Program-made: the position numbers and the translations under genes
Assembly: GCA_035529795.1 (NCBI GenBank)
Contig: DATKVZ010000034.1
Location: forward strand, 92,547-156,546
Direction of reading: 5' to 3'
Length of the DNA: 64,000 nt
Source of the DNA: Gallionella sp.
GTDB taxonomy: Bacteria; Pseudomonadota; Gammaproteobacteria; Burkholderiales; Gallionellaceae
The notes under the pieces: model-generated
Seen by the model: the letters and a program-made list of their open reading frames with translations, nothing else
What the model was told of the DNA's origin: nothing
The model's database searches: none
Part shown: piece after piece, positions 1 to 64,000 of the stretch
Position numbering within the stretch: the stretch's first letter is position 1
Layout: each line of letters starts with the position of its first letter

Positions 1-207
1 TTCAAGAAGAAACTCGCCGAACGCTTGCACAATCCTTGCGTCCCTTCCGCCCTGCTGTCCGGCCACAAGGATCGCTACAAAATCAAACTGCGTGATGCGG
101 GCTATCGCCTGGTATACGAAGTGCGCGACAAGGTATTGATGGTCGTGGTCGTCGCGGTGGGCAAGCGCGAACGGAATGCAGTGTACAAGGTTGCGGCAAA
201 ACGCTGA
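1..207 (+). CDS. RelE/StbE-family mRNA interferase toxin, 5' end outside window
   Basis: Frame is open from base 1 (FKKKLAERLHNP...YKIKLRDAGYRLVYEV), a typical RelE/StbE C-terminal half. Confidence 0.8.
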   Translation, partial: FKKKLAERLHNPCVPSALLSGHKDRYKIKLRDAGYRLVYEVRDKVLMVVVVAVGKRERNAVYKVAAKR

Positions 208-379
208 ATGCCAAACGGCTCGCTGCGGTGGCGGAAAAGGCATATATAGGTCTTTCGGTATATTGACCCGGCTGCAAGAGCGGGGTAGTGTGCACCCGCT
301 CCTTTACAAACACCGCTAGGACAAACACTCGCAATGACTTGGAATAGATGGCTTCCCGATTGCGCAGGAGAAATGGCTG

Positions 380-652
380 ATGAAATTTGAATGGGATGAA
401 GAAAAATTCGCCCTCAATTTGCGTAAGCATGGCGTATCTTTTGCCGAAGCCTCCACCGCCTTTGCAGATAATTTATCGCTCACTGGCGAAGACCCGGATC
501 ATTCACGCGGAGAGCATCGGCTTATTACCTTTGGCATATCATCTGCCGGACGGTTGTTGGTAATCTCTCATGTGGAACGTAGCGGACATATCCGCATCAT
601 CAGCGCCAGGCCCGCGACACGAACCGAAAGGAAATTTTATGAAGAAACTTGA
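380..652 (+). CDS. BrnT-family toxin
   Basis: MKFEWDEEK...KHGVSF...RIISAR.AT..ER motifs; AGGAG upstream. Confidence 0.85.
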   Translation: MKFEWDEEKFALNLRKHGVSFAEASTAFADNLSLTGEDPDHSRGEHRLITFGISSAGRLLVISHVERSGHIRIISARPATRTERKFYEET

Positions 653-875
653 AAAATCAGCAGATGAATTAAGGCCAGAATATTACCGCGAAGATTTCGG
701 CAAAATGACGCGTGGAAAATATGCAAAGCAAGTCAAAGCCGCATCGAATGTAGTCGTGCTCACACCCGAAGTTGCCAAGGCTTTCCCCAATGAAGCGGCA
801 GTCAATCAGGCGCTGCTGGGGCTGTTGGAAATTGCCAAGTCAGCCAATGTAAAGCCCCGCACGGCTCGCAAGTAG
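639..875 (+). CDS. BrnA-like antitoxin
   Basis: ATG at 639 overlaps the BrnT 3' end; DELRPEY...RGKYA...VAKAFPNEAAVNQAL pattern. Confidence 0.7.
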   Translation: MKKLEKSADELRPEYYREDFGKMTRGKYAKQVKAASNVVVLTPEVAKAFPNEAAVNQALLGLLEIAKSANVKPRTARK

Positions 876-981
876 CAGAGTGAAATTCGTGAAATTGTCG
901 GTGCTGAAAAAATAATTTGAACCCGACCCCTTTTGCCATTGTGGTTGATAGATGGGATAAACTGCGAGCACGAAACTTTAG

Positions 982-1140
982 ATAGACATTCGCACGCTGG
1001 AAATCATCGAGGGTAGTTTGCCGAAACTCGCACTGGCGATGGTGCTTGAATGGGCAGCACAACATCGGGAAGAGTTAATGGAGGACTGGAACCTATGTCA
1101 ATCGAGACAGCTACCAAAGAACACCCCCCCGCTGGAGTAG
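982..1140 (+). pseudogene. DUF4160-family gene, 5'-truncated
   Basis: Hand translation IDIRTLEIIEGSLPKLALAMVLEWAAQHREELMEDWNLCQSRQLPKNTPPLE*; in-frame TAG at 979-981 and N-terminus absent; overlaps the DUF2442 gene. Confidence 0.7.
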
Positions 1141-1415
1141 TAACGCCAGCACCTTGGCGAGCACGAACCGTCAGCGTGCCCCCGGGGTATCGGCTTTCCG
1201 TCACATGCAACGACGGCACAAATGGCGTTGTCGATATATCCCGCCTGGTTGCAAGCGAGCGGGCTGGCATCTTTGCCGCGCTCAAAGATGAAAAATTATT
1301 CAATCAGGTCAGCATCGAACTCGGTGCGCTTATTTGGCCGAATGGCGCCGACCTTGATCCTGTCTGGCTACATGAAGAAATTGAAGAAAATAAAACGTGG
1401 CTTGCCCCCGGTTAA
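1095..1415 (+). CDS. DUF2442-family protein (partner of DUF4160, putative TA pair)
   Basis: YRLSVTCNDG...F.QVSIELGALIWPNGADLDP motif. Confidence 0.8.
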   Translation: MSIETATKEHPPAGVVTPAPWRARTVSVPPGYRLSVTCNDGTNGVVDISRLVASERAGIFAALKDEKLFNQVSIELGALIWPNGADLDPVWLHEEIEENKTWLAPG

Positions 1416-1419
1416 TGTG

Positions 1420-1761
1420 ATGAATAACTACATTCACATTCTTTTCTTTGGTTTGTTTGCAGTCAATGCTACTTCATACGCGGCTGCACCAGAGATGACC
1501 CCATTTCTTTCAGCTCAAGTGCTCAAGGAGAATCTCAACTCAAAAGACCCCTCGAAATTTGGTTCCGCTATCAGCTACGTTGGCGGCATAGCCGATTACC
1601 TCCTGAGTAAGAAGAAAATCTGCCCTCCTCCTGGGGCTTCGGTAGCATCCGCTGCTATGCTTGCCAAAGCAGATCTAAATAAAGACTCATACGAATACCG
1701 GCATTTATCCGCTGCAACTCCTGTTACGTTCGCACTCCTAATAGGATGGAGTTGTAAATGA
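1420..1761 (+). CDS. Secreted Rap1a/Tai4-like immunity-family protein
   Basis: Signal peptide; YVGGIAD...ICPP...H.SAA..V..AL...WSC pattern resembles the Rap1a family. Confidence 0.55.
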   Translation: MNNYIHILFFGLFAVNATSYAAAPEMTPFLSAQVLKENLNSKDPSKFGSAISYVGGIADYLLSKKKICPPPGASVASAAMLAKADLNKDSYEYRHLSAATPVTFALLIGWSCK

Positions 1762-2033
1762 TGATTGGAGCCGTGACAGTTTGGCTTTCTGAGCGAAGCT
1801 GCTTCTGGTGGATAAATGAAATAGGCATCCTGCTCGAGATTGTTGGAGCACTTACCGTAGTCCTTGCCGCATTCCGCAGCAGAGCGGAGATAAAGGGCAT
1901 CCCAGATTCATGGGATGCGGAGCTCGCCACAAAACTTCGCAACATCATTGCTGCACAGGCATTCACAGAGCTAACGGGCTTCGGTCTACTGACGCTTGGT
2001 CTTTTTGCACAACTGATTGGCGGGTTTGCATAA
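1758..2033 (+). CDS. Hypothetical small membrane protein
   Basis: 91-aa ORF with two hydrophobic segments, coupled to the upstream stop (ATGA overlap). Confidence 0.55.
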   Translation: MMIGAVTVWLSERSCFWWINEIGILLEIVGALTVVLAAFRSRAEIKGIPDSWDAELATKLRNIIAAQAFTELTGFGLLTLGLFAQLIGGFA

Positions 2034-2089
2034 TCTGAGAGTTAATAGGGTCAGGTTGAGGCTTTGACACCCACATATCAATTTAGCCA

Positions 2090-2163
2090 GCGGGCGCAAT
2101 AACCAATGGGCATTGCGCCGCATGAAAACATTCGGCGGAATACGCTGCTCTATTCCACCCTAC
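2090..2163. repeat. Degenerate GTAG-type REP doublet
   Basis: gggcgcaata...attgcgccg and cggcggaata...tattccaccctac: two inverted hairpins, the second ending in CTAC. Confidence 0.5.
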
Positions 2164-2170
2164 AAAAACT

Positions 2171-3088
2171 ATGCCACGCACTCTCCAATCCCTCTTGACA
2201 CAAGACAAAGTCACGCTGGAATCCACGCTATCGCTGGATGCCGGTACGGCGCGCATCGAGGTGCAGATGCTGTTGCAGCATACGCTGGGCGTTTCGCGCG
2301 CGTATCTGTTGGCGCATCCAGAACAGGTATTAGACGGGGCACAGGCTACGGCCTATCGTGCATTATTGCAGCGCCGTCTGGCGGGTGAGCCGCTTGCCTA
2401 TATCCTCGGCGAGCGCGAGTTCTTCGGGTTGAATTTCAAAATCACACCCGCGACGTTGATTCCGCGCCCCGACACCGAGTTGCTGGTAGAGCTGGCGTTG
2501 GCGCGGATTCCTGAACAACACCCCTCACCCGGCCTTACGGCCACCCTCTCCCGCTTGCGGGAGAGGGGCTGGGGGAGAGGAGGTTTATTTCGTGTACTCG
2601 ATCTCGGCACCGGTAGCGGTGCGATCGCGCTTGCCATCGCGCATGCGCGGCCGGATGCAGAAGTGACGGCGGTGGATGCGTCGCCGGAGGCCTTGGAAGT
2701 GGCGCGCGACAATGCGCAGCGGCTGAACATCAGCAACGCGCGACTGCTGCGCAGCGACTGGTTTTCCGCGCTGCCGGGTGAGCGTTTCGATCTGGTCGTT
2801 GCCAATCCGCCCTACATCGCCGATGGTGACGCACATCTCGCGCAGGGCGATCTGCGCTTTGAGCCGCGTACGGCGCTGGCTTCTGGCACGGACGGGCTGG
2901 ACGACATCCGCCGCATCGTCGCGGGTGCGAAAAGGCATCTCAATGCCGGTGGCTGGCTGCTGTTCGAGCATGGCTACGACCAGGCCGGGCAAGCACGGGC
3001 ACTGCTTTATGCGGCGGGGTTTGCCGAGGTGTTTTCGGCGCGCGACCTGGCGGGAATCGAGCGGGTCAGCGGCGCCACGATTCCCTGA
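2171..3088 (+). CDS. prmC: Release factor glutamine methyltransferase PrmC/HemK with ~21-aa palindrome-derived insertion
   Basis: GEPLAYI, LIPRPDTE, VLDLGTGSG and NPPY motifs. Confidence 0.95.
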   Translation: MPRTLQSLLTQDKVTLESTLSLDAGTARIEVQMLLQHTLGVSRAYLLAHPEQVLDGAQATAYRALLQRRLAGEPLAYILGEREFFGLNFKITPATLIPRPDTELLVELALARIPEQHPSPGLTATLSRLRERGWGRGGLFRVLDLGTGSGAIALAIAHARPDAEVTAVDASPEALEVARDNAQRLNISNARLLRSDWFSALPGERFDLVVANPPYIADGDAHLAQGDLRFEPRTALASGTDGLDDIRRIVAGAKRHLNAGGWLLFEHGYDQAGQARALLYAAGFAEVFSARDLAGIERVSGATIP

Positions 3089-3140
3089 CCGGATTATTTG
3101 TCAGCGCATGGCCTTTCCGGCATAATTCACCCGCCGTTCA

Positions 3141-3323
3141 GACCAATGGGAGAGCGTGTCAGCCAGCGTCGTTTCAACGACCCTGACACCGCCGAAGGCG
3201 CAACACCCGCAACCGCTCAGGCTCACGAACTATTGGTACAGGCAAATCTGGAGAGCGTTGGATTACCAACCACCGAAGGGGCACACAACGCGAGTTGTAA
3301 TCTCTCAGGTACCAAAGACAGAT
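3141..3323 (+). ncRNA. Tandem glycine riboswitch (two aptamers)
   Basis: Two GGAGAG...CCGAAGG.GCA...CTCAGG units (about 3141-3237 and 3245-3323) directly upstream of gcvT. Confidence 0.92.
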
Positions 3324-3326
3324 GGG

Positions 3327-3359
3327 GCGCAGCGCAGTTGCGCTGCGTCTTTTTCTTTT
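3327..3359 (+). terminator. Intrinsic terminator-like expression platform of the glycine riboswitch
   Basis: gcgcagcgc-agtt-gcgctgcgt stem followed by a T-rich tract, 13 nt before the gcvT ATG. Confidence 0.65.
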
Positions 3360-3372
3360 CCGGAAAATTGAC

Positions 3373-4461
3373 ATGACACTCAAGCAAACTCCGCTCAATG
3401 CAGCACACCGCACAATGGGCGCGAAGATGGTCGATTTCGGCGGCTGGGACATGCCGGTGAACTACGGTTCGCAAATCGACGAACATCATCAGGTACGCAA
3501 CGACTGCGGCATGTTTGATGTATCACACATGCGCACATTGGACATTAAGGGTAAGGGGGTACGCGACTTTTTGCGTTATTTGCTGGCGAACAACGCCAAC
3601 AAACTCACTACACCCGGCAAGGCACTGTATTCCTGCATGCTGAGCCCGGACGGTGGCGTGATCGACGATCTCATTATTTACTTCATGAGCGAACAGTGGT
3701 TCCGCATCGTGGTCAATGCGGGCACGGCGGACAAGGACATCGCGTGGATGAGGCAGCAGGCGGCACAGCATGCGCCGCAGCTCGCCATCATCTCGCGTGA
3801 CGACTTGGCGATGGTCGCGGTGCAGGGGCCGAATGCGCGCGCCAGGGTATGGCAAGTGCTGCCAGAGACCCGTACGGCTACCGAAGGTTTGCAGAACTTC
3901 CAGGCTACCGATTGCGGCGAATATTTCATTGCGCGCACCGGTTACACCGGTGAAGACGGCTTCGAAATCATGCTACCAAAAGAAAAAGTGGAGGGACTCT
4001 GGCACGCGCTGAACAAGGCGGGTGTAAAACCCATTGGCCTTGGCGCGCGCGATACGCTGCGCCTCGAAGCAGGTATGAATTTGTACGGGCAGGATATGGA
4101 CGAAAGCGTCGGACCGCTTGAATCCGGCCTTGCGTGGACGGTGGACCTGCAGAGTGAGCGCGACTTCATCGGCAAGGCCGCCCTGCTCGCCAACCCGCCA
4201 ACCCGCAAGCTGGTCGGGCTGGTGTTGCTGGATCGCGGGATACTGCGCGGCCACCAGCGTGTGCATACCGCGCACGGCGAAGGCGAGATTACCAGTGGCA
4301 GTTTTTCGCCCACTCTGGAAAAATCCATCGCGCTGGCGCGTGTGCCGAAAGAAGTACAGGTCGGCGACCAGGTACAGGTGGCGATTCGCGATAAAATGCT
4401 GGCGGCAAAAGTGGTGAAGTATCCGTTCGTGCGCAATGGGAAAGCAGTCGTTAGCGGTTAG
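3373..4461 (+). CDS. gcvT: Glycine cleavage aminomethyltransferase T
   Basis: [40 protein letters not shown]. Confidence 0.97.
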
Positions 4462-4484
4462 TTCAAACCGCACAGCGACGAAAC

Positions 4485-4531
4485 CAACTAACAACTAACA
4501 ACTAACAACTAACAACTAACAACTAACAACT
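4485..4531 (+). repeat. Heptamer tandem repeat (CAACTAA) x6.7
   Basis: Six perfect units plus CAACT, abutting the gcvH RBS (GGAGA 4532-4536). Confidence 0.95.
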
Positions 4532-4541
4532 GGAGATTCAA

Positions 4542-4931
4542 ATGAGCAACCCGAGCAATCTGAAATACACCGCCTCCCACGAATGGATCCGAAGCGAAGC
4601 GGACGGCACCATCAGTATCGGTATTACGCAACACGCGCAGGAAGCGCTGGGTGACATGGTGTTTGTCGAAACCCCGGCAGTGGGTCGCAAGCTCAAAACT
4701 GGGGAAGAGTGCGTTGTGGTGGAATCGGTCAAAGCCGCTGCGGACGTATACGCACCGGTGAGCGGCGAGGTGGTGGCGGTAAATAGTGAACTTGATAGCA
4801 CGCCGGAAGCCATTAACGCCGACCCGTATGCTGCGTGGATATTCCGTATGAAGCCGGACAACGCGGCGGATGTCACCGCACTGATGGATGCGGCGGCGTA
4901 TCAGGCCGTCGTGGACAGCGAAGCCCATTAG
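4542..4931 (+). CDS. gcvH: Glycine cleavage H protein
   Basis: HEW...GIT.HAQ..LGD, lipoyl-lysine motif VESVKAA. Confidence 0.97.
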
Positions 4932-4935
4932 GTGA

Positions 4936-5064
4936 AGTAGTTATTAGACGTAAGTTGTTAGTCAAATCCGCGAGCGGACTACACCAACTAACTACTATTA
5001 TGTAACAACTACTTCGCACAACTTTTATTTTTAACTTCCGACTAACGTCTAGCAACTACCAACT
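4936..5064. repeat. Inverted degenerate heptamer-repeat element
   Basis: Left arm gtagtta-ttagacg-taagttg-ttagtc is complementary to right arm gactaa-cgtctag-caactac (one unit fewer). Confidence 0.7.
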
Positions 5065-5069
5065 GCCCC

Positions 5070-6581
5070 ATGCCCTTTATCCCCCACACCGAGCAAGATA
5101 TTACAGCGATGCTCGCCAGCATCGGCGCAAAAGATATCAACACGCTGTTCGATGAAATTCCTGCCGCGCTGAAAAGCGGCAAGCTCACTGCTATTGGTGA
5201 CGGCCTGAACGAGATGCAGGTATCGCGCCTGATGCATGAACGTGCCGCGCAGGATAGCCAACCGCTCAATTTCATTGGCGCGGGTGCCTACGAGCACCAC
5301 ATCCCCGCTGCTGTCTGGGAAATCGTCACGCGCGGTGAGTATTACACCGCCTACACACCGTATCAGGCCGAGGCCAGCCAGGGCACACTGCAAACGCTGT
5401 ACGAGTACCAGACCATGATCGCGTCGTTGACCGGTATGGATGCATCCAATGCCAGCCTTTATGACGGCGCATCCGGCTTGGCAGAAGCGATCCTGATGGC
5501 GGTGCGCGCGCACAAGACTTCGCGCCGTGTGTTGCTGCCCGCCACCGTCAGCCCGCTGTATCGCAGCGTGGTGCGCAGCATCGTCAAATTGCAAAACATC
5601 GAACTGATAGAAATCCCGTTCGATCCCACCACCGGTACTATTGATCTCAAGGCGCTGCAACAATACGCCGGCAGCGACCTTGCCGCACTAGTCATCCCGC
5701 AGCCGAATTTTTTCGGCGCATTGGAAGATGTCGATGCGCTGACCGACTGGGTGCACGCACAAAATGCGCTGGCGGTCGCTTTGGTCAATCCGGTTTCGCT
5801 CGCTCTGCTGAAAGCGCCGGGTAACTGGGGAAGCCCCTCTCCTCAATCCTCTGATAAAACAACTAGCCATTTGACTACGCCTGCAAGCGGGCAAGTCACT
5901 GGTTATCCCGCAGGCGGGAGAGGAGGCGAACGTGAAGTGGGGCAAGCAGGTATTTTGTCGCAAGACAAAAACTCGCAAAATCAATTGTTGATTCCCGGCG
6001 CGGATATCGCGGTCGGCGACGGTCAGCCGCTCGGCGCGCCACTGTCCAGCGGTGGCCCGTATTTCGGCTTCATGTGCTGCAAGCAGGCGCTGGTGCGCCA
6101 GATGCCGGGGCGCATCATCGGTCGCACCGTGGATATGGATGGCAAGCCGGGCTTCACGCTGACGCTACAGGCCCGCGAGCAGCACATCCGCCGCGCCAAG
6201 GCGACTTCCAATATTTGCAGCAACCAGGGATTGATGGTGGCTGCAGCCACCATTCACATGGCATTGCTCGGTGCAGACGGTCTGCGCCGCGTCGCCGCAA
6301 CGTCATATACCAACACACAAACACTGCTGGAAAAATTGTGCGCCATCCCCGGTGTAAAACCGGCGTTTGGCACACCCAGTTTCCACGAGGCGGTAGTGCA
6401 ATTACCCAAACCAGCCGCCGCAGTATTGGCTAGAATGGAAGCGCAGGATGTGCTTGGTGGCTATGATCTTTCCACGCACTATCCGCAATTGGGCAATGCG
6501 ATTCTGGTATGCGCTACCGAAACCAAAACGGTGGCCGACCTGCAACGCTGTGCCGACACACTGCAATCTGTCCTCAACTAA
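5070..6581 (+). CDS. gcvPA: Glycine decarboxylase subunit 1 with ~55-aa insertion
   Basis: [26 protein letters not shown]; 503 aa. Confidence 0.95.
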
Positions 6582-6598
6582 CTCAGGAGAATTTCAAA

Positions 6599-7099
6599 AT
6601 GAGTACCGTCAAATTAAAAGGCAACACCGTCAACCTGCTCGGCGATTTTCCCCAAGTGGGCCAGTCCGCACCGGTGTTTACGCTGGTGGACAAAGATCTC
6701 AAGGATGTCACGCTGGACAATTTTGTCGGCAAACGCAAGGTGCTGAATATCGTGCCGAGCCTCGACACTGCGGTGTGCGCCACGTCTACACGAAAATTCA
6801 ACGAAGCGGCCAGCAAACTCAACAATACCGTGGTGCTGGTAATCTCAGCCGACCTGCCGTTCGCCATGAACCGCTTCTGTGTTGCCGAAGGGCTGAACAA
6901 CGTCGTCACACTGTCGCTAATGCGTGGGCGCGAATTCATGCGCAACTACGGTGTGGAGATTGCCGATTCCGGCCTGCGCGGCGTCGCCGCACGCGCCGTA
7001 GTGGTGCTTGATGAAAATAATAAAGTGACCTACACCGAGCTGGTGCCGGAGATCACGCAGGAGCCAAACTACGATGCGGCGCTGACAGCGTTAAAATAA
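6599..7099 (+). CDS. tpx: Thiol peroxidase (atypical 2-Cys peroxiredoxin)
   Basis: [18 protein letters not shown]; AGGAG upstream of ATG 6599. Confidence 0.93.
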
Positions 7100-7103
7100 A
7101 AAC

Positions 7104-7190
7104 CGTCATTCCCGCGCAGGCGGGAATTCAGCAGTATAAAAATGCTTTTTTGTTTAAACCTATTAGATTCCCGCCTGCGCGGGAATGGCG
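7104..7190. repeat. Inverted pair of ATTCCC-N8-GGGAAT (dRS3-like) palindromes
   Basis: attcccgcgcaggcgggaat (7108-7127) and attcccgcctgcgcgggaat (7167-7186). Confidence 0.85.
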
Positions 7191-7215
7191 AAATCTGGAC
7201 TTGAGGAATAATGCC

Positions 7216-8700
7216 GTGCTGATTTTCGAACGCTCCCGCCCCGGCCGCCGCAATGCGGCGCAAGCTCCGAACCACCTTGTAGCGGCCAGCGGCCCTTCGG
7301 CTGAGCTCAGTGCAGACATTCCCGCCGCGCTGTTGCGTCAGGATCAGCCACTGTTACCGGAAGCCTCGGAGATGGATGTGGTGCGTCATTACACCGGGCT
7401 GTCACAGAAGAATTTTTCCATCGATACGCATTTCTATCCGCTCGGCTCCTGCACCATGAAATACAACCCGCGCGCCTGCAACACGCTGGCGATGCTGCCT
7501 AACTTTCTGGCACGCCATCCGCTCGCACCGGAATCCACCGGCCAGGGCGTACTGGCCTGTCTGCATGATTTGCAGGAAATCCTCAAGGGCGTAACCGGTA
7601 TGGCAGGTATCTCGCTTGCGCCGATGGCGGGCGCGCAAGGCGAATTCGCCGGCATCGCGATGATCCGCGCCTATCATGATGCGCGTGGCGACACCGCGCG
7701 CAATGAAATCATCGTGCCGGATGCGGCACACGGCACCAACCCGGCCACGGCGGTGATGTGCGGCTATACCGTGAAGGAGATTCCGACCAACGCGAACGGC
7801 GACGTGGATCTCGATGCACTGCGCGCCGCCACCGGACCGCAGACTGCCGGGCTAATGCTCACCAATCCTTCCACCCTGGGTGTGTTTGAGAAACGTATTC
7901 AGGACATTCAAAAAATTATCCACGACGCAGGCGGCCTGCTGTATTACGACGGCGCCAATTTGAATGCGATTCTCGGCAAGGTCAAGCCGGGTGACATGGG
8001 GTTCGACGTGATCCACATGAACCTGCACAAGACCTTCTCCACGCCGCACGGCGGCGGTGGGCCGGGCGCAGGTGCGGTGGGGGTGGCACAGCGCCTGCTG
8101 CCGTTTCTGCCGCTACCGGTAGTCGCAAAGCAAGACGAAACTTATCGTTATTTAACCGAAGCCGACCTGCCGCAATCCATCGGCCATCTATCCGCCTTCG
8201 CGGGTAATGTTGGTGTTCTGCTGCGCGCCTATGTGTATGCGCGCATGCTCGGCGCGCAGGGCATGCTGCGTGTCGCCGAATTCGCCACGCTGAATGCCAA
8301 CTATATGATGGCGGAATTGCACAAGGCCGGTTTCACCGTCGCCTTTCCGCAACGCCGCGCCAGCCACGAATTTATCATTTCGATGAAACCGCTCAAGGAT
8401 GCCACCGGCATCTCCGCAATGGACGTGGCGAAACGCCTGCTGGACAAGGGCTTCCACCCGCCCACCACCTACTTCCCGATGCTGGTGCCGGAATGTCTGC
8501 TGATCGAGCCGACCGAAACCGAGTCGAAAGAGACACTGGATGCCTTTATCGCCGCACTGAAGGAAATCCGTGACGAGGCTTATGCCTCGCCGGAACTGGT
8601 AAAGAACGCACCGCACACCATGCCGGTGCGCCGCCTCGATGACGTAAAAGCCGCGCGTGAACTCGACCTGACCTGGAAGCCAGCCGTATACACGGCATGA
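7216..8700 (+). CDS. gcvPB: Glycine decarboxylase subunit 2
   Basis: [30 protein letters not shown] (PLP lysine); GTG 7216 with GAGGA upstream. Confidence 0.95.
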
Positions 8701-8748
8701 TTTTGATATCCCGCCGGTGATTGAAGCAATTCGAATTCGCGGCGATAT

Positions 8749-8776
8749 TTGTCATTTAGCACGTTACCGGTATAAT
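8749..8776 (+). promoter_or_regulatory. Sigma70-like promoter of tRNA-Phe
   Basis: TTGTCA-16nt-TATAAT followed by a GC-rich discriminator. Confidence 0.6.
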
Positions 8777-8835
8777 GCGCCGCTTCCTGAGCCGGCCGAT
8801 TTGTTCGGCAAGGGAGAAAATGCAGCAAAGAAAAT

Positions 8836-8911
8836 GGCCTGGTAGCTCAGTCGGTAGAGCAGAGGATTGAAAATCCTTGTGTCGGTGGTTCGATTCCGCC
8901 CCGGGCCACCA
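8836..8911 (+). tRNA. tRNA-Phe (GAA)
   Basis: 76-nt cloverleaf, anticodon arm GAGGA-TTGAAAA-TCCTT, GTTCGA T-loop, CCA end. Confidence 0.97.
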
Positions 8912-8985
8912 GATTTCGCGTGCGGTAGCGCGCAAAATTAACCAGATGGTCGGTTAAAGATTTCGCGTGCGGTAGCACGTAAAAT
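8911..8985 (+). repeat. Two 28-nt hairpin direct repeats after tRNA-Phe
   Basis: agatttcgcgtgcggtagc(g/a)cg(c/t)aaaat at 8911-8938 and 8958-8985. Confidence 0.85.
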
Positions 8986-9019
8986 AGACAAGGATAATTT
9001 CCTTGACCCAAACATTAGT

Positions 9020-9056
9020 GAAACAAATGCCCGACCTGTTCGGGCATTTGTGTTTC
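9020..9056. terminator. Probable intrinsic terminator
   Basis: aaatgcccga-cctg-ttcgggcattt stem with A/T flanks. Confidence 0.6.
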
Positions 9057-9073
9057 AAGGTGCATAAACATCC

Positions 9074-10723
<1,650 letters not shown>

Positions 10724-10785
10724 ATAGCGTCAGGCTGGCTCGGGAAATTGCTATGTGCCAATTCCGTAACTGAAGGCAAATCCTG

Positions 10786-11208
10786 TTATTTTGCCAGCGT
10801 GTCGAGGATATCGCGCTTGTGCTCTTCTTCCTGAATCAGGATATCTTCCAGCACGCGCCGCAGGCCGTATTCCTTAAGCTCCTCGGCCTGGGCAATGCGC
10901 TCTTTGTAGCGTTTGATAGCGTTATTCTCACCCCATAGATCCTGCTTAAGCATTTCCACACTATCCTTGGAGATCGCGCGTTTCTCCACGTCCACGGTGG
11001 GCACGCCGCCGAGAAAATCGATCTGATCGGAGAGCAACACGGCATGCGCCATTTCCTCCTGCGCGTGGATCAGAAACTCCTTCTGGATGGAACCGAATTG
11101 CGCGCCGTTGATCGTGGAGGCGTGCTGCGTATACTGGATGGCCGCAGAGTATTCCCATTCCAGGTCCTTGTTGAGTTCGGCCAACAGCTTTTTCATGGTA
11201 ATTTTCAT
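10786..11208 (-). CDS. Ferritin-like (bacterioferritin/Dps superfamily) protein
   Basis: E..A..QY, EEMAH, E..AI..Y, EEEH di-iron motifs; AGGAG 7 nt before ATG 11208. Confidence 0.8.
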   Translation of the reverse strand: MKITMKKLLAELNKDLEWEYSAAIQYTQHASTINGAQFGSIQKEFLIHAQEEMAHAVLLSDQIDFLGGVPTVDVEKRAISKDSVEMLKQDLWGENNAIKRYKERIAQAEELKEYGLRRVLEDILIQEEEHKRDILDTLAK

Positions 11209-11357
11209 TTGGTATCTCCTGTGGTTTAACAAAACAACGGTTTCATCTTATCAATTTGCCGTGCGGCGCGCTACCAACCTGAATGGCCTCCAACTATCCC
11301 AAACTCCGGCGCTATCGGTTAAGCTTACACTCGTCTTCAATTCACCGCACAAACACT

Positions 11358-13022
11358 ATGGCACAGTATGTAATGTCGATGCACCGCGTGAGCAAAGTCG
11401 TTCCGCCCAAGCGTCAGATCATCAAGGATATCTCCCTCAGTTTTTTCCCCGGTGCCAAGATCGGTCTGCTCGGCCTGAACGGCTCGGGCAAGTCCACCGT
11501 GCTGCGCATCATGGCAGGCGTGGACAAGGAATACGACGGCGAGGTACAGCGCCAGCCGAACATTCGCATCGGCTACCTTGAGCAGGAGCCGCAGCTTGAT
11601 CCGGACAAAACCGTGCGCGAGGAAGTGGAATCCGCCCTGGGTGAAGTGATGCAGGCACAGACTAAACTCGACGAGGTGTATGCAGCCTACGCCGAAGAGA
11701 GCGCCGACTTCGACGCGCTGGCCGCCGAGCAAGCGCGTCTTGAGGCAATCATTGCCGCCAGCGGCGCGGATTCCGAGCACCAGATGGAAATTGCAGCCGA
11801 CGCGCTGCGTCTGCCGGATTGGGATGCCGTCATCAAAAATCTTTCCGGCGGCGAGAAGCGCCGCGTCGCCCTGTGCAAGCTGCTGTTGGAAAAACCCGAC
11901 ATGCTGCTGCTCGACGAACCGACCAACCACCTCGATGCGGAGTCGGTGGAATGGCTAGAGCAATTCCTGGTGCGCTTCCCCGGTACCGTCGTCGCCGTCA
12001 CCCACGACCGTTACTTCCTCGACAATGCCGCCGAATGGATACTGGAACTGGATCGCGGTCGCGGCATCCCGTGGAAGGGTAACTACTCGAGCTGGCTGGA
12101 GCAGAAGGAAGCGCGCCTCGAGACCGAGAACAAACAAATCGACGCACACATGAAGTCGATGAAGCAGGAGCTCGAATGGGTGCGCCAGAGCCCCAAGGCG
12201 CGCCAGGCAAAATCCAAGGCGCGTCTGAACCGCTTCGAGGAACTCAATTCGCAGGAATACCAGAAGCGCAACGAGACGCAGGAAATCTTCATCCCGGTCG
12301 GCGAGCGCCTCGGCAACGAAGTCATCGAATTCAACGACGTTTCCAAAGCCTACGGCGACCGCCTGCTGATCGACAACCTCAGCTTCAAGGTGCCTCCCGG
12401 CGCCATCGTCGGCATCATCGGCCCGAACGGTGCCGGTAAATCCACACTGTTCAAGCTGATCACCGGCAAGGAGCAGCCGGATTCCGGCGAAGTGAAGATC
12501 GGCTCGACCGTCAAGATCGCGCACGTCGATCAGGCACGCGATTCGCTGCAGAACGACAAGACCGTATTCGATGCCATCTCCGGCGGCAACGACATCCTCA
12601 CCGTGGGCAAATACGAAACTTCGTCGCGCGCCTACATCGGCCGCTTCAACTTCAAGGGTGGCGATCAGGCCAAGATCGTCGGCCAACTTTCCGGCGGCGA
12701 GCGCGGCCGCCTGCATCTGGCGCAGACCCTGATCTCCGGTGGCAATGTGCTGTTGCTCGATGAACCCTCCAACGACCTCGACGTGGAAACCCTGCGCGCG
12801 TTGGAAGACGCGCTGCTCGAATTCGCCGGCTGTGTGATGGTCATCTCACACGACCGCTGGTTTCTCGACCGCATCGCCACGCACATCCTCGCGGCGGAGG
12901 GTGATTCGAAGTGGACGTTCTTCGATGGCAACTATCAGGAATATGAGGCGGACAAGAGGAAGCGTTTGGGCGAGGAAGGCGCGAAGCCGAAGCGGATTCG
13001 GTATAAGCCGATTAGTCGGTAA
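11358..13022 (+). CDS. ettA: ABC-F translational throttle EttA
   Basis: MAQYV..M; two Walker A / LSGGE / LDEP sets; 554 aa. Confidence 0.95.
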
Positions 13023-13031
13023 ATACATCAA

Positions 13032-13128
13032 CTCCCTCTCCCGCTCGCGGGATAACCAGCGACTTGGTCGCCGTATTGGGGCGGCCTAGTCGAATGGCTA
13101 GTAGTTCTATCAGAGGGTTGGGGAGAGT
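13032..13128 (-). repeat. Composite CCCTCTCCC-family palindrome with nested GATA...TATC core
   Basis: Reverse complement aligns along its length with 5834-5926 inside gcvPA. Confidence 0.85.
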
Positions 13129-13132
13129 GGAT

Positions 13133-13261
13133 GTGAGCAATTCAACACAAAGCAAACGCATCGTCATCATCGCCGGGCCGAACGGTGCAGGGAAAACGAC
13201 TTTCGCGCGCGAATTTTTGCCGGCAGATGCATCGTTGCCCAACTTTGTGAATGCTGATTGA
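13133..13261 (+). pseudogene. Zeta-toxin/AAA-like P-loop protein fragment
   Basis: [21 protein letters not shown]...FVNAD then stop; only the N-terminal ~42 aa remain. Confidence 0.75.
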
Positions 13262-13425
13262 CACCCACGGTTTCAGCCGCCACCCCGCATTGGCCTTAAG
13301 CCACTATTAGGCGCTGCATTTCAAACTTATATCCTCCTTCCATGAAAGAATGTTGCACTTGGATTCAAAGCGCGCTCTTTCAAAAGTGGCATTTAATTCC
13401 CGATACTTCGAATAGCGGTTGCAAT

Positions 13426-13472
13426 TGAGAATCATTCTCGTTTATGATGTTACCAATTGAGAATCATTCTTA
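13426..13472. promoter_or_regulatory. Two Fur-box-like palindromes
   Basis: TGAGAAT-C-ATTCTCG (13426-13440) and TGAGAAT-C-ATTCTTA (13458-13472) fit the 7-1-7 Fur consensus. Confidence 0.8.
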
Positions 13473-13520
13473 ATTGCACTTCTGTAAAACAGTTTATTAA
13501 ACTCAAAAAAGGTAGCGCAA

Positions 13521-14744
13521 ATGTCGCGACAATCCAATACTCCTCTGACTCTGGGGCTATCTGCCGCCATGATCTTGTTCATCGGCAGTGCCACGGCCGC
13601 CGAACCACCCTCCACCAACGAAATGTGGCGCATCATCCAGGAACAGCAAAAACAGATCGAAGCGTTGAAATCCCATCTCAATCAAACCGACCGGAAGGTC
13701 GAGGCCACGGGCGACGTCCTGGAGCAGGTCGCGGCCACGAAGCCGGGTAGTGGCGATGCCAGCTGGGCGGAGCGTACCCGCATCGGCGGCTACGGCGAAC
13801 TGATTTACAATGACCTGACGGGCAAGGGTGGTGCCGGCAACCTAAACCAGCTCGATTTCCGCCGCTTCGTGCTGTATTTCAGCCATCAGTTCAACGACCG
13901 CATCCGTTTGTTCTCCGAGTTAGAGTTGGAGAACAGCATCGCCGGCGCTGGTCAAAACGGCGCAGTCGAACTAGAACAGGCCTACCTGGAATTCGACCTC
14001 AATGACCGGCACCGCGCCAAGGGCGGTATCTTCCTCATCCCCGTGGGTATCATGAACGAGACCCACGAGCCGAATACCTTCTACGGTGTCGAGCGCAATC
14101 CCGTCGAGAGGAACATCATTCCCACCACCTGGTGGGCCGGCGGCGCGGCGCTAAGCGGCGAGCTTGGCAGCGGCTTCAGTTACGATGCCGGCGTGCACGA
14201 GGGCCTCAACATTACCGATGCCAGCTACACGGTGCGTAAAGGCCGCCAGAAGACCAGCAAGGCCGAGGCCTCGGATCTGGCCTACACCGCGCGCCTGAAA
14301 TGGACCGGTATGCCCGGCGTCGAGATCGCCGGCACCTACCAGCACCAGACCGACACCGGCCAGGGGCTGAATCTCGCAGCCGGCAGCGCCAATCTGTATG
14401 AATTGCACACGGCCATCAGCAAGGGTCCTCTCGGCCTGCGCGCCCTTTACGCACGCTGGGATCTAAACGGCAGTGGCCCGGCGGCTGTCGGCGCGAATGA
14501 GCAGTTTGGCTGGTACATCGAACCGTCGTTCAAATTCAATGATCAATGGGGTGTGTTCGCGCGCTACAACCTCTGGGACAATGCCGCCGGCAACAGCAGC
14601 GCCAGCGAGAAGAAGCAGATCGATGTTGGTGCAAATTTCTGGCCGCACCCGAGCGTCGTGCTGAAGGCAGATTATCAGGTCCAGGACAACGTCGACGGCA
14701 AGGAACAGAAGGGCTTCAATCTGGGGCTTGGCTACCAGTTCTGA
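13521..14744 (+). CDS. Outer-membrane porin (OprO/OprP-like) with N-terminal coiled coil, probably iron-regulated
   Basis: Signal peptide, IGGYGE start of barrel, alternating beta-strands, C-terminal YQF. Confidence 0.75.
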   Translation: MSRQSNTPLTLGLSAAMILFIGSATAAEPPSTNEMWRIIQEQQKQIEALKSHLNQTDRKVEATGDVLEQVAATKPGSGDASWAERTRIGGYGELIYNDLTGKGGAGNLNQLDFRRFVLYFSHQFNDRIRLFSELELENSIAGAGQNGAVELEQAYLEFDLNDRHRAKGGIFLIPVGIMNETHEPNTFYGVERNPVERNIIPTTWWAGGAALSGELGSGFSYDAGVHEGLNITDASYTVRKGRQKTSKAEASDLAYTARLKWTGMPGVEIAGTYQHQTDTGQGLNLAAGSANLYELHTAISKGPLGLRALYARWDLNGSGPAAVGANEQFGWYIEPSFKFNDQWGVFARYNLWDNAAGNSSASEKKQIDVGANFWPHPSVVLKADYQVQDNVDGKEQKGFNLGLGYQF

Positions 14745-15074
14745 TGCCGCTGCCGGGTTATCACAAGACGATTCACGAGATACGGGCGACCGCACCCTGC
14801 CGCGCCTGAAGTGATTTTTCAGGGGCATTTCGATTTATAGATATACTCAACGCAGAAGCACAGGAGACGTATGAAAAGTCTTGGGGGCATTACACATAGG
14901 TCAAAAAGTAAGACGACAGCAGTAACATTCGTTTTACACATAACAACATGGCTGGGTGCCACTCTGCAGAGCGGTGCTCCAAACTCTGCGAGTTTGCTGC
15001 AACCATAATTTCTGACTGCAGAGTGGATACCGAAAATCTCTGCGCCTCCAGGTCTCTGAGTTGAAAATATTCAC

Positions 15075-15620
15075 ATGAGAATCCGTATGAGCCAATTCTT
15101 CTTCCTGCCCACCTTGCTGGTCACGCTGCTGATGACCTCTCCGCATGCGTGGGCCGAGGTTTATCAGAGCCCCGAGGCTTTTCTGAGTGAAGTGTTTGCG
15201 GGCAACATCCCCGCGCCAGAGGTGCTGTGGCTCACCGGCGCGGTGCGCGCTACCGTCAAGCAAATCCTCGGGCACGATCCGTCACAACTGCGGGTGCGCT
15301 ACTGGTATCACGGTGTACGCAGTGCCTGGATTCTCGACGAAATTGGCAAGGAACAACCCATCACCACCGGTATCGTCATCGCTGCCGGTCGCATCGAGCG
15401 CATCCGTGTGCTGGTGTTCCGCGAGAGTCGCGGCTGGGAGGTGCGCCATGACTTCTTTACCAAGCAGTTTCTTCACCGGGGGCTGACGGATGACCGCAAA
15501 CTGGACGGTCCGATCGACGGCATCTCGGGTGCCACGCTGTCGGTGCGCGCGCTGACCAAGCTCGCGCGCCTGGCCCTGTATCTCCACCAGCAAACACCAG
15601 CCGCCCATGCCACACCATAG
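15075..15620 (+). CDS. Exported FMN-binding domain protein
   Basis: Signal/TM N-terminus; flavinylation motif DGISGATLS. Confidence 0.8.
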   Translation: MRIRMSQFFFLPTLLVTLLMTSPHAWAEVYQSPEAFLSEVFAGNIPAPEVLWLTGAVRATVKQILGHDPSQLRVRYWYHGVRSAWILDEIGKEQPITTGIVIAAGRIERIRVLVFRESRGWEVRHDFFTKQFLHRGLTDDRKLDGPIDGISGATLSVRALTKLARLALYLHQQTPAAHATP

Positions 15621-16362
15621 AAAGCAGCCCAGCAAATTCAAATCATTGTATGTGTGGCACCGCTACGCCGGGCTGCTGGCGGCGCTGCTGGTGATCGTGC
15701 TCGCGCTGACGGGAATCGCGCTCAATCACACCGAAGAACTGCAACTCGACGCGCGCTTCGTGCGCTCGTCATGGGTGCTGGACTGGTACGGCATCCGCGC
15801 GCCGGAGACCTCTACGACCTATGCCACGCCGCTCGCACCTGTCACGTTATTTGGCCGGCAGTTGTATATCGGCGAGCGGCCGTTGACCGGTGACTATGAT
15901 CGACTGATCGGCGCCGAGGTCATCCAGAATATGCTGATCACGGCCGTGGATGATCGCCTGCTGCTGACCGGAGCGGGGGGTGAACTGCTGGCCGAACTGA
16001 CCATACTCGACGGCGTGCCCACCGGCCTGCGGCGTCTGGGCCGGGACCCGGAAGGGCGGCTGGTGGTCGCGGCCAGCACTGGATATTATCGTCCCGATAC
16101 TGACTTCATCCGCTGGAAACGGCTACCGAAATCGCAGCACGACATCACCTGGGCACAGCCGGAAACCCTGACGCCGAAGCAGCGCCGCGCGCTGGAGCAT
16201 GCCTTCCGTAACCGCGTCCTGCCTTGGGAGCGCGTACTGTTGGATCTGCACAGCGGCCGCATCTTCGGAACTTTTGGTGTCTGGGTCATGGATGGCGCAG
16301 CGCTGCTCATGCTCTTTCTCGCTGCCAGCGGTGTACTGGGCTGGCTCAAGCGCAAGCGTTGA
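15607..16362 (+). CDS. PepSY-associated TM-helix domain membrane protein
   Basis: LYVWHRYAGL and LLDLHSGRIFG histidine-bearing TM helices. Confidence 0.8.
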   Translation: MPHHRKQPSKFKSLYVWHRYAGLLAALLVIVLALTGIALNHTEELQLDARFVRSSWVLDWYGIRAPETSTTYATPLAPVTLFGRQLYIGERPLTGDYDRLIGAEVIQNMLITAVDDRLLLTGAGGELLAELTILDGVPTGLRRLGRDPEGRLVVAASTGYYRPDTDFIRWKRLPKSQHDITWAQPETLTPKQRRALEHAFRNRVLPWERVLLDLHSGRIFGTFGVWVMDGAALLMLFLAASGVLGWLKRKR

Positions 16363-16387
16363 TGAGATCTGGGCCGCAATGCGCCCG

Positions 16388-16504
16388 TCACATCTTCGAC
16401 TGCAGGCAGCTCTTCTCGGTCAGCTCCAGCTGGGTCTCCAGCCAGTCGACATACCCTTCTCTCTCCGAGATGTCCTCGAACAGCCTGCACGAGACGTAAT
16501 CGTT
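16388..16504 (-). pseudogene. bfr: Bacterioferritin C-terminal relic
   Basis: Hand translation NDYVSCRLFEDISEREGYVDWLETQLELTEKSCLQSKM* matches the Bfr C-terminus pattern DYVSR.L...IL..EE.H.DWLETQL.LI...G..NYLQS.M, with deletions. Confidence 0.7.
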
Positions 16505-16525
16505 GAGCCAGCCTGTCGGTTAGAC

Positions 16526-16558
16526 AAAATCCCGGCAGAGCCCGGGCTTTTGTTTTTA
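16526..16558 (+). terminator. Probable intrinsic terminator
   Basis: cccgg-cagag-cccggg stem followed by a T-rich tract. Confidence 0.45.
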
Positions 16559-16576
16559 TCGTTTACAATGCGCGGC

Positions 16577-17146
16577 ATGCCAATTAACCAAGCGAACAGT
16601 CGCAAATTCCAGTCCGGCAACCTGATACTGGTGGGTATGATGGGTTCCGGAAAGACCACTATCGGGCGAATGCTGGCCAAGCATCTGGACAAGGTATTTG
16701 TGGATAGTGATGCTGAAATTCAGCAGCGCACCGGCGTGACCATCACGCATATATTCGATATCGAAGGTGAGGCCGGTTTTCGCCAGCGCGAGACTGCCGC
16801 CCTTTGCGATTTGGTCGGACGCAGCAGCATGGTTTTGGGGACGGGCGGCGGTGCGGTACTGGTGGAGCAAAACCAAACAATGCTGCAACAGAATGGCATC
16901 GTCATTTACCTGAGGGCGAGTGTGCATGATTTGTGGCAGCGTACCCGGCATGACCGCAATCGTCCGCTGCTGCAAACTGCGGATCCGCATGCAAAATTGA
17001 CCGAGCTACACCATCAGCGCGACCCGCTTTATCAGAAGGTTGCGGATATTGTTATCCAGACCGGCAGGCAAAGTGCGCATACCCTGGTGCTGCATTTAGT
17101 AAGTGAAATAGAGGCCTTCATTTCACGCAGGTCGGATCAAGCGTAG
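16577..17146 (+). CDS. aroK: Shikimate kinase
   Basis: LVGMMGSGKTT, EGEAGFR, TGGG, RPLL; start uncertain. Confidence 0.93.
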   Translation: MPINQANSRKFQSGNLILVGMMGSGKTTIGRMLAKHLDKVFVDSDAEIQQRTGVTITHIFDIEGEAGFRQRETAALCDLVGRSSMVLGTGGGAVLVEQNQTMLQQNGIVIYLRASVHDLWQRTRHDRNRPLLQTADPHAKLTELHHQRDPLYQKVADIVIQTGRQSAHTLVLHLVSEIEAFISRRSDQA

Positions 17147-17206
17147 CGATCCGACGAACTTGGTAGCGGGATTATTTGTCGGATCGCTACGCTTGATCCG
17201 GCCTAC
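17127..17206. repeat. GTAG-type REP doublet (REPIN-like) overlapping the aroK stop
   Basis: gcaggtcggatcaagcgtagcgatccgac and its near-perfect inverse gtcggatcgctacgcttgatccggcctac. Confidence 0.85.
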
Positions 17207-17224
17207 AGAAAATTGACTGGAAAG

Positions 17225-18313
17225 ATGATGCAAACACTGACAGTTGGCTTGGAAGAACGCAGCTATCCGATACATATCGGTTGCGGATTGCTCGGACAGG
17301 CAGAATTATTGCAGCCCTACCTGCCGCACCGGCGCGCGGCCATTGTGACCAACACCACGGTCGCGCCACTGTATTTGGATAAACTCCTTCACACCTTACA
17401 GAGCATTGGCGTCAGCTGCATACCAATCATCCTGCCGGACGGCGAGAAATATAAAGATTCCGCTACGCTCAATCTGGTTTATGACGCGCTGCTGGGCAAC
17501 CATTGCGAGCGCTCCACACCGCTGATCGCACTCGGCGGCGGCGTGATCGGCGACATGACCGGCTATGCGGCGGCGACCTATCTGCGCGGCGTGCCATTCA
17601 TTCAGATACCCACCACGCTGCTTGCACAGGTGGATTCTTCGGTGGGCGGCAAGACCGGCATCAACCATCCGCTCGGCAAGAACATGATCGGTGCGTTCTA
17701 TCAGCCGCAACTGGTGCTGACCGATACCGATACGCTGAATACCCTGCCGGATCACGAGCTTTCGGCCGGTCTGGCGGAGGTTATCAAGTATGGTCTGATT
17801 CGCGATCTGCCTTTTCTGGAGTGGCTGGAACAGAACCTCGACAAACTGCTGGCGCGCGATACTGCCGCCTTGCAATATGCCATCACGCGCAGTTGCCGGA
17901 ACAAGGCGGAAGTCGTTGCAGCCGACGAGCGTGAAAGCGGTGAACGCGCCTTATTGAATCTGGGGCATACTTTAGGCCATGCCATCGAATCGGGTATGGG
18001 CTATGGCAACTGGCTGCATGGCGAGGGGGTGGCGGCGGGCACCATTATGGCGGCAGACTTGTCGCAACGGCTGGGCTGGATCAGTACCGGGGATGTGGCG
18101 CGCATTCGCAACTTGTACAAGCAAGCCGGATTACCGGTAGTCGCCCCCGACTTGGGCGCCGACAAATACCTTGACCTGATGAGGCTGGATAAAAAAGTCG
18201 AAGGCGGCAAAATGCGCTTTGTGTTGCTCAGGGGAGTCGGACACGCCATCGTGTATGGCGATGTGCCGCCGGAATTATTAAGTCAAACACTGGAGGAGTG
18301 CGTGCGTGGCTGA
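17225..18313 (+). CDS. aroB: 3-dehydroquinate synthase
   Basis: [33 protein letters not shown]. Confidence 0.96.
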
Positions 18314-19433
18314 ACTTGCACCTTATGCAGTCACTGAGACCAACTCACGCGGTCGAAAGATAGCGGAGGAGGCGCCATCCGGGCGCAGCGCGTTCCAGCG
18401 TGATCGCGACCGCATCATCCATTCCGGCGCCTTCCGCCGTCTGGAATACAAAACACAAGTATTTGTAAACCACGAAGGCGACCTGTTTCGCACCCGTCTT
18501 ACGCACAGCATCGAAGTTGCGCAAATTGCCCGTTCCATTGCGCGGCGCCTGCATCTGAACGAAGACCTGGTCGAAGCGATTTCGCTTGCACATGACCTTG
18601 GGCACACACCGTTCGGCCATGCCGGGCAGGATGCACTGAATGCCTGCATGAAAGACTACGGTGGTTTTGAACACAACCTGCAATCACTGCGCGTGGTGGA
18701 TTTGCTGGAAGAGCGCTATGCCGCATTTGATGGGTTGAATCTGTGCTTCGAAACACGTGAAGGTATTCTCAAACATTGCTCCGCAGTCAATGCCGCAAAG
18801 CTGGAAGAGCTGGGCGAACGTTTTTTGCATAATCGCCGTCCCTCGCTGGAAGCGCAAATTGCCAATCTTGCCGACGAAATCGCTTACAACAATCATGATG
18901 TGGATGACGGTCTGCGCTCGGGATTAATCGCACTGGAACAGCTTGCTGCCGTGCCGTTGGTGGCAACGCATCTGAATGAAGTGCGCCGCACCTATCCGGA
19001 TTTGCCGGAGCGGCGTGTAATACATGAAACAGTGCGGCGCATCATTAACACGCTGGTGTCCGATTTGATACAACAAAGCGAGGGCAATATCAGTGCCCAT
19101 GATTTGTCCACACTAGATGACGTGCGCACCGCACCGGTACTGATCGCCTTCAGTACGGAGATGAGCGAACAGCAGCGCGTTCTGAAAAACTTTCTGCATA
19201 CACATTTATATCGTCACTACCATGTGCTGCGCATGAGTTCCAAGGCGCAGCGCATCATTAGCGATCTGTTCGCTATCTTCATGCAGGATGTTCGCCTGCT
19301 GCCGCCGTCATTCCAGCGGCAAGCAGAACCGGAGCGCGCTCGTGCGGTTGCCGATTACATCGCCGGCATGACCGACCGCTATGCCATCCGCGAGTACCGT
19401 CGAATATTCTCGGTGGAAGAAGTATTGGCGTAG
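18306..19433 (+). CDS. dgt: Deoxyguanosinetriphosphate triphosphohydrolase (dGTPase)
   Basis: [34 protein letters not shown]. Confidence 0.93.
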
Positions 19434-19711
19434 CCTTTGAAACTGTGTGCCATACATGGCGGACGGAAACGACACAAGGCCTAAATTACACTACAGGCCG
19501 GCTTGCGCTGGTTATTGATCAAGGCATAAAACAGCTCGCCAGATTCCATCAATCGTGGATTTTGCCAACCACTTCCTTTATCATGGCGAACCGGTCGATT
19601 GAGAGTGCAATAACATTCTGCCGGGTCAGGATTAATACGCTGATGATGGCGATGCCATGTCGGCGTGATGGCACAGGTGTATCGCATGAAATTTGCGATA
19701 CACAAAGAATT

Positions 19712-19810
19712 GGCGGGTCTCTCCGCATTGTGGGTTGGTGAATCTGGTCAGGTCCGGAAGGAAGCAGCCACAGCCGATTACTGCAAGTGCCGGGGGTAAG
19801 GCTCGCCTCC
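19712..19810 (+). ncRNA. ffs: SRP (4.5S) RNA
   Basis: CAGGTCCGGAAGGAAGCAGC helix-8 signature, complementary ends GGCGGG...CTCGCC, upstream of dnaX. Confidence 0.93.
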
Positions 19811-19831
19811 TATTTTCGGAGCGAGATAACG

Positions 19832-20362
19832 ATGAAAAAAATTGGCTTGCTGGCAAGCGCCCTGCTGTTCAGTGTTAACGCACTGGCTGTAGACGGCGCA
19901 TCCGTAGAATACGGCAATGGTGATGCGACTGATATGGCGCGTGTCGGGATGTCATGGAGCTGGGATAGGCAATGGTTCGCCGATGGCGATTGGCTGGTAA
20001 CCGGCTACTGGGAAGCATCCTTGGGCAGTTGGCGCGGGAAGAGCACTGCTGGCAATAACCAGACTGTCACGGATATCGGCATTACACCGGTATTCCGCCT
20101 GCAACAGAAAAACCCGGGTAAATTTGCGCCGTATGCGGAGGCCGCAATCGGCTTTCACCTGATAACGCCCACCTTCATTTACACAAACCGGCATTTTGGA
20201 AGTGCTTTCCAGTTCGGCGACCATCTCGGCGCTGGCGCGCGTTTCGGTGACCGTCGCCAGTTTGACCTGGGCTATCGCTTTCAGCATCTTTCCAATGGCG
20301 GCATCAAAAAACCGAACCAGGGCATCAACTTCAACCAGATCCGTTTCGCCTACCATTTCTAG
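19832..20362 (+). CDS. pagL: Lipid A 3-O-deacylase PagL family (acyloxyacyl hydrolase)
   Basis: Signal peptide; FQFGDH.G, RFQHLSNGG.KKPN.G catalytic motif; terminal F. Confidence 0.85.
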   Translation: MKKIGLLASALLFSVNALAVDGASVEYGNGDATDMARVGMSWSWDRQWFADGDWLVTGYWEASLGSWRGKSTAGNNQTVTDIGITPVFRLQQKNPGKFAPYAEAAIGFHLITPTFIYTNRHFGSAFQFGDHLGAGARFGDRRQFDLGYRFQHLSNGGIKKPNQGINFNQIRFAYHF

Positions 20363-20373
20363 GGTGATGTAAC

Positions 20374-22020
20374 TTGTCAGCCACCACCGTACTCGCACGC
20401 AAATGGCGACCTAAAACTTTCGCGCAACTGGCGGGGCAGGAGCATGTTGTGCGTGCTTTGAGCAATGCACTGACGCAGAACCGGCTGCATCACGCTTATC
20501 TGTTTACCGGTACACGCGGCGTGGGCAAGACCACCATTGCCCGGATTTTTGCCAAATCACTGAATTGTGTGACGGGTATCACCGCCACTCCCTGTGGGGA
20601 ATGCAGCGCCTGCAGGGAAATTGATAGCGGCCGCTTTGTCGATTTAATCGAGCTGGACGCCGCATCCAATACCCAAGTGGACAACATGCGCGAGCTGCTG
20701 GAGGGTGCACTGTACGCACCGACCAGCGCACGTTTCAAGGTGTATATCATCGACGAGGTGCACATGCTGTCCAAGTCGGCCTTCAACGCGATGCTGAAGA
20801 CGCTGGAAGAGCCACCGGAGCATGTGAAGTTCATCCTCGCCACCACCGATCCGCAAAAAATTCCGGTCACAGTACTGTCGCGTTGCCTGCAATTCAATCT
20901 GAAACAATTGCCGCCCACCCTGATCGCGGGGCACCTGCAGCAGGTGCTGGAGCAGGAACAGATTCCCTTCGAACCCGCAGCAATCAACCTGATTGCACGG
21001 GTTGCACAGGGCAGTATGCGCGATGCGCTGAGCTTGCTGGATCAGGCGATTGCTTTTTCTGCCGGCGAGGTGGCAGAAGCAGTGGTGCGCACCATGCTCG
21101 GGGTGATAGATCAGGATTATCTGTTCGATTTGCTGGCTGCGTTGCACGTTCAGGATGGCACCGCATTGCTTGATATTGCCGATAACATGGCAGCACGCAG
21201 CATAGCGTTTGACGCGGCTTTGCAGGAATTGGCAACATTGCTGCATCGCATCGCGCTGGTGCAAACCGTGCCGCAAGCCATTGCCGAAGATGAGCCGGAT
21301 CTGGTGCGTTTGCAGGGATTAGCGCAAGCGTTTACGCCAGAAGAGGTGCAATTGTTTTACCAGATCGCCATTCACGGACGCGATGAGATCAATTTGGCTC
21401 CCGATGAATACGCCGGCTTTACCATGACATTGCTACGCATGTTGGCGTTTGTGCCGATCAGAGACATGCCGCAGACGATATTGGCCGTGCCAACCGCGAC
21501 ACAGTCTGGCGCGCAGCCTGTTGCTGCGAAAGCAGGCAAGGCTGCGACAGACAAAAAACCTGTGGCGGTCCCGACAGCGCCCGCTCCCGTTAGCCACATT
21601 CCGGCTGACGGCGCTGCAAATAGCGAGGCTGCATTGACTGGCCAGCCGGACTGGGGAATATTGCTGACGCAGTTGAATGTGCAGGGTATGGCGCAACAGT
21701 TGGCGAAGAATTGTGTGTTGCAAAGTTTCTCGGACGGGCGAATCACGCTGTGTTTGTCGCAGCAGCACAAACACCTGCAAGCCAACCAGACGACAACCGG
21801 AAAACTGCAGGCAGCACTAAGCGATTATTTTGCCAAACCGGTGCAGCTGAGCATCGTGCTGGGAGAGACACAGTCAGCCACGCCAGCCGTGGTCGAGCAG
21901 CAGGCCAGGCACCTTAAACAACAGCAGGCAAGTGATTCAATCACACAGGACAGCTTTGTGCGTGAGGCACAATCAGAGTTGGGCGCGAGCCTGATAGCGG
22001 AGTCGATTAAACCAATATAG
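20374..22020 (+). CDS. dnaX: DNA polymerase III gamma/tau
   Basis: VLARKWRP, GTRGVGKT, IDEVHML, SRC; TTG start. Confidence 0.96.
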   Translation: MSATTVLARKWRPKTFAQLAGQEHVVRALSNALTQNRLHHAYLFTGTRGVGKTTIARIFAKSLNCVTGITATPCGECSACREIDSGRFVDLIELDAASNTQVDNMRELLEGALYAPTSARFKVYIIDEVHMLSKSAFNAMLKTLEEPPEHVKFILATTDPQKIPVTVLSRCLQFNLKQLPPTLIAGHLQQVLEQEQIPFEPAAINLIARVAQGSMRDALSLLDQAIAFSAGEVAEAVVRTMLGVIDQDYLFDLLAALHVQDGTALLDIADNMAARSIAFDAALQELATLLHRIALVQTVPQAIAEDEPDLVRLQGLAQAFTPEEVQLFYQIAIHGRDEINLAPDEYAGFTMTLLRMLAFVPIRDMPQTILAVPTATQSGAQPVAAKAGKAATDKKPVAVPTAPAPVSHIPADGAANSEAALTGQPDWGILLTQLNVQGMAQQLAKNCVLQSFSDGRITLCLSQQHKHLQANQTTTGKLQAALSDYFAKPVQLSIVLGETQSATPAVVEQQARHLKQQQASDSITQDSFVREAQSELGASLIAESIKPI

Positions 22021-22041
22021 CAAGTTGAGGAGAACATAAAA

Positions 22042-22368
22042 GTGATGAAGGGTGGATTGGGTGGTTTGATGAAGCAGGCGCAGCAAATGCAGCAGAACAT
22101 GCAGAAGGCGCAGGCTGAGCTGGCAAACGTGGAAGTCGAAGGTCTATCGGGTTCCGGTATGGTCAAGGTGGTCGTTACTTGCGCGCATGAAGTGCGTCGC
22201 GTGTCACTGGACGATAGCGTGTTATCCGACGACAAGGAAATGCTTGAAGACCTGATCGTGCTGGCACTGAATGATGCGATGAAAAAGGCGGAAACTGTTT
22301 CGCAGCAGCACATGAGCGGCTTCACCACCGGTATGGGTTTGCCACCGGGGATGAAATTACCGTTCTGA
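22042..22368 (+). CDS. ybaB: YbaB/EbfC nucleoid-associated protein
   Basis: MKQAQQMQ...G.V.V...; located between dnaX and recR. Confidence 0.93.
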
Positions 22369-22961
22369 TGCCCTCCCATCTGGATGAATTGATCGCGGCG
22401 TTGCGCTGCCTGCCGGGGGTCGGACCGAAATCCGCACAGCGCATGGCATACCACTTATTGCAGCGTGATCGTCCCGGGGCGCTGCATCTGGCACAATCGT
22501 TGGAACTGGCGGCCAGTAATATCCGGCACTGCAGCAAGTGCAATAATTTTTCCGAACAGGAAGTGTGCACACTGTGCGCATCATCCAAACGCGACGCAAG
22601 CCTGCTGTGCGTGATCGAAATGCCCGCAGACTTGCTGATGATGGAGCAAACACAATGTTATCGTGGCATGTATTTTGTATTGATGGGCAGGCTGTCGCCG
22701 CTGGATGGCATTGGCGCAAAAGAGCTGCATTTTGATCGTTTGGTCAAGCGCGTACAGGAACATCCCTGCGAAGTGATTCTGGCGACCAATTTCACCGTGG
22801 AAGGCGATGCCACGGCGCATTATCTGGCAACTTTGCTGCAATCGCAGAGTGTCAAAGTATCCCGCATCGCACGCGGCTTGCCGGTTGGCGGAGAATTAGA
22901 GCAGGTGGACAGCGGGACACTGGCACAGGCCGTACTGGAGCGGCGTGAAATATCGATATGA
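22368..22961 (+). CDS. recR: Recombination protein RecR
   Basis: [10 protein letters not shown]4 zinc finger, ATN.TVEG.AT. Confidence 0.96.
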
Positions 22962-23860
22962 ATGAGCAGGGCGAAAAACTGCAAAAGGTGCTGGCGCAAG
23001 CCGGATTCGGTTCGCGCCGCACCATGGAGGAATGGATCGCCGCCGGACGTGTCAGCGTAAACGGCGAACCGGCCATTCTGGGGATGCGCGTGGTGGAGGG
23101 CGACTTGGTGAAGGCCGAACGGCGCACCATCCGCGTCGGCGAAAGGGAGCACGCCATACGTGTGCTGCTGTATCACAAACCGGAAGGTGAAATTGTCAGC
23201 CGCGATGATCCGGAAAAACGCGCCAGCGTATTCGATAAATTACCCAAATTACGCGGGCAGAAATGGATTGCCGTCGGGCGGCTGGATTTCAATACCAGCG
23301 GTCTGCTGATTTTTACCACCTCCGGCGAACTGGCGAACTGTCTGATGCACCCGCGTTTTGAGGTCGAACGCGAATATGCGGTGCGCGTGCAGGGCACCAT
23401 GACGGAGGCGCAGGTCAATCAGGCGCTCAAACAGGGTGTTGAGCTGGAGGATGGCCCGGTGAAGTTTGAAAAACTCGAAGACCAGGGTGGCGAAGGGTTC
23501 AATCACTGGTACCGGGTGATGCTCAAGGAGGGACGCAATCGCGTGGTGCGCCGCACCTTTGATGCGTTGGGGCTGCCGGTCAGCCGGCTAATGCGCGTGC
23601 GCTTCGGCATCATCAATCTACCGCCGCGTCTGAAGCGCGGGATGACTGCCGAATTGGGGGAGAAAGAAGTTACACAGGTGCTTGACTGGGCGGGCATTAC
23701 CGCTGATAGCGATACATCTCAGCAGAGTTCGCCGACTTCACGCCAAATCGACCCGGTGCAACCGGGAAAAATCACACAGAGCCGTGCCGCTGTGACGCAA
23801 ACTGTACAGCGTACCGGCCGAACCCACAGCAGGAAAAGTAAAACTGGTGTAAAACGTTGA
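22958..23860 (+). CDS. rluB: 23S rRNA pseudouridine synthase (RluB-like)
   Basis: S4 domain LQKVLA...SRR; [11 protein letters not shown]. Confidence 0.85.
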
Positions 23861-23947
23861 CTATCATTAGAATTCACAACATTGCATCCGGTCAATCATT
23901 CAGGCCGGAGTTACTGAAAAACAGCAGGCAAGGTACCGGATATTTGA

Positions 23948-25306
23948 ATGGAAGAGCGCGATAACAGAACTATCATGTGCAGTGTGCTGTTCCTGGATAT
24001 TGTGGAATATTCCAGGAAGCCGGTGTCTGGACAAATTTCACTGAAAGACAGATTTAACAGCTATCTTTCCGCTGCTATTCACGATGTACCGGTAGCCGAT
24101 CGCATCATTCTGGATACCGGTGACGGGGCAGCCATCAACTTTCTCGGCGATGTGGAAGATGCGCTAAAAACTGCACTCAGCCTGCGCGACAGCATCCTCA
24201 ACGAAGATCCCGGCACGAATCCGCCCCTGCTGATACGTGCGGGTATTAACCTCGGGCCGGTGCGACTGGTCAGGGATATCAACGGGCAACCCAATATCGT
24301 GGGTGACGGCATCAATGTCGCGCAGCGCGTCATGGGGTTTGCGGATGTTGACCAAATACTCGTGTCGCGCTCTTACCACGATGCAGTTTCGCGCCTTTCT
24401 CTCCAGTATGCCGGAATGTTCAACTATCAGGGGTCGCGCACCGACAAGCACGTGCGCGAGCATGAGGTGTATGCCGTTGGACACCTCGGCGACAAGACGG
24501 CGGAACTGATTGCCACGAGTATGCTGGCAGCGCAAAAACCCGGCATGTCAGTGCATTTTCTGGCATTCGTCCGTGAGAGTTGGAGCGCAGTGAACTCGTG
24601 GTCGGATAATACAATCAAAAATTTAAAATCACGCTTTAAACAAGCTGATTCCCGGCAACGTGCCATCTATGCCGGCGCGATTGCCGTGCCGGTGGTGCTG
24701 CTTGGTGTGCTGGCATTAATACTGGGCGGTCATAAGGAAACACCCGCCCCTCCGGATGCCGAATTGACAACAACAGCGACTGGTATCGAGCCGGCTCCTG
24801 CGGTGGTTGTGGAGATTTCCGGCGCGCCCGCTGCAGAAAACAAGACCGAAGAAACAAGTCCGGTGCAGCCCGGCGCTGCCTCCAAACCGGATACAAAAAA
24901 AATGACCGGAGGCAAGCCGGTACCGAAAAAAACTTTCGACAGCACGGCCGACAGCAAAAAAGCCAGCGAACTACCCAAAAGCGAACCACCCAAACAAACA
25001 GATACGCAGCCCAAGAGTGCGACAACCGAATCAGCCGACAAGAAAAGCTGGCTTGAAGACATTATCAGCGGCAAGGCCGAACCGCAAGGCGCACCGGCTC
25101 ATATTATCGTTCGATGCGACCCCGGAACTCAGGTGTTTGTAGATGGGACACAAAAGGGCAAGTTAACGTCGAAGTTGCTTAAGATAGACGTTCCTCCGGG
25201 CAAGCACACTGTGATTATAACCAGCATCAGTGGCGAGGTTTACTCGCAAAAAATTGAGTTATCCGCAGGCAGAACGGCAAATATCAGCCCGAATTTTTGT
25301 GATTAG
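23948..25306 (+). CDS. Class III nucleotidyl cyclase domain + TM + PEGA-like C-terminus
   Basis: LDIVEYS, TGDG, GDGINVAQR; TM near aa 240-260; PGTQVFVDG...PPGKHTV. Confidence 0.8.
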   Translation: MEERDNRTIMCSVLFLDIVEYSRKPVSGQISLKDRFNSYLSAAIHDVPVADRIILDTGDGAAINFLGDVEDALKTALSLRDSILNEDPGTNPPLLIRAGINLGPVRLVRDINGQPNIVGDGINVAQRVMGFADVDQILVSRSYHDAVSRLSLQYAGMFNYQGSRTDKHVREHEVYAVGHLGDKTAELIATSMLAAQKPGMSVHFLAFVRESWSAVNSWSDNTIKNLKSRFKQADSRQRAIYAGAIAVPVVLLGVLALILGGHKETPAPPDAELTTTATGIEPAPAVVVEISGAPAAENKTEETSPVQPGAASKPDTKKMTGGKPVPKKTFDSTADSKKASELPKSEPPKQTDTQPKSATTESADKKSWLEDIISGKAEPQGAPAHIIVRCDPGTQVFVDGTQKGKLTSKLLKIDVPPGKHTVIITSISGEVYSQKIELSAGRTANISPNFCD

Positions 25307-25374
25307 CGGATATTTCTGATTACCGGGTTTATGCAAATGAACAGCGCAATTAAAAACTCATACGGGCGAACATC

Positions 25375-26619
25375 ATGATTAGCCAGCTAGGGCGCTATGA
25401 GGTGCTGGGCGAGCTTGGCCAAGGGGCGATGGGCATCGTCTACAAGGCCAAGGATCCGCTGATTGATCGCGTGGTTGCGATAAAAACAATTAATCTTGGC
25501 CTCGCGCTGGATGAAAAAGAAGAATACGAGGGCCGGTTTTACCAGGAGGCCAAGGCGGCCGGTCGGCTCAACCATCCGAATATCGTGACGGTTTACGATG
25601 TGGGCAAAAGCGGCGATGTAGCCTACATTGCCATGGAATTCCTGCAGGGGCGCGAGCTGCGCGACATCATGAACGATGAGGGGTCGCTGCCCGTCGAGCA
25701 GGTGCTGGATATCGTTGCCCAGGTGGCGCAGGGGTTGGCTTATGCGCACGAACACGAAATTGTACATCGTGATGTCAAGCCGTCCAACATCATGGTGGTG
25801 CGTGACGGTCATGTAAAAATTACCGATTTCGGTATTGCGCGCATGGCCTCCTCGGCGGTACGCACCCAGACCGGCATGGTGCTTGGTTCGCCAAAATACA
25901 TGTCGCCAGAGCAGGTGATGGGCAAGGAGATCGACCAGCGTTCGGATATTTTCTCACTGGGCGTAATGCTTTATGAGATGCTGACCGGGCAGGCACCCTT
26001 TAATGGCGAGAACGTCAATGCCATCATGTATCAGACCCTGAATGCGGTTCCGGCGCCACCCAATACATTGAACCCTGCTGTACCGGAGATGGCCAATTTT
26101 ATCGTAGCCAAGGCATTGGCCAAAAAACTGGAGGATCGCTACCAGAGCGCCAAGGATTTTGCCGTTGACCTGCGCGCTTGCCGCGATACCTTGCCGCGCA
26201 GCGGCAAACCGATAGATGTCTCCGCGCCTGCCGGCGGAGAAAGAAAATTGCCGGATGCCATTGCCAGCACCGGTAGTAAGGAGGCGAGCGATGAGGAGGC
26301 GAAGCCGTCGTCAACGGCAGGCTTGTCAAAGGCTTTCGATTCCAACGCTGCGACTATGCGCCTGGCTGCCTTGACCGCCACCAGCGAAGATGTTGATGAG
26401 CTGACCAGAACGCTCAAGATCCAACGTCCCAGCGCAGAGGCGCTCAAGCGAGCGGCACCTGCTGCAAAAAATGTCCGCCCGGCATCCTCTGCCGTCCCTC
26501 GCGCTGCCGTGCGCCAAAACCCGGCAAAACCGGCAGCTCAACCCGATAGCGGCAAGTTGATTCTGATGATCATTGTGGTACTGCTGTTATTGGGTATTAT
26601 CGCTTTCCTTGCCACCTGA
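25375..26619 (+). CDS. Hanks-type Ser/Thr protein kinase with C-terminal TM anchor
   Basis: LGQGAMG, VAIK, HRDVKPSN, DFG, YMSPE. Confidence 0.95.
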   Translation: MISQLGRYEVLGELGQGAMGIVYKAKDPLIDRVVAIKTINLGLALDEKEEYEGRFYQEAKAAGRLNHPNIVTVYDVGKSGDVAYIAMEFLQGRELRDIMNDEGSLPVEQVLDIVAQVAQGLAYAHEHEIVHRDVKPSNIMVVRDGHVKITDFGIARMASSAVRTQTGMVLGSPKYMSPEQVMGKEIDQRSDIFSLGVMLYEMLTGQAPFNGENVNAIMYQTLNAVPAPPNTLNPAVPEMANFIVAKALAKKLEDRYQSAKDFAVDLRACRDTLPRSGKPIDVSAPAGGERKLPDAIASTGSKEASDEEAKPSSTAGLSKAFDSNAATMRLAALTATSEDVDELTRTLKIQRPSAEALKRAAPAAKNVRPASSAVPRAAVRQNPAKPAAQPDSGKLILMIIVVLLLLGIIAFLAT

Positions 26620-26626
26620 CTTTTTG

Positions 26627-27046
26627 ATGCCTCCAGGGAATATGGCAATCAGGCCTTCGGCGCGCTTTGCCGTAGTTCTGCTGCTGTCACATGCGATAGC
26701 CGCATCCGTGGTGTACATGACCGCGATGCCATGGGCAGCCAGGCTGGTGGTATCTTTGCTGATTTTGCTGAGCTTGTCCTATTACCTGGCGCGTGACATT
26801 TTCCTCGTTTTTCCTTATTCATGGCACGAGATTTTGCTCGATCAGGGTGGCGTGTCCGTCATTGTGCAAAATGGTTCAAAGCTGACCGGGTGGGTTGCAG
26901 GCAAGACCATCGTCAGTCCGTATTTTGTCCTGTTGTGCATCAGACCAGAAGGACGCTACCGGCCGGTTTCCCGTGTCATATTTCCCGATGCGATGGACGG
27001 AAATGCCTTTCGCGAGTTACGTGTCGGCCTGAAATTTGCCGTGTGA
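26627..27046 (+). CDS. YgfX/CptA-like inner-membrane protein
   Basis: IRPS...two TM helices...IFPDAMD...FRELRV.L pattern. Confidence 0.65.
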   Translation: MPPGNMAIRPSARFAVVLLLSHAIAASVVYMTAMPWAARLVVSLLILLSLSYYLARDIFLVFPYSWHEILLDQGGVSVIVQNGSKLTGWVAGKTIVSPYFVLLCIRPEGRYRPVSRVIFPDAMDGNAFRELRVGLKFAV

Positions 27047-27107
27047 GGGCACACAGACTACCGCATGTAGCGGCTATACCTTTAGCCGTAACCTTGCTGG
27101 TGAGTAG

Positions 27108-27869
27108 CTAGCCAAATTCCTTGACTATGTGTTGTTGCCTGCGGCTGATTGGTTGCGCTTCATCCAGGCTCTTTAGCCTGACTATCCAACCGCTGCCCTC
27201 CCCTTCTTCGCCACCCTTCTCGAAGCCTTCGATTGCCTCTTTTGCCACCAGGCAGTTGCGATGAATGCGCACGAAGCGTGCAGAAAATTCCTTTTCCATC
27301 GCGGTGAGCGATTCTTCAAGCAGATATTCGTGTTCGGCGGTACGCACCGTGACATATTTCAGCTCGGCACGCAGAAACAGCACCTGCTCGATGGGAACAA
27401 GCTGAATTTTGCCGCGCTCGTGAATGGACAGATGCCTGCGTGGCTCCGGCAGCAAGTCGCGCAACACTTCGGTTTGCACCGGCACGGCTTCACGCGCGCG
27501 TGTAAGGGCTTCGAATAATCGTTTCAGGCGGATCGGCTTAAGCAGGTAGTCGATGGCGTGCAGCTCGAACGCCTTGATCGCGTAGGCATCGTAGGCGGTA
27601 GTGAAAATAATTACCGGCGGTTTGGGCAGTTTATTGAGGTGCTGTGCAAGTTCGATGCCATCCATCTGTGGCATGCGGATATCCAGCAACACCACGTCGG
27701 CGGGCGTTTCCATGAGCTTGTCCAGCGCCTCCTGGCCGTTACCCGCTTCGCCCACGATGTCCAACGCCAATTGCTCGCTGCAATCGTGCAGCAGATCACG
27801 CAAGCGATTACGCGCAGGCAATTCGTCATCCACGATAAAAACACGCAATGCCAGTTCGACCAGATTCAT
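27108..27869 (-). CDS. algR: LytTR response regulator (AlgR-like)
   Basis: REC domain (VDDE, LDIRMP) + LytTR (RIHRNCLV); downstream of an AlgZ/FimS-like kinase beside argH. Confidence 0.8.
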   Translation of the reverse strand: MNLVELALRVFIVDDELPARNRLRDLLHDCSEQLALDIVGEAGNGQEALDKLMETPADVVLLDIRMPQMDGIELAQHLNKLPKPPVIIFTTAYDAYAIKAFELHAIDYLLKPIRLKRLFEALTRAREAVPVQTEVLRDLLPEPRRHLSIHERGKIQLVPIEQVLFLRAELKYVTVRTAEHEYLLEESLTAMEKEFSARFVRIHRNCLVAKEAIEGFEKGGEEGEGSGWIVRLKSLDEAQPISRRQQHIVKEFG

Positions 27870-28909
27870 ACCGTCTCTCCCTTTATATATGGCAACGTGA
27901 TTTCCACGCGGTAGAAATCCATGCCGCTTTCAACCTGATAGCGCGCCTCGACATCAAATAACAGCGCCAGCCGTTCGCGAATGTTCTGTAGTGCCATTTT
28001 GTTGCCGGGATGCGATACGCTGCCGCTTGGCGCGCAGGGATTCTCCACCTTGAGCCGCAGTTCATCGCCGCTGCGGTGCAGCGTAACGGTAATGCTGCCA
28101 CCTTGTGGCAACGGCTCGATGCCGTGATACACGGCGTTTTCCAATAACGGCTGCAACAACAGCGGCGGAATTAACACAACATCCGGCATTTCCACCACTT
28201 GCCAGTTCACCCGCAACCGTTCGCCCATACGCAATTGCTCCAGTGCGATGTATTGCTTGCTCAACTCGATTTCCTGCCGCAGCGGCACAAGGTCTTGCGC
28301 TTCCACCATTGCCATGCGGAACAGGTCGGACATGTCTTCCAACGCAGTCTCGGCACGCTTTGGTTCGGTACGCACGATGCTGAGCACGGCGTTGATGGTA
28401 TTGAACAGGAAATGCGGCCGGATGCGTGCGCGCAACACCTGTAAACGCGCCTCGTGCAAAGCGCGCGACAGCACCCGGTTGCGCCAGCGGAAATATACCA
28501 GCAGGACGCCGCATACCAGCACACTGAGCAGCATATACCTCACCACGTCAAAATAGGTTCCACCACCGCCCGGCGGACGATACAGCTCGCCGCCGAAATG
28601 ATAGATGGCCAATGTCAACATCACCGCCAACACATTCACTATCAACACGCCACGCCAATAGGCAATTCGGCCCAACCACGGCTGCATTGCCCACAGCAAC
28701 AGCAAACCGGACAACAGAATGGGTGAGAGCAACGTGGCAATTTGCATCATGCGTAGCGGCACATCCGCCCATACATTCGCCAGCAAGAATGCCTGCAACA
28801 ACGCAAGACCGTTGCATATCAGCAGGATGCGCAACATCACGCCGAGGTTGCGGAAGTTTGGCAACGCGTCAGGCGAGGTATTTTGTTTTATACTGCGCGC
28901 CTTATTCAT
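27866..28909 (-). CDS. algZ: LytS-type sensor kinase (AlgZ/FimS-like)
   Basis: RIRPHFLFNTIN, LQPLLENAVYHG. Confidence 0.8.
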   Translation of the reverse strand: MNKARSIKQNTSPDALPNFRNLGVMLRILLICNGLALLQAFLLANVWADVPLRMMQIATLLSPILLSGLLLLWAMQPWLGRIAYWRGVLIVNVLAVMLTLAIYHFGGELYRPPGGGGTYFDVVRYMLLSVLVCGVLLVYFRWRNRVLSRALHEARLQVLRARIRPHFLFNTINAVLSIVRTEPKRAETALEDMSDLFRMAMVEAQDLVPLRQEIELSKQYIALEQLRMGERLRVNWQVVEMPDVVLIPPLLLQPLLENAVYHGIEPLPQGGSITVTLHRSGDELRLKVENPCAPSGSVSHPGNKMALQNIRERLALLFDVEARYQVESGMDFYRVEITLPYIKGETV

Positions 28910-28963
28910 GGCGGGTAATCCTACCGTTTTTCATGCTTCATTCTGGGACAAGTGGGGGCAGCG

Positions 28964-30346
28964 ATGCAAGATAAAGATACCTGGTCGGGGCGGTTTACGG
29001 AACCGGTGGCGGAACTGGTGAAACGCTATACCGCATCGGTGGGCTTTGACCACAAGCTGGCCATGTTCGATATTCAGGGCTCGCAGGCACACGCGCAGAT
29101 GCTGGCGGCATGCAACATCATCACCGCACAGGATCTGGGCGACATCCAGCGCGGCCTCGCACAAATCGAAAATGAAATCATCGGCGGTGATTTCGTCTGG
29201 TTGACCGACTTGGAAGACGTGCATCTCAACATCGAGAAGCGCCTTACCACGCTGGTCGGCGATGCCGGCAAACGCCTGCACACCGGGCGCTCGCGCAACG
29301 ACCAGGTGGCAACCGATATACGCCTGTACCTTCGTAGTGCGACCGATGACCTGCTGCACCTGATCGGGAATTTGCAAACCGCATTGCTGGATCTGGCACA
29401 ACATCATACCCACACCATCATGCCCGGTTTCACCCACTTGCAGGTGGCGCAGCCGGTCAGCTTCGCACATCACCTGATGGCGTATTTTGAAATGCTTAAG
29501 CGCGATGCGGAACGGCTGCACGATTGCCGCAAGCGCGTAAACCGCCTGCCGCTTGGTGCGGCTGCTTTGGCCGGTACCAGTTACCCCATCAGGCGCGAAA
29601 TGGTGGCGGAATTGCTGGGTTTTGATGGCGTGTGCGAGAACTCGCTGGATGCAGTTTCGGATCGCGATTTCGCCATCGAATTCACCGCCTGCGCCGCGCT
29701 GATCATGACGCACCTGTCGCGCTTTTCTGAAGAATTGATTCTGTGGATGAGTCCGCGCTTTGGCTTCATCGACATCGCCGACCGCTTCTGCACCGGCTCA
29801 AGCATCATGCCGCAAAAAAAGAACCCCGATGTCCCAGAGCTGGTGCGCGGCAAGACCGGGCGGGTGAATGGCCATCTGGTCGCGCTGCTCACACTGATGA
29901 AAGGCCAACCACTGGCCTACAACAAGGACAATCAGGAAGACAAAGAACCGCTGTTCGACACAGTGGAGACCCTGACGCAAACACTGCGTATTTACGCCGA
30001 CATGATCGGTGGCATCAAAGTCAAACCGGAAGCCATGCGTAGCGCGGTATTACAGGGTTATGCCACAGCAACCGACCTGGCCGATTATCTGGTGAAAAAA
30101 GGCCTGCCTTTCCGTGATGCGCACGAGGCGGTGGCGCTGGCGGTGCGCTTCGCCGAACAGCACGGCTGCGATTTGAGCGATATCAGCCTCGCCGAATTGC
30201 AGCAATTCTCCGACCTGATTAGCGAGGATGTATATCAGGCACTGTCGCTGGAAGGATCACTCGCCAGCCGCAACCACATCGGTGGCACCGCACCAAAGCA
30301 AGTGAAAGCTGCCATCGCACGGGCACGCGCCAGTCTCGCTAAATAA
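28964..30346 (+). CDS. argH: Argininosuccinate lyase
   Basis: [21 protein letters not shown]. Confidence 0.97.
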
Positions 30347-30351
30347 CACGC

Positions 30352-30436
30352 AAAAAAACGGGCGACCTAGAGATCGCCCGAATAGGAGGAGAGTATGAAA
30401 AGTAGAGTTGTTGCCAACCACTAACCCCAACACTCG
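30352..30436 (-). ncRNA. Candidate small RNA with anti-SD motif and intrinsic terminator
   Basis: Minus strand ...ACTCTCCTCCTATT-cgggcga-tctctagg-tcgcccg-TTTTTTT; TATAGT -10-like box at 30443-30448; 5' end inferred. Confidence 0.45.
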
Positions 30437-30560
30437 GTTCGGACTATATCCACACTCTCCATAAATTCATATATGCCGAAATACCTATATATTTCGGCCT
30501 AGCCTTTTCCGGTAATACGTTGGATTATCCCCTCCGGCAATATGGGTGAATCTATTTCGG

Positions 30561-30881
30561 CTAGTTAATGTCTTCCAGCAATTGTTTCAGCTCCCCGTTC
30601 TGGTACATCTCGGCCATGATGTCCGAGCCGCCAACAAATTCACCCTTGATGTAAAGCTGCGGAATGGTCGGCCAGTTAGCGTAGTCCTTGATCCCCTGGC
30701 GGATTTCCGCATCCTGCAGCACATCCACGGTAAACAATCCTTTTATGCCCAGGGTGTTCAGGATGTGCACTGCATTGGCGGAAAAACCACATTGCGGAAA
30801 CTGCGGGCTGCCTTTCATGTATAGCACAACCGGATGTGCAGTGACCTGCTCGTGAATGCGCTGCTGTGTGTCTGTGCTCAT
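30561..30881 (-). CDS. grxD: Monothiol glutaredoxin Grx4
   Basis: MKG.P.FPQCGFS, WPTIPQL, GGSD. Confidence 0.96.
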   Translation of the reverse strand: MSTDTQQRIHEQVTAHPVVLYMKGSPQFPQCGFSANAVHILNTLGIKGLFTVDVLQDAEIRQGIKDYANWPTIPQLYIKGEFVGGSDIMAEMYQNGELKQLLEDIN

Positions 30882-31028
30882 GGCGTTATTACCCGAATTA
30901 AATGGTCTGGTATTCTATCGATGCGAGTAACGCGGCGTCAAGCATGAGTGCCGAATATGCCATGGAAGCCTGAAATTGGGTCGGTACGGGTGTGCTATGC
31001 TCGACGCGGTTGTTCAGGTGATAGTGTA

Positions 31029-32942
31029 ATGAGGCTCATCCTTGGTTTTTTGTTGGCGATCACTTTGCCCGCTTTTGGCGCGTCGTTCACGGGTGATGCG
31101 GATTTTCTGGCGGCACGTGATGCGTTTCGTGCCGGTGATGCGGATAAGTTGAAACGTTTCGCACAGCGACTGAAAAATACACCTCTGGAAGTTTACGGTA
31201 GCGCCTACCAACTGCGCCTTAACCTGGAAAATACCGACGTAAAGGCGATAAGAAATTTCCTTTCCCGACCGGAAGACACACCGGTGATCGACCGCTTGCG
31301 CAGTGAGTGGCTCAAGTTACTCGGTAAAAAACAACAATGGGATTTGTTCGATGCGGAATATCCACGCCTGCTTGTTGAAGATACCGAGCTCGCCTGCTAT
31401 GCCCTGCAATCGCGCCTGCGTATCCAAAAGCAAACTGTGCTGCATGAAGTGCGCAGGCTTTGGTTCAGCGGCAAAGGACAGCCAGACAGCTGCGGCCCAC
31501 TGTTCGAAGCGGCGGTTTCCGCCGGCGTTATCAGCGAACAGGATATCTGGCAACGGCTGCGCCTGACGCTGGAAGCGGGCAATGTGTCGCTCGCGAAACA
31601 GCTTGCCGAAAGGCTGCACGACAATTATGCCGTGTCGGCTGCCGCATTGGAAAAAGCGGCAGCCGATGCGGATCGTTATCTGGAAAAGCTGGCACTGGAT
31701 AATGCAGGAGAAGGCCCGCGCATGGTCGCGCTGTTCGCTCTGCATCGTCTCGCCAAGCAATCCCCCGACCTGGCCATTGTGCGCTGGAAAAAAATTGCGG
31801 CACACTTCACGGAGGCAGAGCAGCACTACTTTTACGGCTGGCTGGCCTACGAAGCGGCGCGCAAACTGGATAACCGCGCACTACAATGGTTCAAGGCGGC
31901 AGCAAACACGCCGCTTAACGAACCGCAATCGGCATGGCGTGTGCGTGCGGCATTGCGTGCCCAGGATTGGCCAAAAGTGCTGGCGGGTATCAATGCGATG
32001 GGCGCGCAACAGCAACATGAGGCAGCATGGCGCTACTGGAAGGCGCGTGCCCTGCAGGCATTGGACAAGCCTGCCGAAGCAAGAATGCTGTTTGCGCCGT
32101 TGAGCAGTGAATATAATTTTTATGGGCAACTGGCAGAGGATGAACTGACAGGCTTGCCAGTGTTAAGCAACGTAGCCGCACCCAAACCCGGAAAGCAGGG
32201 AGTTGCAACGATGCTGGCGTTGCCTGGCATTCAGCGCACTCTGGCCTTGTACCGCATGGATATGCGCAGCGAGGCCTCGCAGGAATGGAGCTGGACCCTG
32301 CGCAATTTCAACGACCAGGAACTGCTCACCGCAGCGGAAATTGCGCGGCGCAACCAAATGTATGACCGTGCCATCAGCGCGGCAGACAGGACCGTGAACG
32401 TACATGATTTCAGTTTGCGTTACCTCACCCCCTATCGCGATACTTTGCAAACGTACATTCACGAACATGGGCTGGAAGAGGCTTGGGTGTATGGCCTGAT
32501 ACGCCAGGAAAGCCGTTTTGTGACTGCCGCCAAATCCAGCGCCGGGGCAGCCGGACTGATGCAACTTATGCCGGCAACAGCGCGCTGGACAGCAAAGAAG
32601 CTGGGGTTGAAGGACTATCGGCAATCGTTGATTCATCAAATTGACACCAACCTGCGCCTTGGCACCTATTACATGAAAACGGTATTGTCGCAATTTGATG
32701 ACAATCCGGTGTTGGCCTCGGCAGCATATAATGCCGGCCCGGGGCGGGCGCGCCGCTGGCGCGGGGATCAGCCACTGGAAGGCGCAATTTATGCCGAGAC
32801 CATTCCGTTCGATGAAACACGCGATTACGTTAAAAAAGTGATGAGTAACACCGTGTATTACGCCACACAATTTGATGCGCCATCGATCCCGCTCAGGCAG
32901 CGCATGGGCGTCGTTTCAGCCCGGACGGCAGAAAACCAGTAA
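31029..32942 (+). CDS. slt: Soluble lytic murein transglycosylase
   Basis: Signal peptide; IRQES, GLMQLMP, AYNAG, ETRDYV. Confidence 0.93.
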   Translation: MRLILGFLLAITLPAFGASFTGDADFLAARDAFRAGDADKLKRFAQRLKNTPLEVYGSAYQLRLNLENTDVKAIRNFLSRPEDTPVIDRLRSEWLKLLGKKQQWDLFDAEYPRLLVEDTELACYALQSRLRIQKQTVLHEVRRLWFSGKGQPDSCGPLFEAAVSAGVISEQDIWQRLRLTLEAGNVSLAKQLAERLHDNYAVSAAALEKAAADADRYLEKLALDNAGEGPRMVALFALHRLAKQSPDLAIVRWKKIAAHFTEAEQHYFYGWLAYEAARKLDNRALQWFKAAANTPLNEPQSAWRVRAALRAQDWPKVLAGINAMGAQQQHEAAWRYWKARALQALDKPAEARMLFAPLSSEYNFYGQLAEDELTGLPVLSNVAAPKPGKQGVATMLALPGIQRTLALYRMDMRSEASQEWSWTLRNFNDQELLTAAEIARRNQMYDRAISAADRTVNVHDFSLRYLTPYRDTLQTYIHEHGLEEAWVYGLIRQESRFVTAAKSSAGAAGLMQLMPATARWTAKKLGLKDYRQSLIHQIDTNLRLGTYYMKTVLSQFDDNPVLASAAYNAGPGRARRWRGDQPLEGAIYAETIPFDETRDYVKKVMSNTVYYATQFDAPSIPLRQRMGVVSARTAENQ

Positions 32943-32952
32943 GTGGCGCCAG

Positions 32953-34182
32953 ATGAAGAATGAAATAAAAATTTATTGCGTAGGCGGCGCTGTGCGCGAC
33001 CAGTTGCTTGGCCTGCCGGTACAGGATCGCGACTGGGTGGTGGTGGGCAGCACTCCGGAAAACATGGTGGCACAAGGATTCCAGCCGGTCGGCAAGGATT
33101 TCCCGGTATTCCTGCATCCGCAAACACACGAGGAATATGCGCTGGCGCGCACCGAACGCAAGACCGCGCGCGGCTACAAAAATTTCGCCGTACATGCTGC
33201 GCCGGATGTCACACTGGAGCAGGACCTGCTGCGTCGCGACTTCACCATCAACGCCATCGCGCGGGATGAAAACGGCAACCTGACCGATCCGCATAACGGC
33301 ATTACCGATCTGCGCGCCGGCATTCTGCGCCATGTCAGCGCGGCGTTCGGTGAAGACCCGGTACGTATCCTGCGCGCGGCACGCTTTGCAGCGCGCTTCG
33401 GTTTTACCATCGCGCCGGAAACACTGGCGCTGATGCGTGACATGGTGAGCAGTGGCGAGGTGGACGCGCTGGTGGCAGAACGCGTGTGGCAGGAGCTGGC
33501 GCGCGGCCTGATGGAAAAAACACCATCACACTTTTTTGAAACGCTGCGCAGTTGTGGCGCCCTGGCGAAAATTCTGCCCGAGATTGATGCGCTATTTGGC
33601 GTACCACAACCGGAAAAATTTCACCCGGAAATAGATTGCGGTCTCCATACCCTGCTGGTAGTGGACGATGCCGCGCGACACGATTACCCGCTGGAGGTGC
33701 GCTTTGCCGCATTGACGCATGATCTGGGCAAAGCAACAACGCCGGAAAATATTCTGCCGCGTCATACCGGGCATGAGTCACGCGGCGTGGAGCTGGTGAA
33801 GCAACTCACACAGCGGTTGCGCGTGCCCAATGAATGCCGCGATCTGGCATTGCTGGCGGCACGCTATCACGGCGACATCCATCGCGCCTTTGAACTGCGC
33901 GCCGAAACCATCTTCAAATTATTTCAGTCGACGGATGCCTGGCGCAGGCCGGAACGCTTCTCGCGCCTGCTGCTGGTTTGCGCCTCCGACGCACGCGGGC
34001 GTACCGGACATGAACAGGATGACTACCCGCAGGCGGCATATTTATCGCAACTGCTGGCTGCTGCGCGCGCAGTGGATGCCGGTAAAATTGCCAGTGGATG
34101 CGGTGATAGCAACACAATTCCCGCCGAAATACAAAAGGCACGTACCAGCGTGATTGCATCCGAAAAACGGCGGTTGCGTTGA
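32953..34182 (+). CDS. cca: Multifunctional CCA-adding enzyme (with HD domain)
   Basis: VGGAVRD..LG...DRD, RRDFTIN, EDPVRILR, HDLGK. Confidence 0.96.
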   Translation: MKNEIKIYCVGGAVRDQLLGLPVQDRDWVVVGSTPENMVAQGFQPVGKDFPVFLHPQTHEEYALARTERKTARGYKNFAVHAAPDVTLEQDLLRRDFTINAIARDENGNLTDPHNGITDLRAGILRHVSAAFGEDPVRILRAARFAARFGFTIAPETLALMRDMVSSGEVDALVAERVWQELARGLMEKTPSHFFETLRSCGALAKILPEIDALFGVPQPEKFHPEIDCGLHTLLVVDDAARHDYPLEVRFAALTHDLGKATTPENILPRHTGHESRGVELVKQLTQRLRVPNECRDLALLAARYHGDIHRAFELRAETIFKLFQSTDAWRRPERFSRLLLVCASDARGRTGHEQDDYPQAAYLSQLLAAARAVDAGKIASGCGDSNTIPAEIQKARTSVIASEKRRLR

Positions 34183-34301
34183 AACGCTGCCCTTTCCCCG
34201 GGTTCGCTGTTCCCTGGCAAGACCGGCAACCACAAGGTGAGCGGTTCTGTGATAAGCTCCACGCCATTGTGATTCCACTCGTTTATTGAGCGATTTATCT
34301 C

Positions 34302-35399
34302 ATGTCTTCCGCTGCTGCATCTTCCCGCGCGAATATATTGCTACGCGGCGAAATTCTTGACTTGCACGCTTACCATGTTTCCAACAGCGCCGGCTACGTC
34401 AAGCTCGACGCAATGGAAAATCCCTATTGTTTGCCGCACGAGTTACGCAGTGAAATCGCCGCCGCAGTCGCTGCTGCCGCCATCAACCGCTACCCCGATC
34501 CTGCGGCCGTATCACTCAAGAAAAAAATCCGTAGCGTAACCGGCTTGCCGGATGAAATGGGAGTATTGCTGGGCAACGGCTCGGACGAGTTGATTCAGTT
34601 ACTGGCACTGGCGCTCAACAAACCCGGTGCAGCATTGTTGAGCGTGGAGCCGTCGTTCGTGATGTATCGGATGATCGCGATGTTTACCGGGATACGTTAT
34701 GTCGGCGTACCGCTGGCTGCGGATTTTTCGCTGGATTTGCCGGTAACTCTTGCGGCAATCGAGCGCGAGCAGCCGGCACTGACATTCCTGGCCTACCCGA
34801 ATAATCCAACCGGCAATCTGTTTCCATCCGACGCGGTAAGGCAAATTATCGAAGCCTCACCCGGGCTGGTGGTGGTGGACGAGGCTTACTATGCCTTTGC
34901 CAGCAGCAGCTTCATCCCGCATCTGGCGCGTTATCCGAATCTGCTGGTGATGCGCACCTTTTCCAAACTCGGCATGGCGGGACTGCGTCTCGGTTTTCTG
35001 GCAGGCAGTGCGGCGTGGCTGGAACATCTGGAAAAACTGCGCTTGCCGTATAATGTCGGCGTGTTGCCACAGGTGGTCGCCGAAAAATTACTGGAACATC
35101 ATGACGTGTTGTTGCAACAGGCGGAACAGATCAAACAGGATCGCGCCAAGCTGTACCGGCAATTGGGTGAAATTACCGCTGTACAGGTTTACCCCAGCGA
35201 GGCAAATTTTCTGCTGTTCCGCGTAGCGAGCGCCACGGAAGTGTTTAACAACCTGAAGCAGCGCGGCGTGCTGATCAAAAACCTGAGCGGTGGGCACCCG
35301 ATGTTGAACGACTGCCTGCGCGTCACGGTGGGCACGCCAGAAGAGAATGAAAAATTTATTTGGGCATTGCGGGAAAGTTTGCAAGCAGCACAGTCGTAA
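34302..35399 (+). CDS. hisC: Histidinol-phosphate aminotransferase
   Basis: NGSDE, PNNPTG, DEAY, RTFSK.G.AGLR.G. Confidence 0.95.
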
Positions 35400-35420
35400 G
35401 TCGGGCTCTGCCCGACCTAC
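35396..35420. repeat. Single GTAG-type REP palindrome overlapping the hisC stop
   Basis: gtaagtcgggc-tct-gcccgacctac. Confidence 0.6.
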
Positions 35421-35457
35421 ATGTTAATTTGAATACCGTTCAGTTTGGGGCAGGATC

Positions 35458-36045
35458 ATGCGTAGCGCGAATGTTTCACGTAACACGTTGGAAACTCAAA
35501 TCACTGTTGAATTGAATCTGGACGGCAACGGCAAGTCCAAATTTGATACCGGCCTGCCGTTTCTCGATCACATGCTCGACCAGATCGCCCGGCATGGCCT
35601 GCTGGACATCAACATTCTTGCCAAAGGCGATTTGCAAATTGATGCACACCATACCGTGGAAGATATCGGCATCACTTTCGGGCAGGCATTCAATCAGGCA
35701 GTCGGCGACAAGAAAGGCCTGCGCCGTTACGGACACGCTTATGTACCGTTGGATGAATCCCTGTCGCGCGTCGTGCTGGATATCTCCGGTCGGCCCGGCC
35801 TGGTGTTCAATTGCAAATTCGTGCGCGACAGTATCGGCGAATTTGATGTGGATCTGATCAATGAATTTTTTCAGGGCTTCGTCAATCATGCGCTGGTGAC
35901 ATTGCATATCGACAATCTGGCGGGTAGCAATGCCCACCATCAGGCCGAGGCTATTTTCAAGGCCTTCGGCCGCGCGCTGCGCATGGCGCTGGAGCTGGAC
36001 CCGCGCATGGCCGGTGTGATGCCTTCCACCAAGGGATCGCTTTGA
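35458..36045 (+). CDS. hisB: Imidazoleglycerol-phosphate dehydratase
   Basis: [16 protein letters not shown]. Confidence 0.97.
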
Positions 36046-36071
36046 CATGGAACACGCGCAGCGTTCGTTTG

Positions 36072-36110
36072 CCTCCTCTCCCGCATGCGGGAGAGGATTG
36101 AGGTGAGGGA
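36072..36110. repeat. CCCTCTCCC-family palindrome (intergenic)
   Basis: cctctcccgc-at-gcgggagagg + attgaggtgaggg tail. Confidence 0.85.
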
Positions 36111-36169
36111 AACAGGCATGGCAAATTCATTGTCGGGGATGGCGCAATTGCCATGCCCGTTAGGTTGAA

Positions 36170-36880
36170 ATGGTCGATGTCGCCGTTGTAGATTACGGAA
36201 TGGGTAACTTGCGCTCGGTCGAACAGGCTTTGCGCACGGTAGCGCCCGATGCCGAAATCGTCGTTAGCGACGATGCCGGGGTGATTGCGGATGCCGGGCG
36301 TGTGGTATTTCCCGGACAAGGCGCAATGCCGGACTGCATGCACGAACTGGAAGCACGGGGCTTGCGCAACGCCGTACTGCAAGCCGCGCGTAACAAACCT
36401 TTTCTTGGTATCTGCATCGGCCTGCAAATGCTGTTCGAACACAGCACCGAGGGCAATGTGGCGGGTCTTGGTGTTTTGCGTGGCGAGGTGGTGCGCTTTG
36501 CTTCCAACCTGAAAGATGCGCAGGGCAACAAACTCAAAGTGCCACATATGGGCTGGAACCAGGTACATCGAGTTCTCAGGCCTCTCCCTCCGGGGAAGGA
36601 TACGATTGCCCTTCCCTCCTCTGGGGAAAAGTTGGATAGCCGGCTTGGGGGCGAACATCCGCTGTGGGCAGGTATTCCGCAGGATGCGCGCTTCTACTTT
36701 GTGCATAGCTATCATGTGCGCCCGCTGGACGAATCGCTGGTGCAGGCCACCAGCGATTACCCGCAGCCCTTTGCCTGCGCGGTAGCGCGAGACAATTTAT
36801 TCGGGGTGCAATTTCACCCTGAAAAAAGCCAAACAGCAGGGCTGAAACTGCTGCAAAACTTTGTGCAATGGAACCCTTAA
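36170..36880 (+). CDS. hisH: IGP synthase glutaminase subunit with ~25-aa insertion
   Basis: [19 protein letters not shown]. Confidence 0.95.
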
Positions 36881-36894
36881 CACTACGTACTGCC

Positions 36895-37647
36895 ATGCTA
36901 ATTATTCCCGCAATTGATTTGAAAGACGGTCACTGTGTGCGCCTTAAACAGGGCGTGATGGAAGATGCCACGGTGTTTTCCGAAGACCCCGCCGCGATGG
37001 CGCTACACTGGCTGGAGCAAGGCGCACGGCGTCTGCATCTGGTAGATTTGAATGGTGCGTTCGCGGGTAAACCCAAGAATGAAGCGGCGGTACGCAGCAT
37101 CATCAAAGCGATGGGTGACAGTGATGTGCCGGTGCAACTGGGCGGCGGCATCCGCGATCTGGACACCATCGAACGCTATCTCGATGTCGGCGTGACCTAT
37201 ATCATCATCGGTACCGCGGCAGTCAAAGTGCCGGGCTTCCTGCATGAGGCCTGCGATGCTTTTCCCGGACACATCATGGTGGGATTGGATGCCAAAGGTG
37301 GCAAAGTAGCGGTGGATGGCTGGTCGAAGCTGACTGGTCACGATGTCGCCGACTTGGCCAAACGTTTTGAAGGCTATGGCGTGGAAGCGGTCATTTACAC
37401 CGATATCGGGCGCGACGGCATGTTATCCGGCGTAAATATTCCGGCTACCGTCGAGCTGGCCAGCCCGCTCCACGTGCCGGTGATCGCCAGCGGCGGCATC
37501 ACCAATCTGGACGATGTGCGCGCACTATGTGCGGTGCAAAGCGAGGGTATCAGCGGCGCGATCACCGGTCGCGCGATTTACGAAGGCACGCTGGATTTCA
37601 AGGCGGCACAGGCCTTGGCCGATGAGTTGACTCAGCAAATTAATTGA
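36895..37647 (+). CDS. hisA: ProFAR isomerase
   Basis: [23 protein letters not shown]. Confidence 0.96.
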
Positions 37648-38405
37648 TGCTTGCCAAAAGAATTATTCCCTGCCTTGATGTCACGGCAGGGCGCGTGGTC
37701 AAAGGCGTAAGTTTCGTCGAGTTGCGCGATGCCGGTGATCCGGTGGAGATTGCGCGCCGCTATGACGAACAAGGTGCGGACGAGCTGACTTTCCTCGACA
37801 TTACCGCCAGTTCGGATGACCGTGGGATTATTTTTCGTATCATCGAGCAGGTTGCTTCACAGGTATTCATTCCGCTGACCGTCGGTGGCGGGGTGCGTGA
37901 AGTCGGTGATGTGCGCAACCTGTTGAACGCCGGTGCCGACAAGGTCAGCATCAACACCTCCGCCGTGCTGAATCCGCAACTGGTGGCGGATGCCGCCGGG
38001 CGTTATGGTTCGCAGTGCATTGTGGTGGCGATCGATGCCAAGCAAATTGCGCCAAATCACTGGGAAGTGTTTACGCACGGTGGACGCAAGGCTACCGGGT
38101 TGGATGCAGTGGCGTGGTCAAAAAAAATGCAGGGTTTGGGTGCGGGCGAAATTCTGCTAACCAGCATGGATCGGGACGGACAGAAAAACGGTTTCGATCT
38201 GGCGCTGACTCACGCGGTGACGGATGTGCTGGAAATTCCGGTAATCGCCAGCGGTGGCGTGGGCAACCTGCAGCACCTCGCCGACGGTGTAAAGCGGGGC
38301 GGAGCAGATGCGGTACTGGCGGCAAGTATTTTCCATTTCGGTGAATACACCGTACGGCAGGCCAAGGAATTTATGGCAGAACAGGGCATAGAGGTCAGAT
38401 TATGA
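37644..38405 (+). CDS. hisF: IGP synthase cyclase subunit
   Basis: [19 protein letters not shown]. Confidence 0.97.
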
Positions 38406-38454
38406 AAACCCTCCCGTGCAACTGCCGCACGTGTGATGTTGCAAGGAGAATTTT

Positions 38455-38844
38455 ATGACTGAAGCCTGGCTGAACAGGGTGAACTGGTCGGAAGATGGTC
38501 TGGTCACGGCCATCGCGCAGGATGCTGCCAGTGGACGGATATTGATGGTCGCGTGGATGGACCGTGATGCCCTGAAACTCACTTGGCTGAAGAGCGAAGC
38601 GGTATATTGGTCGCGCTCGCGCAAGAAGCTGTGGCACAAGGGCGAAGAGTCCGGGCACATCCAGAAAGTGAAAGAAATCCGCTTGGACTGCGATGGTGAT
38701 GTAATCCTGCTGCTTGTTGAACAACAGGGCGGCATTGCCTGCCATACCGGACGTGAAAGCTGTTTCTACCGCCGCCTGGAAAAAGGCCAGTGGGTGGAAG
38801 CGGATGCGGTGTTGAAATCCCCCGATGAGATTTATAAAAAATGA
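38455..38844 (+). CDS. hisI: Phosphoribosyl-AMP cyclohydrolase
   Basis: WSRSR..LW.KGE.SG, DCDGD, CHTG..SC. Confidence 0.96.
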
Positions 38845-39179
38845 ATTCAGAGAAAAGCAACCAGGATATTTTGCGGCGGCTGACAGAAACGCTGGAGGCG
38901 CGCAAGCAGGCTTCGCCGGAAAGCTCTTATGTCGCCAAACTGCTCAGCAAGGGTGAAGATGTCATCCTGAAAAAAATCGGTGAGGAAGCCACTGAGGTGA
39001 TTCTGGCCAGCAAAGGGGGCGACAGAACCCATCTGGTGTATGAAGTTGCCGACTTGTGGTTTCATTGCATGGTGCTGCTGGCGAAACACGGCCTAAGCGC
39101 GGACGATGTGCTGAATGAGCTGGCGCGCCGCGAGGGCTTGTCGGGTATCGCCGAGAAAGAAAGCAGGGAGAAGGGCTGA
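38841..39179 (+). CDS. hisE: Phosphoribosyl-ATP pyrophosphatase
   Basis: KKIGEEA.E, E.ADL.FH. Confidence 0.96.
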
Positions 39180-39181
39180 GC

Positions 39182-39529
39182 ATGAGTGACTGTTTGTTTT
39201 GCAGGATTGTGCGCGGTGAGATTCCGTGCCGCAAAGTGTACGAGGACAATGAGGTGCTGGCGTTTCACGACATCAATCCGGTTGCGCCGGTGCATTTCAT
39301 GCTGATTCCAAAGCTGCATCTGGCTTCGTTGGTGGAGGCGGATGAAACACATGCTGCCTTGCTGGGAAAAATGCTGCTGCTGGCGCCCAAGCTGGCGAAA
39401 GAACAAGGTTTGGAAAACGGGTTTCGCACCGTGATCAACACCGGCAAAGGCGGCGGGCAGGAAGTGTTTCATTTGCACATACATGTCATCGGCGGTGGCA
39501 ATATTCCACCCATGGTGCGACGCAGTTAA
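39182..39529 (+). CDS. HIT-family protein
   Basis: CLFC.I, GQEVFHLHIH. Confidence 0.93.
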   Translation: MSDCLFCRIVRGEIPCRKVYEDNEVLAFHDINPVAPVHFMLIPKLHLASLVEADETHAALLGKMLLLAPKLAKEQGLENGFRTVINTGKGGGQEVFHLHIHVIGGGNIPPMVRRS

Positions 39530-39547
39530 TTCCAAGGAGAAACCAAA

Positions 39548-39781
39548 ATGGGTTCACTCAGTATCTGGCACTGGCTTATCGTATTGCTGGTTGTCGTTTT
39601 GATATTTGGCACCAAAAAACTGCGTAATATTGGAAGCGATCTGGGTGGTGCGGTGAAGGATTTCAAAAAAGGAATGCACGACGGGGAACCCGGAGAAACG
39701 CCACAGAGCGGACGGATCATTGAAGGTGATACGTCATCCGGGACACCGGAGAAAGAAGGCAAATCAAACACGCATGTTTGA
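39548..39781 (+). CDS. tatA: Tat translocase TatA
   Basis: SIWHWLIV...FGTKKL...DLG..VK.FKK. Confidence 0.95.
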
Positions 39782-40130
39782 TATCGCATTTTCTGAACTG
39801 CTAATCATAATGCTGGTGGCGCTGGTGGTCATCGGCCCGGAGCGGCTGCCGAAGGTGGCGCGCACTGCGGGTCATTTGTGGGGGCGGATACAACGTTATG
39901 TACAGAATGTCAAAAGCGACATTGCAAACGATCTGGCCATTCAGGAAGCGCGTCAATTGCAGGCCGGCATCAAGGAAAATATTTCAAACATCGAACAATC
40001 CACGCGCGAAGCCGTGCTGACAGCGGAACAAGAAATATTGCAGGCGCAATACGGCGCTTCTGCTGCCCCGCCGGGTCAACATAACCCGTCGGTCACACAA
40101 ACTTCCGATACGCCCAATAAGCCGGCTTGA
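39774..40130 (+). CDS. tatB: Tat translocase TatB
   Basis: MFDIAFSEL...GPERLP. Confidence 0.95.
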
Positions 40131-40867
40131 TGGATACCAGTGAGAGCCTGATTGCGCACTTGATCGAATTGCGCACGCGCCTGCTGCATTTGGTCATCGT
40201 CCTGTTGCTGGCTTTCGTTTGCCTGTTTCCCTGGGCTCCAGACCTTTACACCCTGCTGGCGCAACCGTTGCTGGCGAAGCTGCCCAAAGGCGGACAAATG
40301 ATTGCCACCGGGGTGGTCACACCATTCTTCGTGCCGGTCAAAGTGGCAATGATGGCCGCCTTCCTGATTACATTGCCTTACACGCTATGGCAAATCTGGC
40401 GCTTCGTCGCCCCCGGCCTATATGCACATGAGAAGCGGTTGGTATTACCACTCATCATTGCCAGCACGCTGTTGTTTTTCTCCGGCATGGCCTTTGCCTA
40501 CTTTGCCGTATTCCCGATTATTTTCGGCTTTATTACCAGCATCGCGCCGCAGGGCGTGGCGGTAATGACCGATATCGATGAATATCTCAATTTTACGCTT
40601 GGCATGTTCATGGCGTTCGGCGTGACCTTCCAGGTGCCGGTGGCGGTAGTGATACTGGTACGGACCGGCATGGTTTCAATCGAAAAACTGCGCGAAATCC
40701 GTCCTTACGTGGTAGTCGGCGCGTTCGTGGTCGGGGCAATTTTTACTCCGCCGGATGTCGTGTCGCAATTCATGCTGGCGATCCCGATGTGGCTGCTTTA
40801 TGAAGCGGGGGTTTTTGTTGCCAGTTGGATAAGCATAAAAAAGACCGTGCAGGCCGACTCCCGATAG
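40127..40867 (+). CDS. tatC: Tat translocase TatC
   Basis: HLIELR.RL, F.VP.K, TPPDV.SQ. Confidence 0.96.
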   Translation: MMDTSESLIAHLIELRTRLLHLVIVLLLAFVCLFPWAPDLYTLLAQPLLAKLPKGGQMIATGVVTPFFVPVKVAMMAAFLITLPYTLWQIWRFVAPGLYAHEKRLVLPLIIASTLLFFSGMAFAYFAVFPIIFGFITSIAPQGVAVMTDIDEYLNFTLGMFMAFGVTFQVPVAVVILVRTGMVSIEKLREIRPYVVVGAFVVGAIFTPPDVVSQFMLAIPMWLLYEAGVFVASWISIKKTVQADSR

Positions 40868-40881
40868 CGGTAGCCGGGACG

Positions 40882-42039
40882 CTACCGTGCCGTGGGTTTG
40901 GGACGCTTGCCGATTTTTACCGATAGTTTTATAGCAGTCCCGTCGCGCAACAACTTGAGCTCGACGACCTTGCCGGGCGGCAGACTGGTCACAGTTTCCA
41001 GCATGGTGTTCCAATCATTAATGGCCTGGCCATCCATTGCAATCAGGATATCACCGGTCTCTACGCCCGCCTTCTCGGCCGGCCCGTTGCGCGTCACTTC
41101 AGTAATCAGCAGACCCTTGGCGCTACCCAGTTTGAACGACTCGGCCAGTTCCGGCGTGAGTTCCTGAACACCCGCGCCGATCCAGCCGCGCGTCACCGAA
41201 CCGGTCAGGATGATTTGTTCCATGGTTTTTTTCGCGGTATCGGCGGAAATGGCGAAGCCGATGCCGAGCGAACCGCCATTTGGCGAATAAATCGCGCTAT
41301 TGACGCCAATCAGATTGCCATTCACATCCACCAGCGCCCCGCCGGAATTACCCGGGTTGATTGCGGCATCGGTCTGAATGAAATTCTCGAAGGTATTCAA
41401 CCCCAGATGATCGCGCTTGAGCGCGCTGATGATGCCCATCGTGACAGTTTGCCCGACGCCGAACGGATTACCGATGGCCAGCACTATATCGCCGACTTGC
41501 GCCCGATCCGGGCGGCCAAAAGTAATGGCGGGAATTTCACCGGGCAGATCAATTTTGATAACGGCAAGGTCGGTTTCCGGATCGGAACCGATAACATGCG
41601 CCTTGGCCTTGCGGCCATCCGCCAGCGCGACTTCGATCTGGTCAGCGGTTTCCACCACATGATGATTGGTAAGAATGTAGCCGTCCGGACTAACGACAAC
41701 GCCGGAGCCCAGGCTGGAACTGCTTTGCGGCTCATTGTCCGACGGATCACCGAAGAAAAAACGGAAGCGCGGATCCTCCATCAACGGATGGGGTGCTGGT
41801 GCCTTGATGACGGTGCTGGTAAAGATATTCACCACGGCAGGCATGGCCTTTTGCGCGGCAACGCTCAATCCGGCCACGGGATTTTGACTGCCTGCTGCCG
41901 GTGGCGCACTTTCATGCAGGGTAACCACCCCGCTGTGCGCCGCATCTGGCAACAGTTCCGGTTTGAGCGTCTGAACGACGAACAGTAGCGCCAGCACAAC
42001 GGTGACTGCCTGAGTAAAAAAAAGCCAGTATTTACGCAT
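40882..42039 (-). CDS. DegQ/DegS-type HtrA protease with one PDZ domain
   Basis: SLGSGV, TN.HV, QTDAAINPGNSGG. Confidence 0.93.
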   Translation of the reverse strand: MRKYWLFFTQAVTVVLALLFVVQTLKPELLPDAAHSGVVTLHESAPPAAGSQNPVAGLSVAAQKAMPAVVNIFTSTVIKAPAPHPLMEDPRFRFFFGDPSDNEPQSSSSLGSGVVVSPDGYILTNHHVVETADQIEVALADGRKAKAHVIGSDPETDLAVIKIDLPGEIPAITFGRPDRAQVGDIVLAIGNPFGVGQTVTMGIISALKRDHLGLNTFENFIQTDAAINPGNSGGALVDVNGNLIGVNSAIYSPNGGSLGIGFAISADTAKKTMEQIILTGSVTRGWIGAGVQELTPELAESFKLGSAKGLLITEVTRNGPAEKAGVETGDILIAMDGQAINDWNTMLETVTSLPPGKVVELKLLRDGTAIKLSVKIGKRPKPTAR

Positions 42040-42079
42040 GGTATGATTGACTCGCCTGTTTCATATCGAAGGAAAACTC

Positions 42080-42826
42080 ATGCTGCTCAATGAATTGCGC
42101 GATTATAACGCATGCCTGCTGCAAACAGACCTGTTCAAGGATTACTGCCCGAACGGCCTGCAGGTGGAAGGACGCGCGGAAGTGCGGCGCATTGCCACCG
42201 GCGTAACCGCCTCACAGTTTGTGCTGGATGCGGCCATCGCATGGGGCGCGGATGCGATTCTGGTACACCACGGCTATTTCTGGCGCAACGAAGACGCCGC
42301 TATAACCGGCATCAAAAAACGGCGTATTGCCAAGTTGCTGCACAACGACGTAAGCCTGCTGGCCTATCACCTGCCGCTCGACGCACATGCCGAACTGGGC
42401 AACAACGCGCAACTCGGTAAATTACTGGAATTGAACACACAAGGCAGATTCGGCGAACAGGACATCGCCTGCATCGGCGAACTGGCGATCCCGCAAACGC
42501 TGGCGCAATTCGCCGCCTGGATCGGGGGCAGGCTGCAACGCGCTCCGCAGGTTGTCGGGGACGGTACCAAACGTATCCAAAAAGTCGCGTGGTGCAGCGG
42601 CGGCGCGCAGGGTTACTTCGAGGCGGCCATCGCGCAAGGTGCGGATGCCTACATTACCGGCGAGATTTCCGAGCAGAGTTTTCATCTTGCGCAGGAAAGC
42701 GGCGTGGCTTTCATCGCCGCCGGGCATCACGCCACCGAACGGCTTGGTATCCGGGCGCTGGGCGAGCATCTGGCGGCGCACTTCGGCCTGGAACATCGCT
42801 TCTTCGATCAGGATAATCCGGTTTAG
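42080..42826 (+). CDS. Nif3/YbgI-like dinuclear metal protein
   Basis: DYCPNGLQVEG, HHG.FW, YHLPLD.H, GHHATE. Confidence 0.93.
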   Translation: MLLNELRDYNACLLQTDLFKDYCPNGLQVEGRAEVRRIATGVTASQFVLDAAIAWGADAILVHHGYFWRNEDAAITGIKKRRIAKLLHNDVSLLAYHLPLDAHAELGNNAQLGKLLELNTQGRFGEQDIACIGELAIPQTLAQFAAWIGGRLQRAPQVVGDGTKRIQKVAWCSGGAQGYFEAAIAQGADAYITGEISEQSFHLAQESGVAFIAAGHHATERLGIRALGEHLAAHFGLEHRFFDQDNPV

Positions 42827-42879
42827 CAGTCCGGCCGCATGGCCGTATGCGCCTTCAAAAAAAGGATACTTACGGTGTT

Positions 42880-43572
42880 TCACTTGCGGCGAAACACCAG
42901 ATCCCACACCCCGTGCCCGAGACGAATGCCACGCTGCTCGAACTTGGTGAGCGGACGGTAATCCGGTCGCGGCGCGTAATCCGCCGCCGTATTTTCCAGC
43001 AACAACTCACCGCTCAATACAGCGAGCATCTGCTCGGCGTAATCCTGCCAGTCGGTGGCGCAGTGCAGGTAGCCGCCGGGTTTGAGTTTCTGCACCAGTT
43101 GTGCAACGAACGGCGCCTGAATCAGACGGCGCTTATTGTGGCGCGCCTTGTGCCACGGATCGGGGAAAAAAATATGCACACCATCCAGCGTGGCATCACC
43201 GAGCATATCGCGCAGCACTTCCACCGCATCGTGCTGGATGATGCGCAGGTTGGAAATTTGCTGCGTATCGATCAGCTTGAGCAGGTTACCCACGCCCGGC
43301 GTGTGCACTTCCAGCGCGAGATAATCGTTTTCAGGATGCGCCTGTGCGATGCTCGCGGTGCTGTCGCCCATGCCGAAACCAATCTCCAGAATCTTCGGCG
43401 CATCGCGACCGAAAGTACCGTTAAGGTCGAGTGGCTGCGCGGAGTAGGGGATGCCGAAGCGCGGCAGCAACGTTTCCACCGCGCGTTGTTGCGCGGGCGA
43501 GACGCGACCCTGGCGCAGCACGTAGCTGCGGATGTGGCGTTTACTGAGGTCTGTTTCTGGGGTATCCGTCAT
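42880..43572 (-). CDS. trmB: tRNA (guanine-N7) methyltransferase
   Basis: [30 protein letters not shown]. Confidence 0.96.
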
Positions 43573-43589
43573 GGCGAGTTGCTCAATTA

Positions 43590-43650
43590 CCCTCACCCGC
43601 CCTGTCGGGCACCCTCTCCCGCTTGCGGGAGAGGGGATGGGGAGAGGGGG
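43590..43650. repeat. CCCTCTCCC-family palindrome (intergenic), close relative of the prmC insert
   Basis: ccctcaccc-gccctgtcgggc-accctctcccgcttgcgggagagggg-atggggagaggg. Confidence 0.9.
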
Positions 43651-43653
43651 TTT

Positions 43654-44448
43654 TCAGGAACGTGCCGAAGCAATGATCCCCGCCGTTGGCGAGCTCGGGC
43701 TGGCGCTGTATAGCTTCTTCGGCATGCGCCCGGCGAGGAATGCGCTGCGCCCGGCTTCCACCGCCTGCTTCATCGCGCCGGCCATCAGCACCGGCTGCTG
43801 TGCGGCGGCGATGGCGGTGTTCATCAGCACGCCGTCGCAGCCCAGCTCCATCGCAATGGCCGCATCCGAGGCGGTGCCGACGCCCGCATCGACGATCACC
43901 GGCACCTGCACGCGCTCCATGATGAGTTGCAAATTCCACGGGTTGAGGATGCCCATGCCCGAGCCAATCAGCGAGGCCAGCGGCATGATCGCCACGCAGC
44001 CGAGGTCTTCCAGTTGCTTGGCGATGATCGGATCGTCCGAGGTATAGACCATCACCTGAAAGCCATCCGCAATCAGCGTCTTCGCGGCGGCGAGCGTCTC
44101 TACCACATTGGGATACAGCGATTGCGGGTCGCCCAGCACTTCCAGCTTGACCAGACTGTGCCCGTCCAGCAGCTCACGCGCCAGACGCAGGGTGCGCACC
44201 GCGTCATCGGCGCTGTAGCAGCCGGCAGTGTTGGGCAGCAGCGTGTATTTTGACGGTGGCAGAATTTCCAGTAGGCTCGGCTCGTTCGGGTTCTGCCCGA
44301 TGTTGCTGCGGCGGATCGCGATGGTGATGATCTCCGCGCCGCTGGCCTCGACTGCCGCCTGGGTCTCGTTGAAATCCTTGTACTTGCCCGTGCCGACCAG
44401 CAGCCGTGACGAATAGCTCTTGCCTGCGATGATGAGTTTGTCGTTCAT
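43654..44448 (-). CDS. thiG: Thiazole synthase
   Basis: [27 protein letters not shown]. Confidence 0.96.
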
Positions 44449-44484
44449 TGATGAGTTCCTGTTCAATAGGATTGCAACCTTGCT

Positions 44485-44524
44485 TCCCTCGCCCCTTAGG
44501 GGAGAGGGATTGAGGGAGAGGGGT
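44485..44524. repeat. CCCTCTCCC-family palindrome (intergenic)
   Basis: ccctcgccccttaggggagaggg-attgagggagagggg. Confidence 0.8.
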
Positions 44525-44728
44525 TTAGCCCCCGCCCACCGCCACGACCACTTCCAGCCGGTCGCCCTCCGCCAATTGCTGCGTAGCAAACTGGCTGCGC
44601 GGCACGATCTCGCCGTTGCGCTCCAGCGCGACACGCTTGCCGAATAAGCTCATCTCCTCGATGAGTGCAGCGATGCTGATGGCTTGCGGAAACTGGCGTA
44701 ATGCGCCGTTGATGCTGACTGTGATCAC
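44525..44728 (-). CDS. thiS: Sulfur carrier ThiS
   Basis: NGEIVPRS, C-terminal VGGG. Confidence 0.95.
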
Positions 44729-44790
44729 TTTTTGGAGTCTCTGAAATTGCCGATGGCCGTGTTAGAATGCGCATCGTTATTCTACACCAA

Positions 44791-44864
44791 GCGGGTGTAG
44801 TTCAATGGTAGAACGGCAGCTTCCCAAGCTGCATACGACGGTTCGATCCCGTTCACCCGCTCCA
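44791..44864 (+). tRNA. tRNA-Gly (CCC)
   Basis: 74-nt cloverleaf, anticodon arm GCAGC-TTCCCAA-GCTGC, CCA end. Confidence 0.97.
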
Positions 44865-44926
44865 GTTCGTTGCTCCGGCAGCGTGCTTTTATAGAATCCG
44901 CTTCGATTCGAACAAGGGGGCGCACC

Positions 44927-45136
44927 ATGTTGAGCATAGAAAACCTGACACGTACTGAAAAACTGCGCATGCTGGAGGCAATCTGGGATGACCTAGCACG
45001 CGATCCGGCAGCGCTTATCCCACACGAATGGCATGCACAGGCACTCAAGGATGCCGAACGTGCCCATGCGGAAAACCAGGCCGGTTTTGTGTCCTGGGAT
45101 ATCGCCAAGAAGAAGCTGCGCGACGGCATGTCATGA
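44927..45136 (+). CDS. Putative addiction-module antitoxin component
   Basis: L...EKL...EAIWDDL...W-rich 69-aa ORF overlapping the downstream toxin gene. Confidence 0.75.
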   Translation: MLSIENLTRTEKLRMLEAIWDDLARDPAALIPHEWHAQALKDAERAHAENQAGFVSWDIAKKKLRDGMS

Positions 45137-45426
45137 AGATCGAGATTCTGGATATCGCAATGGGCGATCTCCAGGCCGGTCAGCAGTTTTATGAGCGGCA
45201 GCAGGAAGGGCTGGGTGCTTATTTTCTGGACTCGCTGTTTTCCGACATCGATGCGCTGCTGCTTTACGCTGGAATCCACCAGCAATTTTTCGGCTATTGC
45301 CGTGCGCTCTCGAAGCGGTTTCCTTACGCAATCTACTACCGTGTGTGTGGTGAAACCATCCAGGTTTGGCGTGTGCTGGATTGCCGACAAAAACCTTCGC
45401 GCATAGTCGGTGCGCTACGCGCTTGA
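45133..45426 (+). CDS. ParE/RelE-family toxin
   Basis: A..DL.....FYE.Q..GLG..F...RFPY.IYY...V.RVLD.R. Confidence 0.8.
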   Translation: MKIEILDIAMGDLQAGQQFYERQQEGLGAYFLDSLFSDIDALLLYAGIHQQFFGYCRALSKRFPYAIYYRVCGETIQVWRVLDCRQKPSRIVGALRA

Positions 45427-45491
45427 TCTCGCTCCAGTTCTCGCACCGTTTTTCGGAGAGGGGGTGGCCGCGAGGCTGCCTCCTTACCCTC

Positions 45492-45527
45492 CTGCATACG
45501 ACGGTTCGATCCCGTTCACCCGCTCCA
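45492..45527 (+). repeat. Exact 36-bp copy of the tRNA-Gly 3' end (attR-like)
   Basis: ctgcatacgacggttcgatcccgttcacccgctcca, identical to 44829-44864. Confidence 0.97.
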
Positions 45528-45659
45528 TTCACTGCGCCGTTTTTCACGGCAATCTTCACACGATTCGTTCAGGTCAAAATTGACTCGCTGGTTCGGCATT
45601 CCGGATTGGATGAAAAATTGGGCATTTAATTCGAACCTGGCCCCTTTGATCTACGTTTG

Positions 45660-45698
45660 GTTAGGCGGAGATGTCAACTATTTTGGGGGAAGGTTACA
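45660..45698 (-). mobile_element. Orphan IS3-like terminal inverted-repeat remnant
   Basis: Minus strand TGTAACCTTCCCCCAAAATAGTTGACATCTCCGCCTAAC resembles IS3-group ends (TG...CCC...AATAGT.GACA...CTAA); from memory, not searched. Confidence 0.4.
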
Positions 45699-45723
45699 GT
45701 CCCTCTCGACTGCCGGGTTAGCC
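45699..45723 (-). other. Truncated attC site (R''/L'' half)
   Basis: Minus strand GGCTAAC-CCGGC-AGTCGAGAGGGAC contains the TAA stop of the preceding ORF. Confidence 0.6.
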
Positions 45724-46245
45724 TGATTTGTTTGCAAAGACATCAACTGGCTTTCCGTCCAAGTATGACTGTGCAAGCTCTGCAACAACATCGTATGAAG
45801 CTAGTAGATCCTCGTAGCGCCCAATGAAGGTACCCCATGGGTCTGCTTGTACCTTTTCTTTTACCGCAAGAATAAAAAATTCCTCCATGCTGTCCATCTG
45901 CTCATCCGCTACGCGCACACGCTCGAAAATGATGTGAAGGCAGTTACGCTCAATAGGCTTTAGGTGGGGATACAGTGACTCTTGAACGGAATAATAGCCT
46001 ACGGTAACAGTGTTGACCGATAACATCGGTAGGAAGCGTTGTTGCCTCATGTGGCTAATCGCTTGATTGAGGATGTCGCGCTTCTGCGGTAGTTGAGCTA
46101 AGACAGACTTTAGCTCCGTACGAACGAGGCGCTTGCTTCTCCATATCTCGGCACGGTAGCGAATATATCTGCTACCTTCACCGAGGGAAAAACCGATGGC
46201 GATACCAGCAAAAGCAATCAAAGACGAGGAATCAAATGCGCTCAT
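45718..46245 (-). CDS. Hypothetical cassette protein (N-terminal TM)
   Basis: 175-aa lower-GC ORF whose stop lies in the attC R'' box. Confidence 0.65.
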   Translation of the reverse strand: MSAFDSSSLIAFAGIAIGFSLGEGSRYIRYRAEIWRSKRLVRTELKSVLAQLPQKRDILNQAISHMRQQRFLPMLSVNTVTVGYYSVQESLYPHLKPIERNCLHIIFERVRVADEQMDSMEEFFILAVKEKVQADPWGTFIGRYEDLLASYDVVAELAQSYLDGKPVDVFANKSG

Positions 46246-46254
46246 TTGCGAAGA

Positions 46255-46584
46255 CTATGGGCAATTAATAATAATGCCCTGCTGCGATAATTTGTCACGC
46301 CGCTCGAAACATCTCTGCCGATTGCTAGCATTCATGTCTGCATCGTGAGCATCTCTGCCGGTGAACGGATTGACTGATCCCGGGTTTCGTTGCTCTGCAT
46401 TCGTGCCTCGTTTGTCGTAGTAAAAACCTGGAGGAGCTGGTGGTGTGTCGGATGATCCTTGCGGGTGAGTATCCCACTGAACGATCTGACCTTTGCATTC
46501 GCCCATAATTGTCGGGCCAATACAGCCTGCGTATGTAGTAGTTGAAGCTGTCAGTGCTATGAAAATTAGTGTAGTACGCTTCAT
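46255..46584 (-). CDS. Hypothetical secreted cassette protein
   Basis: Signal peptide; GTTAGCC-AAGGAG-N6-ATG start typical of gene cassettes. Confidence 0.65.
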   Translation of the reverse strand: MKRTTLIFIALTASTTTYAGCIGPTIMGECKGQIVQWDTHPQGSSDTPPAPPGFYYDKRGTNAEQRNPGSVNPFTGRDAHDADMNASNRQRCFERRDKLSQQGIIINCP

Positions 46585-46596
46585 GAGGTTCTCCTT

Positions 46597-46680
46597 GGCT
46601 AACGAATAGCGTTTATCTGCCGCCCTCCCCAGGATTGCTATACCCCCTGCCTTATCGGCGGCGGATAAACCTCGTTGGAC
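46597..46680 (-). other. attC-like recombination site
   Basis: Minus strand GTCCAAC...gtttatccgccgcc / ggcggcagataaac...GTTAGCC, an 84-nt imperfect palindrome. Confidence 0.65.
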
Positions 46681-46932
46681 TGAACCTATCGGAGAGCGGA
46701 ACCTATGGGGATTGTAAGGTTGCGCGATGGCAAGTCAACCGACTTTCATGAGGCAACCCAGACTGGTGACGCTGAAGCTGGTCTTTTCGCGCGATTTCAA
46801 CGTGCCGATCCGTACCAGAATTCCGCCCGGAGCGATACATGGAAGCACCATTCAGACTGCACGGACGAGCGCCACCCCGGCGTGCGCAAAAGCCAAGCCG
46901 CAGGATCAAGCTGACGGGAATACAAGAATGTC

Positions 46933-48084
46933 TCATGGCGGCCCTTGAGGTGGCGGGCGCGGCAAGGGAGAAGGCGGAATTGCTTCTATTACCACGAAGC
47001 GCCCTTCGCCGCAGTGCGGACATTTCAACCACTCGATGCTCGCCACCCGCTTCATAAATTCCGCCACCGACTCGACCACAACCGGGTCGGGAGCCGGTGC
47101 CTCCAGCGCGGCACGGGCTGCGGCAAGGTTGGCCGCCTTGTGCGCCGGGCCAATCAGCCCGTAATGGCGGATGCGCTTGAAGCCGCCGGGCAGCACATGC
47201 TGCATGAAGCGGCCGATGAATTGGGTTGCCTCCAAGCGCACCAGCTTCTTGCGGTTGCCGTTGGCGGAATCGCGCATGCGGAAACGGACCGTGCTTCCCT
47301 CCATGCCGAGGATGCGCTCGTTGGAAATCGCCACCCGGTGCGTGTAACGCCCCAGATACTCCAGCACCTGCGCCGGGCCGCCCAGCGGCTGCTTCGCGTA
47401 GACCACCCAATCGTGGCGGAGCAAAGCCGCGCACAGCTTGCGCCACGCCGCATCGTCCTTTGCCGTATCGTGGCGCAGCCCGCTTCGCGCGCCGTCGAGC
47501 GCATCAAGGAACTTGCCGCGATACACGCCAGAAAGCGCACGCACCGTAAACAGGAAACCACGTTTCGAACTCACCCAGTTGCCGTCTGCCGCCAGCGCCC
47601 CGCCTGCCACCAGCGCATGCACATGGACATGCCGACCGAGATCCTGCTTCCAGGTATGCAGCACCAACGTAAAGCTGGGTCGCCCACCCAGCCAGCGCGG
47701 ATTGGCGGCGAACTCGTTGAGCGTGGCGGAGACGGTATTGAACAGCAACGCATAGAGCGTGCGCGCATCGCATCCGGCCAGCCCGTTAAGCGTGTGCGGC
47801 AAGGTGAACACCAGATGGAAATACGGCACCGGCAACAACTCCCGTCGGCGTGCCGCCAACCAGGCCTCCTTGGCGCGCGTCTGGCACTGCGGGCAATGCC
47901 GGTTACGGCAGGAATGGTACAGGTAGCGCAGTACGCCGCAATGGTCGCAACACTCGACATGCCCGCCCAACACAAAGGTGCGGCACGCGACAATAGCCCG
48001 CCACGCCTTCTCCTGGACGGCGGACAGAGCGCGCGACGCGAGATAGGGCTGGCCGTGCGTGCGTAGAATATCGGCCAGACCCAC
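46933..48084 (-). CDS. IS91-family (Y2/HUH) transposase with Zn-binding N-terminus
   Basis: C..CRT..LGG, HSCRNRHCP.C, HVHVH (HUH), EYLGRYTHR (YxxxY); GTG start uncertain. Confidence 0.92.
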   Translation of the reverse strand: MGLADILRTHGQPYLASRALSAVQEKAWRAIVACRTFVLGGHVECCDHCGVLRYLYHSCRNRHCPQCQTRAKEAWLAARRRELLPVPYFHLVFTLPHTLNGLAGCDARTLYALLFNTVSATLNEFAANPRWLGGRPSFTLVLHTWKQDLGRHVHVHALVAGGALAADGNWVSSKRGFLFTVRALSGVYRGKFLDALDGARSGLRHDTAKDDAAWRKLCAALLRHDWVVYAKQPLGGPAQVLEYLGRYTHRVAISNERILGMEGSTVRFRMRDSANGNRKKLVRLEATQFIGRFMQHVLPGGFKRIRHYGLIGPAHKAANLAAARAALEAPAPDPVVVESVAEFMKRVASIEWLKCPHCGEGRFVVIEAIPPSPLPRPPPQGPP

Positions 48085-48104
48085 ACCGTGGGCCACGACA
48101 ACGG

Positions 48105-48983
48105 CTAGCGAAGGGCGGTGTCGAACAGCTCCAGCGGTGAAGTGGTGCCGGTCAGCTTGTGGTGCGCCAGATGGAAGTAGCGCATGGTGGTTCCCACATG
48201 ACCGTGACCGAGCAGTCGCTGGATAGTGTGGATGTCCACGCCAGACTCCAGCAGGTGGGTGGCGAAACAATGACGCAGCGTGTGGATGCCGCCAACACGT
48301 CCAAGCCCGGCTTTGTCTCGCGCGGCACAATACATGCGTTGCGCCGTCTGGATGGTTATCGGCTCCGTGCCGGTCGGGTTCGGGAACAGCCAGGTACGCG
48401 GACGACAGGCTTGCCAGTAGTCGCGCAGGGTTTGCAGCAAAGCGGGAGAAAGCATCGTGTAGCGATCCTTGCCACCCTTGCCGCCGCGCACCTTGATGCA
48501 CATCCGGTCCGGGGCGCTCTCGATGTCCGCCGCTCGCAGCGCACACACTTCGGATACGCGCAATCCCGCAGCGTAGGCGACCATCAGCAAGGTGCGGGCG
48601 CGCAGGTTCGACGCCGCTGCAAACACCCGCTTCACCTCATCCCGCGACAGTACGCGCGGCAAGGATTTGGGCACCTTCGCCATCGGGATGTCGTATCTGG
48701 ACAGCGGGCGTCGCAGCACCGCATCAAACAAGAACCTGCAAGCGCAGGCCGCCTGATTTACGCTCGAGTAAGCGAGCTTGCGCTCGACAACCAGATGCAG
48801 GAAGTAATCCTGTACTTCTTGTGGCGACAGAGAATCCGGCGTGCGGCGATAGTGCTTTGCCAGCCCTTTCACTGCATCCAGATAAGATTCACGCGTGCGC
48901 AACGCGAACCCGCGCAACACCATGGCATCATCCATCTGTTGGCGTAACGTCTTCCGGGCGCCCGGATAAATGTCTTGAGTCAT
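48105..48983 (-). CDS. Tyrosine recombinase (phage-integrase family, SAM-like N-terminus)
   Basis: YAAGLRVSE, HTLRH, LLGH...TMRY catalytic set; AAGGAG RBS. Confidence 0.93.
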   Translation of the reverse strand: MTQDIYPGARKTLRQQMDDAMVLRGFALRTRESYLDAVKGLAKHYRRTPDSLSPQEVQDYFLHLVVERKLAYSSVNQAACACRFLFDAVLRRPLSRYDIPMAKVPKSLPRVLSRDEVKRVFAAASNLRARTLLMVAYAAGLRVSEVCALRAADIESAPDRMCIKVRGGKGGKDRYTMLSPALLQTLRDYWQACRPRTWLFPNPTGTEPITIQTAQRMYCAARDKAGLGRVGGIHTLRHCFATHLLESGVDIHTIQRLLGHGHVGTTMRYFHLAHHKLTGTTSPLELFDTALR

Positions 48984-49347
48984 CTTCGTCTCCTTGATCG
49001 AATCGGGGACATCCCCCGCGACCAAGGATCGAAGATTTCTACGTGAATTGCAGCAAGGAAAAGCGGAAGTTGAAGAAGGGACGTTCGGGGCAACGCGCCA
49101 CCGCTTTAGCGGTTTAGTTCAACGTAAAGTAGACAGCCTAAAACGCGCCTGCAAAGGCACCTTCAGGGTGTATAAACTGGAAAGTATTTCGCAAGCCATT
49201 GTCTTTAAAGTCCGTGCAAATGTAGCGCACCCTAATTCCTTTGAAAATGGCACCATCCCTCGCCCAAGTAACGGGTTACTCCAAACACTCTGGAACACAC
49301 TAGCAGCAATACCTCTCCTTAACAATATGCCAAAAGGCCTAAGGGTC

Positions 49348-49375
49348 AAAGGGGTTAGCTCAAGCTGACCCCTTT
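49348..49375. repeat. 28-nt palindrome made of two copies of the 17-nt border motif
   Basis: aaaggggttagc-tcaa-gctgaccccttt. Confidence 0.75.
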
Positions 49376-49422
49376 AGTTTTTCCTTTAGTTTTTGGGTTC
49401 ACACTGTCAGTTTTTCCGGCGG

Positions 49423-50064
49423 CTACGGGCACATCGGTTTTGCACGTACTTTTTCTTTACTAATTCTCTCTAGAGTTTTAAAAAATTCTTGCTTTTGTTT
49501 TTCCTTAACTACCGGATACATCGCCTTTGTGGCAGTATCATAAGCCACTGCGGCGTTACTAATTGCCTCCATTTGATCTGATACTTTTGGTAGTGAAAGT
49601 CGTGCTTCTATTCCTGCAAAATGAGTAGCCCATTCAACCGCCAGTTGCGCAGCTTTTTGGGCTGCTAAAGCAGCGTTTTCTTCGGTAGTAGCCGATGCTG
49701 AAGAACCTCCAAGTCCTGATGATACCCATGCCTCATGCAGCTCTGCTTGAGTAGCATCCCCATTCGCATAACGCTCTGCCACCTCGATTGCTTTAACAAA
49801 CGATTCATTGCCGTACATTCCATATTTATGATTGCATTTCAACTGTCGAGCACACCATATTGCGTAAAGCCGCCAATATTTATCAAATTCTGGCAATGAC
49901 TGGCAGCACCATAAAGCTGAATACAGCCCTACTCTGTGTATAAGGCTATACAAATCAAGTGCATCATCATCAGGCTGAGTTTTCCCAAGGCTTTTGAGTA
50001 GTCGATCCCAAAGTTCTTTACTGGGATTGCACAAATAGATCCTGTTAAGTGTCGTCTGTATCAT
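49423..50064 (-). CDS. Phage-type hypothetical protein, Imm5-like family
   Basis: MIQTTLN...LLKSLGKTQPDD...ALWC...WRLYAIWCAR...AIEVAERYANG.AT..EL..AW recalls a widespread phage family; likely start ATG 50064; low GC. Confidence 0.55.
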   Translation of the reverse strand: MIQTTLNRIYLCNPSKELWDRLLKSLGKTQPDDDALDLYSLIHRVGLYSALWCCQSLPEFDKYWRLYAIWCARQLKCNHKYGMYGNESFVKAIEVAERYANGDATQAELHEAWVSSGLGGSSASATTEENAALAAQKAAQLAVEWATHFAGIEARLSLPKVSDQMEAISNAAVAYDTATKAMYPVVKEKQKQEFFKTLERISKEKVRAKPMCP

Positions 50065-50238
50065 TTCCAGTTCAATTTTGAATGTATGTGTCTCATCAAA
50101 CGGCCTGTTTAATTTTGAAATGCCTTCGTTCAAGTAACACGGGGCTCCAAACACTCTGGAACACACACTAGCAGCAAAATCCCCTAAAAACCATATACCA
50201 AAATACATAGGCAATTCGGAATCTAAAGAGTATCCGAT

Positions 50239-51480
50239 TCACAGTATTACCGGTGGTTGCCGCGGTGTGGCGGCGTGCTGGTCGTGCATCACGATGCGCG
50301 AGACGAACCAGATTGCCAGCAGATTTGCCGTCATCGCCACATAGCCCACCGTGCCGTAATCGACGATCTTGCCGCTGGCATCCTGCGTGATGATGTAGCC
50401 TGCCAGCGTGGTGGCCAGGCCCATGGCGAATGCCTGTATGGTGGCGTTGAGCGACATGAAGGTGCCGCGCAGTTGCGGCTGTGCAGCCGAGGTGATGATC
50501 GCCATTGCCGGGATCATGCGCCCCGACACCAGCACGAAAAACAGGGTGGTGCAAATCAGCCACACCCACAGCGGTACGATGCCGACCTGCGTCACCACGA
50601 ACAGCGGCAGCAGCGCGGCGGTCGCGATCACGCGATAGATTCTGTCTTTGCCACGCAGATCAGCCCAACGGCCGATGCGCCGCGCGGTGACGAGGGTCGC
50701 CGCGCCGCCCACGAGGTAAACGATGGGGATGTCATGCAACGAGATGCCGACGTTGTGGACCGAGTAGAGGGTGATGTAGGGAATCACCGTAAAACCAGAA
50801 AAGAGAAGCAGCGCGGAAAATAGCAGGGTGCGCAGGTGGTTGGCGTCGCGCAGTACGGCGAACATTGCGGCGAACGGGTGCTTCTGTTTTTTCGTGTCGA
50901 TGTGGCGGCGCAGCTCCGGCAGGACACGCAGGCCGACCAGCGTGAACAAAACGATCAGCATGGCGATGAGGAGGAACGGTGCGCGCCACTGAAAATGGTT
51001 GGCCAGCCACAGCGACAGTGGTACACCCGCGACGGTGGAAATTGAAAACGCCGTCGATATCATGCCGCTGGCGGCGGCGCGCCGGTTGAACGGGATCACG
51101 TCACCGATCACGGTCTGCACCAGCGCGCCCATCACACCACCGAATACTCCGGCCAGCCCGCGCGCGGCGAGCAGTGTTGCGTAGCCCGGTGCCAGCCCGC
51201 AAGCCAGCGTCGCCAGGCCGAACAGTACGAACATGGTGAGCAACAGGCGCTTGCGCTCGAAGCGATCCACGAAAGTCGCTGCAAGCAGGCCGGACAATGC
51301 GGCGGCAAAGCTGTAGGACGCGACCAGCAGACCGAACTGGTGGGTGCTGATGCCGAACTCGGCAATCAGGATCGGGCCGAGCGGCATCATGATCATGAAG
51401 TCCAGCACATGGCTGAACTGGATGCTCGCAAGCGTCAGTAGCAGGTATTTTTCGCGTTGCGGTGTAAGGCTGGTCTGCAC
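50239..51480 (-). CDS. MFS transporter (DHA1-like)
   Basis: 12 hydrophobic helices, motif A-like FVDRFERKR; start uncertain (51480 or 51552). Confidence 0.9.
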   Translation of the reverse strand: MQTSLTPQREKYLLLTLASIQFSHVLDFMIMMPLGPILIAEFGISTHQFGLLVASYSFAAALSGLLAATFVDRFERKRLLLTMFVLFGLATLACGLAPGYATLLAARGLAGVFGGVMGALVQTVIGDVIPFNRRAAASGMISTAFSISTVAGVPLSLWLANHFQWRAPFLLIAMLIVLFTLVGLRVLPELRRHIDTKKQKHPFAAMFAVLRDANHLRTLLFSALLLFSGFTVIPYITLYSVHNVGISLHDIPIVYLVGGAATLVTARRIGRWADLRGKDRIYRVIATAALLPLFVVTQVGIVPLWVWLICTTLFFVLVSGRMIPAMAIITSAAQPQLRGTFMSLNATIQAFAMGLATTLAGYIITQDASGKIVDYGTVGYVAMTANLLAIWFVSRIVMHDQHAATPRQPPVIL

Positions 51481-51595
51481 GTGGAATTGCGGGGGTAGAG
51501 TTAGAAGCCTGATTCTAACGTTTTGAATCGCCGACAAGAAATTTTTGCGCATCCGACGATGCTAGAATCATCCCTCGATTTATCCGATTTTTATC

Positions 51596-54500
51596 ATGTC
51601 GCAACCATCCTTCATCCATCTCCGGCTACACAGCGAATACTCCATTTCGGATGGCATGGTGCGCGTGAACGAAGCAGTTGCGGCAGCGCAAGGCGATGGT
51701 ATGCCGGCGCTGGCATTGACCGACCTGAACAACGTGTTCGGTCTGGTGAAGTTTTATCAAAGCACGCGCAGCCAGGGCATCAAGCCGATTGTCGGTTGCG
51801 ACGTATTCATCAGTAACGATGTCGACCGCGACCGTCCACACCGTCTGCTGTTGCTGTGCCAGTCGCGCAAGGGCTATTTATTGCTGTGTCGTCTGCTCAG
51901 CCGCGCCTATCTGGAGAACCAGCATCGCGGCCGCGCCGAATTGCGCCGCGAGTGGTTTCATGATGGCACGACAGGGTTGATCGCATTGTCCGGCGCGCAT
52001 CTCGGCGATGTCGGCTGCGCGCTGCTGTCCGGCAATGCGCAACAGGCCGAACAGTTTGCGCGGGAGTGGGCGGAGCTGTTCAACAACCGTTATTACCTCG
52101 AAGTGCAGCGCGGCGGATTCGCCGACGAAGAGCATTACATCCACGCGACAACGCAGCTTGCCGCCAAGCTCGGCCTGCCGGTGGTCGCCACGCATCCGGT
52201 GCAGTTCCTCAAGGCGGACGATTTCAAGGCACACGAGGCGCGCGTGTGCATCTCCGAGGGCTATGTGCTGAACGACAAGCGTCGTGCCAAGCAATTCACT
52301 GTGCAGCAATACTTCAAGACGCAGGCCGAGATGGCGGCGCTGTTTGCCGACCTGCCGGAAGCGTTGCAGAACAGCGTGGAAATCGCGCGTCGCTGTAATC
52401 TTTCTCTGGTGCTGGGTAAGCCGTGTCTGCCGGATTTCCCCACGCCCAACGGTGAAACACTGGAAAACTATCTGCGCGCCGAAGCCGAGCGCGGCCTGGT
52501 GCTGCGCATGGCGGCACGCTATCCCGACGCAGCAGAGCGCGCCGCGAAGCTGCCGGAGTATCAGCAACGGCTGGTTTTCGAAACAGACACCATCATCAAG
52601 ATGGGTTTCCCCGGCTACTTCCTGATCGTGGCGGATTTCATCCGCTGGGCGAAGGAGAACGGCGTGCCGGTCGGCCCGGGGCGCGGCTCCGGTGCGGGTT
52701 CGCTGGTGGCCTATTCACTCGGCATCACCGATCTCGATCCGTTGCGCTATGGATTGCTGTTCGAGCGCTTCCTTAACCCCGAGCGCGTCTCGATGCCCGA
52801 CTTCGACGTGGATTTCTGCCAGGACGGGCGCGAACGCGTCATCGGCTATGTGAAGAACAAATACGGCGCGGAATGTGTATCGCAGATCGCCACCTTCGGC
52901 ACCATGGCGTCCAAGGCGGTGATCCGCGATGTCGGGCGTGTCATGGATTTTCCGTACGGGCTGTGCGATAGCCTGTCCAAGGCGATTCCGCTGGAGGGTG
53001 TGAAACCGGTGTCACTCGCCAAGGCACGCGCGATGGAACCGGAGATCAACGCCATCGCCGAGCGCGAGGAAGGTGTGCCGGAGCTGCTGGAACTGGCCGC
53101 ACGGCTCGAAGATTTGACACGCAACGTTGGCATGCATGCCGGCGGCGTGCTGATCGCGCCGGGACAGCTCACCGATTTTTGCCCGCTGTATTGCGCCGAC
53201 AGTACGGCCAGCGTGGTCAGTCAGTTCGACAAGGACGATGTCGAGGCGATCGGCTTGGTGAAGTTCGATTTTCTTGGGCTGCGCACGCTGACCATCATCG
53301 ATTGGGCGGCACGCTACATTAGAGGATTCAGGATCCAGGATTCAGGAATCGGGGATCAGGATTCAGGATTTTCGATAGAAAATATTCCGCTTGACGATCA
53401 GCCGACCTACGAACTACTCAAGGCCGCCAACACCACCGCCGTGTTCCAGCTCGAATCACGTGGCATGAAGGATATGTTGAAACAGGCCCGGCCGGATTGC
53501 TTCGAGGACATTATCGCGCTGGTGGCGCTGTATCGCCCCGGCCCGATGGACCTGATTCCGGATTTCGTGCGGCGCAAGCATGGCGAAAAATTCCACTATC
53601 CGCACCCTGCCGTCGAGTCGGTGCTGCGTGAGACCTACGGCATCATGGTCTACCAGGAGCAGGTGATGCAGATGGCGCAGATCGTCGGCGGCTACAGCCT
53701 CGGCGGTGCCGACTTGCTGCGCCGCGCGATGGGCAAGAAAAAAGCCGAAGAAATGGCTGAACAGCGCGAGATTTTCGTCGCGGGCGCGCTCAAGGGCGGC
53801 ACGTCAAAGGAACAGGCCGGCGAGCTGTTCGACCTGATGGAAAAATTTGCCGGCTACGGTTTCAACAAGTCGCACGCCGCCGCCTATGCACTGGTGGCCT
53901 ACCAGACTGCCTATCTCAAGGCGCACCATCCTGCGGCGTTCATGGCGGCGACGCTGTCGGCGGACATGGACAACACCGACAAGGTACGCATCTTCTATCT
54001 CGACGCCTTACAGCAGAGTTTGCGCATCCTGCCGCCGGACGTGAACAGCTCGGACTACATGTTCTCGCCTGTGGACGAACAGACTATCGCTTACGGCCTG
54101 GGCGCAATCAAGGGTACCGGGAAAGCGGCCATTGAGAACCTCACTCAAGCACGTGAATCCGGAGCATTCAAAGACCTGTTCGATTTCTGCCGTCGCGTGG
54201 ACAAGCGTATCGTCAATCGGCGCACTATCGAGGCGCTGATCCGCGCCGGCGCGTTCGACAGCATCAACGATCATCGCGCCTGCCTGATGACAACGCTGGA
54301 TGCCGCGCTGGCAAGTGCCGACCAGCAGGCGCGCGCGGCAAACCAGAACAGCCTGTTCGGCAACGACGAAGCGGATGTTGCGCTGACAGTCAAATATGCC
54401 GATGCACCGCGTTGGCGATTGCGCGAACAGCTGGTGCATGAGAAGACCAGCCTCGGTTTCTACCTCAGCGGCCACCCCTATCAGGAATACGAGGCGGAAC

Positions 54501-55090
54501 TGGCAAATTTCATCAAGGTGCGGCTGGGCAATCTCACACCGCAATTCGTGGGCAAAACGGAAGGCGGCGGCAACGGCGGGCCGGGAGCGCGGCGCGGCGT
54601 TGCCGTGGTGCTGGCGGGTATCGTGGCCGGGCTGCGCATCCAGCAGACACGGCGCGGACGCATGGCAGTGGTGACGCTGGATGATGGTGGCGCGCAAGTT
54701 GAGATGACTGTATTTAGCGAGGAATACGAGCGCAGCAAACCGTGGATACGCGAGGATGAACTGCTGGTGGTGCGCGGCAAGGCCAGCATGGACGAGTATT
54801 CCGGTAACGTGCGCGTGAGCGGCGAAGAATTGTTCGACTTCGCCTCGGCACGTTCACATTTTGCGCAGCAGCTGGCGTTGCGCTGTAACGGCGGGGTCAG
54901 CGTTGCACAGCTGAAGAAATTATTTACTCCCTATCGCGACGGAAAATGTCCGGTGCAGATTCACTACCGCAGCCACGACGCGAGTTGCCAGCTGTGTCTC
55001 GGTGAGCCGTGGCAGTTAACCCTGCATGACGATTTGCTGCACGATTTGCGCGAAACATTGCAGGCGGAGAACGTGAAGGTGGTGTATTGA
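51596..55090 (+). CDS. dnaE: DNA polymerase III alpha subunit
   Basis: PHP domain HLRLHSEYS, GRGSGAGS, PDFDVDF, KFDFLGL, FNKSH. Confidence 0.97.
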   Translation: MSQPSFIHLRLHSEYSISDGMVRVNEAVAAAQGDGMPALALTDLNNVFGLVKFYQSTRSQGIKPIVGCDVFISNDVDRDRPHRLLLLCQSRKGYLLLCRLLSRAYLENQHRGRAELRREWFHDGTTGLIALSGAHLGDVGCALLSGNAQQAEQFAREWAELFNNRYYLEVQRGGFADEEHYIHATTQLAAKLGLPVVATHPVQFLKADDFKAHEARVCISEGYVLNDKRRAKQFTVQQYFKTQAEMAALFADLPEALQNSVEIARRCNLSLVLGKPCLPDFPTPNGETLENYLRAEAERGLVLRMAARYPDAAERAAKLPEYQQRLVFETDTIIKMGFPGYFLIVADFIRWAKENGVPVGPGRGSGAGSLVAYSLGITDLDPLRYGLLFERFLNPERVSMPDFDVDFCQDGRERVIGYVKNKYGAECVSQIATFGTMASKAVIRDVGRVMDFPYGLCDSLSKAIPLEGVKPVSLAKARAMEPEINAIAEREEGVPELLELAARLEDLTRNVGMHAGGVLIAPGQLTDFCPLYCADSTASVVSQFDKDDVEAIGLVKFDFLGLRTLTIIDWAARYIRGFRIQDSGIGDQDSGFSIENIPLDDQPTYELLKAANTTAVFQLESRGMKDMLKQARPDCFEDIIALVALYRPGPMDLIPDFVRRKHGEKFHYPHPAVESVLRETYGIMVYQEQVMQMAQIVGGYSLGGADLLRRAMGKKKAEEMAEQREIFVAGALKGGTSKEQAGELFDLMEKFAGYGFNKSHAAAYALVAYQTAYLKAHHPAAFMAATLSADMDNTDKVRIFYLDALQQSLRILPPDVNSSDYMFSPVDEQTIAYGLGAIKGTGKAAIENLTQARESGAFKDLFDFCRRVDKRIVNRRTIEALIRAGAFDSINDHRACLMTTLDAALASADQQARAANQNSLFGNDEADVALTVKYADAPRWRLREQLVHEKTSLGFYLSGHPYQEYEAELANFIKVRLGNLTPQFVGKTEGGGNGGPGARRGVAVVLAGIVAGLRIQQTRRGRMAVVTLDDGGAQVEMTVFSEEYERSKPWIREDELLVVRGKASMDEYSGNVRVSGEELFDFASARSHFAQQLALRCNGGVSVAQLKKLFTPYRDGKCPVQIHYRSHDASCQLCLGEPWQLTLHDDLLHDLRETLQAENVKVVY
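53324..53372 (+). repeat. Seven degenerate GGATTCA heptamers in frame in dnaE
   Basis: ggattca ggatcca ggattca ggaatcg gggatca ggattca ggatttt. Confidence 0.9.
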
Positions 55091-55106
55091 TGCGGCGGGA
55101 AGCAGG

Positions 55107-55382
55107 ATGCGTGTCAGGGTGCTGATGTCGGGCAGTCATCCGGAGTATCGGCTGGTGCTGCCGGTCGAAACGGAAACAAACCGTATCTCGGCAACCATGC
55201 GGGCGGCAATCGAACATCTCGGCGAGTGGCAGGAAAGGTCACAGGATGATCTGGACAAAAACCGGCCGGAGCATCGCGAGGCGATGACGGATATCGCCGC
55301 CCATGGCGCTTTCCTGTGGATGGTATCCGCCAACTACACCGGTCGGATCGAGGTGCTGCCGTCCGAACAACTCACTACTTGA
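55107..55382 (+). CDS. Hypothetical protein
   Basis: 91-aa ORF filling the dnaE-sulP gap; no recognised motif. Confidence 0.45.
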   Translation: MRVRVLMSGSHPEYRLVLPVETETNRISATMRAAIEHLGEWQERSQDDLDKNRPEHREAMTDIAAHGAFLWMVSANYTGRIEVLPSEQLTT

Positions 55383-57048
55383 GCAACACCTTTGCGCGTG
55401 TCAGCGCGTCATCCAGGTTTGCCACTACATTTTCCGTACCCATCTTCTCGAAGAACCCGGCCTGATACATCAGAAAATACGGCTGGGTATGCGGGCCGCA
55501 CAAAATCAGGTGTTTGCCGCGCTTGCGCAGCTTGCCGTGCAAATGCTCCAGCGTATGCAGCGCGCTGGCATCCATGCTGATGACCTCGTGCATTTTCAGA
55601 ATCAGTACGTCCGGATCAGTATGGCTCTGCTGCAGGATGGTTTCCAGTTTGTCCGCTGCGCCGAAAAACAGTGCGCCGAATACGCGATAAATAACCACGC
55701 CTTTTGGTACAGCCTTGCTCAGCAGCGTGGCTTCACTGTCATCCGGCATGGGCGAACGTTCCGAGACACTGACACTGGTCAGCTCGGTGATGCGTTGGAT
55801 GAAGAAGAAAACCGCAATGAACATGCCGACTTCGACTGCCACGGTAAGACCAAAAACCACCGTGAGTAAAAACGTCACCACCAGCACCGCGCTGTCACTG
55901 AGCGGGTATTTTCTCAGTGTGCGAAAACCTTCCCATTCACCCATGTTGATGGAAACTACCAGCAGAATGGCGGAGAGTGTGGCGAGCGGAATATAGACGG
56001 CGAGCGGTGCCGCGATGAGCACAATAATGAGCAGGGTGAGCGCGTGCACGATGCCGGAAATCGGAGTGGAGGCACCCGCGCGCACGTTGGTGGCGGTGCG
56101 TGCAATGGCGCCGGTGGCGGGTAAGCCACCGAAGAACGGTGTGACGATGTTGGCAATGCCTTGTGCAACCAGCTCCTGGTTAGGGTCATGCTTGTCGTCG
56201 ATCATGCCGTCTGCCACCGCCGCCGAGAGCAGCGATTCGATGGCACCGAGCAGCGCAATAGTCATGGCCGGTGCCATCAGATGCCGCAGTGCGGCAAAGG
56301 TGAATTCCGGCGGATCGAAGGCCGGCAAGCCCTGTGGAATGCCGCCGAAACGCGTGCCGATGGTTTCCACCGGCAGGTTGAACAGCGCGACGATGATTGT
56401 GCCGAGCACCAATGCCACGATGGGCGAAGGCAGCTTCTGCGCCCAGACCTTCGGGTAATGCCAGATCAGCAACGTCGAACCGATGGCCAGCAGCAGCGTG
56501 ACGATATCCACCGTGGAAGCTGCATGGTAGATGACCTGCAGCTTGTGCACGAAGTCGGCGGGCATCACCTCGATCTGCAAGCCGAAAAATTCTTTCACCT
56601 GGCTAAGGATGATTAATACCGCAATGCCGTTGGTGAAACCGATGATCAGCGGGCGCGGGAAAAACTTGATGAGATTGCCCATACGCGTCAATCCCATTGC
56701 TACCAACATCACGCCGGCCATCATGGTGCAGATCAGCAAATTGGCGTAGCCGTATTGCTGAATGATGTTGTACACGATGACAATGAATGCGCCGGTCGGC
56801 CCGCCGATTTGCACACGCGAGCCACCCAGTGCAGAGATGATGAAACCGGCGATGATCGCGGTGAAGATGCCCGCCTCCGGCTTCGCACCGGAGGCGATGG
56901 CGAAAGCAATGGCCAGTGGCAGAGCAATGACGCCAACAGTAATGCCGGCGGTGATGTCGGTGGAGAAGCGCGCCTTGTTGTAGCCGCGCAAAGCGTCAAT
57001 CAGACGCGGACGAAAATACTGCGAAAACTTCGATGATAAATTACTCAT
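55375..57048 (-). CDS. SulP/SLC26 anion permease with STAS domain
   Basis: GITVG..ALPL.IAF, GGS..QIGGPTG, ELVAQG..N, STAS LFFGAA...D.S. Confidence 0.94.
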   Translation of the reverse strand: MSNLSSKFSQYFRPRLIDALRGYNKARFSTDITAGITVGVIALPLAIAFAIASGAKPEAGIFTAIIAGFIISALGGSRVQIGGPTGAFIVIVYNIIQQYGYANLLICTMMAGVMLVAMGLTRMGNLIKFFPRPLIIGFTNGIAVLIILSQVKEFFGLQIEVMPADFVHKLQVIYHAASTVDIVTLLLAIGSTLLIWHYPKVWAQKLPSPIVALVLGTIIVALFNLPVETIGTRFGGIPQGLPAFDPPEFTFAALRHLMAPAMTIALLGAIESLLSAAVADGMIDDKHDPNQELVAQGIANIVTPFFGGLPATGAIARTATNVRAGASTPISGIVHALTLLIIVLIAAPLAVYIPLATLSAILLVVSINMGEWEGFRTLRKYPLSDSAVLVVTFLLTVVFGLTVAVEVGMFIAVFFFIQRITELTSVSVSERSPMPDDSEATLLSKAVPKGVVIYRVFGALFFGAADKLETILQQSHTDPDVLILKMHEVISMDASALHTLEHLHGKLRKRGKHLILCGPHTQPYFLMYQAGFFEKMGTENVVANLDDALTRAKVLLK

Positions 57049-57131
57049 ACAGGCTGTGTCAGCGCCTCCTGGATTCAAAAGTCATGAATGAAATAATCAG
57101 CGCCGGTCTCGGCTGGCGTTGTAAACAAGTA

Positions 57132-59429
57132 TTACTTGATACGCATACCCGGTTGCGCGCCCTCGTCCGGGCCGAGAATGAACAACCCCGGTGTTTCACC
57201 GGAAGCCGCCAGCACCATGCCTTCGGACAGACCAAACTTCATCTTGCGCGGTGCAAGATTGGCGACCATCACCGTCATGCGGCCCTTGAGTTGTTCCGGA
57301 TCATAAACCGACTTGATACCTGCGAACACGGTGCGCGGTTTTTCTTCGCCGATGTCCAGCGTCAGTTTTAACAGTTTGTCCGCGCCTTCCACATGTTCCG
57401 CGTTGACGATTTTCGCCACGCGCAGGTCAATCTTGCTGAAGTCATCGATGGAGATGGTTTCGGCGATGGGGCTAATATTCTTCCCCTCTCCCGCTGGCGG
57501 GAGAGGGGCTAGGGGAGAGGGTGCGTGCTGCTGGTGTTCGGCATGGCGTTGCGGGGAGTGTGATTCGGTCATGGGTTTCAGACTTTCCTGGTTGGCGGCG
57601 ACCATGGCCTCGATCAGTTTGGGATCAAGACGGGTCATAAGATGTTGGTAGGGGTTGATGGTGTGATCCTGCAACAGTGTTTGAGCATCACCCCACTGAA
57701 GTGGTGAAATATTCAGGAAAGATTCTACGCTTTCAGCCAATTTTGGCAGCACCGGCTTGAGGTACAAAGTAAGCAGGCGAAAAGCATTAAGTGCAATTGA
57801 ACAGCCGATATGGATTCTGGCTGAGTTCTCTTCAAAATTCTTCGCCAATGTCCACGGTGCCAACCGGTCAACATAAGTGTTGCACATATCGGTTAGTTCC
57901 ATGATGCGCCTGATGGCTTTGGCAAAATCCCGTTGCTCATAAATTTCAGCCAATTGAAATGCGCTATCCTGTAACTCGGGGAGCAAATCAACCAAGGTCA
58001 ATTCACCGGGAAGCCGGATGGCTTCATTGATGAGCATTTGCTCGTTCATGTTTATCAAATCACCGATTGCGGCAGTTTTGTCAGCATCTCCGAGTTGCTC
58101 TTTAAGCCAGTGATCTACCAGTACAGTCGACAGTTTTCCATCAAAACGCTTTGCTATAAACCCCGCGCACCGGCTCGCAATATTGATATATTTCCCGATC
58201 AGATCGCTATTCACTCTCGCCACAAAATCTTCGAGATTGAGGTCGATGTCCTCCATCGTGCCATTTAGTTTGGCCGCATAGTAGTAGCGCAAATATTCAG
58301 TGTTGCCGATGTGATCGATGTAGCTGCGCGCGGTGATGAAGGTACCCCGCGATTTGCTCATCTTTTCGCCGTTCACGGTGAGGAAGCCGTGCGCGAACAA
58401 TTTGGTCGGGGTGCGAAAGCCGGCGTGTTGCAACATCGCCGGCCAAAACAGCGCGTGGAAATACAGAATATCCTTGCCGATGAAGTGGTACAGCTCGGTA
58501 CCAGAACCTTGTTTCCAGTAGTCGTCGAAAACCAACCCCTCCCCAGCCCTCCCCTTGCCTGCGATCTCCTCCCCTGACAAGGGGAGGTCGGGAGGGGTTT
58601 GCTTGTTGCACAGTTGTTTGAAACTGCCCATGTAACCGACCGGCGCATCCAGCCATACGTAAAAATATTTACCCGGTGCGTCGGGGATTTCGAAGCCAAA
58701 ATAAGGTGCGTCGCGCGAGATGTCCCAGTCGGAAAGCTTGTTTTCGCCTTCCGCTCCCAGCCACTCCTGCATCTTGTTCGCGGCCTCGGGTTGCAGCGTG
58801 CCGCTGCGTGTCCATTCGCGCAGAAATTTCTGGCAGCGCGGATCGGAGAGTTTGAAGAAATAATGGTCGGAATTGCGCCGCTCCGGCTGCGCACCGGACA
58901 CGGCTGAATACGGGTTGATCAGTTCGGTGGGCGCATAAGTCGCACCGCATGCTTCGCAGTTGTCGCCGTACTGGTCTTTGGCGTGGCACTTCGGACATTC
59001 GCCCTTGATGAAACGATCCGGCAGGAACATTTGCTTGGCCGGGTCGTAGAACTGCTCGATAGAGCGTACCTCGATCAACTTTGCCTCGTCCCTGAGCCTG
59101 AGATAAATCTGTTCGGCAAACTCGCGGGTTTCGTCTGAATGAGTGGAGCCGTAGTGGTCGAATTCGACATGGAATGCGGCAAAATCGGCCTGGTGCTCTT
59201 CAGCAACCCGCGCGATCAGTTGCTCCGGCGTGATGCCTTCCTTTTCGGCGCGCAGCATGATCGGTGTACCGTGGGTATCGTCGGCGCACACATAATGACA
59301 GGTGGTATCGGCCTGCATTTTCTGGAAGCGCACCCAGATGTCGGTCTGGATATATTCGACCAGATGGCCGAGATGGATACTGCCGTTGGCATAGGGCAGC
59401 GCAGAGGTGACGAGGATTTTGCGGCTCAT
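57132..59429 (-). CDS. metG: Methionyl-tRNA synthetase with three insertions
   Basis: PYANG..HLGH, Zn knuckle, KMSKS, C-terminal tRNA-binding domain; 765 aa. Confidence 0.97.
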
Positions 59430-59541
59430 GTTGCGTGTTCCTTAAGTAAGGTGCGATTGTAGCAAACCCCGCACAGAACCGTGGAATTCGGTAAAATTGA
59501 TACCCGTCAAAACAAACAATTGAGGAGAAACGGATTTAAGC

Positions 59542-59619
59542 TGAAGAGCGAAAAGTGAATGGTGGCCACGAAACCTGGTTTGCCCATTTGCTATTTTCCA
59601 CTTCCTATTTCCCATCACG
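59542..59619. repeat. Degenerate inverted heptamer repeats upstream of dcd
   Basis: tgaagag cgaaaag tgaatgg ... cccattt gctattt tccactt cctattt cccatca. Confidence 0.55.
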
Positions 59620-59622
59620 ACC

Positions 59623-60189
59623 ATGAGCATCAAATCAGACAAATGGATACGCCGCATGGCGGAGCAGACCGGCATGATCGAGCCCTTTTCGCCCGTTCAA
59701 GTCAAGGAAGTGGATGGCAAGAAAATTGTATCCTACGGTACGTCGAGCTACGGCTACGACATCCGTTGCTCGCGTGAATTCAAGCTGTTTACCAATATTA
59801 ACAGCACTATCGTTGACCCGAAGAATTTCGATCCAAACTCGTTCGTCAATGTGGAAGCCGACTACTGCGTCATTCCGCCAAACTCCTTCGCGCTGGCGCG
59901 CACCGTCGAGTATTTCCGCATTCCGCGCAATGTGCTGACCATCTGCCTCGGCAAATCCACTTATGCGCGCTGCGGCATCATCGTCAACGTCACGCCGTTC
60001 GAGCCGGAGTGGGAGGGTTATGTGACACTGGAATTTTCCAACACCACACCGCTGCCCGCCAAGATTTACGCCAATGAAGGCGTGGCGCAAGTGCTGTTTT
60101 TTGAAAGCGATGAAGTGTGTGAAACGTCCTACAAGGATCGTGGCGGCAAGTATCAGGGGCAGGTTGGCGTGACCCTGCCCAAGATCTGA
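59623..60189 (+). CDS. dcd: dCTP deaminase
   Basis: [28 protein letters not shown]. Confidence 0.96.
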
Positions 60190-60194
60190 TTTAT

Positions 60195-60416
60195 ATGGCA
60201 CACGACAGCGACATTGTCTGGCGATCCGCAAAAGGCGAAGTCATCGCTTGTGTGGAAAAGAACAAGGTACTGCAGGAAAACCTCACCGAGATTCGCCAGG
60301 TCTGCCAGGATGCACTGGAAGATGCGGTACTAATGGGTTGCGGCGAGCAGCAGTTTCGCGCGGTACTGAACGAATTGGTAAGCGGTCTGAAAAACCCCTA
60401 CCCGTCGCAGGGATGA
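60195..60416 (+). CDS. Conserved small hypothetical protein
   Basis: W....G..I.C.EK.KVL.EN..E....QDA.EDA.LMGC pattern; sits between dcd and the decarboxylase. Confidence 0.7.
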   Translation: MAHDSDIVWRSAKGEVIACVEKNKVLQENLTEIRQVCQDALEDAVLMGCGEQQFRAVLNELVSGLKNPYPSQG

Positions 60417-60498
60417 CGACGACAAAAATCCTTTTTACCGCAGCACTACAAATCTGCGACAATCCGCGCCACTTCGTTATTCCTTACGGGAGTAAGCC

Positions 60499-62748
60499 AT
60501 GAAATTCAGATTTCCCATAGTCATCATCGATGAGGACTTTCGCTCCGAAAATGCCAGTGGATTGGGTATCCGTGCGCTGGCGGACGCAATTGTCAGGGAG
60601 GGCATGGAAGTGCTCGGCGTCACCAGTTACGGCGACCTGACTTCTTTCGCACAGCAGCAGAGCCGCGCCTCGGCATTTTTGTTGTCCATCGACGACGAGG
60701 AATTCGGCTCAGGCAGCAAAGAGGAAACCGAGATTGCGTTGAAATCGCTGCGCGCCTTTGTCGAGGAAATCCGCTTCAAGAACGCCGACATCCCGATCTA
60801 TCTGTACGGCGAGACGCGCACCTCGCGGCATATTCCGAATGATGTTCTGCGCGAGTTGCACGGTTTCATTCATATGCACGAGGACACGCCGGAATTCGTG
60901 GCGCGCCACATCATCCGCGAGGCAAAATCCTATCTTGATTCGCTCGCACCGCCGTTCTTCCGCGCCCTGTTGCATTACGCACAGGATGGTTCGTATTCGT
61001 GGCACTGTCCGGGACACTCGGGCGGCGTGGCATTTTTGAAATCGCCGGTCGGGCAGATGTTTCACCAGTTCTTTGGCGAGAACATGTTGCGCGCCGATGT
61101 GTGCAATGCGGTGGATGAGCTGGGCCAACTGCTCGACCATACCGGGCCGGTGGCGGCATCGGAACGCAATGCCGCGCGCATTTTCAATGCCGACCATTTG
61201 TTTTTCGTCACCAATGGTACGTCCACCTCCAACAAGATCGTATGGCATTCAACAGTCGCGCCCGACGACATTGTGGTGGTGGACCGCAACTGCCACAAAT
61301 CCATCCTGCATGCCATCGTGATGACCGGCGCGGTGCCGGTGTTCCTGATGCCGACACGCAATCATTACGGCATCATCGGGCCCATCCCGAAATCCGAATT
61401 CGAGATGGAAAATATCCAGAAGAAAATCAATGCCAACCCATTCATCAAAGACAAGACCCGAAAGCCGCGCATCCTGACCATTACACAGAGTACCTACGAT
61501 GGCGTGGTGTACAACGTGGAAATGTTGAAAAAAATGCTGGACGGGCGCATCGATACCTTGCATTTCGACGAAGCCTGGTTGCCGCACGCGGCGTTTCATG
61601 ATTTTTACAAGGATATGCATGCCATCGGCAGGGGCAGACCGCGCGCGCAGGAATCAATGATTTTTGCCACGCAATCCACCCACAAACTGCTGGCCGGCCT
61701 GTCACAGGCTTCGCAGATACTGGTGCGCGAGCCGGAACATCGCAAATTGAACAGGCACGTGTTTAACGAGGCCTACCTGATGCATACCTCGACCAGCCCG
61801 CAGTACGCCATCATCGCCTCGTGTGACGTGGCGGCAGCGATGATGGAGCCGCCCGGTGGTACCGCGCTGGTGGAAGAGAGCATTGCCGAAGCGATGGATT
61901 TTCGCCGCGCGATGAGAAAGGTGGAGCAAGAGTTCGGCAAAGACTGGTGGTTCAAGGTGTGGGGGCCGGAAAAGATTGCCGAAGAAGGCGTTGGCTCACG
62001 CGAAGACTGGATGCTGAGGACCGGTGACAAGTGGCATGGTTTCGGCAAGCTCGCACCCGACTTCAATATGCTTGATCCGATCAAGGCGACCGTCATTACG
62101 CCGGGGCTCAACCTCAACGGCAACTTCGACGAGACCGGTATGCCGGCCGCGATGGTTACCAAATATCTCGCCGAGCATGGCGTGATCGTGGAGAAGTGTG
62201 GCCTGTATTCCTTCTTCATCATGTTTACGATCGGCATCACCAAAGGCCGCTGGAACACGCTGCTCACCGCGTTGCAGCAATTCAAGGACGACTACGACAA
62301 GAACCAGCCGATCTGGCGCATTCTGCCGGAATTTTCTGCGGCACATCCGCAATATGAACGTGTTGGTTTACATGACCTGTGCCAGCAGATTCACGACGCC
62401 TACCGGACGCACAATGTGGCGAAGATGACCACCGAGATGTATCTGTCCGACATGCAACCGGCGATGAAGCCATCCGATGCGTTCGCCAGAATGGCGCATG
62501 GCGAGATCGAGCGCGTAGAAATCGACCAGTTGGAAGGCCGCATCACCGCCGTGTTGCTGACCCCCTATCCGCCGGGCATTCCGCTGTTGATCCCGGGCGA
62601 GCGCTTCAACAAGACCATCGTCGACTACCTCAAGTTCGCGCGTGATTTCAACAGGAAATTCCCCGGATTCGAAACCGACATCCACGGCTTGGTTGCGGAA
62701 GAGAACGGTGAGACCCGCTACTATGTGGATTGCGTGAAACAGGATTGA
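60499..62748 (+). CDS. Arginine/lysine/ornithine decarboxylase (fold type I, wing domain)
   Basis: WHCPGHSGG, NGTSTSNK, HFDEAW, TQSTHKLL (PLP), PYPPG. Confidence 0.95.
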   Translation: MKFRFPIVIIDEDFRSENASGLGIRALADAIVREGMEVLGVTSYGDLTSFAQQQSRASAFLLSIDDEEFGSGSKEETEIALKSLRAFVEEIRFKNADIPIYLYGETRTSRHIPNDVLRELHGFIHMHEDTPEFVARHIIREAKSYLDSLAPPFFRALLHYAQDGSYSWHCPGHSGGVAFLKSPVGQMFHQFFGENMLRADVCNAVDELGQLLDHTGPVAASERNAARIFNADHLFFVTNGTSTSNKIVWHSTVAPDDIVVVDRNCHKSILHAIVMTGAVPVFLMPTRNHYGIIGPIPKSEFEMENIQKKINANPFIKDKTRKPRILTITQSTYDGVVYNVEMLKKMLDGRIDTLHFDEAWLPHAAFHDFYKDMHAIGRGRPRAQESMIFATQSTHKLLAGLSQASQILVREPEHRKLNRHVFNEAYLMHTSTSPQYAIIASCDVAAAMMEPPGGTALVEESIAEAMDFRRAMRKVEQEFGKDWWFKVWGPEKIAEEGVGSREDWMLRTGDKWHGFGKLAPDFNMLDPIKATVITPGLNLNGNFDETGMPAAMVTKYLAEHGVIVEKCGLYSFFIMFTIGITKGRWNTLLTALQQFKDDYDKNQPIWRILPEFSAAHPQYERVGLHDLCQQIHDAYRTHNVAKMTTEMYLSDMQPAMKPSDAFARMAHGEIERVEIDQLEGRITAVLLTPYPPGIPLLIPGERFNKTIVDYLKFARDFNRKFPGFETDIHGLVAEENGETRYYVDCVKQD

Positions 62749-62802
62749 TTGCCGCATCTCGTTCGTCCCGAGCTCGTCGAAGCAGCGAATGAATCTAATG
62801 TA

Positions 62803-63189
62803 ATGATCGAAGAAACCGGCAGGCTGCGTATCGATAAATGGTTGTGGGCGGCGCGCTTCTTCAAGACGCGCGCTCTCGCCGCCGATGCGGTGGAAGCTGG
62901 CCGGGTGCAGATCAACGAAGTGCGTGTCAAACCTGCCAAGACCGTGATTGTGGGCGACATGCTGGATATCCGGCTCGCACAATACCGCTTCGAAGTCGAA
63001 GTATTGGCGCTTTCCGCCAAGCGCGGCTCAGCACCGGAGGCGCAGAAGCTCTACCGCGAGAGCGAAGCCAGTCGTACGCAGCGCGAAACACTTGCTGCAC
63101 AACTCAAAGCAATGCCGCTACCGGAATTCAAAGGCAGACCGACCAAGCGCGACCGGCGTGTACTGGAGCGGCTCAAAAACGGCGCATGA
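62803..63189 (+). CDS. hslR: Heat shock protein 15 (S4 RNA-binding)
   Basis: RIDKWLWAARFFKTR, GRPTKRDRR; start uncertain. Confidence 0.93.
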   Translation: MIEETGRLRIDKWLWAARFFKTRALAADAVEAGRVQINEVRVKPAKTVIVGDMLDIRLAQYRFEVEVLALSAKRGSAPEAQKLYRESEASRTQRETLAAQLKAMPLPEFKGRPTKRDRRVLERLKNGA

Positions 63190-63314
63190 TGGGCACCCAA
63201 AAAGACATCCAACTTGCCCGTTAAAGCGATAGGCCGCAATCAGCAATCAATAGACTTGTTTTGGGCACGCATCATTTCGCTCCCTTTATTGTTATGTGAA
63301 ATACGACTGTCAAG

Positions 63315-64000
63315 CTACCTGGTATCTGCTGGATCAGCGGACGCACGAACGCTTGCGGCCGTCTGGCCAAACAGGAATTTCCTGCTTGCTTCAGTCACTG
63401 CGGGTTGTTTCGAATACGGTTGTGCCTGAGCATAGGCTTTAACAGTAGCCGGGCGGTTGCGGATCGCGTCCATCCAACGCTTAACGTTTGGGAAATCATC
63501 CAGATTCTGCTGCTGGGTTTTCCACGGCACCATCCAGGGATAGGTCGCGATATCCGCAATCGTATAGTCATTGCCCGCGATGAAATTCCGGCCAGCGAGC
63601 CGGTGATCGAGCACACCGTACAAGCGGTTGGTTTCCTTCACGTAGCGGTCGATGGCGTAGGGAACCTTCTCGGGAGCGTAGTTGGAGAAGTGATGATTTT
63701 GTCCGGCCATCGGGCCGAGACCGCCTACTTGCCAGAACAACCATTCCAGCACGGTGTTCCGGCCTCGCAAATCCACTGGAATCAACTTTCCCGTTTTTTC
63801 GGCCAGGTATACCAGGATTGCACCCGACTCGAACACCGGCAAGGGATCGCCTCCGTCTAACGGGGAGTGATCGATGATCGCGGGCATCTTGTTATTGGGG
63901 CTGATCTTGAGAAACTCCGGCTTGAGCTGGTCTCCGGCGCCAATGTTTACCGGAATAATTCGGTACCCGAGTCCAGCCTCTTCGAGAAACATGGTGATTT
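63315..64000 (-). CDS. Glutathione S-transferase (YfcG-like), start outside window
   Basis: PNNKMPAI, FESGAIL.YLA, WL.WQ..GLGP. Confidence 0.92.
   Translation of the reverse strand, partial: ITMFLEEAGLGYRIIPVNIGAGDQLKPEFLKISPNNKMPAIIDHSPLDGGDPLPVFESGAILVYLAEKTGKLIPVDLRGRNTVLEWLFWQVGGLGPMAGQNHHFSNYAPEKVPYAIDRYVKETNRLYGVLDHRLAGRNFIAGNDYTIADIATYPWMVPWKTQQQNLDDFPNVKRWMDAIRNRPATVKAYAQAQPYSKQPAVTEASRKFLFGQTAASVRASADPADTR

Follow-up and report, generated by a model that had tools for sequence, protein, structure and literature searches.

The window, which is the whole 64-kb stretch of DNA analysed here, comes from an iron-oxidising Gallionella-type bacterium. It contains two accessory regions, both of which are insertion hotspots across Gallionellaceae. 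Their main features are the following.

1-2170, plus strand: accessory region 1, upstream of prmC
214-290, plus strand: prfA 3'-end remnant (214-241) and promoter-like P element (TTGACC-N17-TAGTGT)
44791-44864, plus strand: tRNA-Gly(CCC), an insertion hotspot that forms the true left border of accessory region 2
45494-45527, plus strand: the 3' end of tRNA-Gly (44831-44864) repeated directly and exactly over 34 nt, GCATACGACGGTTCGATCCCGTTCACCCGCTCCA
45718-46584, minus strand: two cargo genes of unknown function, for a 109-aa predicted secreted protein (46255-46584) and a 175-aa protein (45718-46245)
46600-49123, minus strand: IS91-family unit with a tyrosine recombinase (48105-48983) and a Y2 transposase (about 48100-46933)

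Accessory region 1 encodes a partial ParE, BrnT/BrnA, a truncated DUF4160 with DUF2442, a Rap1a-like protein and a 91-aa membrane protein. Its outer borders are the prfA 3'-end remnant and prmC, and the remnant and the P element jointly mark the prfA-prmC hotspot. The P element is also found at 49340-49290 and 50210-50160, both on the minus strand. The outer borders of accessory region 2 are the MFS stop codon on one side and, on the other, the directly repeated 3' end of tRNA-Gly. This repeat closes a 663-bp islet with a toxin-antitoxin pair (44927-45136 and 45133-45426) as its sole content. The termini of the IS91-family unit were defined by comparison with two related loci, L179 and L180. 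Its conserved ends are GAACTAAACCGCT... (49120) and ...GATAAACGCTATTC (46603), followed by GTTAGCC. The 109-aa and 175-aa cargo genes are possibly passengers of this unit; one contig of run X5 links 45719 to 49120, a weak connection.

A preliminary description of this DNA had reported a 17-nt motif in four aligned copies, with a fifth, inverted copy as the left arm of a palindrome. All five are present with the same positions and letters, listed here with their extended forms.

906-935, plus strand: c1, motif 917-933 TTGAACCCGACCCCTTT, extended GAAAAAATAAT-TTGAAC-CCGACCCCTTT, flanked by brnTA and the truncated DUF4160/DUF2442 pair
2040-2065, minus strand: c2, motif 2044-2060 CTCAACCTGACCCTATT, assigned to the GGGTCAGGT subtype as a weak member, located between prmC and the gene for the 91-aa membrane protein
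45621-45651, plus strand: c3, motif 45631-45647 TCGAACCTGGCCCCTTT, 103 nt past the second tRNA-Gly 3'-end repeat
49359-49375, plus strand: c4, motif CTCAAGCTGACCCCTTT, right half of an inverted doublet
49348-49364, minus strand: the arm (fifth copy), motif CTTGAGCTAACCCCTTT, left half of the inverted doublet
49348-49375, no strand: the inverted doublet, AAAGGGGTTAG-CTCAAG-CTGACCCCTTT

Pairwise Hamming distances among c1-c4 are 3-6 of 17, and the arm differs from them at 3-7 positions. All copies are non-coding and lie within the two accessory regions, and no comparable match is found elsewhere in the 64-kb window, so their reported confinement to accessory DNA, with none in core genes, is confirmed. 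They are, however, internal gene junctions and not the outer borders of the two accessory regions, which they had been said to mark: c1 lies in the middle of region 1, and c4 is 860 nt away from the MFS stop codon. Two simple identities were considered and rejected. The motif is not the att repeat of the tRNA gene, as the duplicated tRNA-Gly 3' end is unrelated to it. Nor is it a terminus of the IS91-family unit, as it differs from the ends defined against L179 and L180. The 45631 copy and the 49348 arm do form an inverted pair around the IS91/integrase element as described, but the unit has its own ends 70-230 nt inside this pair.

The statistics obtained from the window alone are ambiguous. 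An expectation of 0.12 for the motif copies is circular because the consensus was derived from the same copies. Accessory DNA (7.5 kb) contains 10 four-site families of equal quality, against 6.1 +/- 4.5 in shuffles, as would be expected if the similarity were chance, picked post hoc from low-complexity intergenic DNA. The absence of similarity beyond the motif edges within the window agrees with this. When the count is confined to non-coding accessory DNA (1.5 kb), a restriction chosen post hoc, 2 families are observed versus 0.01 expected, and such a four-site set appears in 1 of 100 shuffles. A profile trained on 12 copies from related genomes, all outside the window, gives independent support. 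Its top three matches in the whole window are c3 (E 4e-5), c1 (E 7e-4) and c4 (E 0.04). The arm (E 3.4) and c2 (E 4.5) are marginal and not significant, and by this profile they are weak members of the repeat family. Together with homologous copies at equivalent positions in other genomes, these matches largely refute chance for c1, c3 and c4, and as an account of the window copies it is very improbable.

In relatives the motif lengthens to about 28-30 nt (an A-rich arm, 6 nt and CTGACCCCTTT). This extended similarity is common to L132, L030, L095, L155, L070, L088 and L068, and non-coding copies outside the window are found in L030, L046, L068, L070, L088, L095, L132, L155 and L182. The counterpart of c1 is a homologous sequence upstream of DUF4160 in L120 and L104. 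Copies in inverse orientation to c2 occupy the same position before prmC in L132, L155, L095, L093 and L089, and c3 has a counterpart in the Ca. Ferrigenium straubiae island, at the matching position (L070, 16242-16269). Overall, 1.84 Mb of related loci contain no excess of the 11-mer with one mismatch (26 observed versus 30 expected). The sequence GACCCCTTT clusters in hotspot gaps, with 5 occurrences in 90 kb of defined gaps and 5 in 171 kb of putative ones, compared with 2 in the remaining 1.58 Mb, and 5 of 8 new profile matches are located in gaps. Homology between genomes breaks exactly at copies in L030 versus L068, L132 versus L155, L093/L095/L089 and L104 versus L120. The copies belong to a family that marks cargo junctions and homology breakpoints in other genomes, and the motif is a real, recurring element associated with junctions of accessory genes.

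The bracketing of cargo by inverted copies is seen in the window (917/2060 and 45631/49348, the latter pair reported before) and in relatives as well. L132 has a perfect 17-nt inverted pair across a gene (768-784/1341-1357), a pair in L030 (14952-14982/15782-15829) encloses one 225-aa gene, inverted copies in L095 bracket DUF4160-DUF2442, and L182 also has cargo-bracketing inverted copies. Such pairs could mean that the copies are ends of cargo-carrying modules, with one to several genes between inverted sites of about 28 nt (arm, 6 nt, arm), which a recombinase or HUH enzyme would swap between hotspots in trans, in the manner of Acinetobacter pdif modules or mobile insertion cassettes. The exact ends of homology and the 11-6-11 geometry of 49348-49375 are consistent with this, and toxin-antitoxin-rich modules between inversely oriented 28-bp sites are known as pdif (PMC13141974). 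However, identical cargo with copies attached is not found at two places, DUF4160-DUF2442 homologues occur in other hotspots without the left-hand copy, both arms of one site differ from each other and are unlike Xer sites, target duplications are not visible, and the inverted pairs turned up partly because they were deliberately sought. Logan contigs, which drop rare forms, contain no excised, inverted or relocated form. The proposal that the motif assembles toxin-antitoxin and immunity cargo is not supported by the analysis. We consider such modules unlikely.

A link to RAYT (REP-associated tyrosine transposase) genes is found in related contigs. The gene in L190 scores 87.3 bits against the NCBIfam RAYT equivalog NF047646 (cut-off 80), and its homologues are named RayT in JGI records. 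The core of the family flanks RAYT genes in inverted orientation: GGGGTCAGGTCTAGCA and TGCTAGACCTGACCCC surround those of L190, L192 and L193, with inverted flanks of 24 nt (2 mismatches), 21 nt (2 mismatches) and 16 nt (1 mismatch), respectively. L192 has several tandem copies downstream of its RAYT gene. In L132, a window-type copy is located 17 nt after the stop codon of a RAYT-like gene that scores 76 bits, below the NF047646 cut-off. A profile built from the RAYT flanks alone gives c2 and c4 as its best window matches, with E only about 3; given this weak signal, the RAYT link rests on the 11-13-nt core and the single L132 case. By inspection, the GTAG/CGTC tag is absent in all window copies; in L194 and L195, CTAC stands directly before GGGGTCAGG. 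No RAYT gene is encoded within the 64-kb window, which fits action in trans. The preliminary description had suggested an HUH (RAYT-like) or tyrosine enzyme encoded elsewhere. The former is the best candidate, since the inverted core flanks RAYT genes in related contigs and none lies in the window.

REPIN-like doublets are found at 49348-49375 in the window, at 15782-15884 in L030 and at 11205-11331 in L046, the last being a 127-bp element with RAYT-flank arms (E 1e-5). The single copies are not palindromic, and no convincing hairpin is formed by c1, c2 or c3 alone. The window doublet, 28 nt with 11-6-11 geometry, forms a hairpin of 12 pairs with a 4-nt loop, followed by AGTTTTT within the tail AGTTTTTCCT, 48 nt after the stop codon of the minus-strand gene 49423-50065. 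It therefore reads both as a REPIN-like doublet and as an intrinsic-terminator-like site. Among the window copies, only this site has a GC-rich stem-loop with a T tract after a gene; c1, c2 and c3 do not have this form. The copies had been proposed as recognition ends; at this palindrome the hairpin is explicable without any RAYT, as an ordinary terminator.

Extended to all copies, this would make the motif plain punctuation of transcription that plays no part in mobility, consisting of terminator halves or wholes (C-run and T tract) and leaders inherited with the adjoining genes. Besides the textbook shape of 49348-49375, 13 unrelated phage contigs have palindromes of the class AAAGGGGTYAG...CTRACCCCTTT in the role of plain terminators, gap DNA, which is AT-richer, shows an enrichment of CCCCTTT of about 4-fold, and c1 and c3 lie within 5' leaders conserved in L120, L104 and L070. 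Yet the singletons keep 11 nt across genera and contexts without a pairing partner, the extended A-rich arm is conserved too, RAYT genes have copies on both sides as inverted repeats, and a 17/17 inverted repeat spanning a gene, as in L132, is no terminator. Punctuation as the whole explanation is distinctly unlikely.

We favour, with somewhat better than even confidence, that the motif is the core of a REP/REPIN-type family of low copy number that a RAYT encoded elsewhere mobilises in trans. The motif most likely consists of a conserved core of about 11 nt, CTGACCCCTTT, and 6 variable bases, and the family most likely belongs to a Y1 (HUH) RAYT system of Gallionellaceae and related Nitrosomonadales. 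In known RAYT systems, the enzyme binds hairpins formed by inverted copies in single-stranded DNA, and it cuts and rejoins beside them, seeding copies into non-essential intergenic DNA. The window would contain three decayed singletons (917, 2060 and 45631) and one inverted doublet (49348-49375), which would double as an intrinsic-terminator form for the neighbouring minus-strand gene. The RAYT would act on these copies, and the copies would be passive passengers or recombination hotspots, not the agent that assembled the cargo. They cluster at gene junctions inside two hotspots that would have been built by other processes, namely integrase-type insertion into the 3' end of tRNA-Gly, prfA 3'-end duplication and IS91-family insertion.

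Around cargo the copies stand in the opposite order to those around RAYT genes, and a passive-repeat model predicts neither this reversed order nor breakpoints exactly at copies. Inverted bracketing of cargo and such breakpoints would be explained if pairs of RAYT-type repeats served as the active termini of REPIN-like units that carry cargo, making up an HUH-driven system of gene cassettes. We regard this as a long shot. If true, an HUH cassette system would carry genes for toxin-antitoxin pairs, immunity and small secreted proteins into the hotspots next to prfA/prmC and tRNA-Gly.

A comparison with known systems shows partial likenesses to each. Like intrinsic terminators, 49348-49375 has a GC-rich stem between A and T tracts at 48 nt past a stop codon, but terminators leave the singletons and the RAYT-flanking copies unexplained. 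Integron cassettes share the arrays of small, often toxin-antitoxin-type genes in one orientation with palindromic junctions, but the window junction palindrome has only 28 nt. No attC pair (RYYYAAC...GTTRRRY, 40-150 nt apart) is found on either strand of 1-2200 or 44865-50260, intI was not found, and the sole integrase belongs to the IS91-type unit. With neither a canonical attC nor intI, the 'integron cassette' of the preliminary description is unsupported.

Mobile insertion cassettes and TIMEs are passenger genes flanked by inverted repeats and mobilised in trans (PMC4337579, PMC4133298). They resemble the present case in passengers without a transposase between inverted repeats of about 17-30 nt. 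In contrast, no parent IS with motif ends is found, no target duplications are seen, and the G-run lies inside the cargo pairs, versus the GGGG outer ends of the Tn3 type. The pdif (dif) modules of Acinetobacter, moved by XerC/XerD (PMC13141974, PMC6449649), are likewise small, often toxin-antitoxin modules between inversely oriented short sites, and the window doublet resembles pdif sites in its 11-6-11 geometry (28 bp), with one arm well conserved and a variable 6-nt centre. The setting differs, being chromosomal hotspots and not plasmids, and no recombination products of the window-family copies are observed in Logan contigs. A pdif/Xer site at 49348-49375 was rejected, as the arms AAAGGGGTTAG and CTGACCCCTTT are unlike the XerC and XerD arms ATTTCGTATAA and TTATGTTAAAT (PMC13141974, Table 1).

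The differences from REP/REPIN-RAYT systems concern number, form and placement. A REP/REPIN-RAYT family would be expected to be over-represented genome-wide, with tens to hundreds of copies, whereas the copy number of the window family appears low, as judged from 64 kb of this genome and the related loci. The window-family copies are concentrated where cargo genes join in two hotspots, and the order in which they bracket genes is the reverse of that around RAYT genes. RAYT groups with only modestly repeated flanking repeats have been described by Bertels et al. 2017 (PMC5581495). Most REP families have a GTAG or CGTC tag at one end (PMC3733652), unlike the window single units, which are also non-palindromic. 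The likenesses are a short extragenic repeat present as singletons and inverted doublets, doublets able to form terminator-like hairpins, and RAYT genes between inverted copies in related contigs, the enzyme being encoded elsewhere, from where it would act in trans. The signal, first taken as possibly undescribed, is not new in kind, REP/REPIN systems with their Y1 HUH RAYT being well known (Nunvar 2010; Bertels & Rainey 2011, PMC3116915; Bertels et al. 2017, PMC5581495; Messing et al. 2012, PMC3479197).

Four copies of a 17-nt motif and an inverted arm are found in the window, exactly at the positions that the preliminary description gave for them:

917–933 (+), motif copy c1
2044–2060 (-), motif copy c2
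45631–45647 (+), motif copy c3
49359–49375 (+), motif copy c4
49348–49364 (-), the arm, an inverted copy that forms the doublet 49348–49375 together with c4

Pairs of the four copies differ at 3–6 of 17 positions, and no alignable similarity is observed among the window copies beyond the 17 nt. Three matches to the window consensus were found against 0.12 expected, a circular figure because the consensus was derived from the copies themselves. Shuffling the accessory DNA (7.5 kb) gives 6.1 ± 4.5 four-site families of equal quality, and the real sequence has 10; for its non-coding part (1.5 kb), a limit drawn after the fact, the corresponding values are 0.01 expected and 2 observed. With such mixed simulation results, the reality of the motif is not decidable from the window alone.

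A search of the related loci with the narrow consensus at 3–4 mismatches gave no enrichment (4 observed against 2.8 expected; 6 against 13.7), because this consensus is too narrow. Family members were recovered by a weight matrix (PWM) and then by an indel-tolerant profile. The family unit is about 28–30 nt long: its A-rich arm reads GAAAAAYAAT or ATTTAAT and is separated from the following CTGACCCCTTT by six variable positions. Most new copies in the related loci lie in hotspot gaps. For GACCCCTTT, the defined gaps (90 kb) yield 5 occurrences, the putative gaps (171 kb) another 5, and the remaining 1.58 Mb 2; some of these matches are coding and probably due to chance. Gap DNA is richer in AT, and CCCCTTT by itself shows about 4-fold enrichment there, so that part of the GACCCCTTT enrichment is compositional. 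Counterparts of individual window copies are also found: that of c1 in the DUF4160 leader of L120 and L104, that of c3 in an island of Ca. Ferrigenium straubiae, and the inverse orientation that c2 shows just upstream of prmC in five loci (L132, L155, L095, L093 and L089). A profile built from 12 non-window copies has c3 (E 4e-5), c1 (7e-4) and c4 (0.04) as its best three window matches, followed by the arm and c2 (E 3–5, whole window). We accept c1, c3 and c4 as true family members, while membership of c2 and the arm is plausible, though weak. Weighing the shuffle counts together with the profile ranking, we consider it very improbable that the similarity of the copies is a matter of chance. 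A full-text literature search with the motif strings returned unrelated primers only.

On balance we favor, with modest confidence, the explanation that the motif forms the core of a REP/REPIN-type family of low copy number, spread in trans by a REP-associated tyrosine transposase (RAYT) encoded elsewhere. The hallmark of REP/REPIN systems is a RAYT gene framed by a dispersed extragenic repeat in inverted orientation (PMC3116915, PMC5581495). The related contig L190, reached via homologues of the Rap1a-like/membrane-protein pair of the window, encodes a 290-aa Y1 transposase that passes the NCBI RAYT equivalog model (87.3 bits, cut-off 80); inverted GGGGTCAGGTCTAGCATC... and ...GATTCTAGACCTGACCC lie on its two sides. 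The transposase has a very large family of homologues, and JGI gives the name RayT to many members. The same inverted flanks are present in three of four further RAYT contexts, with several tandem copies downstream in L192, and a 127-bp doublet with RAYT-flank arms in L046 represents a REPIN-like derivative. In addition, L132 carries a RAYT-like gene (76 bits, 34% identical to the L190 protein) with a window-type motif copy 17 nt past its stop codon. A profile of the RAYT flanks only places c2 and c4 top in the window, yet with E about 3, because the shared part is an 11–13-nt core only. The link of the RAYT flanks to the window copies is the weak point of the RAYT explanation. The RAYT would disperse the copies, and these would build up in dispensable intergenic DNA, which is here the hotspot junctions. 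In this view the window has one doublet plus three singletons that have decayed.

Positions 49348–49375 fold into a 12-pair hairpin followed by AGTTTTT, so that the doublet also has the shape of an intrinsic terminator. A scan of IMG/VR for its palindrome detected generic phage terminators only (13 phage contigs). Considering this form beside the RAYT-flanking copies of the relatives, we regard pure transcription punctuation by the copies as rather improbable.

The two accessory regions, the one upstream of prmC (region 1, 1–2170) and the one following tRNA-Gly(CCC) (region 2), contain the following features:

214–241, prfA 3′-end remnant, followed by a promoter-like element TTGACC-N17-TAGTGT (214–290 together)
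44865–50238, region 2, from tRNA-Gly(CCC) to the MFS stop codon
45494–45527, exact 34-nt direct repeat of the tRNA-Gly(CCC) 3′ end, closing a 663-bp islet
49340–49290 (-) and 50210–50160 (-), further copies of the promoter-like element
about 49120 (GAACTAAACCGCT...) and 46603 (...GATAAACGCTATTC, then GTTAGCC), ends of the IS91 unit, termini shared with plasmid units

For the MFS transporter, the best matches (80–83% identity) come from MAGs of Gallionella and Ca. Ferrigenium, placing the source in the Gallionellaceae. The spacing between tRNA-Gly and the MFS gene is 5–40 nt in about twenty related genomes, and inserts of 1–6 kb or more are present in others; the site is a classical tRNA insertion hotspot. 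Within 44791–45527, from tRNA-Gly(CCC) to the repeat of its 3′ end, the only cargo of the 663-bp islet is one toxin-antitoxin (TA) pair, formed by an Unstab_antitox family member and a small ParE-like toxin, which also adjoins tRNA-Gly in Ca. Ferrigenium straubiae (L070) with about 89% nucleotide identity. At the site that corresponds to region 1, some forty metagenome loci have prfA overlapping prmC or separated from it by less than 100 nt, and in the closer relatives this gap extends to 0.5–2.3 kb or more and holds small TA-type genes. The promoter-like element also adjoins tRNA-Gly in three Ferrigenium genomes. The motif had been proposed as the border of both accessory regions. From the hotspot layout and the 3′-end repeats, the true borders are the target-gene 3′-end repeats and the neighboring core genes, and the motif copies sit at internal gene junctions. 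The gene hemB was discarded as the ancestral neighbor of prmC, an arrangement seen in no relative, where prfA is found instead.

Further observations concern the hotspot flanks. The prfA remnant with the promoter-like element opens accessory operons in the window and in eight loci (L004, L007, L070, L095, L099, L103, L109 and L120), and it is found both 3′ of prfA and 3′ of tRNA-Gly, as if a hotspot flank had been copied across. Perfect inverted repeats of 169–206 nt are present at L028 2158–3673 and L035 11345–12840, and several shorter perfect inverted blocks (24–39 nt) extend across the same kind of region at L049 11335–14955. They contain the tRNA-Gly 5′ part and its upstream region and enclose segments of 1.1–3.4 kb, which may be invertible segments at the tRNA-Gly hotspot.

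According to Pfam, the window unit 46600–49123 (-) encodes a tyrosine recombinase together with a Y2 transposase of the IS91 type. Its ends are placed at about 49120 and 46603 because both termini are shared with homologous units on two plasmids, one an IncC plasmid of E. coli and the other from Skermanella (L179 2506–5094; L180). The defined termini differ in sequence from the motif, which was rejected as an end of this unit. The E. coli plasmid copy of the unit lies within a class 1 integron, where it interrupts an attC site at the GTT, a context which may be the source of the earlier idea of an integron cassette. That idea finds no support here: both strands of the two regions lack a canonical attC, and the window lacks intI; identity of the motif with attC was rejected as well, no core/inverse-core pairs being found. 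In run X5, one Logan contig connects 45719 directly with 49120 and leaves out the IS91 unit and two adjacent genes; the joint is based on this single contig with 23 nt on the short side and does not occur in runs X1–X3, whose samples contain the organism at 45–440x, or in X22. It may represent an empty site, in which case the two adjacent genes, which would be taken out along with the unit, may be IS91 passengers. Assembly breaks and raised word depth are observed in runs X2 and X3 at the hairpin-bearing end of the unit (46653–46721), probably reflecting more copies of this end in those samples.

The arrangement of the copies around cargo bears on the main rival explanation, in which pairs of repeats would serve as functional ends of cargo modules. 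Inverted motif pairs surround cargo in the window (917/2060 and 45631/49348), in L132 (perfect over 17 nt), in L030 (one 225-aa gene), in L095 (DUF4160-DUF2442) and in L182 from Sideroxyarcus. Homology ends exactly at copies between L030 and L068, L132 and L155, and L104 and L120, and likewise among L093, L095 and L089. At L155 357–664, a duplicated prmC 5′ fragment (codons 1–75, ending ...RRLAGEPI) is joined directly to a motif copy, which sits before full-length prmC. Cargo modules would account for the bracketing and the breakpoints, in a layout comparable to pdif modules (PMC13141974) or mobile insertion cassettes (PMC4337579), but no product is observed: Logan contigs of eight runs, compared with region 2, reveal neither excision nor inversion at the motif, the sole relevant result being the weak X5 joint. 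We regard working cargo ends as unlikely. A reading more novel than REP/REPIN-RAYT membership is kept as a doubtful one, because the bracketing order is unexplained and the breakpoints coincide with copies.

Close homologues of DUF4160-DUF2442 in other genera (L181, L182, L184 and L187) are located directly after an ABC-F ATPase gene or vsr, with conservation beginning at the start codon. CGATTAAT at the DUF4160-DUF2442 stop codon forms tandem repeats in L120, L104 and L181.

The window also contains other repeats in core intergenic DNA. One palindromic REP-like family, CCCTCTCCCGC-NNN-GCGGGAGAGGG, has at least six copies:

2544–2568, 5906–5932, 13035–13071, 36075–36108, 43612–43637 and 57483–57507, copies of the first core REP-like family

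The second is an inverted pair of CATTCCCGCGCAGGCGGGAAT at 7107–7187, present also in several related loci. A tandem heptamer CAACTAA is located at 4485–4533 between gcvT and the gcvH region, with a related 66-nt repeat 500 nt downstream.

If the REP/REPIN explanation is true, uncultured iron-oxidizing Gallionellaceae hold an uncharacterized REP/REPIN family with RAYT partners, whose repeats accumulate at junctions of two conserved hotspots (tRNA-Gly 3′ end and prfA-prmC) and possibly shape them. If repeat pairs mobilize cargo, which is less likely, the result would be a cassette system powered by an HUH enzyme, bearing on the gathering of toxin-antitoxin and immunity genes into arrays. For annotation, three confusable boundary signals are told apart: target-gene 3′-end duplications, IS91-type ends and REP-like repeats.

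Several other identities of the motif were rejected. Copies c1 and c3 resemble a tRNA T-loop and acceptor stem, c1 ending in GCCA, but the implied AAAAGGG and CAAAGGG would make implausible acceptor stems, and the resemblance does not extend to c2 and c4. The motif arms are unlike Xer arms of a dif site, and GGGGTC alone is in common with Tn3-family inverted repeats. A DNA uptake sequence would be far more frequent in core DNA than the motif is, and the motif is not the duplicated tRNA 3′ end of an att repeat. The closest known system is REP/REPIN-RAYT: although the window copies are without the GTAG/CGTC tag, the motif copies are extragenic as in that system, and inverted copies flank RAYT genes in the relatives.

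Follow-up and report, generated by a model that had tools for sequence, protein, structure and literature searches.

The window, 64 kb of the metagenome-derived genome of an iron-oxidising member of the Gallionellaceae, contains four host genes with in-frame insertions, namely prmC (2171–3088, plus strand; TIGR03534, 303 bits), gcvPA (5070–6581, plus strand; NF001696, 596 bits), hisH (36170–36880, plus strand; TIGR01855) and metG (57132–59429, minus strand; NF001100, 929 bits), the last of which encodes 765 residues against the 676 positions of its profile. The profile matches confirm the gene assignments of the initial annotation, and all four open reading frames are intact and of full length. 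Copies of a G/C-rich repeat lie within prmC, gcvPA and metG, possibly within hisH, and between genes. Exact matches to its arm CCCTCTCCC number 11 on the two strands of the 64-kb window against 0.21 expected, a count reached in none of 100 shuffles, and the full hairpin, CCCTCTCCC-N5-35-GGGAGAGGG, occurs three times against 0 expected. Additionally, a three-arm pattern (C-arm, loop of 3–6, G-arm, spacer of 2–5 and second G-arm, with at most one mismatch per arm) fits five copies (2544–2581, 36074–36109, 43612–43648, 44486–44522 and 57484–57521) and has no match in 30 shuffles of the window.

Triplex-motif repeats between and within genes

Judged by their sequence, the window repeats are members of the G/C-rich intrastrand triplex motif family (TM_ECO, PIT, BoxC). 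Earlier names for TM_ECO are PIT elements (Hoyne and Maher) and, in E. coli, BoxC repeats. TM_ECO is the G/C-rich intrastrand triplex motif described by Holder et al. (2015, NAR; PMC4666352); its published pattern, which tolerates no more than one mismatched triplet, consists of a 9-nt C-arm, CCCTCNCCC, a loop of 3–6 nt, a G-arm, GGGNGAGGG, a second loop of about 3 nt and a second G-arm. That the repeat belongs to an already published family had been missed in the initial annotation (PMC4666352). The window repeats share the pattern, CCCTCNCCC-N3-6-GGGNGAGGG-N3-GGGNGAGGG, together with an occurrence in many bacteria and a multi-copy state, which also shows as a contig depth raised about 10-fold over the repeat in four metagenome runs, and one window copy (2544–2579) has it in its strict published form. 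Also alike are the unusual variability of the carrier loci between relatives and the occurrence of copies singly or in inverted pairs. TM_ECO copies in E. coli are described as always intergenic, with no mobility gene nearby (PMC4666352), whereas four firm window copies lie inside open reading frames (one in prmC, one in gcvPA and two in metG) and the DUF559 cassettes described below have the motif as their ends. An intergenic-only location is a property reported for one species and lies outside the sequence definition, and the repeats are still filed as TM_ECO. Neither in-frame copies nor DUF559 ends appear in Holder et al. or in the library papers that contain its title phrase (PMC4666352). 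For the E. coli TM_ECO sequence, an intrastrand triplex is documented by CD and NMR data (PMC4666352); the folds of the window repeats were computed with Watson-Crick pairing only, and triplex formation in them is putative.

The intergenic copies all lie on the plus strand. A long form of the motif (13034–13130), located 12 nt past the ettA stop codon, contains a nested element (13053–13114). A second copy lies in the hisB–hisH spacer (36074–36109; z = −3.5), a Y-form of the motif fills the thiG–trmB spacer (43590–43650; z = −4.7), and a further copy (44486–44525) is located between thiS and thiG, past the stop codon of the former and ahead of the start codon of the latter.

The prmC copy (2522–2582, plus strand; z = −4.0) is likewise a Y-form, sits in frame and encodes residues 118–138. 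It is built from an outer arm, CCCTCACCC, a small hairpin, a second hairpin, CCCTCTCCC-GCTTGC-GGGAGAGGG, and a third G-arm, and it shares 91% identity over 53 nt with the intergenic copy at 43590–43650, 41 kb away. Both copies carry the additional 5' CCCTCACCC arm and the small hairpin, whose stems differ by compensatory changes (GGCC..GGCC vs GCCC..GGGC), and a Y-shaped three-way junction is predicted for both. In the PrmC model, the insert is a loop of pLDDT <50 that connects the helix 100–112 with the strand 141–145, a low-confidence coil, predicted to be disordered, that links two domains.

The insertion in gcvPA (5831–5998, minus strand) is in frame and comprises 168 nt or 56 residues (255–310), splitting the profile match at residue 254. 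Specifically, the segment 5834–5924 is a reverse-oriented triplex motif that contains a nested element of about 62 nt at 5850–5911, and roughly 70 nt of the insertion lie beyond the motif. This minus-strand segment and the plus-strand intergenic copy at 13034–13130 are mutual reverse complements (85–86%), and in both of them the nested element splits the G-arm of the motif at GGGA^GAGGG. An Rfam scan at the gathering threshold assigned no family to any window repeat or to the nested element.

In hisH, an insertion of about 25 residues (36580–36654, plus strand; residues 137–162) divides the profile match into 4–135 and 161–233. It retains a single arm with one mismatch, its fold is not significant (z = −0.3), and it is possibly a decayed repeat copy. 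The palindrome family of at least nine copies proposed in the initial annotation is real, enriched and in keeping with the motif, except that its hisH member is doubtful.

The metG gene holds two inserts. A triplex motif on the plus strand (57482–57522), opposite to the strand of the gene, encodes residues 636–650 in frame and sits in the known flexible linker of MetRS. The other insert (58535–58600, minus strand; z = −3.4), in frame at residues ~277–299, is a CCCCTCCC/GGGGAGGG variant of the motif, itself a partly deleted hairpin doublet, and it lies opposite a gap in the solved MetRS structure 6wq6; the 6wq6 alignment was used here in place of an AlphaFold model of MetRS, which drew on 40 close sequences and has a mean pLDDT of 52. 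The expectation that the inserts occupy loops and linkers is borne out for the PrmC coil, as modelled, for the MetRS linker and for the segment opposite the 6wq6 gap. In line with the earlier statement that coding copies keep the frame, the prmC, gcvPA and metG reading frames run through the repeats uninterrupted. The repeat arms are stop-free in all six frames and encode P/S/L or G/R/E peptides, and the short repeat forms leave three to five of the six reading frames open.

Turnover of the inserts among relatives

At the prmC and gcvPA sites and at both metG sites, some close relatives are empty and others carry varied repeat types, which lie in either orientation. Ferrigenium is among the relatives that have no insert in prmC (an empty site reads, for example, 'RIPQRGRVLDLG'); elsewhere at least eight insert types occur across the orthologues, and some of the peptides at this site, such as SPPAPLPHAGEGGRQAGRG, correspond to reverse-frame translations of the element found in the window. 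Most relatives have the insert-free sequence 'NWGxKGADIAVG' at the gcvPA site, and at two loci (L128 and L135) the insert there is a repeat of another kind. Matches of ~2.05–2.12 kb in gcvPA, taken as candidate large inserts, were rejected, as they are tblastn run-ons past gcvPA that contain stop codons, and the site itself is empty. On the metagenome loci retrieved with gcvPA, prmC was not found. About half of 120 orthologues have no insert at site 1 of metG, and at least six insert types occur among the rest. At the metG linker, some orthologues have no insert and others a short motif, a long form or a complete DUF559 domain; among the 120, a solo motif is common. The hisH insertion is absent from the closest representative, and other HisH proteins hold unrelated inserts at that position.

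Given that some relatives lack an insert at these sites and others carry varied ones, we regard insertion and turnover of the repeats as recurrent and, on the scale of genus and family, recent. The prmC, gcvPA and metG inserts are not ancient insertions common to all relatives, and they have intergenic homologues in the window, an outcome that agrees with the initial annotation. Recombination between copies already in place, instead of fresh insertion, could also account for the repeated filling of the same sites. The orthologues are about 75% identical, too diverged to give exact insertion boundaries. The strain-level polymorphism that had been suggested as a check was not seen: at ≥99% identity, four runs contain no empty alleles and no sign of ongoing movement.

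Rickettsia palindromic elements (RPEs) are short palindromes of 100–150 bp, confined to Rickettsia, that lie in frame in conserved genes, encode extra surface peptides and are present or absent between relatives. No enzyme is known to be associated with them. The analogy with RPEs drawn in the initial annotation holds for behaviour only, in that the window repeats also lie in frame in conserved genes and encode surface-type segments. They are set apart by a Gallionellaceae host, a length of 36–97 nt and a TM-family sequence, and they further differ in that a candidate enzyme gene is found here between two copies.

DUF559 genes between inverted motif copies

As noted previously, no DUF559 gene lies within the 64-kb window (tblastn). 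In eight relatives, comprising six Gallionellaceae protein clusters, another betaproteobacterium and one Variovorax, a complete DUF559 (Vsr-like) domain is inserted in frame in the metG linker between inverted copies of the repeat; the six MetRS clusters are 875–898 aa long and carry PF04480 in the linker. At DNA level, L002 and L005 have the motif at both ends of the embedded DUF559, and the window's own linker copy matches the right end of the relatives' cassette at the same site.

This association is seen beyond metG. All 18 DUF559 genes viewed at DNA level have an adjoining motif and 15 of them have it on both sides, which substantiates the earlier suggestion that such repeats flank DUF559/Vsr-like genes. 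The exceptions are L213, with a truncated right end; L082, where the contig ends and only the upstream motif is visible; and E. coli ycjD, where the gene ends in CCCTCTCCC, the hairpin at the stop codon is degenerate and a full TM_ECO lies only downstream, about 165 nt away. The loci picked from the protein side have the motif at both ends in six of six cases, counting the truncated right end of L213. From the hairpin side, DUF559 adjoins 9 of 120 random hairpin loci, 8 of them two-sided and the ninth being L082, and two of these nine, in the betaproteobacterium and Variovorax, are again in frame in the metG linker. Additionally, DUF559 homologue ORFs read into motif-coded peptides in 47 of 120 cases, compared with 0 of 150 HisH control proteins. 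Cassettes also occur at hsdM in Methylococcus, and many others are intergenic at unrelated sites.

The cassette is arranged as hairpin and G-arm, DUF559 ORF, C-arm and hairpin, with the motif ends inverted. The flanked gene encodes a PF04480 DUF559 domain with PF18741 and has the PD-(D/E)XK fold, and the closest solved structure to the embedded nuclease is 3HRL, an endonuclease-like protein. Vsr, DUF559, 3HRL and 3R3P share one nuclease fold group (PMC3424549). The MetRS-embedded nuclease evolves under purifying selection, with a dN/dS of 0.10, equal to that of the host domain. The MetRS-DUF559 ORF is continuous through the insertion, and an intein reading was rejected because these proteins contain no Hint/intein domain; the window contains no Rfam intron.

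Vsr-like (EDxHD) homing endonucleases such as I-Bth0305I, and the free-standing endonuclease genes in 'fractured' genes reported by Dassa in 2009, belong to the same fold group as DUF559. The recurrence of cassettes at the same position, in the metG linker of three betaproteobacterial lineages and at hsdM in Methylococcus, may be a further likeness, although many cassettes lie at unrelated intergenic sites. Unlike these systems, the cassettes involve no intron, intein or Hint domain, are translated through within MetRS, and have structured repeat ends that are also found as many solo copies. The cassettes also resemble REP/REPIN-RAYT systems in having a single-copy enzyme gene between inverted repeats that are dispersed as enzyme-less copies too, and in their hairpin doublets. 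RAYT, however, is a Y1 HUH enzyme of the IS200/IS605 type, whereas the gene flanked here is a PD-(D/E)XK DUF559, and REPs are extragenic, whereas triplex repeats also lie in frame in genes. The literature searched contains nothing that links DUF559 or ycjD to triplex-motif repeats. In E. coli, ycjD presence is apparently linked with motif copy number across 30 rows, but this link is confounded by phylogroup.

Proposed origin of the repeats and competing explanations

We propose that the TM_ECO-family repeats of the window, turning over in permissive loops, are probably nuclease-less derivatives of DUF559 cassettes. They would have been left behind when a cassette lost the DNA between its repeated ends by deletion or, alternatively, would be miniatures mobilised by a DUF559 nuclease whose gene lies outside the window. 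Cleavage by such a nuclease would fall in or close to the motif, or at a preferred host site, and host repair would then copy the element into the cut. A PD-(D/E)XK nuclease alone is incapable of strand transfer, and the spread must therefore depend on host repair. Ends prone to hairpin and triplex formation may favour slippage, deletion and inversion as well as nested insertion. Copies would survive in essential genes because the arms are stop-free and because selection would retain only insertions of multiple-of-three length in surface loops. We infer that the DUF559 nuclease may mobilise the repeats, perhaps in trans as the initial annotation had it. The wider proposition, that TM_ECO/PIT/BoxC repeats, for decades regarded as orphans, might be the ends and miniatures of pan-bacterial selfish DUF559 cassettes that also live unspliced in essential proteins, is one we advance tentatively.

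The number of triplex-motif (BoxC) repeats runs into thousands across proteobacteria and cyanobacteria, to which the present analysis adds many other phyla. The main study of these motifs found neither a function nor a mobility gene (PMC4666352). The constant physical link to DUF559, including E. coli ycjD, provides a testable candidate for the agent that generates and spreads them and, conversely, a first hint of function for the very large uncharacterised DUF559 family. If the cassette origin is true, the system would be a nuclease-based counterpart of REPIN-RAYT that repeatedly reshapes core enzymes at their surface loops, for example in the Gallionellaceae. Essential enzymes gain 13–56 residues from in-frame copies, MetRS of relatives gains a whole nuclease domain of 125 residues, and the inserts turn over fast between related species. 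For protein evolution, they chart in nature which loops tolerate insertions; for annotation, peptides of the type 'PSP...GRG/GEG' and orthologues of inflated length stem from the repeat and not from host function. The repeats are also relevant to studies of genome stability.

A different relation between motif and nuclease, which we consider unlikely, is that the motifs are autonomous structural repeats spread by a host process, for example slippage, recombination or repair at non-B DNA, and that DUF559 genes are separate selfish genes with a preference for inserting into them, the motif being the target of the nuclease gene rather than its end. Entry of a nuclease into an existing motif would suit the metG linker, where the solo motif is common and the nuclease is present in 6 of 120 orthologues; the unrelated nested ~62-nt element also targets motif arms, so that motifs do serve as landing pads, and there are 23 motifs to a single DUF559 gene in E. 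coli K-12. However, the ORF is tightly packed between the inner arms, with its start codon in or just past the G-arm, and the ends are always inverted copies whose inner arms face the ORF. Moreover, the hairpin variants differ by DUF559 lineage (L031, L080 and L095), although motif variants specific to the host would produce this pattern too.

It is improbable that the repeats are kept for a benefit to the host, as terminators, mRNA stabilisers or attenuators in operons and as flexible linkers in proteins. Intergenic copies do lie in operons (hisB–hisH, thiS–thiG and thiG–trmB), where REP-like stabilisers act, the inserts are kept by all strains more than 99% identical, and copies in Enterobacter have been proposed as terminators (PMC2869309). 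Yet the same sequence occurs within ORFs in either orientation and frame, its distribution among close relatives is patchy, disorder is predicted for the PrmC insert, and E. coli motifs had neither promoter nor terminator activity in earlier work (PMC4666352). The terminator reading in particular was rejected because no T-run follows the window hairpins and copies lie inside ORFs.

We attach very little probability to the view that the coding inserts are ordinary low-complexity loops, ancient and static, that happen to resemble palindromes. The hisH segment is indeed barely motif-like, and HisH, GcvPA and MetRS loops hold unrelated insertions in other taxa. The near-identity of the prmC copy to a distant intergenic copy, the reverse complementarity of the gcvPA copy to another, and the empty sites in near relatives nevertheless contradict this view for prmC, gcvPA and metG, and it may apply to hisH alone.

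Finally, misjoining of repeats into genes during assembly, a concern raised by short-read contigs that break at repeats and by a contig depth about 10-fold higher over the repeat in four metagenome runs (about 9-fold over metG 58535–58600), can for practical purposes be set aside, as single contigs from separate runs read through the repeat in prmC (X3) and through that in the metG linker (X1, X2, X3 and X5) with 0–5 differences, an independent ENA assembly encodes an identical PrmC, the reading frames are kept, and orthologues from isolate genomes carry similar inserts.

A triplex-motif repeat family in the window

The arm sequence CCCTCTCCC occurs 11 times on both strands of the window against 0.21 expected, and three hairpins of the form CCCTCTCCC-N-GGGAGAGGG are present where 0 are expected. 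Five canonical units, each consisting of this type of hairpin followed by an additional G-arm, are located in prmC (2544-2581), the hisB-hisH spacer (36074-36109), the thiG-trmB spacer (43612-43648), the thiS-thiG spacer (44486-44522) and the metG linker (57484-57521). All five fit the three-arm pattern, which has no match in 30 shuffles; given these counts, the palindrome family proposed in the initial annotation is real. Additionally, two Y-forms (2522-2582 and 43590-43650), which share 91% identity over 53 nt in the repeat finder, possess a further C-arm on the 5' side together with a small hairpin whose changes are compensatory, and as single strands they fold into three-way junctions (z = -4.0 and -4.7, respectively). 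Two long forms (5834-5924 and 13034-13130), found by the repeat finder to be mutual reverse complements, are canonical units in which the G-arm is split (GGGA^GAGGG) by a conserved insert of ~62 nt. The copy at 58535-58600 is a variant of the CCCCTCCC/GGGGAGGG type, a hairpin doublet that is partly deleted. Intergenic copies lie directly 3' of ettA and in the three spacers. Among the nine copies originally claimed, those in prmC, gcvPA, metG and the intergenic regions hold, and the one in hisH is doubtful, as the segment 36580-36654 is hardly motif-like and folds no better than shuffled sequence. The G-arm pair lies on the + strand in all five canonical units irrespective of host-gene strand, which is not significant alone; since GC skew is positive throughout the window, their G-rich side may be on the leading strand.

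A full-text literature search with the arm sequence led to TM_ECO (Holder et al. 2015; PMC4666352), a G/C-rich intrastrand triplex motif defined as 5'-CCCTCNCCC-N3-6-GGGNGAGGG-N3-GGGNGAGGG, with 3,610 copies in 262 proteobacterial genomes. Its triplex is stable in vitro, its copies are highly variable among E. coli strains and, in E. coli, intergenic without exception, earlier work saw no promoter or terminator activity, and a transposase, integrase or other mobility function is absent nearby (PMC4666352). In Enterobacter sp. 638, 100 copies were guessed to be terminators (PMC2869309). Judged by its sequence, the window repeat is a member of this already known family (TM_ECO, PIT or BoxC). Our scan of one genome per species found at least 120 hairpin loci in many phyla, those listed including Alpha-, Beta- and Gammaproteobacteria, Chloroflexota, Planctomycetota, Cyanobacteria, Acidobacteriota, Verrucomicrobiota and others. 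Because ~88% of L001, a fetched locus overlapping the window, is coding (sum over its gene table), the 4 or 5 of 10 copies that lie in genes fall below the random-placement expectation; this share is nevertheless far from the always-intergenic pattern of TM_ECO in E. coli.

In-frame copies in core enzymes

The host organism belongs to the Gallionellaceae (Betaproteobacteria), is known from metagenomes and is present in soil, sludge, landfill and biofilm runs. NCBIfam profiles confirm the host genes as first named, and prmC, gcvPA, hisH and metG are all intact and full length. Their products exceed the family models by ~19 residues in PrmC, 56 in GcvPA and ~25 in HisH, and MetRS has 765 aa against a 676-position profile. 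The PrmC insert is predicted as a coil (pLDDT <50 in a model of mean pLDDT 83) located between the last N-domain helix and the first Rossmann strand. One MetRS copy lies in the inter-domain linker, and the other aligns to a gap in the solved MetRS 6wq6. These in-frame loop and linker positions agree with the analogy drawn earlier to Rickettsia palindromic elements, which the repeats here resemble in behaviour and to which they are unrelated in sequence. The motif arms are stop-free in all six frames and encode PSP/PLP/LS from one strand and GRG/GEG/ER from the other; because stops arise only in loops and spacers, short forms have 3-5 of 6 frames open. When its length is divisible by three and it sits in a tolerant loop, a copy merely adds a P/G/R/E-rich peptide. 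Two further features lie in these genes: MetRS aa 436-487 (about nt 57970-58120), in the anticodon-binding region, is hypervariable in length and sequence in nearly every orthologue and unrelated to the repeats, and the gcvPA insertion continues ~70 nt past the repeat (5925-5998) with a small hairpin, TTTTGTC-GCAA-GACAAAA.

That the inserts are assembly artefacts is ruled out, as an independent ENA assembly encodes an identical PrmC, a single contig of sequencing run X3 spans the prmC copy, and four runs have contigs that cross the metG linker copy, at 0-5 differences. Contigs are interrupted at the repeats, where depth is 9- to 10-fold higher, as a multi-copy element should show. An ancient origin common to all relatives is likewise ruled out, by empty or variously filled sites in prmC, gcvPA and metG. 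Specifically, the site of the 58535-58600 copy in metG (after 'KQLC.K') is empty in about half of 120 MetRS orthologues (70-84% identity) and is otherwise occupied by peptides of six or more types, each of which can be recognised as a translation of such a repeat, and the metG linker (before 'ISIDDF') varies among orthologues from empty through a short motif or a long form to far larger inserts. Ferrigenium kumadai and others have no insert at the prmC site ('RIPQRGRVLDLG'), which carries at least eight insert types in other relatives; some of these peptides are reverse-frame translations of the window's element (SPPAPLPHAGEGGRQAGRG, cf. its frame -1), and therefore one element family occurs there in both orientations. 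At the gcvPA site, most relatives read 'NWGxKGADIAVG' with no insert, and two have a different motif at the same point. Run contigs over the prmC and metG sites contained no empty allele at strain level. Taken together, related species differ by gain, loss and exchange of copies at coding sites, and the metG linker has been repeatedly occupied across Betaproteobacteria. This recurrent in-frame colonisation of core enzymes in the lineage is new, in-frame occurrence in core genes being undescribed in the TM_ECO literature found, and the initial interpretation, a selfish element remodelling core enzymes, is largely borne out.

Repeat-bounded DUF559 nuclease cassettes

Six Gallionellaceae MetRS clusters (875-898 aa) contain PF04480 (DUF559) and PF18741 in the linker, with DUF559 complete (profile positions 3-108 of 109, 126 bits). 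These proteins are found in several independent JGI, ENA and NCBI assemblies; their reading as inteins is ruled out, as no intein domain is present. The embedded nuclease domain is under purifying selection, its dN/dS of 0.10 between two such loci (L002 and L005) equalling that of the adjacent host domain. Among solved structures it is closest to 3HRL, an 'endonuclease-like protein' that has been grouped with Vsr and the homing endonuclease I-Bth0305I (PMC3424549). At the DNA level the cassette reads [CCCCTCTCCC-loop-GGGAGAGGGG]-CT-GGGGGTGAGGG - ORF - CCCTCACCCC-TAG-[CCxCTCTCCC-loop-GGGAGAGGGG], and the window's short metG linker insert is arranged like its right end (C-arm, TAG, hairpin).

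The initial suggestion that such repeats flank DUF559/Vsr-like genes gained support from three sides, namely hairpin loci, protein homologues and E. coli K-12. Among the hairpin loci listed, a DUF559 ORF adjoins the hairpin in 9 of 120 random loci; eight of these have inverted motifs on both sides with inner arms facing the ORF, the ninth (L082) ends at a contig end, and two (uncultured betaproteobacterium, Variovorax) are in-frame metG linker insertions. The best 120 homologues of the embedded domain come from many phyla and stand alone as proteins of 115-185 aa; in 47 of them the ORF runs into motif-coded peptides, compared with 0 of 150 HisH controls. Six homologue loci were fetched, three of them picked for an ORF lacking such a peptide, and all six have the motif at both ends, the right end being truncated in L213. 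In the E. coli K-12 stretch examined, the only DUF559 gene is ycjD, which ends '...RRSPSP*' in a degenerate hairpin, and a perfect TM_ECO adjoining fabI lies ~165 nt downstream. Between ycjD and this TM_ECO/BoxC unit (L127 3030-3840, fabI-ycjD-sapF) lies a second, partial copy of the ycjD 3' end. ycjD is an accessory gene, present in 3,378 of 5,426 complete E. coli genomes; in a 30-row sample, genomes without it have fewer detectable motif copies (1-3 vs 2-6), but phylogroup confounds this link and makes it no more than suggestive.

The motif thus constitutes both ends of a compact nuclease cassette, and nuclease-less copies far outnumber cassettes. The constant association with DUF559 cassettes, including whole nuclease domains inside MetRS, is new: a connection is absent from the searched papers that mention DUF559 or contain the Holder 2015 title phrase. 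It offers a testable answer to the identity of these orphan repeats. In Methylococcus (GCA_016106025.1; L208 1700-2700), the type I restriction-modification gene hsdM is interrupted by a motif-ended DUF559 cassette between '...AWRGE' and 'GYQDIPGFCKS...', so that three ORFs in different frames remain; JGI labels many DUF559 homologues as hsdM or adenine methyltransferase, which suggests hsdM as a second recurrent target.

Origin of solo copies, a nested element and other features

We infer that the window copies are derivatives of DUF559 cassettes. Each hairpin being a palindrome, the left one repeats the right one in direct as well as inverted orientation; if slippage or recombination joined the two, the ORF would be lost and a solo unit would remain, and inversion and replacement by other genomic copies would also be expected. 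Spread may proceed in a homing-like manner, with nuclease-induced breaks repaired from an element-bearing template, or alternatively an excised form may integrate at a resident hairpin; an enzymatic role of DUF559 in spread has roughly an even chance. The cassette resembles homing endonuclease genes in fold and perhaps in recurrence at metG and hsdM sites, but is simply translated through, with neither intron nor intein. REPIN-RAYT systems are similar in architecture and differ in enzyme class. In the main rival view, the nuclease gene is a lodger that uses the motifs as landing pads; this view stays alive because a second, unrelated 62-nt element likewise sits inside motif arms.

This nested element, conserved inside the arm (GGGA^GAGGG), occurs at 13053-13114 (+) and 5850-5911 (-) of the window, in L209 (about 2400-2470) and in L124. 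It has the form TAACCAG[C/T]GACTTG - variable hairpin with compensatory changes - CTAGTCGAATGGCTAGT.GTT.TATCA and no Rfam match. Orthologues of metG and prmC and a DUF559 tail also contain its peptide signature, 'TTSHST...QVAGY'. It looks like a second-order parasite targeting the repeat.

Elsewhere in the window, tRNA-Gly(CCC) (44791-44864) is followed by an islet of ~620 bp (44791-45527 overall) with two small ORFs (44928-45135 and 45133-45426) resembling an antitoxin/toxin pair and, after it, a 45-nt repeat of the tRNA 3' end (45483-45527), an arrangement typical of a very small element that has integrated at the tRNA. A tandem glycine riboswitch of two aptamers (3137-3327), upstream of gcvT-gcvH-gcvPA-gcvPB, and a bacterial small SRP RNA (19712-19810) are ordinary. 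Related 66-nt sequences with (CAACTAA)n heptamer runs (4446-4533 and 4946-5011) flank gcvH (4542-4931). Two palindromes are unrelated to the triplex motif, one before gcvPB (7104-7190; 24-nt arms ATTCCCGCCTGCGCGGGAAT, 96% complementary) and one at 17120-17213 (39-nt arms, 85%). An ~80-nt direct repeat (49257-49335 and 50123-50203; 76-82% identity) occupies neighbouring intergenic regions ~866 nt apart.

Follow-up and report, generated by a model that had tools for sequence, protein, structure and literature searches.

The extra 53-55 residues of GcvPA in Gallionella sp. are three selfish DNA repeats, one nested in another. One of the three, a short hairpin element that we call the core, is a variant of REP/MITE-like elements and belongs to a family in iron-oxidising Gallionellaceae that is apparently undescribed. 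Our literature search found no paper describing it, in keeping with the earlier note on this DNA, which knew of no description. We are highly confident of the descriptive account of the core and its nest given here: a discrete unit, a YT target, a preference for hairpins, a defined structure and in-frame copies in real proteins. The DNA analysed is a single stretch of 64,000 nucleotides, referred to throughout as the window, and the palindromic repeat that carries the core within it is called the host.

The insert in GcvPA

The gcvPA coding sequence (positions 5070-6581, + strand; 503 aa, PF02347 family) carries the insert, and its translation places SPSPQSS...QNQLLIP between NWG and GADIAVG. 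The entire inserted block, at 5835-5996 (+ strand), is 162 nt long and in frame, and was delimited by protein alignment and by DNA alignment with empty, host-only, host-plus-core and host-plus-third-piece alleles. The empty allele has a single AAG codon where the block stands, which makes the net gain 53 aa. An in-frame insert here had been read from the sequence alone in the earlier note, and the ORF translation and both alignments bear this out; the limits of 5832-5996 and the size of 55 aa given there were slightly generous against the empty allele. That note had also suggested a protein search for such inserts, and among the best 120 GcvPA homologues 36 carry inserts at this one site, while the block is missing from 82, which are ~450 aa long. 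In a sequence alignment with Thermus thermophilus GcvPA (1WYT), the two flanks of the insert are contiguous; the AlphaFold2 model of the 503-aa protein (mean pLDDT 48.6) was unusable. We think it probable that small non-autonomous repeat elements, nested in three layers, make up the insert, which lies in a loop that tolerates extra residues.

DNA alignment of five gcvPA alleles gave exact junctions for all three layers, one more than the earlier note had separated. The first, 66 nt long, belongs to a REP/MITE-like family of palindromic host repeats (CCCTCTCC..CTCTCCCGCnnGCGGGAGAGG..) and lies on the + strand in three parts: a left arm at 5835-5852 (CCCTCTCCTCAATCCTCT), placed by the allele alignment and by an empty host copy at 36066-36108, an inner palindrome with the 3' arm at 5907-5936 (CCCGCAGGCGGGAGAGGAGGCGAACGTGAA) and a tail at 5979-5996 (AATCAATTGTTGATTCCC), both placed by the allele alignment. 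The second layer, at 5853-5906 (+ strand; GATAAAACAACTAGCCATTTGACT...AAGTCACTGGTTAT), is a 54-nt member of the 54-60-nt single-hairpin core family; it is recognised by a covariance model (57.0 bits), the family alignment and covariation, and its middle stem has a compensatory T-A where C-G is usual. The third is a 42-nt piece at 5937-5978 (+ strand; GTGGGGCAAGCAGGTATTTTGTCGCAAGACAAAAACTCGCAA), seen in the allele alignment, with end positions uncertain by ~2 nt and a TTTTGTC-GCAA-GACAAAA hairpin. This piece is confined to one point of the host tail, which is the same at other loci.

The gcvPA site exists with no insert, with host only, with host plus core, with host plus third piece and with core in core, and the loop must therefore have been hit repeatedly. 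These alleles uphold the suggestion that a separate small element is nested in a palindromic host. The third piece is in the alleles of the window and of locus L120 and is absent from L121 and L122. Host subtype 2 in gcvPA occupies a different reading frame, which implies an independent host insertion. In one allele the core lies at CCCT^CTCCCGC, two nucleotides from its place in the window, and another holds three nested cores, after ACTACT^AGCC and CGACT^AAGC. Core-in-core nesting also occurs in L047 and L023, where a reading as truncated tandem units was rejected, the cores being nested after ACT^AGCC.

Copies elsewhere in the window

The covariance model finds exactly two cores in the 64 kb (79.8 and 57.0 bits), the next score being 14.7 bits. 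The better-scoring copy is of the 60-nt form and lies at 13052-13111 on the - strand. It has the stop codon of an ABC-F ATPase gene (11283-13022) on one side and a short P-loop ORF on the other, and is antisense to both genes. Host palindrome arms at 13032-13051 and 13112-13130 surround it, and the inverted-match alignment defines an intergenic composite at 13032-13130 (- strand). Positions 5834-5923 match the reverse complement of 13035-13130 in two blocks, of 48 nt at 85% and 37 nt at 86% identity, which are the longest inverted matches within the window. The reverse-complement copy that had been placed near 13032-13128 is thus confirmed by alignment and by the covariance model. The hairpin core reported with it also stands, at lengths of 54 and 60 nt rather than 55-61 nt.

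Both cores interrupt the host palindrome at CCTCT^CCCGC, as had been seen, and the corresponding empty junction is present in the window: the copy at 36066-36108 (- strand), identified through inverted matches, is of the same host subtype and has an uninterrupted CCTCT-CCCGC junction (CCTCACCTCAATCCTCT-CCCGCATGCGGGAGAGGAGGCAAACG). Three further host-family palindromes lie in the window. One is in frame in prmC (2522-2577, + strand; LSRLRERG), one is in frame in the metG linker (57462-57517, - strand; PLPPAGEG), at the junction of the anticodon-binding and tRNA-binding domains, and one is close downstream of thiG (43590-43645).

The core family and its contexts

Beyond the window, the core occurs in at least 125 copies in at least 119 genome stretches, all from Gallionellaceae-type MAGs, and the covariance model scores 128 matches in 0.7 Mb of core-bearing loci. 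The possibility, allowed by the earlier note, that there are only the two copies in the window and that they derive from one local duplication therefore fails. Approximately 43 of 124 copies lie in the gcvPA-type host family, at the two alternative positions CCTCT^CCCGC and CCCT^CTCCCGC. The search for free and nested copies placed the remainder in other cores, in unique non-repeat DNA, and in six or more further recurrent contexts that include several palindromic repeat families, so the proposal that the core specifically targets the host family is not supported. Composites of host and third piece, and of host, core and third piece, recur at other, non-gcvPA loci.

Some 40% of cores (49 of 119) are within open frames of at least 200 codons. 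Real proteins that carry them in frame include a pseudouridine synthase, a radical-SAM protein, a GDSL lipase and CpoB; the in-frame survivors are copies whose length is divisible by three, and the reading frame of the core differs from protein to protein. Only two core matches were found in 2.9 million viral contigs, and a link to phages was rejected. The core is not a known Rfam element: it has no match at the gathering threshold in the window, and a permissive search returned only a chance-level lncRNA at the site (E = 1). Cores are transcribed, as metatranscriptome contigs cover the core of L075 and the sequence is very abundant there; these are contigs, in which RNA ends and processing are unreadable.

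Ends, targets and structure of the core

The core is a discrete insertion unit with the exact ends GATGRAAC...CTGGTTAT. Integration is directly 3' of YT, which is CT in about three quarters of the copies and TT in about one quarter. Of the 125 5' flanks, 93 have C and 31 have T at position -2, and 104 have T at position -1, the rest being mostly copies with a tail 1 nt longer; overall, the left junction is YT in 124 of 125. The right junction is AT (TTAT^S), and the 3' flank is variable. Flank logos and comparisons of empty and filled sites show no target duplication at ~125 junctions. One metagenome contig represents an allele that is short of exactly one 60-nt core.

Reconstituted empty sites have a mean folding energy of -18.5 kcal/mol, against -14.6 kcal/mol for random YT^S sites (p = 9e-13). 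The core junction falls in a 5' arm in 57 cases, in a loop in 43 and in a 3' arm in 13, where the controls give 292, 292 and 303, and the contrast between the arms is strong (Fisher's test, p = 2e-7). These target statistics are inflated because many core copies, from orthologous loci or within composites, are not independent events. What core sites have in common is a YT^ that lies within a hairpin, in its 5' arm or its loop.

The hairpin of the core, for which a covariance model had also been suggested beforehand, has compensatory change in 14 of 18 pairs; 95% of alignment cells are paired, and none of 500 shuffles reaches the observed value. Compensatory changes thus appear to maintain the hairpin. 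This covariation could instead reflect several master copies rather than selection in place. The structure is strand-specific, with a G·T wobble kept in 64 of 66 sequences and a TT/C internal loop, and it has an unpaired 10-nt tail at the 5' end and none at the 3' end. The motif at its foot is CTAG; the search pattern fixed these letters, but matches of the covariance model also keep TAG.

How the core may move

In the best-supported mechanism, which we advance tentatively and by analogy, the core would travel in single-stranded form, with an HUH/Y1 tyrosine enzyme (RAYT or IS200/IS605 type) acting in trans to cut and rejoin it. [quoted passage not shown] The CTAG at the foot of the core hairpin would be the equivalent of this guide, with A3 and G4 picking the CT cleavage site, or TT via G·T. 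Gene conversion between host copies is a probable further route by which the nested forms spread and become homogeneous. Two features of the core run against the analogy, namely a foot that is CTAG rather than GTAG and a right end cut after AT rather than CT.

At least one core-bearing genome, a Nitrosomonadales MAG (L045), has a Y1_Tnp gene, found as a single match to E. coli RayT by tblastn. This RAYT-like gene was rejected as the partner of the core: it is flanked by a different, GTAG-type REP, and the L045 core merely lies inside one such REP, of a family which the window lacks and the loci rarely contain. The ~0.9 Mb of DNA around the cores shows no recurrent linkage to a Y1 or any other transposase gene. 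All-against-all clustering of the ORFs of 119 loci gave housekeeping families only, and where cores occur in pairs (L071, L080, L001 and L024), housekeeping genes account for the ORFs that separate them. A search for a longer, autonomous element found orphan half-sites that are chance matches or one core split by another repeat. IS200/IS605 elements have a lagging-strand bias; cores are oriented 63:56 relative to GC skew and 64:55 relative to gene direction, which is no bias, in 8-kb windows that make for a weak test.

A somewhat unlikely alternative is that the composite is the spreading unit, moving as a block or by short-patch gene conversion between hosts, and that no insertion is aimed at the host. 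The orientation of the core relative to the asymmetric host flanks is constant in nearly all nested copies (L043 is the one exception), host plus third piece and the triple composite are found at several non-gcvPA loci, and insert DNA is 89-93% identical between alleles against 57-63% at third codon positions, so that it is conserved far above the surrounding synonymous sites, as concerted evolution predicts. Against this, about two thirds of the cores are outside the host family, the two insertion points in the same host are 2 nt apart and both follow CT, cores lie inside cores, and gcvPA alleles with the same host differ only in the presence of the core or the third piece. The earlier note had offered a composite spreading as a unit; this is plausible for some copies, those that recur at other loci, and leaves the cores outside hosts unexplained. 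Composite spread or gene conversion probably contributes without being the whole story.

It is less likely, though worth stating, that the core represents a new class of single-strand mobile element that goes from hairpin into hairpin by an activity other than that of a RAYT or an IS200/IS605 transposase. The agent might be an unrecognised nuclease, HUH or other, or host replication or repair might act on extruded hairpins without a dedicated transposase. To our knowledge, the dissemination of REPs is otherwise poorly understood, and if such a class is real, the insertion record of the core, which combines YT^ sites in a 5' arm or loop, nesting in its own kind and survival in frame, would be the first clean target rule for the dissemination of REP-class repeats.

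That the core is instead kept for a function of its own, as an RNA motif, a processing or stability signal or a peptide module, and was spread by selection is very unlikely. The strand-specific hairpin, with a conserved G·T that would be G·U in RNA, the abundance of the sequence in metatranscriptome contigs and the 37 sense against 12 antisense cores in long ORFs are what one might expect of it. The sense excess, however, is near the expectation from open frames (two sense frames against one antisense; p = 0.23 against 2:1), cores occur in both orientations relative to genes, the second copy in the window being antisense to both neighbours, they are translated in different frames in different proteins, and no Rfam family matches. 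We also rejected a hammerhead or C-box reading of CUGAUGA: its CU comes from the target flank, there is no stem II, and Rfam has no match.

Classical transposition fares worse. The core is small, present in many copies and symmetrical as a hairpin, and its termini are GAT...ATC-like, all of which recalls a MITE, a deletion derivative of a DDE-type IS moved via terminal inverted repeats, but we consider this highly improbable given ~125 junctions free of target-site duplication, the asymmetric ends and the failure to find a longer element with the same ends in the loci. No more credible is another site-specific recombination, whether bridge-RNA guided, of IS110/IS1111 type, or integron attC-like. 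IS1111/IS110-family elements do use REP palindromes as landing sites without target duplication, and the core resembles attC in its conserved basal stems, internal loop and variable terminal stem-loop. Yet its very different target contexts share only YT rather than a 10-14-nt programmed site, the core dinucleotide, CT at the left junction, is not repeated at the right (...TTAT^S), and the hairpin lies wholly inside the unit, between YT^G and TTAT^S, whereas attC is split at G^TT. Finally, a chimeric MAG assembly or mis-joined repeat can practically be dismissed: the sources are all metagenome assemblies and repeats attract misassembly, but contigs from six or more independent metagenome runs contain the intact insert, reading frames stay open, and related alleles occur in many independent assemblies.

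Relation to known repeats

Like the REPs of REP/RAYT systems, the core is a short, abundant, imperfect hairpin with a conserved motif at its 5' foot, a strand-specific structure and a mismatch or bulge in the stem; its left junction, mostly CT, is consistent with the dinucleotide at which TnpA_REP cuts single-stranded DNA (PMC3479197, PMC8266576). It departs from them in that its foot shares only the A3 and G4 positions with GTAG, and in its greater length (54-60 nt) and conserved 10-nt 5' tail. REPs are extragenic, whereas ~40% of cores are in long ORFs; cores also have exact ends with clean empty and filled sites, and, in contrast to a REPtron, no RAYT gene flanked by cores was found within the fetched loci. 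The core resembles IS200/IS605 elements and PATEs in that it enters 3' of a short, 5'-only target with no duplication and, presumptively, in recognising hairpins and in using a single-strand mechanism. The core nevertheless has one hairpin where these have separate left-end and right-end hairpins, its target is 2 nt where that of IS200/IS605 is 4-5 nt, and it has no TnpA or TnpB gene nearby and no replication-strand bias detectable by the weak 8-kb test. The ISs that target REPs are kilobase-sized, autonomous and directed to long specific targets, and the core, in contrast, is non-coding and requires no more than a YT in the arm or loop of a hairpin.

A parallel for the in-frame copies is the RPEs of Rickettsia, selfish palindromes that lie in frame in unrelated housekeeping genes and are tolerated as extra peptide (PMC10969869), a likeness in way of working rather than a claim of homology. 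Here the unrelated proteins with in-frame palindromes are GcvPA, PrmC and MetG in the window, besides those that carry cores elsewhere. RPEs are ~100-150 bp long, belong to a different phylum and have not been reported nested, whereas three layers nest here and the same loop has been hit repeatedly. The RPEs are thus joined by a second, independent example of selfish repeats that persist in frame within enzymes of core metabolism, with up to three or four layers nested and one GcvPA loop hit again and again across environmentally important iron oxidisers. More than 100 junctions of the core family have exact ends, and alongside them stand matched empty and filled alleles, a single host with two alternative insertion points, and elements nested in elements. 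A target rule, YT^ within a hairpin's 5' arm or loop, follows directly from this record and lends itself to testing in vitro. For the annotation of Gallionellaceae MAGs there is a practical consequence, as the repeats make annotated proteins longer, cause breaks in assemblies and can lead homology-based annotation astray.

The gcvPA insert is a nest of three layers

Translation of the ORF at 5070-6581 gives a GcvPA of 503 aa in which SPSPQSS...QNQLLIP splits NWG from the next conserved segment. No inverted matches in the 64-kb window are longer than 5834-5881/13083-13130 (48 nt, 85%) and 5887-5923/13035-13071 (37 nt, 86%), which link this insert to a second copy near 13 kb, and pairwise alignment shows that the two have identical architecture. 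These observations bear out the earlier note, which described a composite element that encodes a 55-aa insert in GcvPA and recurs at 13032-13128. An assembly artefact is ruled out because at least six independent metagenome runs yielded contigs in which the insert is intact, without skipping joints.

We mapped the junctions by aligning the window to the DNA of four gcvPA alleles from related genomes, which are empty (L123), host-only (L122), host plus core (L121) and host plus third piece (L120). The alignment resolves a host left arm (5835-5852), the 54-nt core (5853-5906), the host inner palindrome and 3' arm (5907-5936), a 42-nt third piece with a TTTTGTC-GCAA-GACAAAA hairpin (5937-5978) and the host tail (5979-5996), and so the insert is a nest of three layers rather than two. 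Where the whole block stands, the empty allele has one AAG codon. GcvT has inserts of its own in L120 (1236-2417) and L121 (1161-2435), of 31 and 62 aa at one site; GcvT of the window has none.

The host is a palindromic REP/MITE-like repeat. The window holds six copies of its palindrome CTCTCCCGCnnGCGGGAGAG, where chance would give 0.03, and an uninterrupted copy of the gcvPA subtype, CCTCACCTCAATCCTCT-CCCGCATGCGGGAGAGGAGGCAAACG, lies at 36066-36108. Palindromes of the host family are also found in frame in prmC (2522-2577, encoding LSRLRERG) and in metG (57462-57517, PLPPAGEG), the latter in the linker between the anticodon-binding and C-terminal tRNA-binding domains of methionyl-tRNA synthetase (57132-59429, minus strand). 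The prmC orthologue in L123 has a shorter version at the equivalent place.

Gallionellaceae/Nitrosomonadales metagenome-assembled genomes supply all of the best 120 GcvPA homologues; 82 are ~450 aa long and 36 reach 465 aa or more. In the protein alignment the extra length is confined to a single site, between WG[GAS] and GADIAVG, and the segments flanking this site are contiguous in the solved Thermus thermophilus subunit (1WYT). Host repeats of two subtypes occur in gcvPA; they are read in different frames and their junctions differ by 1-2 nt, so the host repeat must have entered this loop at least twice. The site is either an insertion target or the sole place in GcvPA where insertions survive. 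Between gcvPA alleles the insert DNA is 89-93% identical, compared with 80% in the remaining sequence and 57-63% at third codon positions (Fisher p = 4.5e-11). This suggests that the insert was acquired recently or repeatedly, that it was converted by copies elsewhere, or that constraint acts on its DNA.

Searching metagenomes for the 19-nt hairpin of the third piece gave 41 matches in 39 stretches. Thirteen contain all 42 nt, invariably at one point of the host tail (GAACGWGAA^...^A..CAAT); these thirteen span at least six contexts other than gcvPA, and a core lies upstream in four or five of the thirteen. The third piece is absent from the 123 genome loci L001-L123. Two readings fit: a variant of the host with a long tail, or a third element specific for this host-tail point. 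Since the triple composite also exists outside gcvPA, the suggestion that the composite spreads as a unit gains partial support.

The core is a separate hairpin unit that lies after YT

A gapped pattern run on one-genome-per-species bacterial contigs matched the core in at least 119 stretches, and no Rfam family matched it. The matches listed come exclusively from Gallionella, Sideroxydans, Ferrigenium and unnamed relatives; 2.9 million viral contigs held only two. Flanks of 125 listed copies define the unit as GATGRAACWA-CTAGCCATTCGACT-(variable GC stem and A-rich loop)-AAGTCGCTGGTTAT, in length classes of 60, 59 or 54 nt. Among these 125 copies the base at -2 is C in 93 and T in 31, and the base at -1 is T in 104, the exceptions being mostly copies with a tail one G longer; the 3' flank is variable, and none has a target duplication.

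About 43 of 124 listed copies are inserted in the CCCTCTCC...GGGAGAGG host family, at either of two points 2 nt apart, CCTCT^CCCGC and CCCT^CTCCCGC, both after CT, and removing the core at either point regains an intact host. The other listed copies lie in at least six further recurrent contexts or in unique DNA. One such context is the ATTCCCGCCT^GCGCGGGAAT palindrome family, which is present in the window at 7104-7190; there, at the gcvPB start, an inverted pair of CGTCATTCCCGCGCAGGCGGGAAT palindromes (7104-7127 and 7167-7190) represents this REP family, which hosts cores in other genomes.

Cores also nest in one another. In L169, a 529-aa GcvPA allele, a canonical 54-nt core is broken twice by other cores, at ACTACT^AGCC and CGACT^AAGC, and the ACT^AGCC nesting is also seen in the genome loci L047 and L023. 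A ~125-nt repeat of the TTCGTGCTGAGC.../GTCGAAGCAC family breaks a core of L030 (3021-3300, minus strand) after CCACTA, so nesting among repeat families runs both ways. The core is a discrete, self-nesting unit with exact ends and without coding capacity.

Some 40% of copies are located within open frames of 200 codons or more, and Pfam-confirmed proteins around them include a pseudouridine synthase, a radical-SAM protein, a GDSL lipase and CpoB. Rickettsia palindromic elements likewise persist in frame within housekeeping genes (PMC10969869). For the core-bearing ORF of L075, a metagenome contig has an allele without exactly the 60-nt core; because the adjacent codon differs and the flanks carry SNPs, we take this for a DNA allele from another strain rather than for RNA excision.

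We rebuilt empty sites by removing the core, joining 30 nt of flank per side and folding the product, with YT^S sites drawn at random from the same loci as controls. Rebuilt sites fold more stably (mean -18.5 versus -14.6 kcal/mol; Mann-Whitney p = 9e-13). The junction falls in the 5' arm of an inner helix in 57 cores (292 controls), in the hairpin loop in 43 (292) and in the 3' arm in 13 (303); the contrast between arms has a Fisher p of 2e-7, in a set that includes orthologous loci and copied composites, so that the 124 events are not all independent. Insertion is after YT, without target duplication, and favours hairpin loops and 5' arms. Of the proposal that a second tiny element targets the host, the separate element stands but the specific aim does not, as YT in hairpins generally is the target.

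Structure and possible mechanism

In 64 full-length copies the apical stem has 87 cells in which both sides have changed, where 27 would be expected (none of 500 shuffles as high), and all slid controls collapse. A model-derived alignment including diverged copies has compensatory change in 14 of 18 pairs, with 95% of cells paired; the gcvPA core of the window is itself an example, with a compensatory change from C-G to T-A. A basal-stem G·T wobble is retained in 64 of 66 sequences of that alignment, and this, with an asymmetric TT/C internal loop, indicates that the structure forms on one strand only and that the core therefore acts as single-stranded DNA or RNA.

A role at the transcript level is disfavoured, because cores have no orientation bias relative to GC skew (63:56) or neighbouring genes (64:55), and the second core of the window (13052-13111) is antisense to the genes on both sides. 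Cores inside ORFs are sense in 37 cases and antisense in 12, near what open frames of both orientations permit. In metatranscriptome contigs of runs X25 and X30, word depth over the L075 core (4357-4416) is 10-100 times that of its flanks, so core-bearing RNAs are abundant in those communities.

The core differs from DDE-derived MITEs in having no target-site duplication, from PATEs in having one hairpin only, from integron attC sites in its unsplit hairpin and from IS110-type insertions in the lack of a long target. It resembles REPs and IS200/IS605 miniature elements in its hairpin, 5' target and absence of duplication but, unlike REPs, has a foot without GTAG, is not restricted to extragenic DNA and has no REPtron. 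We found no paper in the literature searched on the core sequence, or on REPs or MITEs in Gallionellaceae. The core is an apparently undescribed variant of REP/MITE-like elements whose natural insertion record is unusually informative. Our confidence in the descriptive account of the core is high.

By analogy, a trans-acting HUH/Y1 enzyme might cut and join the core as a single strand. [quoted passage not shown] CTAG at the core foot retains A3 and G4, and the left junction, CT or TT, would match A-T plus G-C or G·T pairing with them. Against this, the foot motif is CTAG rather than GTAG, the right junction is AT, cores show no strand bias, and no Y1 gene is linked to cores in the examined loci, the sole Y1_Tnp near a core (in L045) belonging to a different GTAG-REP family. 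We consider this enzyme class a tentative assignment that could easily be wrong. The L045 gene (6506-7084, minus strand) is RAYT-like, lies between GTAGGGGCGATTCACGAATCGCCC REPs and has an in-frame REP doublet in its own coding sequence; the L045 core is inserted in the loop of the downstream GTAGGGGCGATTCACGAATCGCCC REP.

Other features of the window

The gcv operon has the expected tandem glycine riboswitch, with two aptamers, 5' of gcvT (3137-3327). CAACTAA heptamer repeats are found in the gcvT-gcvH spacer (4485-4533), and a related 66-nt segment, 71% identical and 500 nt away, lies in the gcvH-gcvPA spacer (4946-5011). The N-terminus of the 516-aa gcvPB call is probably over-extended, since homologues have 483 aa. 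Directly downstream of the intergenic composite, a short P-loop ORF (GPNGAGKTT; 13132-13261) ends prematurely, perhaps as a truncated gene for an ATPase or kinase. A large, near-perfect palindrome of a separate repeat type lies at 17120-17213 (39-nt arms, 85% complementary, 16-nt spacer). A tRNA gene (44791-44861) has its 3' part duplicated 663 nt downstream with 91% identity (44820-44864 and 45483-45527), resembling the scar that a small integrated element would leave at its attachment site.

Follow-up and report, generated by a model that had tools for sequence, protein, structure and literature searches.

The mobile unit described here, 2,520 bp on the minus strand of the window (the whole 64,000-nucleotide stretch of DNA that was analyzed), can best be explained, with about even confidence, as an IS91-family element that has an attC-type hairpin for its ori-side end and behaves as a self-replicating cassette. 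Because the ori-side end takes this form, the circular form of the element would itself be an integron cassette. The unit consists, in order, of a left inverted repeat (IRL), a tyrosine recombinase gene, an IS91 Y2 transposase gene, a right inverted repeat (IRR), and a 78-nt attC-like hairpin. Given this cassette build and the presence of relatives at integron sites, two mobility systems that use single-stranded DNA appear to be fused.

Integron and IS91 single-stranded DNA processes, which so far have been studied separately, would in this way be physically joined in one testable element. Such an element offers a system for asking how cassette substrates arise without excision of the donor copy, what role a tyrosine recombinase plays beside an IS91 transposase, and whether self-replicating cassettes parasitize integron platforms. 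Since relatives have reached clinical class 1 integrons, elements of this kind could also influence how stable cassette arrays are and how resistance cassettes further downstream are expressed.

Extent and ends of the mobile unit

The limits of the unit (46603..49122, TTGAAC through ctattcG, in cassette format) are set by the flanks of about 60 relatives, which diverge exactly at G|TTGAAC and at ctattcG|TT. Several short contigs that carry relatives end exactly at these breakpoints. The original prediction had placed the unit at 46597-49160, a span that needs to be replaced. Its reading of the start as G|TTGAAC was right in sequence, but GTTGAAC lies at 49117-49123 and not at 49107-49113, an offset of 10. 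Similarly, the GTCCAAC that it took for the opposite end is correctly located at 46674-46680, and an attC-like hairpin does exist at 46597-46680, but the right end actually lies 78 nt further along, at the G in position 46603.

Both ends carry terminal inverted repeats. IRL (TTGAACTAAACCGC, 49109..49122, minus strand), which forms the 5' part of the cassette, is near-invariant across 61 left ends and pairs or co-varies with IRR. The latter (GGTTCAGTCCAAC, 46674..46686, minus strand) ends in 7 nt that double as the R'' box of the attC. The 11/13 inverted repeats noticed earlier are real: exact matches to GTTGRACTRAACC occur only at 46674-46686 (plus strand) and 49111-49123 (minus strand), and the repeats are kept in relatives of just 53-87% protein identity.

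Other features lie just inside the repeats. At the left end, the sequence after IRL contains a small hairpin, CCGC-TAAA-GCGG (49101-49112, minus strand), and a conserved block of the left-end alignment forms a palindrome (TCCTTGrTCGC-GGGGGATGTCCCC-GATTCGATCAAGGA, 48990..49035, minus strand) that overlaps the ribosome-binding site of the recombinase gene and possibly serves as an operator or in translational control. At the right end, a subterminal box, CTTACAATCCCCAT (46705..46718, minus strand), shows conservation of at least 90% across 71 right ends and is a candidate for the ori-end recognition or nick region. Similar motifs are found in Sinorhizobium and Mesorhizobium relatives, as well as in a 426-bp mini-element.

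The element can be compared with IS91, IS801, IS1294, and the ISCR elements. It shares with them an HUH/Y2 transposase with a zinc-binding N terminus, subterminal palindromes at both ends, the absence of target duplication, and an upstream open reading frame (ORF) tightly coupled to tnpA. An end-joining circular form would be a further likeness, and the same bottom-strand logic is plausible (PMC13181058). It differs from this family in that its ends combine the palindromes and the conserved ori-side box with terminal inverted repeats of 13-14 nt, whereas classical inverted repeats are absent in IS91. In addition, its upstream ORF is a full tyrosine recombinase and its ori end carries the 78-nt attC-type hairpin.

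The terminal attC-like hairpin

The element's own attC-like site (46603..46680, minus strand) reads R'' box GTCCAAC, inner stem, variable loop, the one-sided 5-nt bulge GCTAT (46606-46610), and then TCG|. The inner stem comprises 14 bp (46657-46670 with 46611-46624). This hairpin follows IRR in every relative with a readable right end, about 70 copies in total, and no IRR-bearing copy without attC was found among them. An earlier reading had given this attC to the next cassette, with the element inserted at its neighbor's site and GTCCAAC serving as a shared box. The presence of the hairpin together with the element in all of these copies rules out that assignment, and the attC belongs to the element itself.

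Comparison of relatives indicates that the fold is maintained. In a comparison of 49 distinct sequences, pairing of the inner stem amounts to 96%, compensatory changes affect 7/14 pairs, and the observed covariation was reached by none of 500 shuffles. In the stem made by the inverted repeats, 7 pairs are altered on both sides. The bottom strand folds better (-23.8 kcal/mol, z -5.6) than the top strand (-19.7 kcal/mol), and this preference holds in both the betaproteobacterial and the alphaproteobacterial clades. In integron recombination, the bottom strand of attC is the recombinogenic strand and is the one that is folded. The arms GGTTTATC/GATAAAC, the GCTAT bulge, the inverted repeats, and the CTTACAATCCCCAT box are invariant, whereas the distal stem merely covaries. 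The attC and the inverted repeats co-evolve with the genes of the element.

The element resembles integron cassettes (59-base elements) in its TTRRRY start (TTGAAC), its RYYYAAC R'' box (GTCCAAC), its 2L- and 2R-like boxes (GTTTATC/GATAAAC), and its G|TT R' box, giving an attC of the order GTCCAAC / GTTTATC ... GATAAAC / GTT. It is also located, as cassettes are, at attI or between cassettes, and can be joined in tandem through attC. Cassettes typically differ in carrying one promoterless cargo gene, compared with two mobility genes in 2.5 kb here. Two further departures from cassettes are that the attC sequence is conserved across hosts and that the R-box stem is lengthened to about 17 bp by the terminal inverted repeats. 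The geometry of the site is likewise atypical, with box spacers of 3 and 7 nt versus the canonical values of about 5 and 6, an L'' box without the extra (extrahelical) base, a 1x5 asymmetric loop, and the 5-nt bulge on the 5' arm of the bottom strand. Thus, recognition by IntI is not guaranteed. A search of Rfam with the site gave no match.

The recombinase and the transposase

Both genes of the unit are intact and on the minus strand, as had been predicted and as Pfam and NCBIfam profiles confirm. The 292-aa recombinase (48105..48983) matches Phage_integrase (PF00589, 6.4e-36) and Phage_int_SAM_4 (PF13495). Its best NCBIfam family is the integron integrase TIGR02249, which it matches in two stretches with 185.5 bits, below the cut-off of 265. 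The N-terminal and catalytic domains align with those of IntI (VchIntIA, PDB 2A3V) at about 33% identity, but the IntI-specific insertion is missing: about 40 residues are lacking opposite positions 180-251 of IntI4 and opposite the equivalent region of the IntI of a relative's integron (L002). The absence of this insertion had been put forward as a point to check. Read from alignment to XerC-like and IntI structures, the catalytic set is complete, namely R (LRVSE), K (GKGGKDR), H-x-x-R (HTLRH), H (LLGHGH), and Y (MRYFH).

The 387-aa transposase (46933..48096) starts with GTG 8 nt past the recombinase stop codon. It contains Y2_Tnp (PF04986, 2.9e-54) and Zn_Tnp_IS91 (PF14319), scores 418.8 bits against NF033538 (cut-off 125) over profile positions 2-355 of 356, and carries the motifs HVHVH and YLGRY. 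The recombinase gene lies directly upstream of the transposase gene in 75 of 80 relatives. The same gene pair is present in ISShvi3, an IS91-family element with an upstream 'phage integrase' ORF that has been described in a single published sentence. ISAzo26, ISSod25, and others listed in ISfinder we take to be further IS91-family members with such an ORF. In the searchable literature, nothing beyond the sentence on ISShvi3 was found that describes ends, attC conservation, attI targeting, or mechanism.

Purifying selection keeps both genes intact. Each is uninterrupted in 57 of 61 copies, and among relatives at 53-87% protein identity dN/dS is 0.13-0.19 for the recombinase and 0.13-0.18 for the transposase. 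These values bear on a highly improbable explanation, already disfavored, in which an ordinary IS91-like insertion sequence, running from IRL to IRR, landed beside an attC and has since been moved only by the host IntI, so that its genes are irrelevant. The inverted repeats do delimit a conventional-looking insertion sequence inside the cassette, and the copy in the window is single and static. However, both genes stay intact under such constraint, the attC diverges and covaries along with the element, and no IRR-bearing copy was seen to lack it. Relatives that live without integrons share the junction fold, and the gene-less 426-bp mini-element (L095) retains the inverted repeats, the CTTACAATCCCCAT box, and the attC, which also speaks against this explanation.

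Insertion sites and a proposed route of mobility

Relatives are widespread: of the first 600 candidate stretches taken from species-representative genomes, 581 encode one. At left junctions, a G precedes the element in 54 of 55 flanks. Right junctions read G|TT in 54 of 61 cases and the full GTTRRRY in 29 of 61, compared with an expectation of about 6%. Home-made attC detectors, based on core-site pairs and DNA folding, gave 19 matches across the window, most of them false. Terminal hairpins of -12 kcal/mol or lower are not enriched in left flanks (4/52, versus 17/144 control GTT sites), and only a minority of left flanks can be classified objectively as attC or attI. Because these detectors do not discriminate, flanks were read by IntI homology, core-site statistics, and visible palindromes.

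Read in this way, aligned flanks place members of the betaproteobacterial clade, each with a TTGAAC start, its own covarying attC, and a G end, at the G|TT of attI or attC sites. An intact, divergent IntI lies 87-150 bp upstream in L002, L026, L031, L033, and L075 (TIGR02249, 491.9 bits; IntI1 at 100%), and a truncated one in L003, L010, L046, L052, and the window. One relative sits directly at attI beside IntI1 in Thauera, the insertion in L075 is at the exact attI1 crossover, and L081 holds a relative within a cassette array. On an E. coli IncC plasmid the order is intI1, aac(6')-IIa, element, aadA4, qacEdelta1, sul1, with the element as the second cassette and the attC of aac(6')-IIa intact up to its own G. 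This clinical relative was found on one plasmid in PLSDB and in none of the complete E. coli RefSeq genomes. The proposal that the element is formatted like an integron cassette consequently extends across the betaproteobacterial clade and covers copies at attI1 and in a clinical class 1 array. Elements are found at attI as the first cassette and also between cassettes, in cassette orientation, and insertions at attC occur only at the R' end of the hairpins, never at R''.

This specialization on integron recombination sites is shared with the IS1111-attC group and the group IIC-attC introns. Those elements insert within and interrupt attC by means of a DEDD transposase or a retro-homing ribozyme, whereas the present element uses other enzymes, brings its own attC, and takes a cassette slot while leaving its neighbors undisrupted. 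The earlier idea that the element could also shuffle neighboring cassettes found no support.

The junctions also allow a distinctly unlikely explanation based on pure IS91-type HUH transposition, in which bottom-strand cleavage and joining at RYYYAA|C would be the work of the transposase itself, with the recombinase as an accessory like Orf121 of IS91. The ter end (GTTCAA|C) and the targets (GCCTAA|C or GCCCAA|C) have YYAA|C in common, in keeping with IS801 and IS1294, where the ter cleavage site is also the target tetranucleotide, and the subterminal palindromes and the missing target duplication are as in IS91. The bottom strand beside IRR reads CT(C/T)G, the IS91 target and ter motif. This motif is confined to the interior of the element, where IRR meets the attC stem, and none of the IS91 targets GTTC, CTTG, and GTCC is present at the ori end, the outer junction being G|TTRRRY (YYAA|C on the bottom strand). 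Against this explanation stands the clustering of insertions at attI near intI and at the R' but never the R'' end of attC, which fits the polarity of IntI and not a motif of 4-7 nt that is common in genomes. A catalytically complete recombinase under purifying selection is also hard to reconcile with an accessory role.

The preferred reading, a cassette that replicates itself, can be formulated as a series of steps. The HUH transposase would nick the right (ori) end and release the bottom strand in the form of a single-stranded circle, with the donor copy retained; the direction of strand displacement is carried over from IS91 by analogy. In the circle, IRR would pair with IRL, the bottom-strand pairing including two G.T pairs, and the inner stem would fold into an attC bottom-strand hairpin. 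A tyrosine recombinase, exchanging strands at AA|C (top strand G|TT), would then join the circle to attI or attC, most likely the resident IntI where the target is attI. The element's IntI-like recombinase would bind the invariant arms of its own site and might be sufficient alone in lineages that lack integrons. The product would finally be resolved by replication. The earlier suggestion that the HUH enzyme could supply a single-stranded intermediate has since gained support from the literature: work of 2026 showed that the only form in which IS91 inserts is a single-stranded DNA circle of the bottom strand (PMC13181058).

Some relatives have arrangements that bear on these steps. Two contigs are circularly permuted, with terminal overlaps of 121 nt (L037) and 55 nt (L092), for which identical tandem copies are an alternative source, and two others (L089 and L093) are hetero-tandems.

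The many insertions at attI sites that differ widely in sequence (attI1, the tctactttacG type, the gtatacattacG type, and the tgtcaac-repeat type) argue for a resident IntI acting at the insertion step. Conversely, the strict conservation of the arm sequences and the existence of alphaproteobacterial relatives without integrons argue that the element's own proteins may also act at its attC.

The latter evidence could be taken further, to a route in which the element's own recombinase excises and integrates it at G|TT (or G|NT) without a host IntI, attI and attC being merely preferred targets and the transposase serving only for amplification. This route is rather unlikely. The nearest family of the recombinase is IntI, the arms of its own attC are invariant, and a Variovorax-type clade occupies non-attC G|NT sites, with two copies on two plasmids. 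Sinorhizobium relatives are multi-copy, at least 99% identical, and have the same junction fold where integrons are absent, so that activity without integrons is indicated. It is established, however, that each attI is recognized only by its cognate IntI, which is difficult to square with a single recombinase using such different attI targets. Moreover, the insertion through which IntI contacts extrahelical bases is missing from the recombinase. Integrons are absent from Alphaproteobacteria (PMC4889954).

A more far-reaching possibility, though a very doubtful one, is that the ori-end hairpin of this lineage is homologous to attC sites and provides a living model for the origin of attC and of new cassettes. 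If so, IS91-type read-through of ter would package upstream DNA into an attC-bearing circle, and decay to mini-elements such as L095 would leave a gene plus attC, a de novo route to cassettes. The IntI-like recombinase without the I2 insertion would then correspond to a state of IntI that preceded integrons, or to a sister state.

The copy in the window is best explained as an old insertion, single and fixed, in the attI of an integron from which intI was later lost. The attI remnant (49123..49221, minus strand), with its crossover G at 49123, resembles the attI regions of L002 and L005, and over 131 nt (49107-49237) the sequence shares 78% identity with the attI and intI start of L002, where IntI is intact. 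The flank motif tctactttacG| is common to the window, L002, L003, L005, L026, L031, and L046. Next to the remnant lies a truncated intI (49222..49360, plus strand) of about 30 N-terminal codons plus a 14-codon insertion, identified by nucleotide homology and by BLASTP against the N terminus of the L002 IntI (E 0.003); nothing else resembling IntI was found across the 64 kb of the window. The external stem (tagacagcct/agggtgtata, 49131-49175), at first read as a degenerate attC, falls within this attI and intI stub and is ruled out as an attC by its homology to L002.

On the other side, TTAGCC (46597..46602, minus strand) begins a cassette-like segment and forms with the element's G a hybrid core site, GTTAGCC. 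This segment holds ORFs of 109 aa (46255-46584) and 175 aa (45718-46245), after which no attC was found. Boxes reading GGCTAAC and GCCTAAC occur at 45657-45715, where a palindrome is absent. The exact recombinase protein occurs in public data at this single locus, and there is therefore no sign of recent movement of this copy. Assembled Logan contigs of runs that bear the locus show the same arrangement and no back-joint of a circle, a result that is uninformative for rare forms. A scan of the island with Rfam scored only a tRNA, plus one sub-threshold small RNA match. In current annotation the two genes appear unconnected, one as a 'site-specific integrase' and the other as an 'IS91 family transposase'.

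Ends, genes and conserved sites of the element

The inverted repeats reported in the original prediction are real: GTTGRACTRAACC matches without mismatch only at 46674-46686 (plus strand) and 49111-49123 (minus strand). The right-hand GTTGAAC, originally placed ten bases off, lies at 49117-49123. Of the first 600 candidate stretches in a scan of one genome per species, at least 581 proved to be relatives, and 80 of these with 53-87% identity were retained, mainly from Betaproteobacteria (genera Gallionella, Sulfuricella, Sulfuriferula, Accumulibacter, Thauera, Azoarcus and Undibacterium). The left (IRL, TTGAACTAAACCGC) and right (IRR, GCGGTTCAGTCCAA) repeats are conserved nearly letter for letter across these relatives. 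The same is true, in every copy with its right end present, of about 78 nucleotides past IRR, which read c(g/a)aggtttatc(c/t)gccgcc, a variable loop, and then ggcggc(g/a)gataaacgctattcG. Because flanks diverge only beyond the final G of this consensus, the mobile unit is TTGAAC...ctattcG, 2,520 bp on the minus strand (49122..46603). Thus, the attC at 46603-46680 (minus strand) is the element's own, whereas the element had been thought to end at GTCCAAC and to leave this attC to the next cassette. Several short contigs start with GTTGAAC and stop at ...CTATTCGTT; such breaks at element ends are characteristic of a repeat with different neighbours from copy to copy.

The element carries two intact, tightly packed genes on the minus strand, separated by 8 bases from stop to start. 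The first (48983..48105) encodes a tyrosine recombinase of 292 amino acids (Phage_integrase, 6.4e-36; Phage_int_SAM_4, 2.1e-20) with catalytic residues visible in its translation. The second (48096..46933, GTG start) encodes an IS91-type transposase of 387 amino acids (Y2_Tnp, 2.9e-54; Zn_Tnp_IS91, 4.7e-32) with an HUH motif (HVHVH) and a two-tyrosine motif (YLGRY), which covers the full NCBIfam profile NF033538 at 418.8 bits. The recombinase is immediately upstream of the transposase in 75 of 80 relatives. Its best family is IntI (185.5 bits, under the cut-off), but the IntI-specific insertion, singled out earlier as a feature to check, is absent: the alignment with the integron integrase VchIntIA falls into two pieces, with about 40 residues missing opposite IntI4 180-251.

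It is very improbable that the element is passive cargo, given selection on both genes and conservation of its cis sites. Each reading frame is unbroken in 57 of the 61 complete copies. Recombinase and transposase alike show dN/dS values of 0.13-0.19, and by these measures the element's own proteins matter. Conserved sites include the inverted repeats, the CTTACAATCCCCAT box and a palindrome overlapping the ribosome-binding site of the recombinase, together with a small hairpin within IRL and, in most clades, within IRR; judged by this conservation, they exceed the needs of a passive cassette. The palindrome, present in most relatives, surrounds GGGGGATGTCCCC with flanks TCCTTGrTCG/CGATCAAGGA (48990-49035, minus strand) and is a candidate regulatory site. 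Also, the four bottom-strand bases just outside IRR (46681-46683 in the window, and in relatives) are CTCG or CTTG, which serve IS91 as its ter cleavage site and main target; here they may be vestigial or may provide the cassette with a second, internal cleavage point of IS91 style.

Insertion sites of relatives

The description of the element as formatted like an integron cassette is borne out by its attC and its junctions, with G preceding 54 of 55 left ends and G↓TT at 54 of 61 right ends. The full GTTRRRY is present at 29 of the 61 right junctions against a chance expectation of about 6% (GTTAGGC 12 times, GTTGGGC nine times). Flank alignment, proposed originally as a check for attC targeting, revealed intact or truncated intI with attI, or attC palindromes, beside many relatives, and about half of the left flanks resisted objective classification with hairpin detectors that were non-discriminating. 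A divergent intact integron integrase is located 87-150 bp upstream at loci L002 (TIGR02249, 491.9 bits; cut-off 265), L026, L031, L033 and L075. The last, from Thauera propionica, is IntI1 at 100% identity, and its junction ...ccctaaaacaaaG↓TT is the textbook attI1 crossover. Plain attC palindromes ending in G form the left flanks at L004, L007, L014, L017, L024, L039 and L069. Among copies next to attI, about half retain only the first 15-105 codons of intI (L003, L005, L010, L046, L052 and window 49222-49360). This truncation could stem from the usual decay of integrons, or from read-through or deletion of IS91 type starting at the ter end.

On the E. coli IncC plasmid pM216_AC2, one relative (L081; NZ_AP018145.1, 122231-124811) is the second cassette of a clinical class 1 integron, in the order intI1, aac(6')-IIa, integrase plus IS91 transposase, aadA4, qacEdelta1, sul1. 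The attC of aac(6')-IIa runs unbroken to its G, and the relative's own attC is followed by G↓TTAGGC and aadA4. The record annotates just a 'site-specific integrase' and an 'IS91 family transposase'. No further plasmids of this kind were found in PLSDB, and the complete E. coli genomes of RefSeq yielded no match.

Detection of circular junctions had also been proposed. Ten metagenome contigs contain the exact junction GATAAACGCTATTCG↓TTGAACTAAACCGC, so joined ends do exist, but single-unit contigs with terminal overlaps (L092, one of the ten, 55 nucleotides; L037, from a species-representative genome, 121 nucleotides) are, by their sequence, either circles or identical tandems. Tandems L089 and L093, two of the ten, each join two different elements (80% and 91% identical) at attC-G↓TTGAAC; as the partners differ, one element used the attC of another as its target. 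A 426-bp derivative without genes (L095:409-834, metagenome contig Ga0209320_10080274) keeps IRL with its hairpin, the CTTACATTCCCCAT box, IRR and attC. Within a cassette array, it follows the end of another element in tandem and precedes a BrnT/BrnA-like toxin-antitoxin cassette; it is MITE-like and presumably trans-mobilised.

The attC-like fold and routes of mobility

Base pairs were counted in an alignment of 49 distinct circle-junction sequences. The 14-bp inner stem is 96% paired, with compensatory changes in 7 pairs (at one position, C-G 26, U-A 18 and A-U 1), and pairing in the outer stem, in which IRR meets G plus IRL, reaches 82%, both partners having changed in 7 pairs. Covariation as strong as that observed arose in none of 500 shuffles, and slid controls paired at just 28-47%. 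On this evidence, the structure of the attC-like site is under selection. Invariant parts are the arm-proximal sequence (GGTTTATC/GATAAAC) and a one-sided GCTAT bulge; the distal stem is conserved through covariation only, and the loop is unconstrained. Box order follows the 59-base element (RYYYAAC, GTT..., ...AAC, GTTRRRY), whereas spacing (3 and 7 nucleotides) is atypical and the L box has no extra base. Two positions are almost always C.A on the coding strand and hence G.T on the bottom strand, which therefore folds better (predicted -23.8 kcal/mol, z -5.6, versus -19.7, z -3.1, for the top).

Integron attC sites recombine in folded bottom-strand form. IS91 inserts solely as a bottom-strand single-stranded DNA circle and carries subterminal palindromes at its ori end (PMC13181058). 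Together with the anatomy of the element, these properties make a self-replicating cassette the most likely reading. The transposase would copy out the bottom strand, the circle junction would fold to form an attC, and tyrosine-recombinase exchange at G↓TT would set the element into attI or attC. The diversity of the attI sites used argues that resident IntI acts there. Invariant arms and the existence of relatives without integrons point to binding of the element's recombinase to its own attC-like site; that this recombinase does the whole job alone is rather unlikely. A pure HUH route with RYYYAA↓C specificity is distinctly doubtful.

Relatives outside integrons include many copies, at least 99% identical, on Sinorhizobium plasmids (L082, L085-L088). 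These share IRL, the two C-versus-T asymmetries of IRR, a hairpin past IRR and the same circle-junction fold (bottom strand -40.7 versus top -35.8 kcal/mol), but differ from the betaproteobacterial elements in their ends, GGATTGAAC...CCAGATTCC, and flanks. A survey covering 243 genomes found no integrons, In0 or CALINs in Alphaproteobacteria (PMC4889954). Insertions of a Variovorax-type clade are at non-attC G↓NT sites. On these grounds, the hairpin-plus-recombinase module would predate the integron association and be able to work without IntI. The Sinorhizobium copies sit between GAATC...(N)...GATTC palindromic flanks, some inside other IS copies, which suggests that this clade also targets hairpin-forming repeats.

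Some catalogued IS91-family members carry an upstream integrase ORF (ISfinder). Searches of the accessible full-text literature found no account of a conserved attC, attI targeting or a mechanism for such elements. As judged from sequence, the element is the IS91 family crossed with an integron cassette.

The window copy and its surroundings

The supposed degenerate attC outside the element is instead attI: 49107-49237 is 78% identical to the attI and first intI codons of L002, a locus with an intact intI, and also resembles L005. An intI remnant of about 30 codons, recognized by similarity to L002 intI, starts at 49222 (plus strand). No other IntI was found in the 64-kb window, and no attC was found after the two downstream ORFs with home-made, non-discriminating hairpin detectors. 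Seven public contigs encode the exact recombinase protein, all arranged identically to the window, where the copy occupies a low-GC island adjoining tRNA-Gly. The attI and intI remnant, the lack of other IntI or attC and the single arrangement mark this copy as a first cassette, inserted long ago and now fixed, in an integron that has decayed.

The last 37 nucleotides of tRNA-Gly(ccc) (44791-44864) are repeated exactly at 45493-45529. The repeats enclose a 0.63-kb islet with an antitoxin gene (PF09720, 44870-45136) and an overlapping ParE/RelE-like ORF (45133-45426), so that 44791-45529 looks like a tiny toxin-antitoxin element integrated at the tRNA. A direct repeat of about 80 nucleotides (77% identity; 49257-49335 and 50123-50203) encloses a low-GC ORF (49423-50214; 261/263 amino acids) with no Pfam or NCBIfam match. 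Its first copy lies within the truncated intI as a 14-codon insertion, and the repeat may mark another small insertion or the island edge beside an MFS transporter gene.
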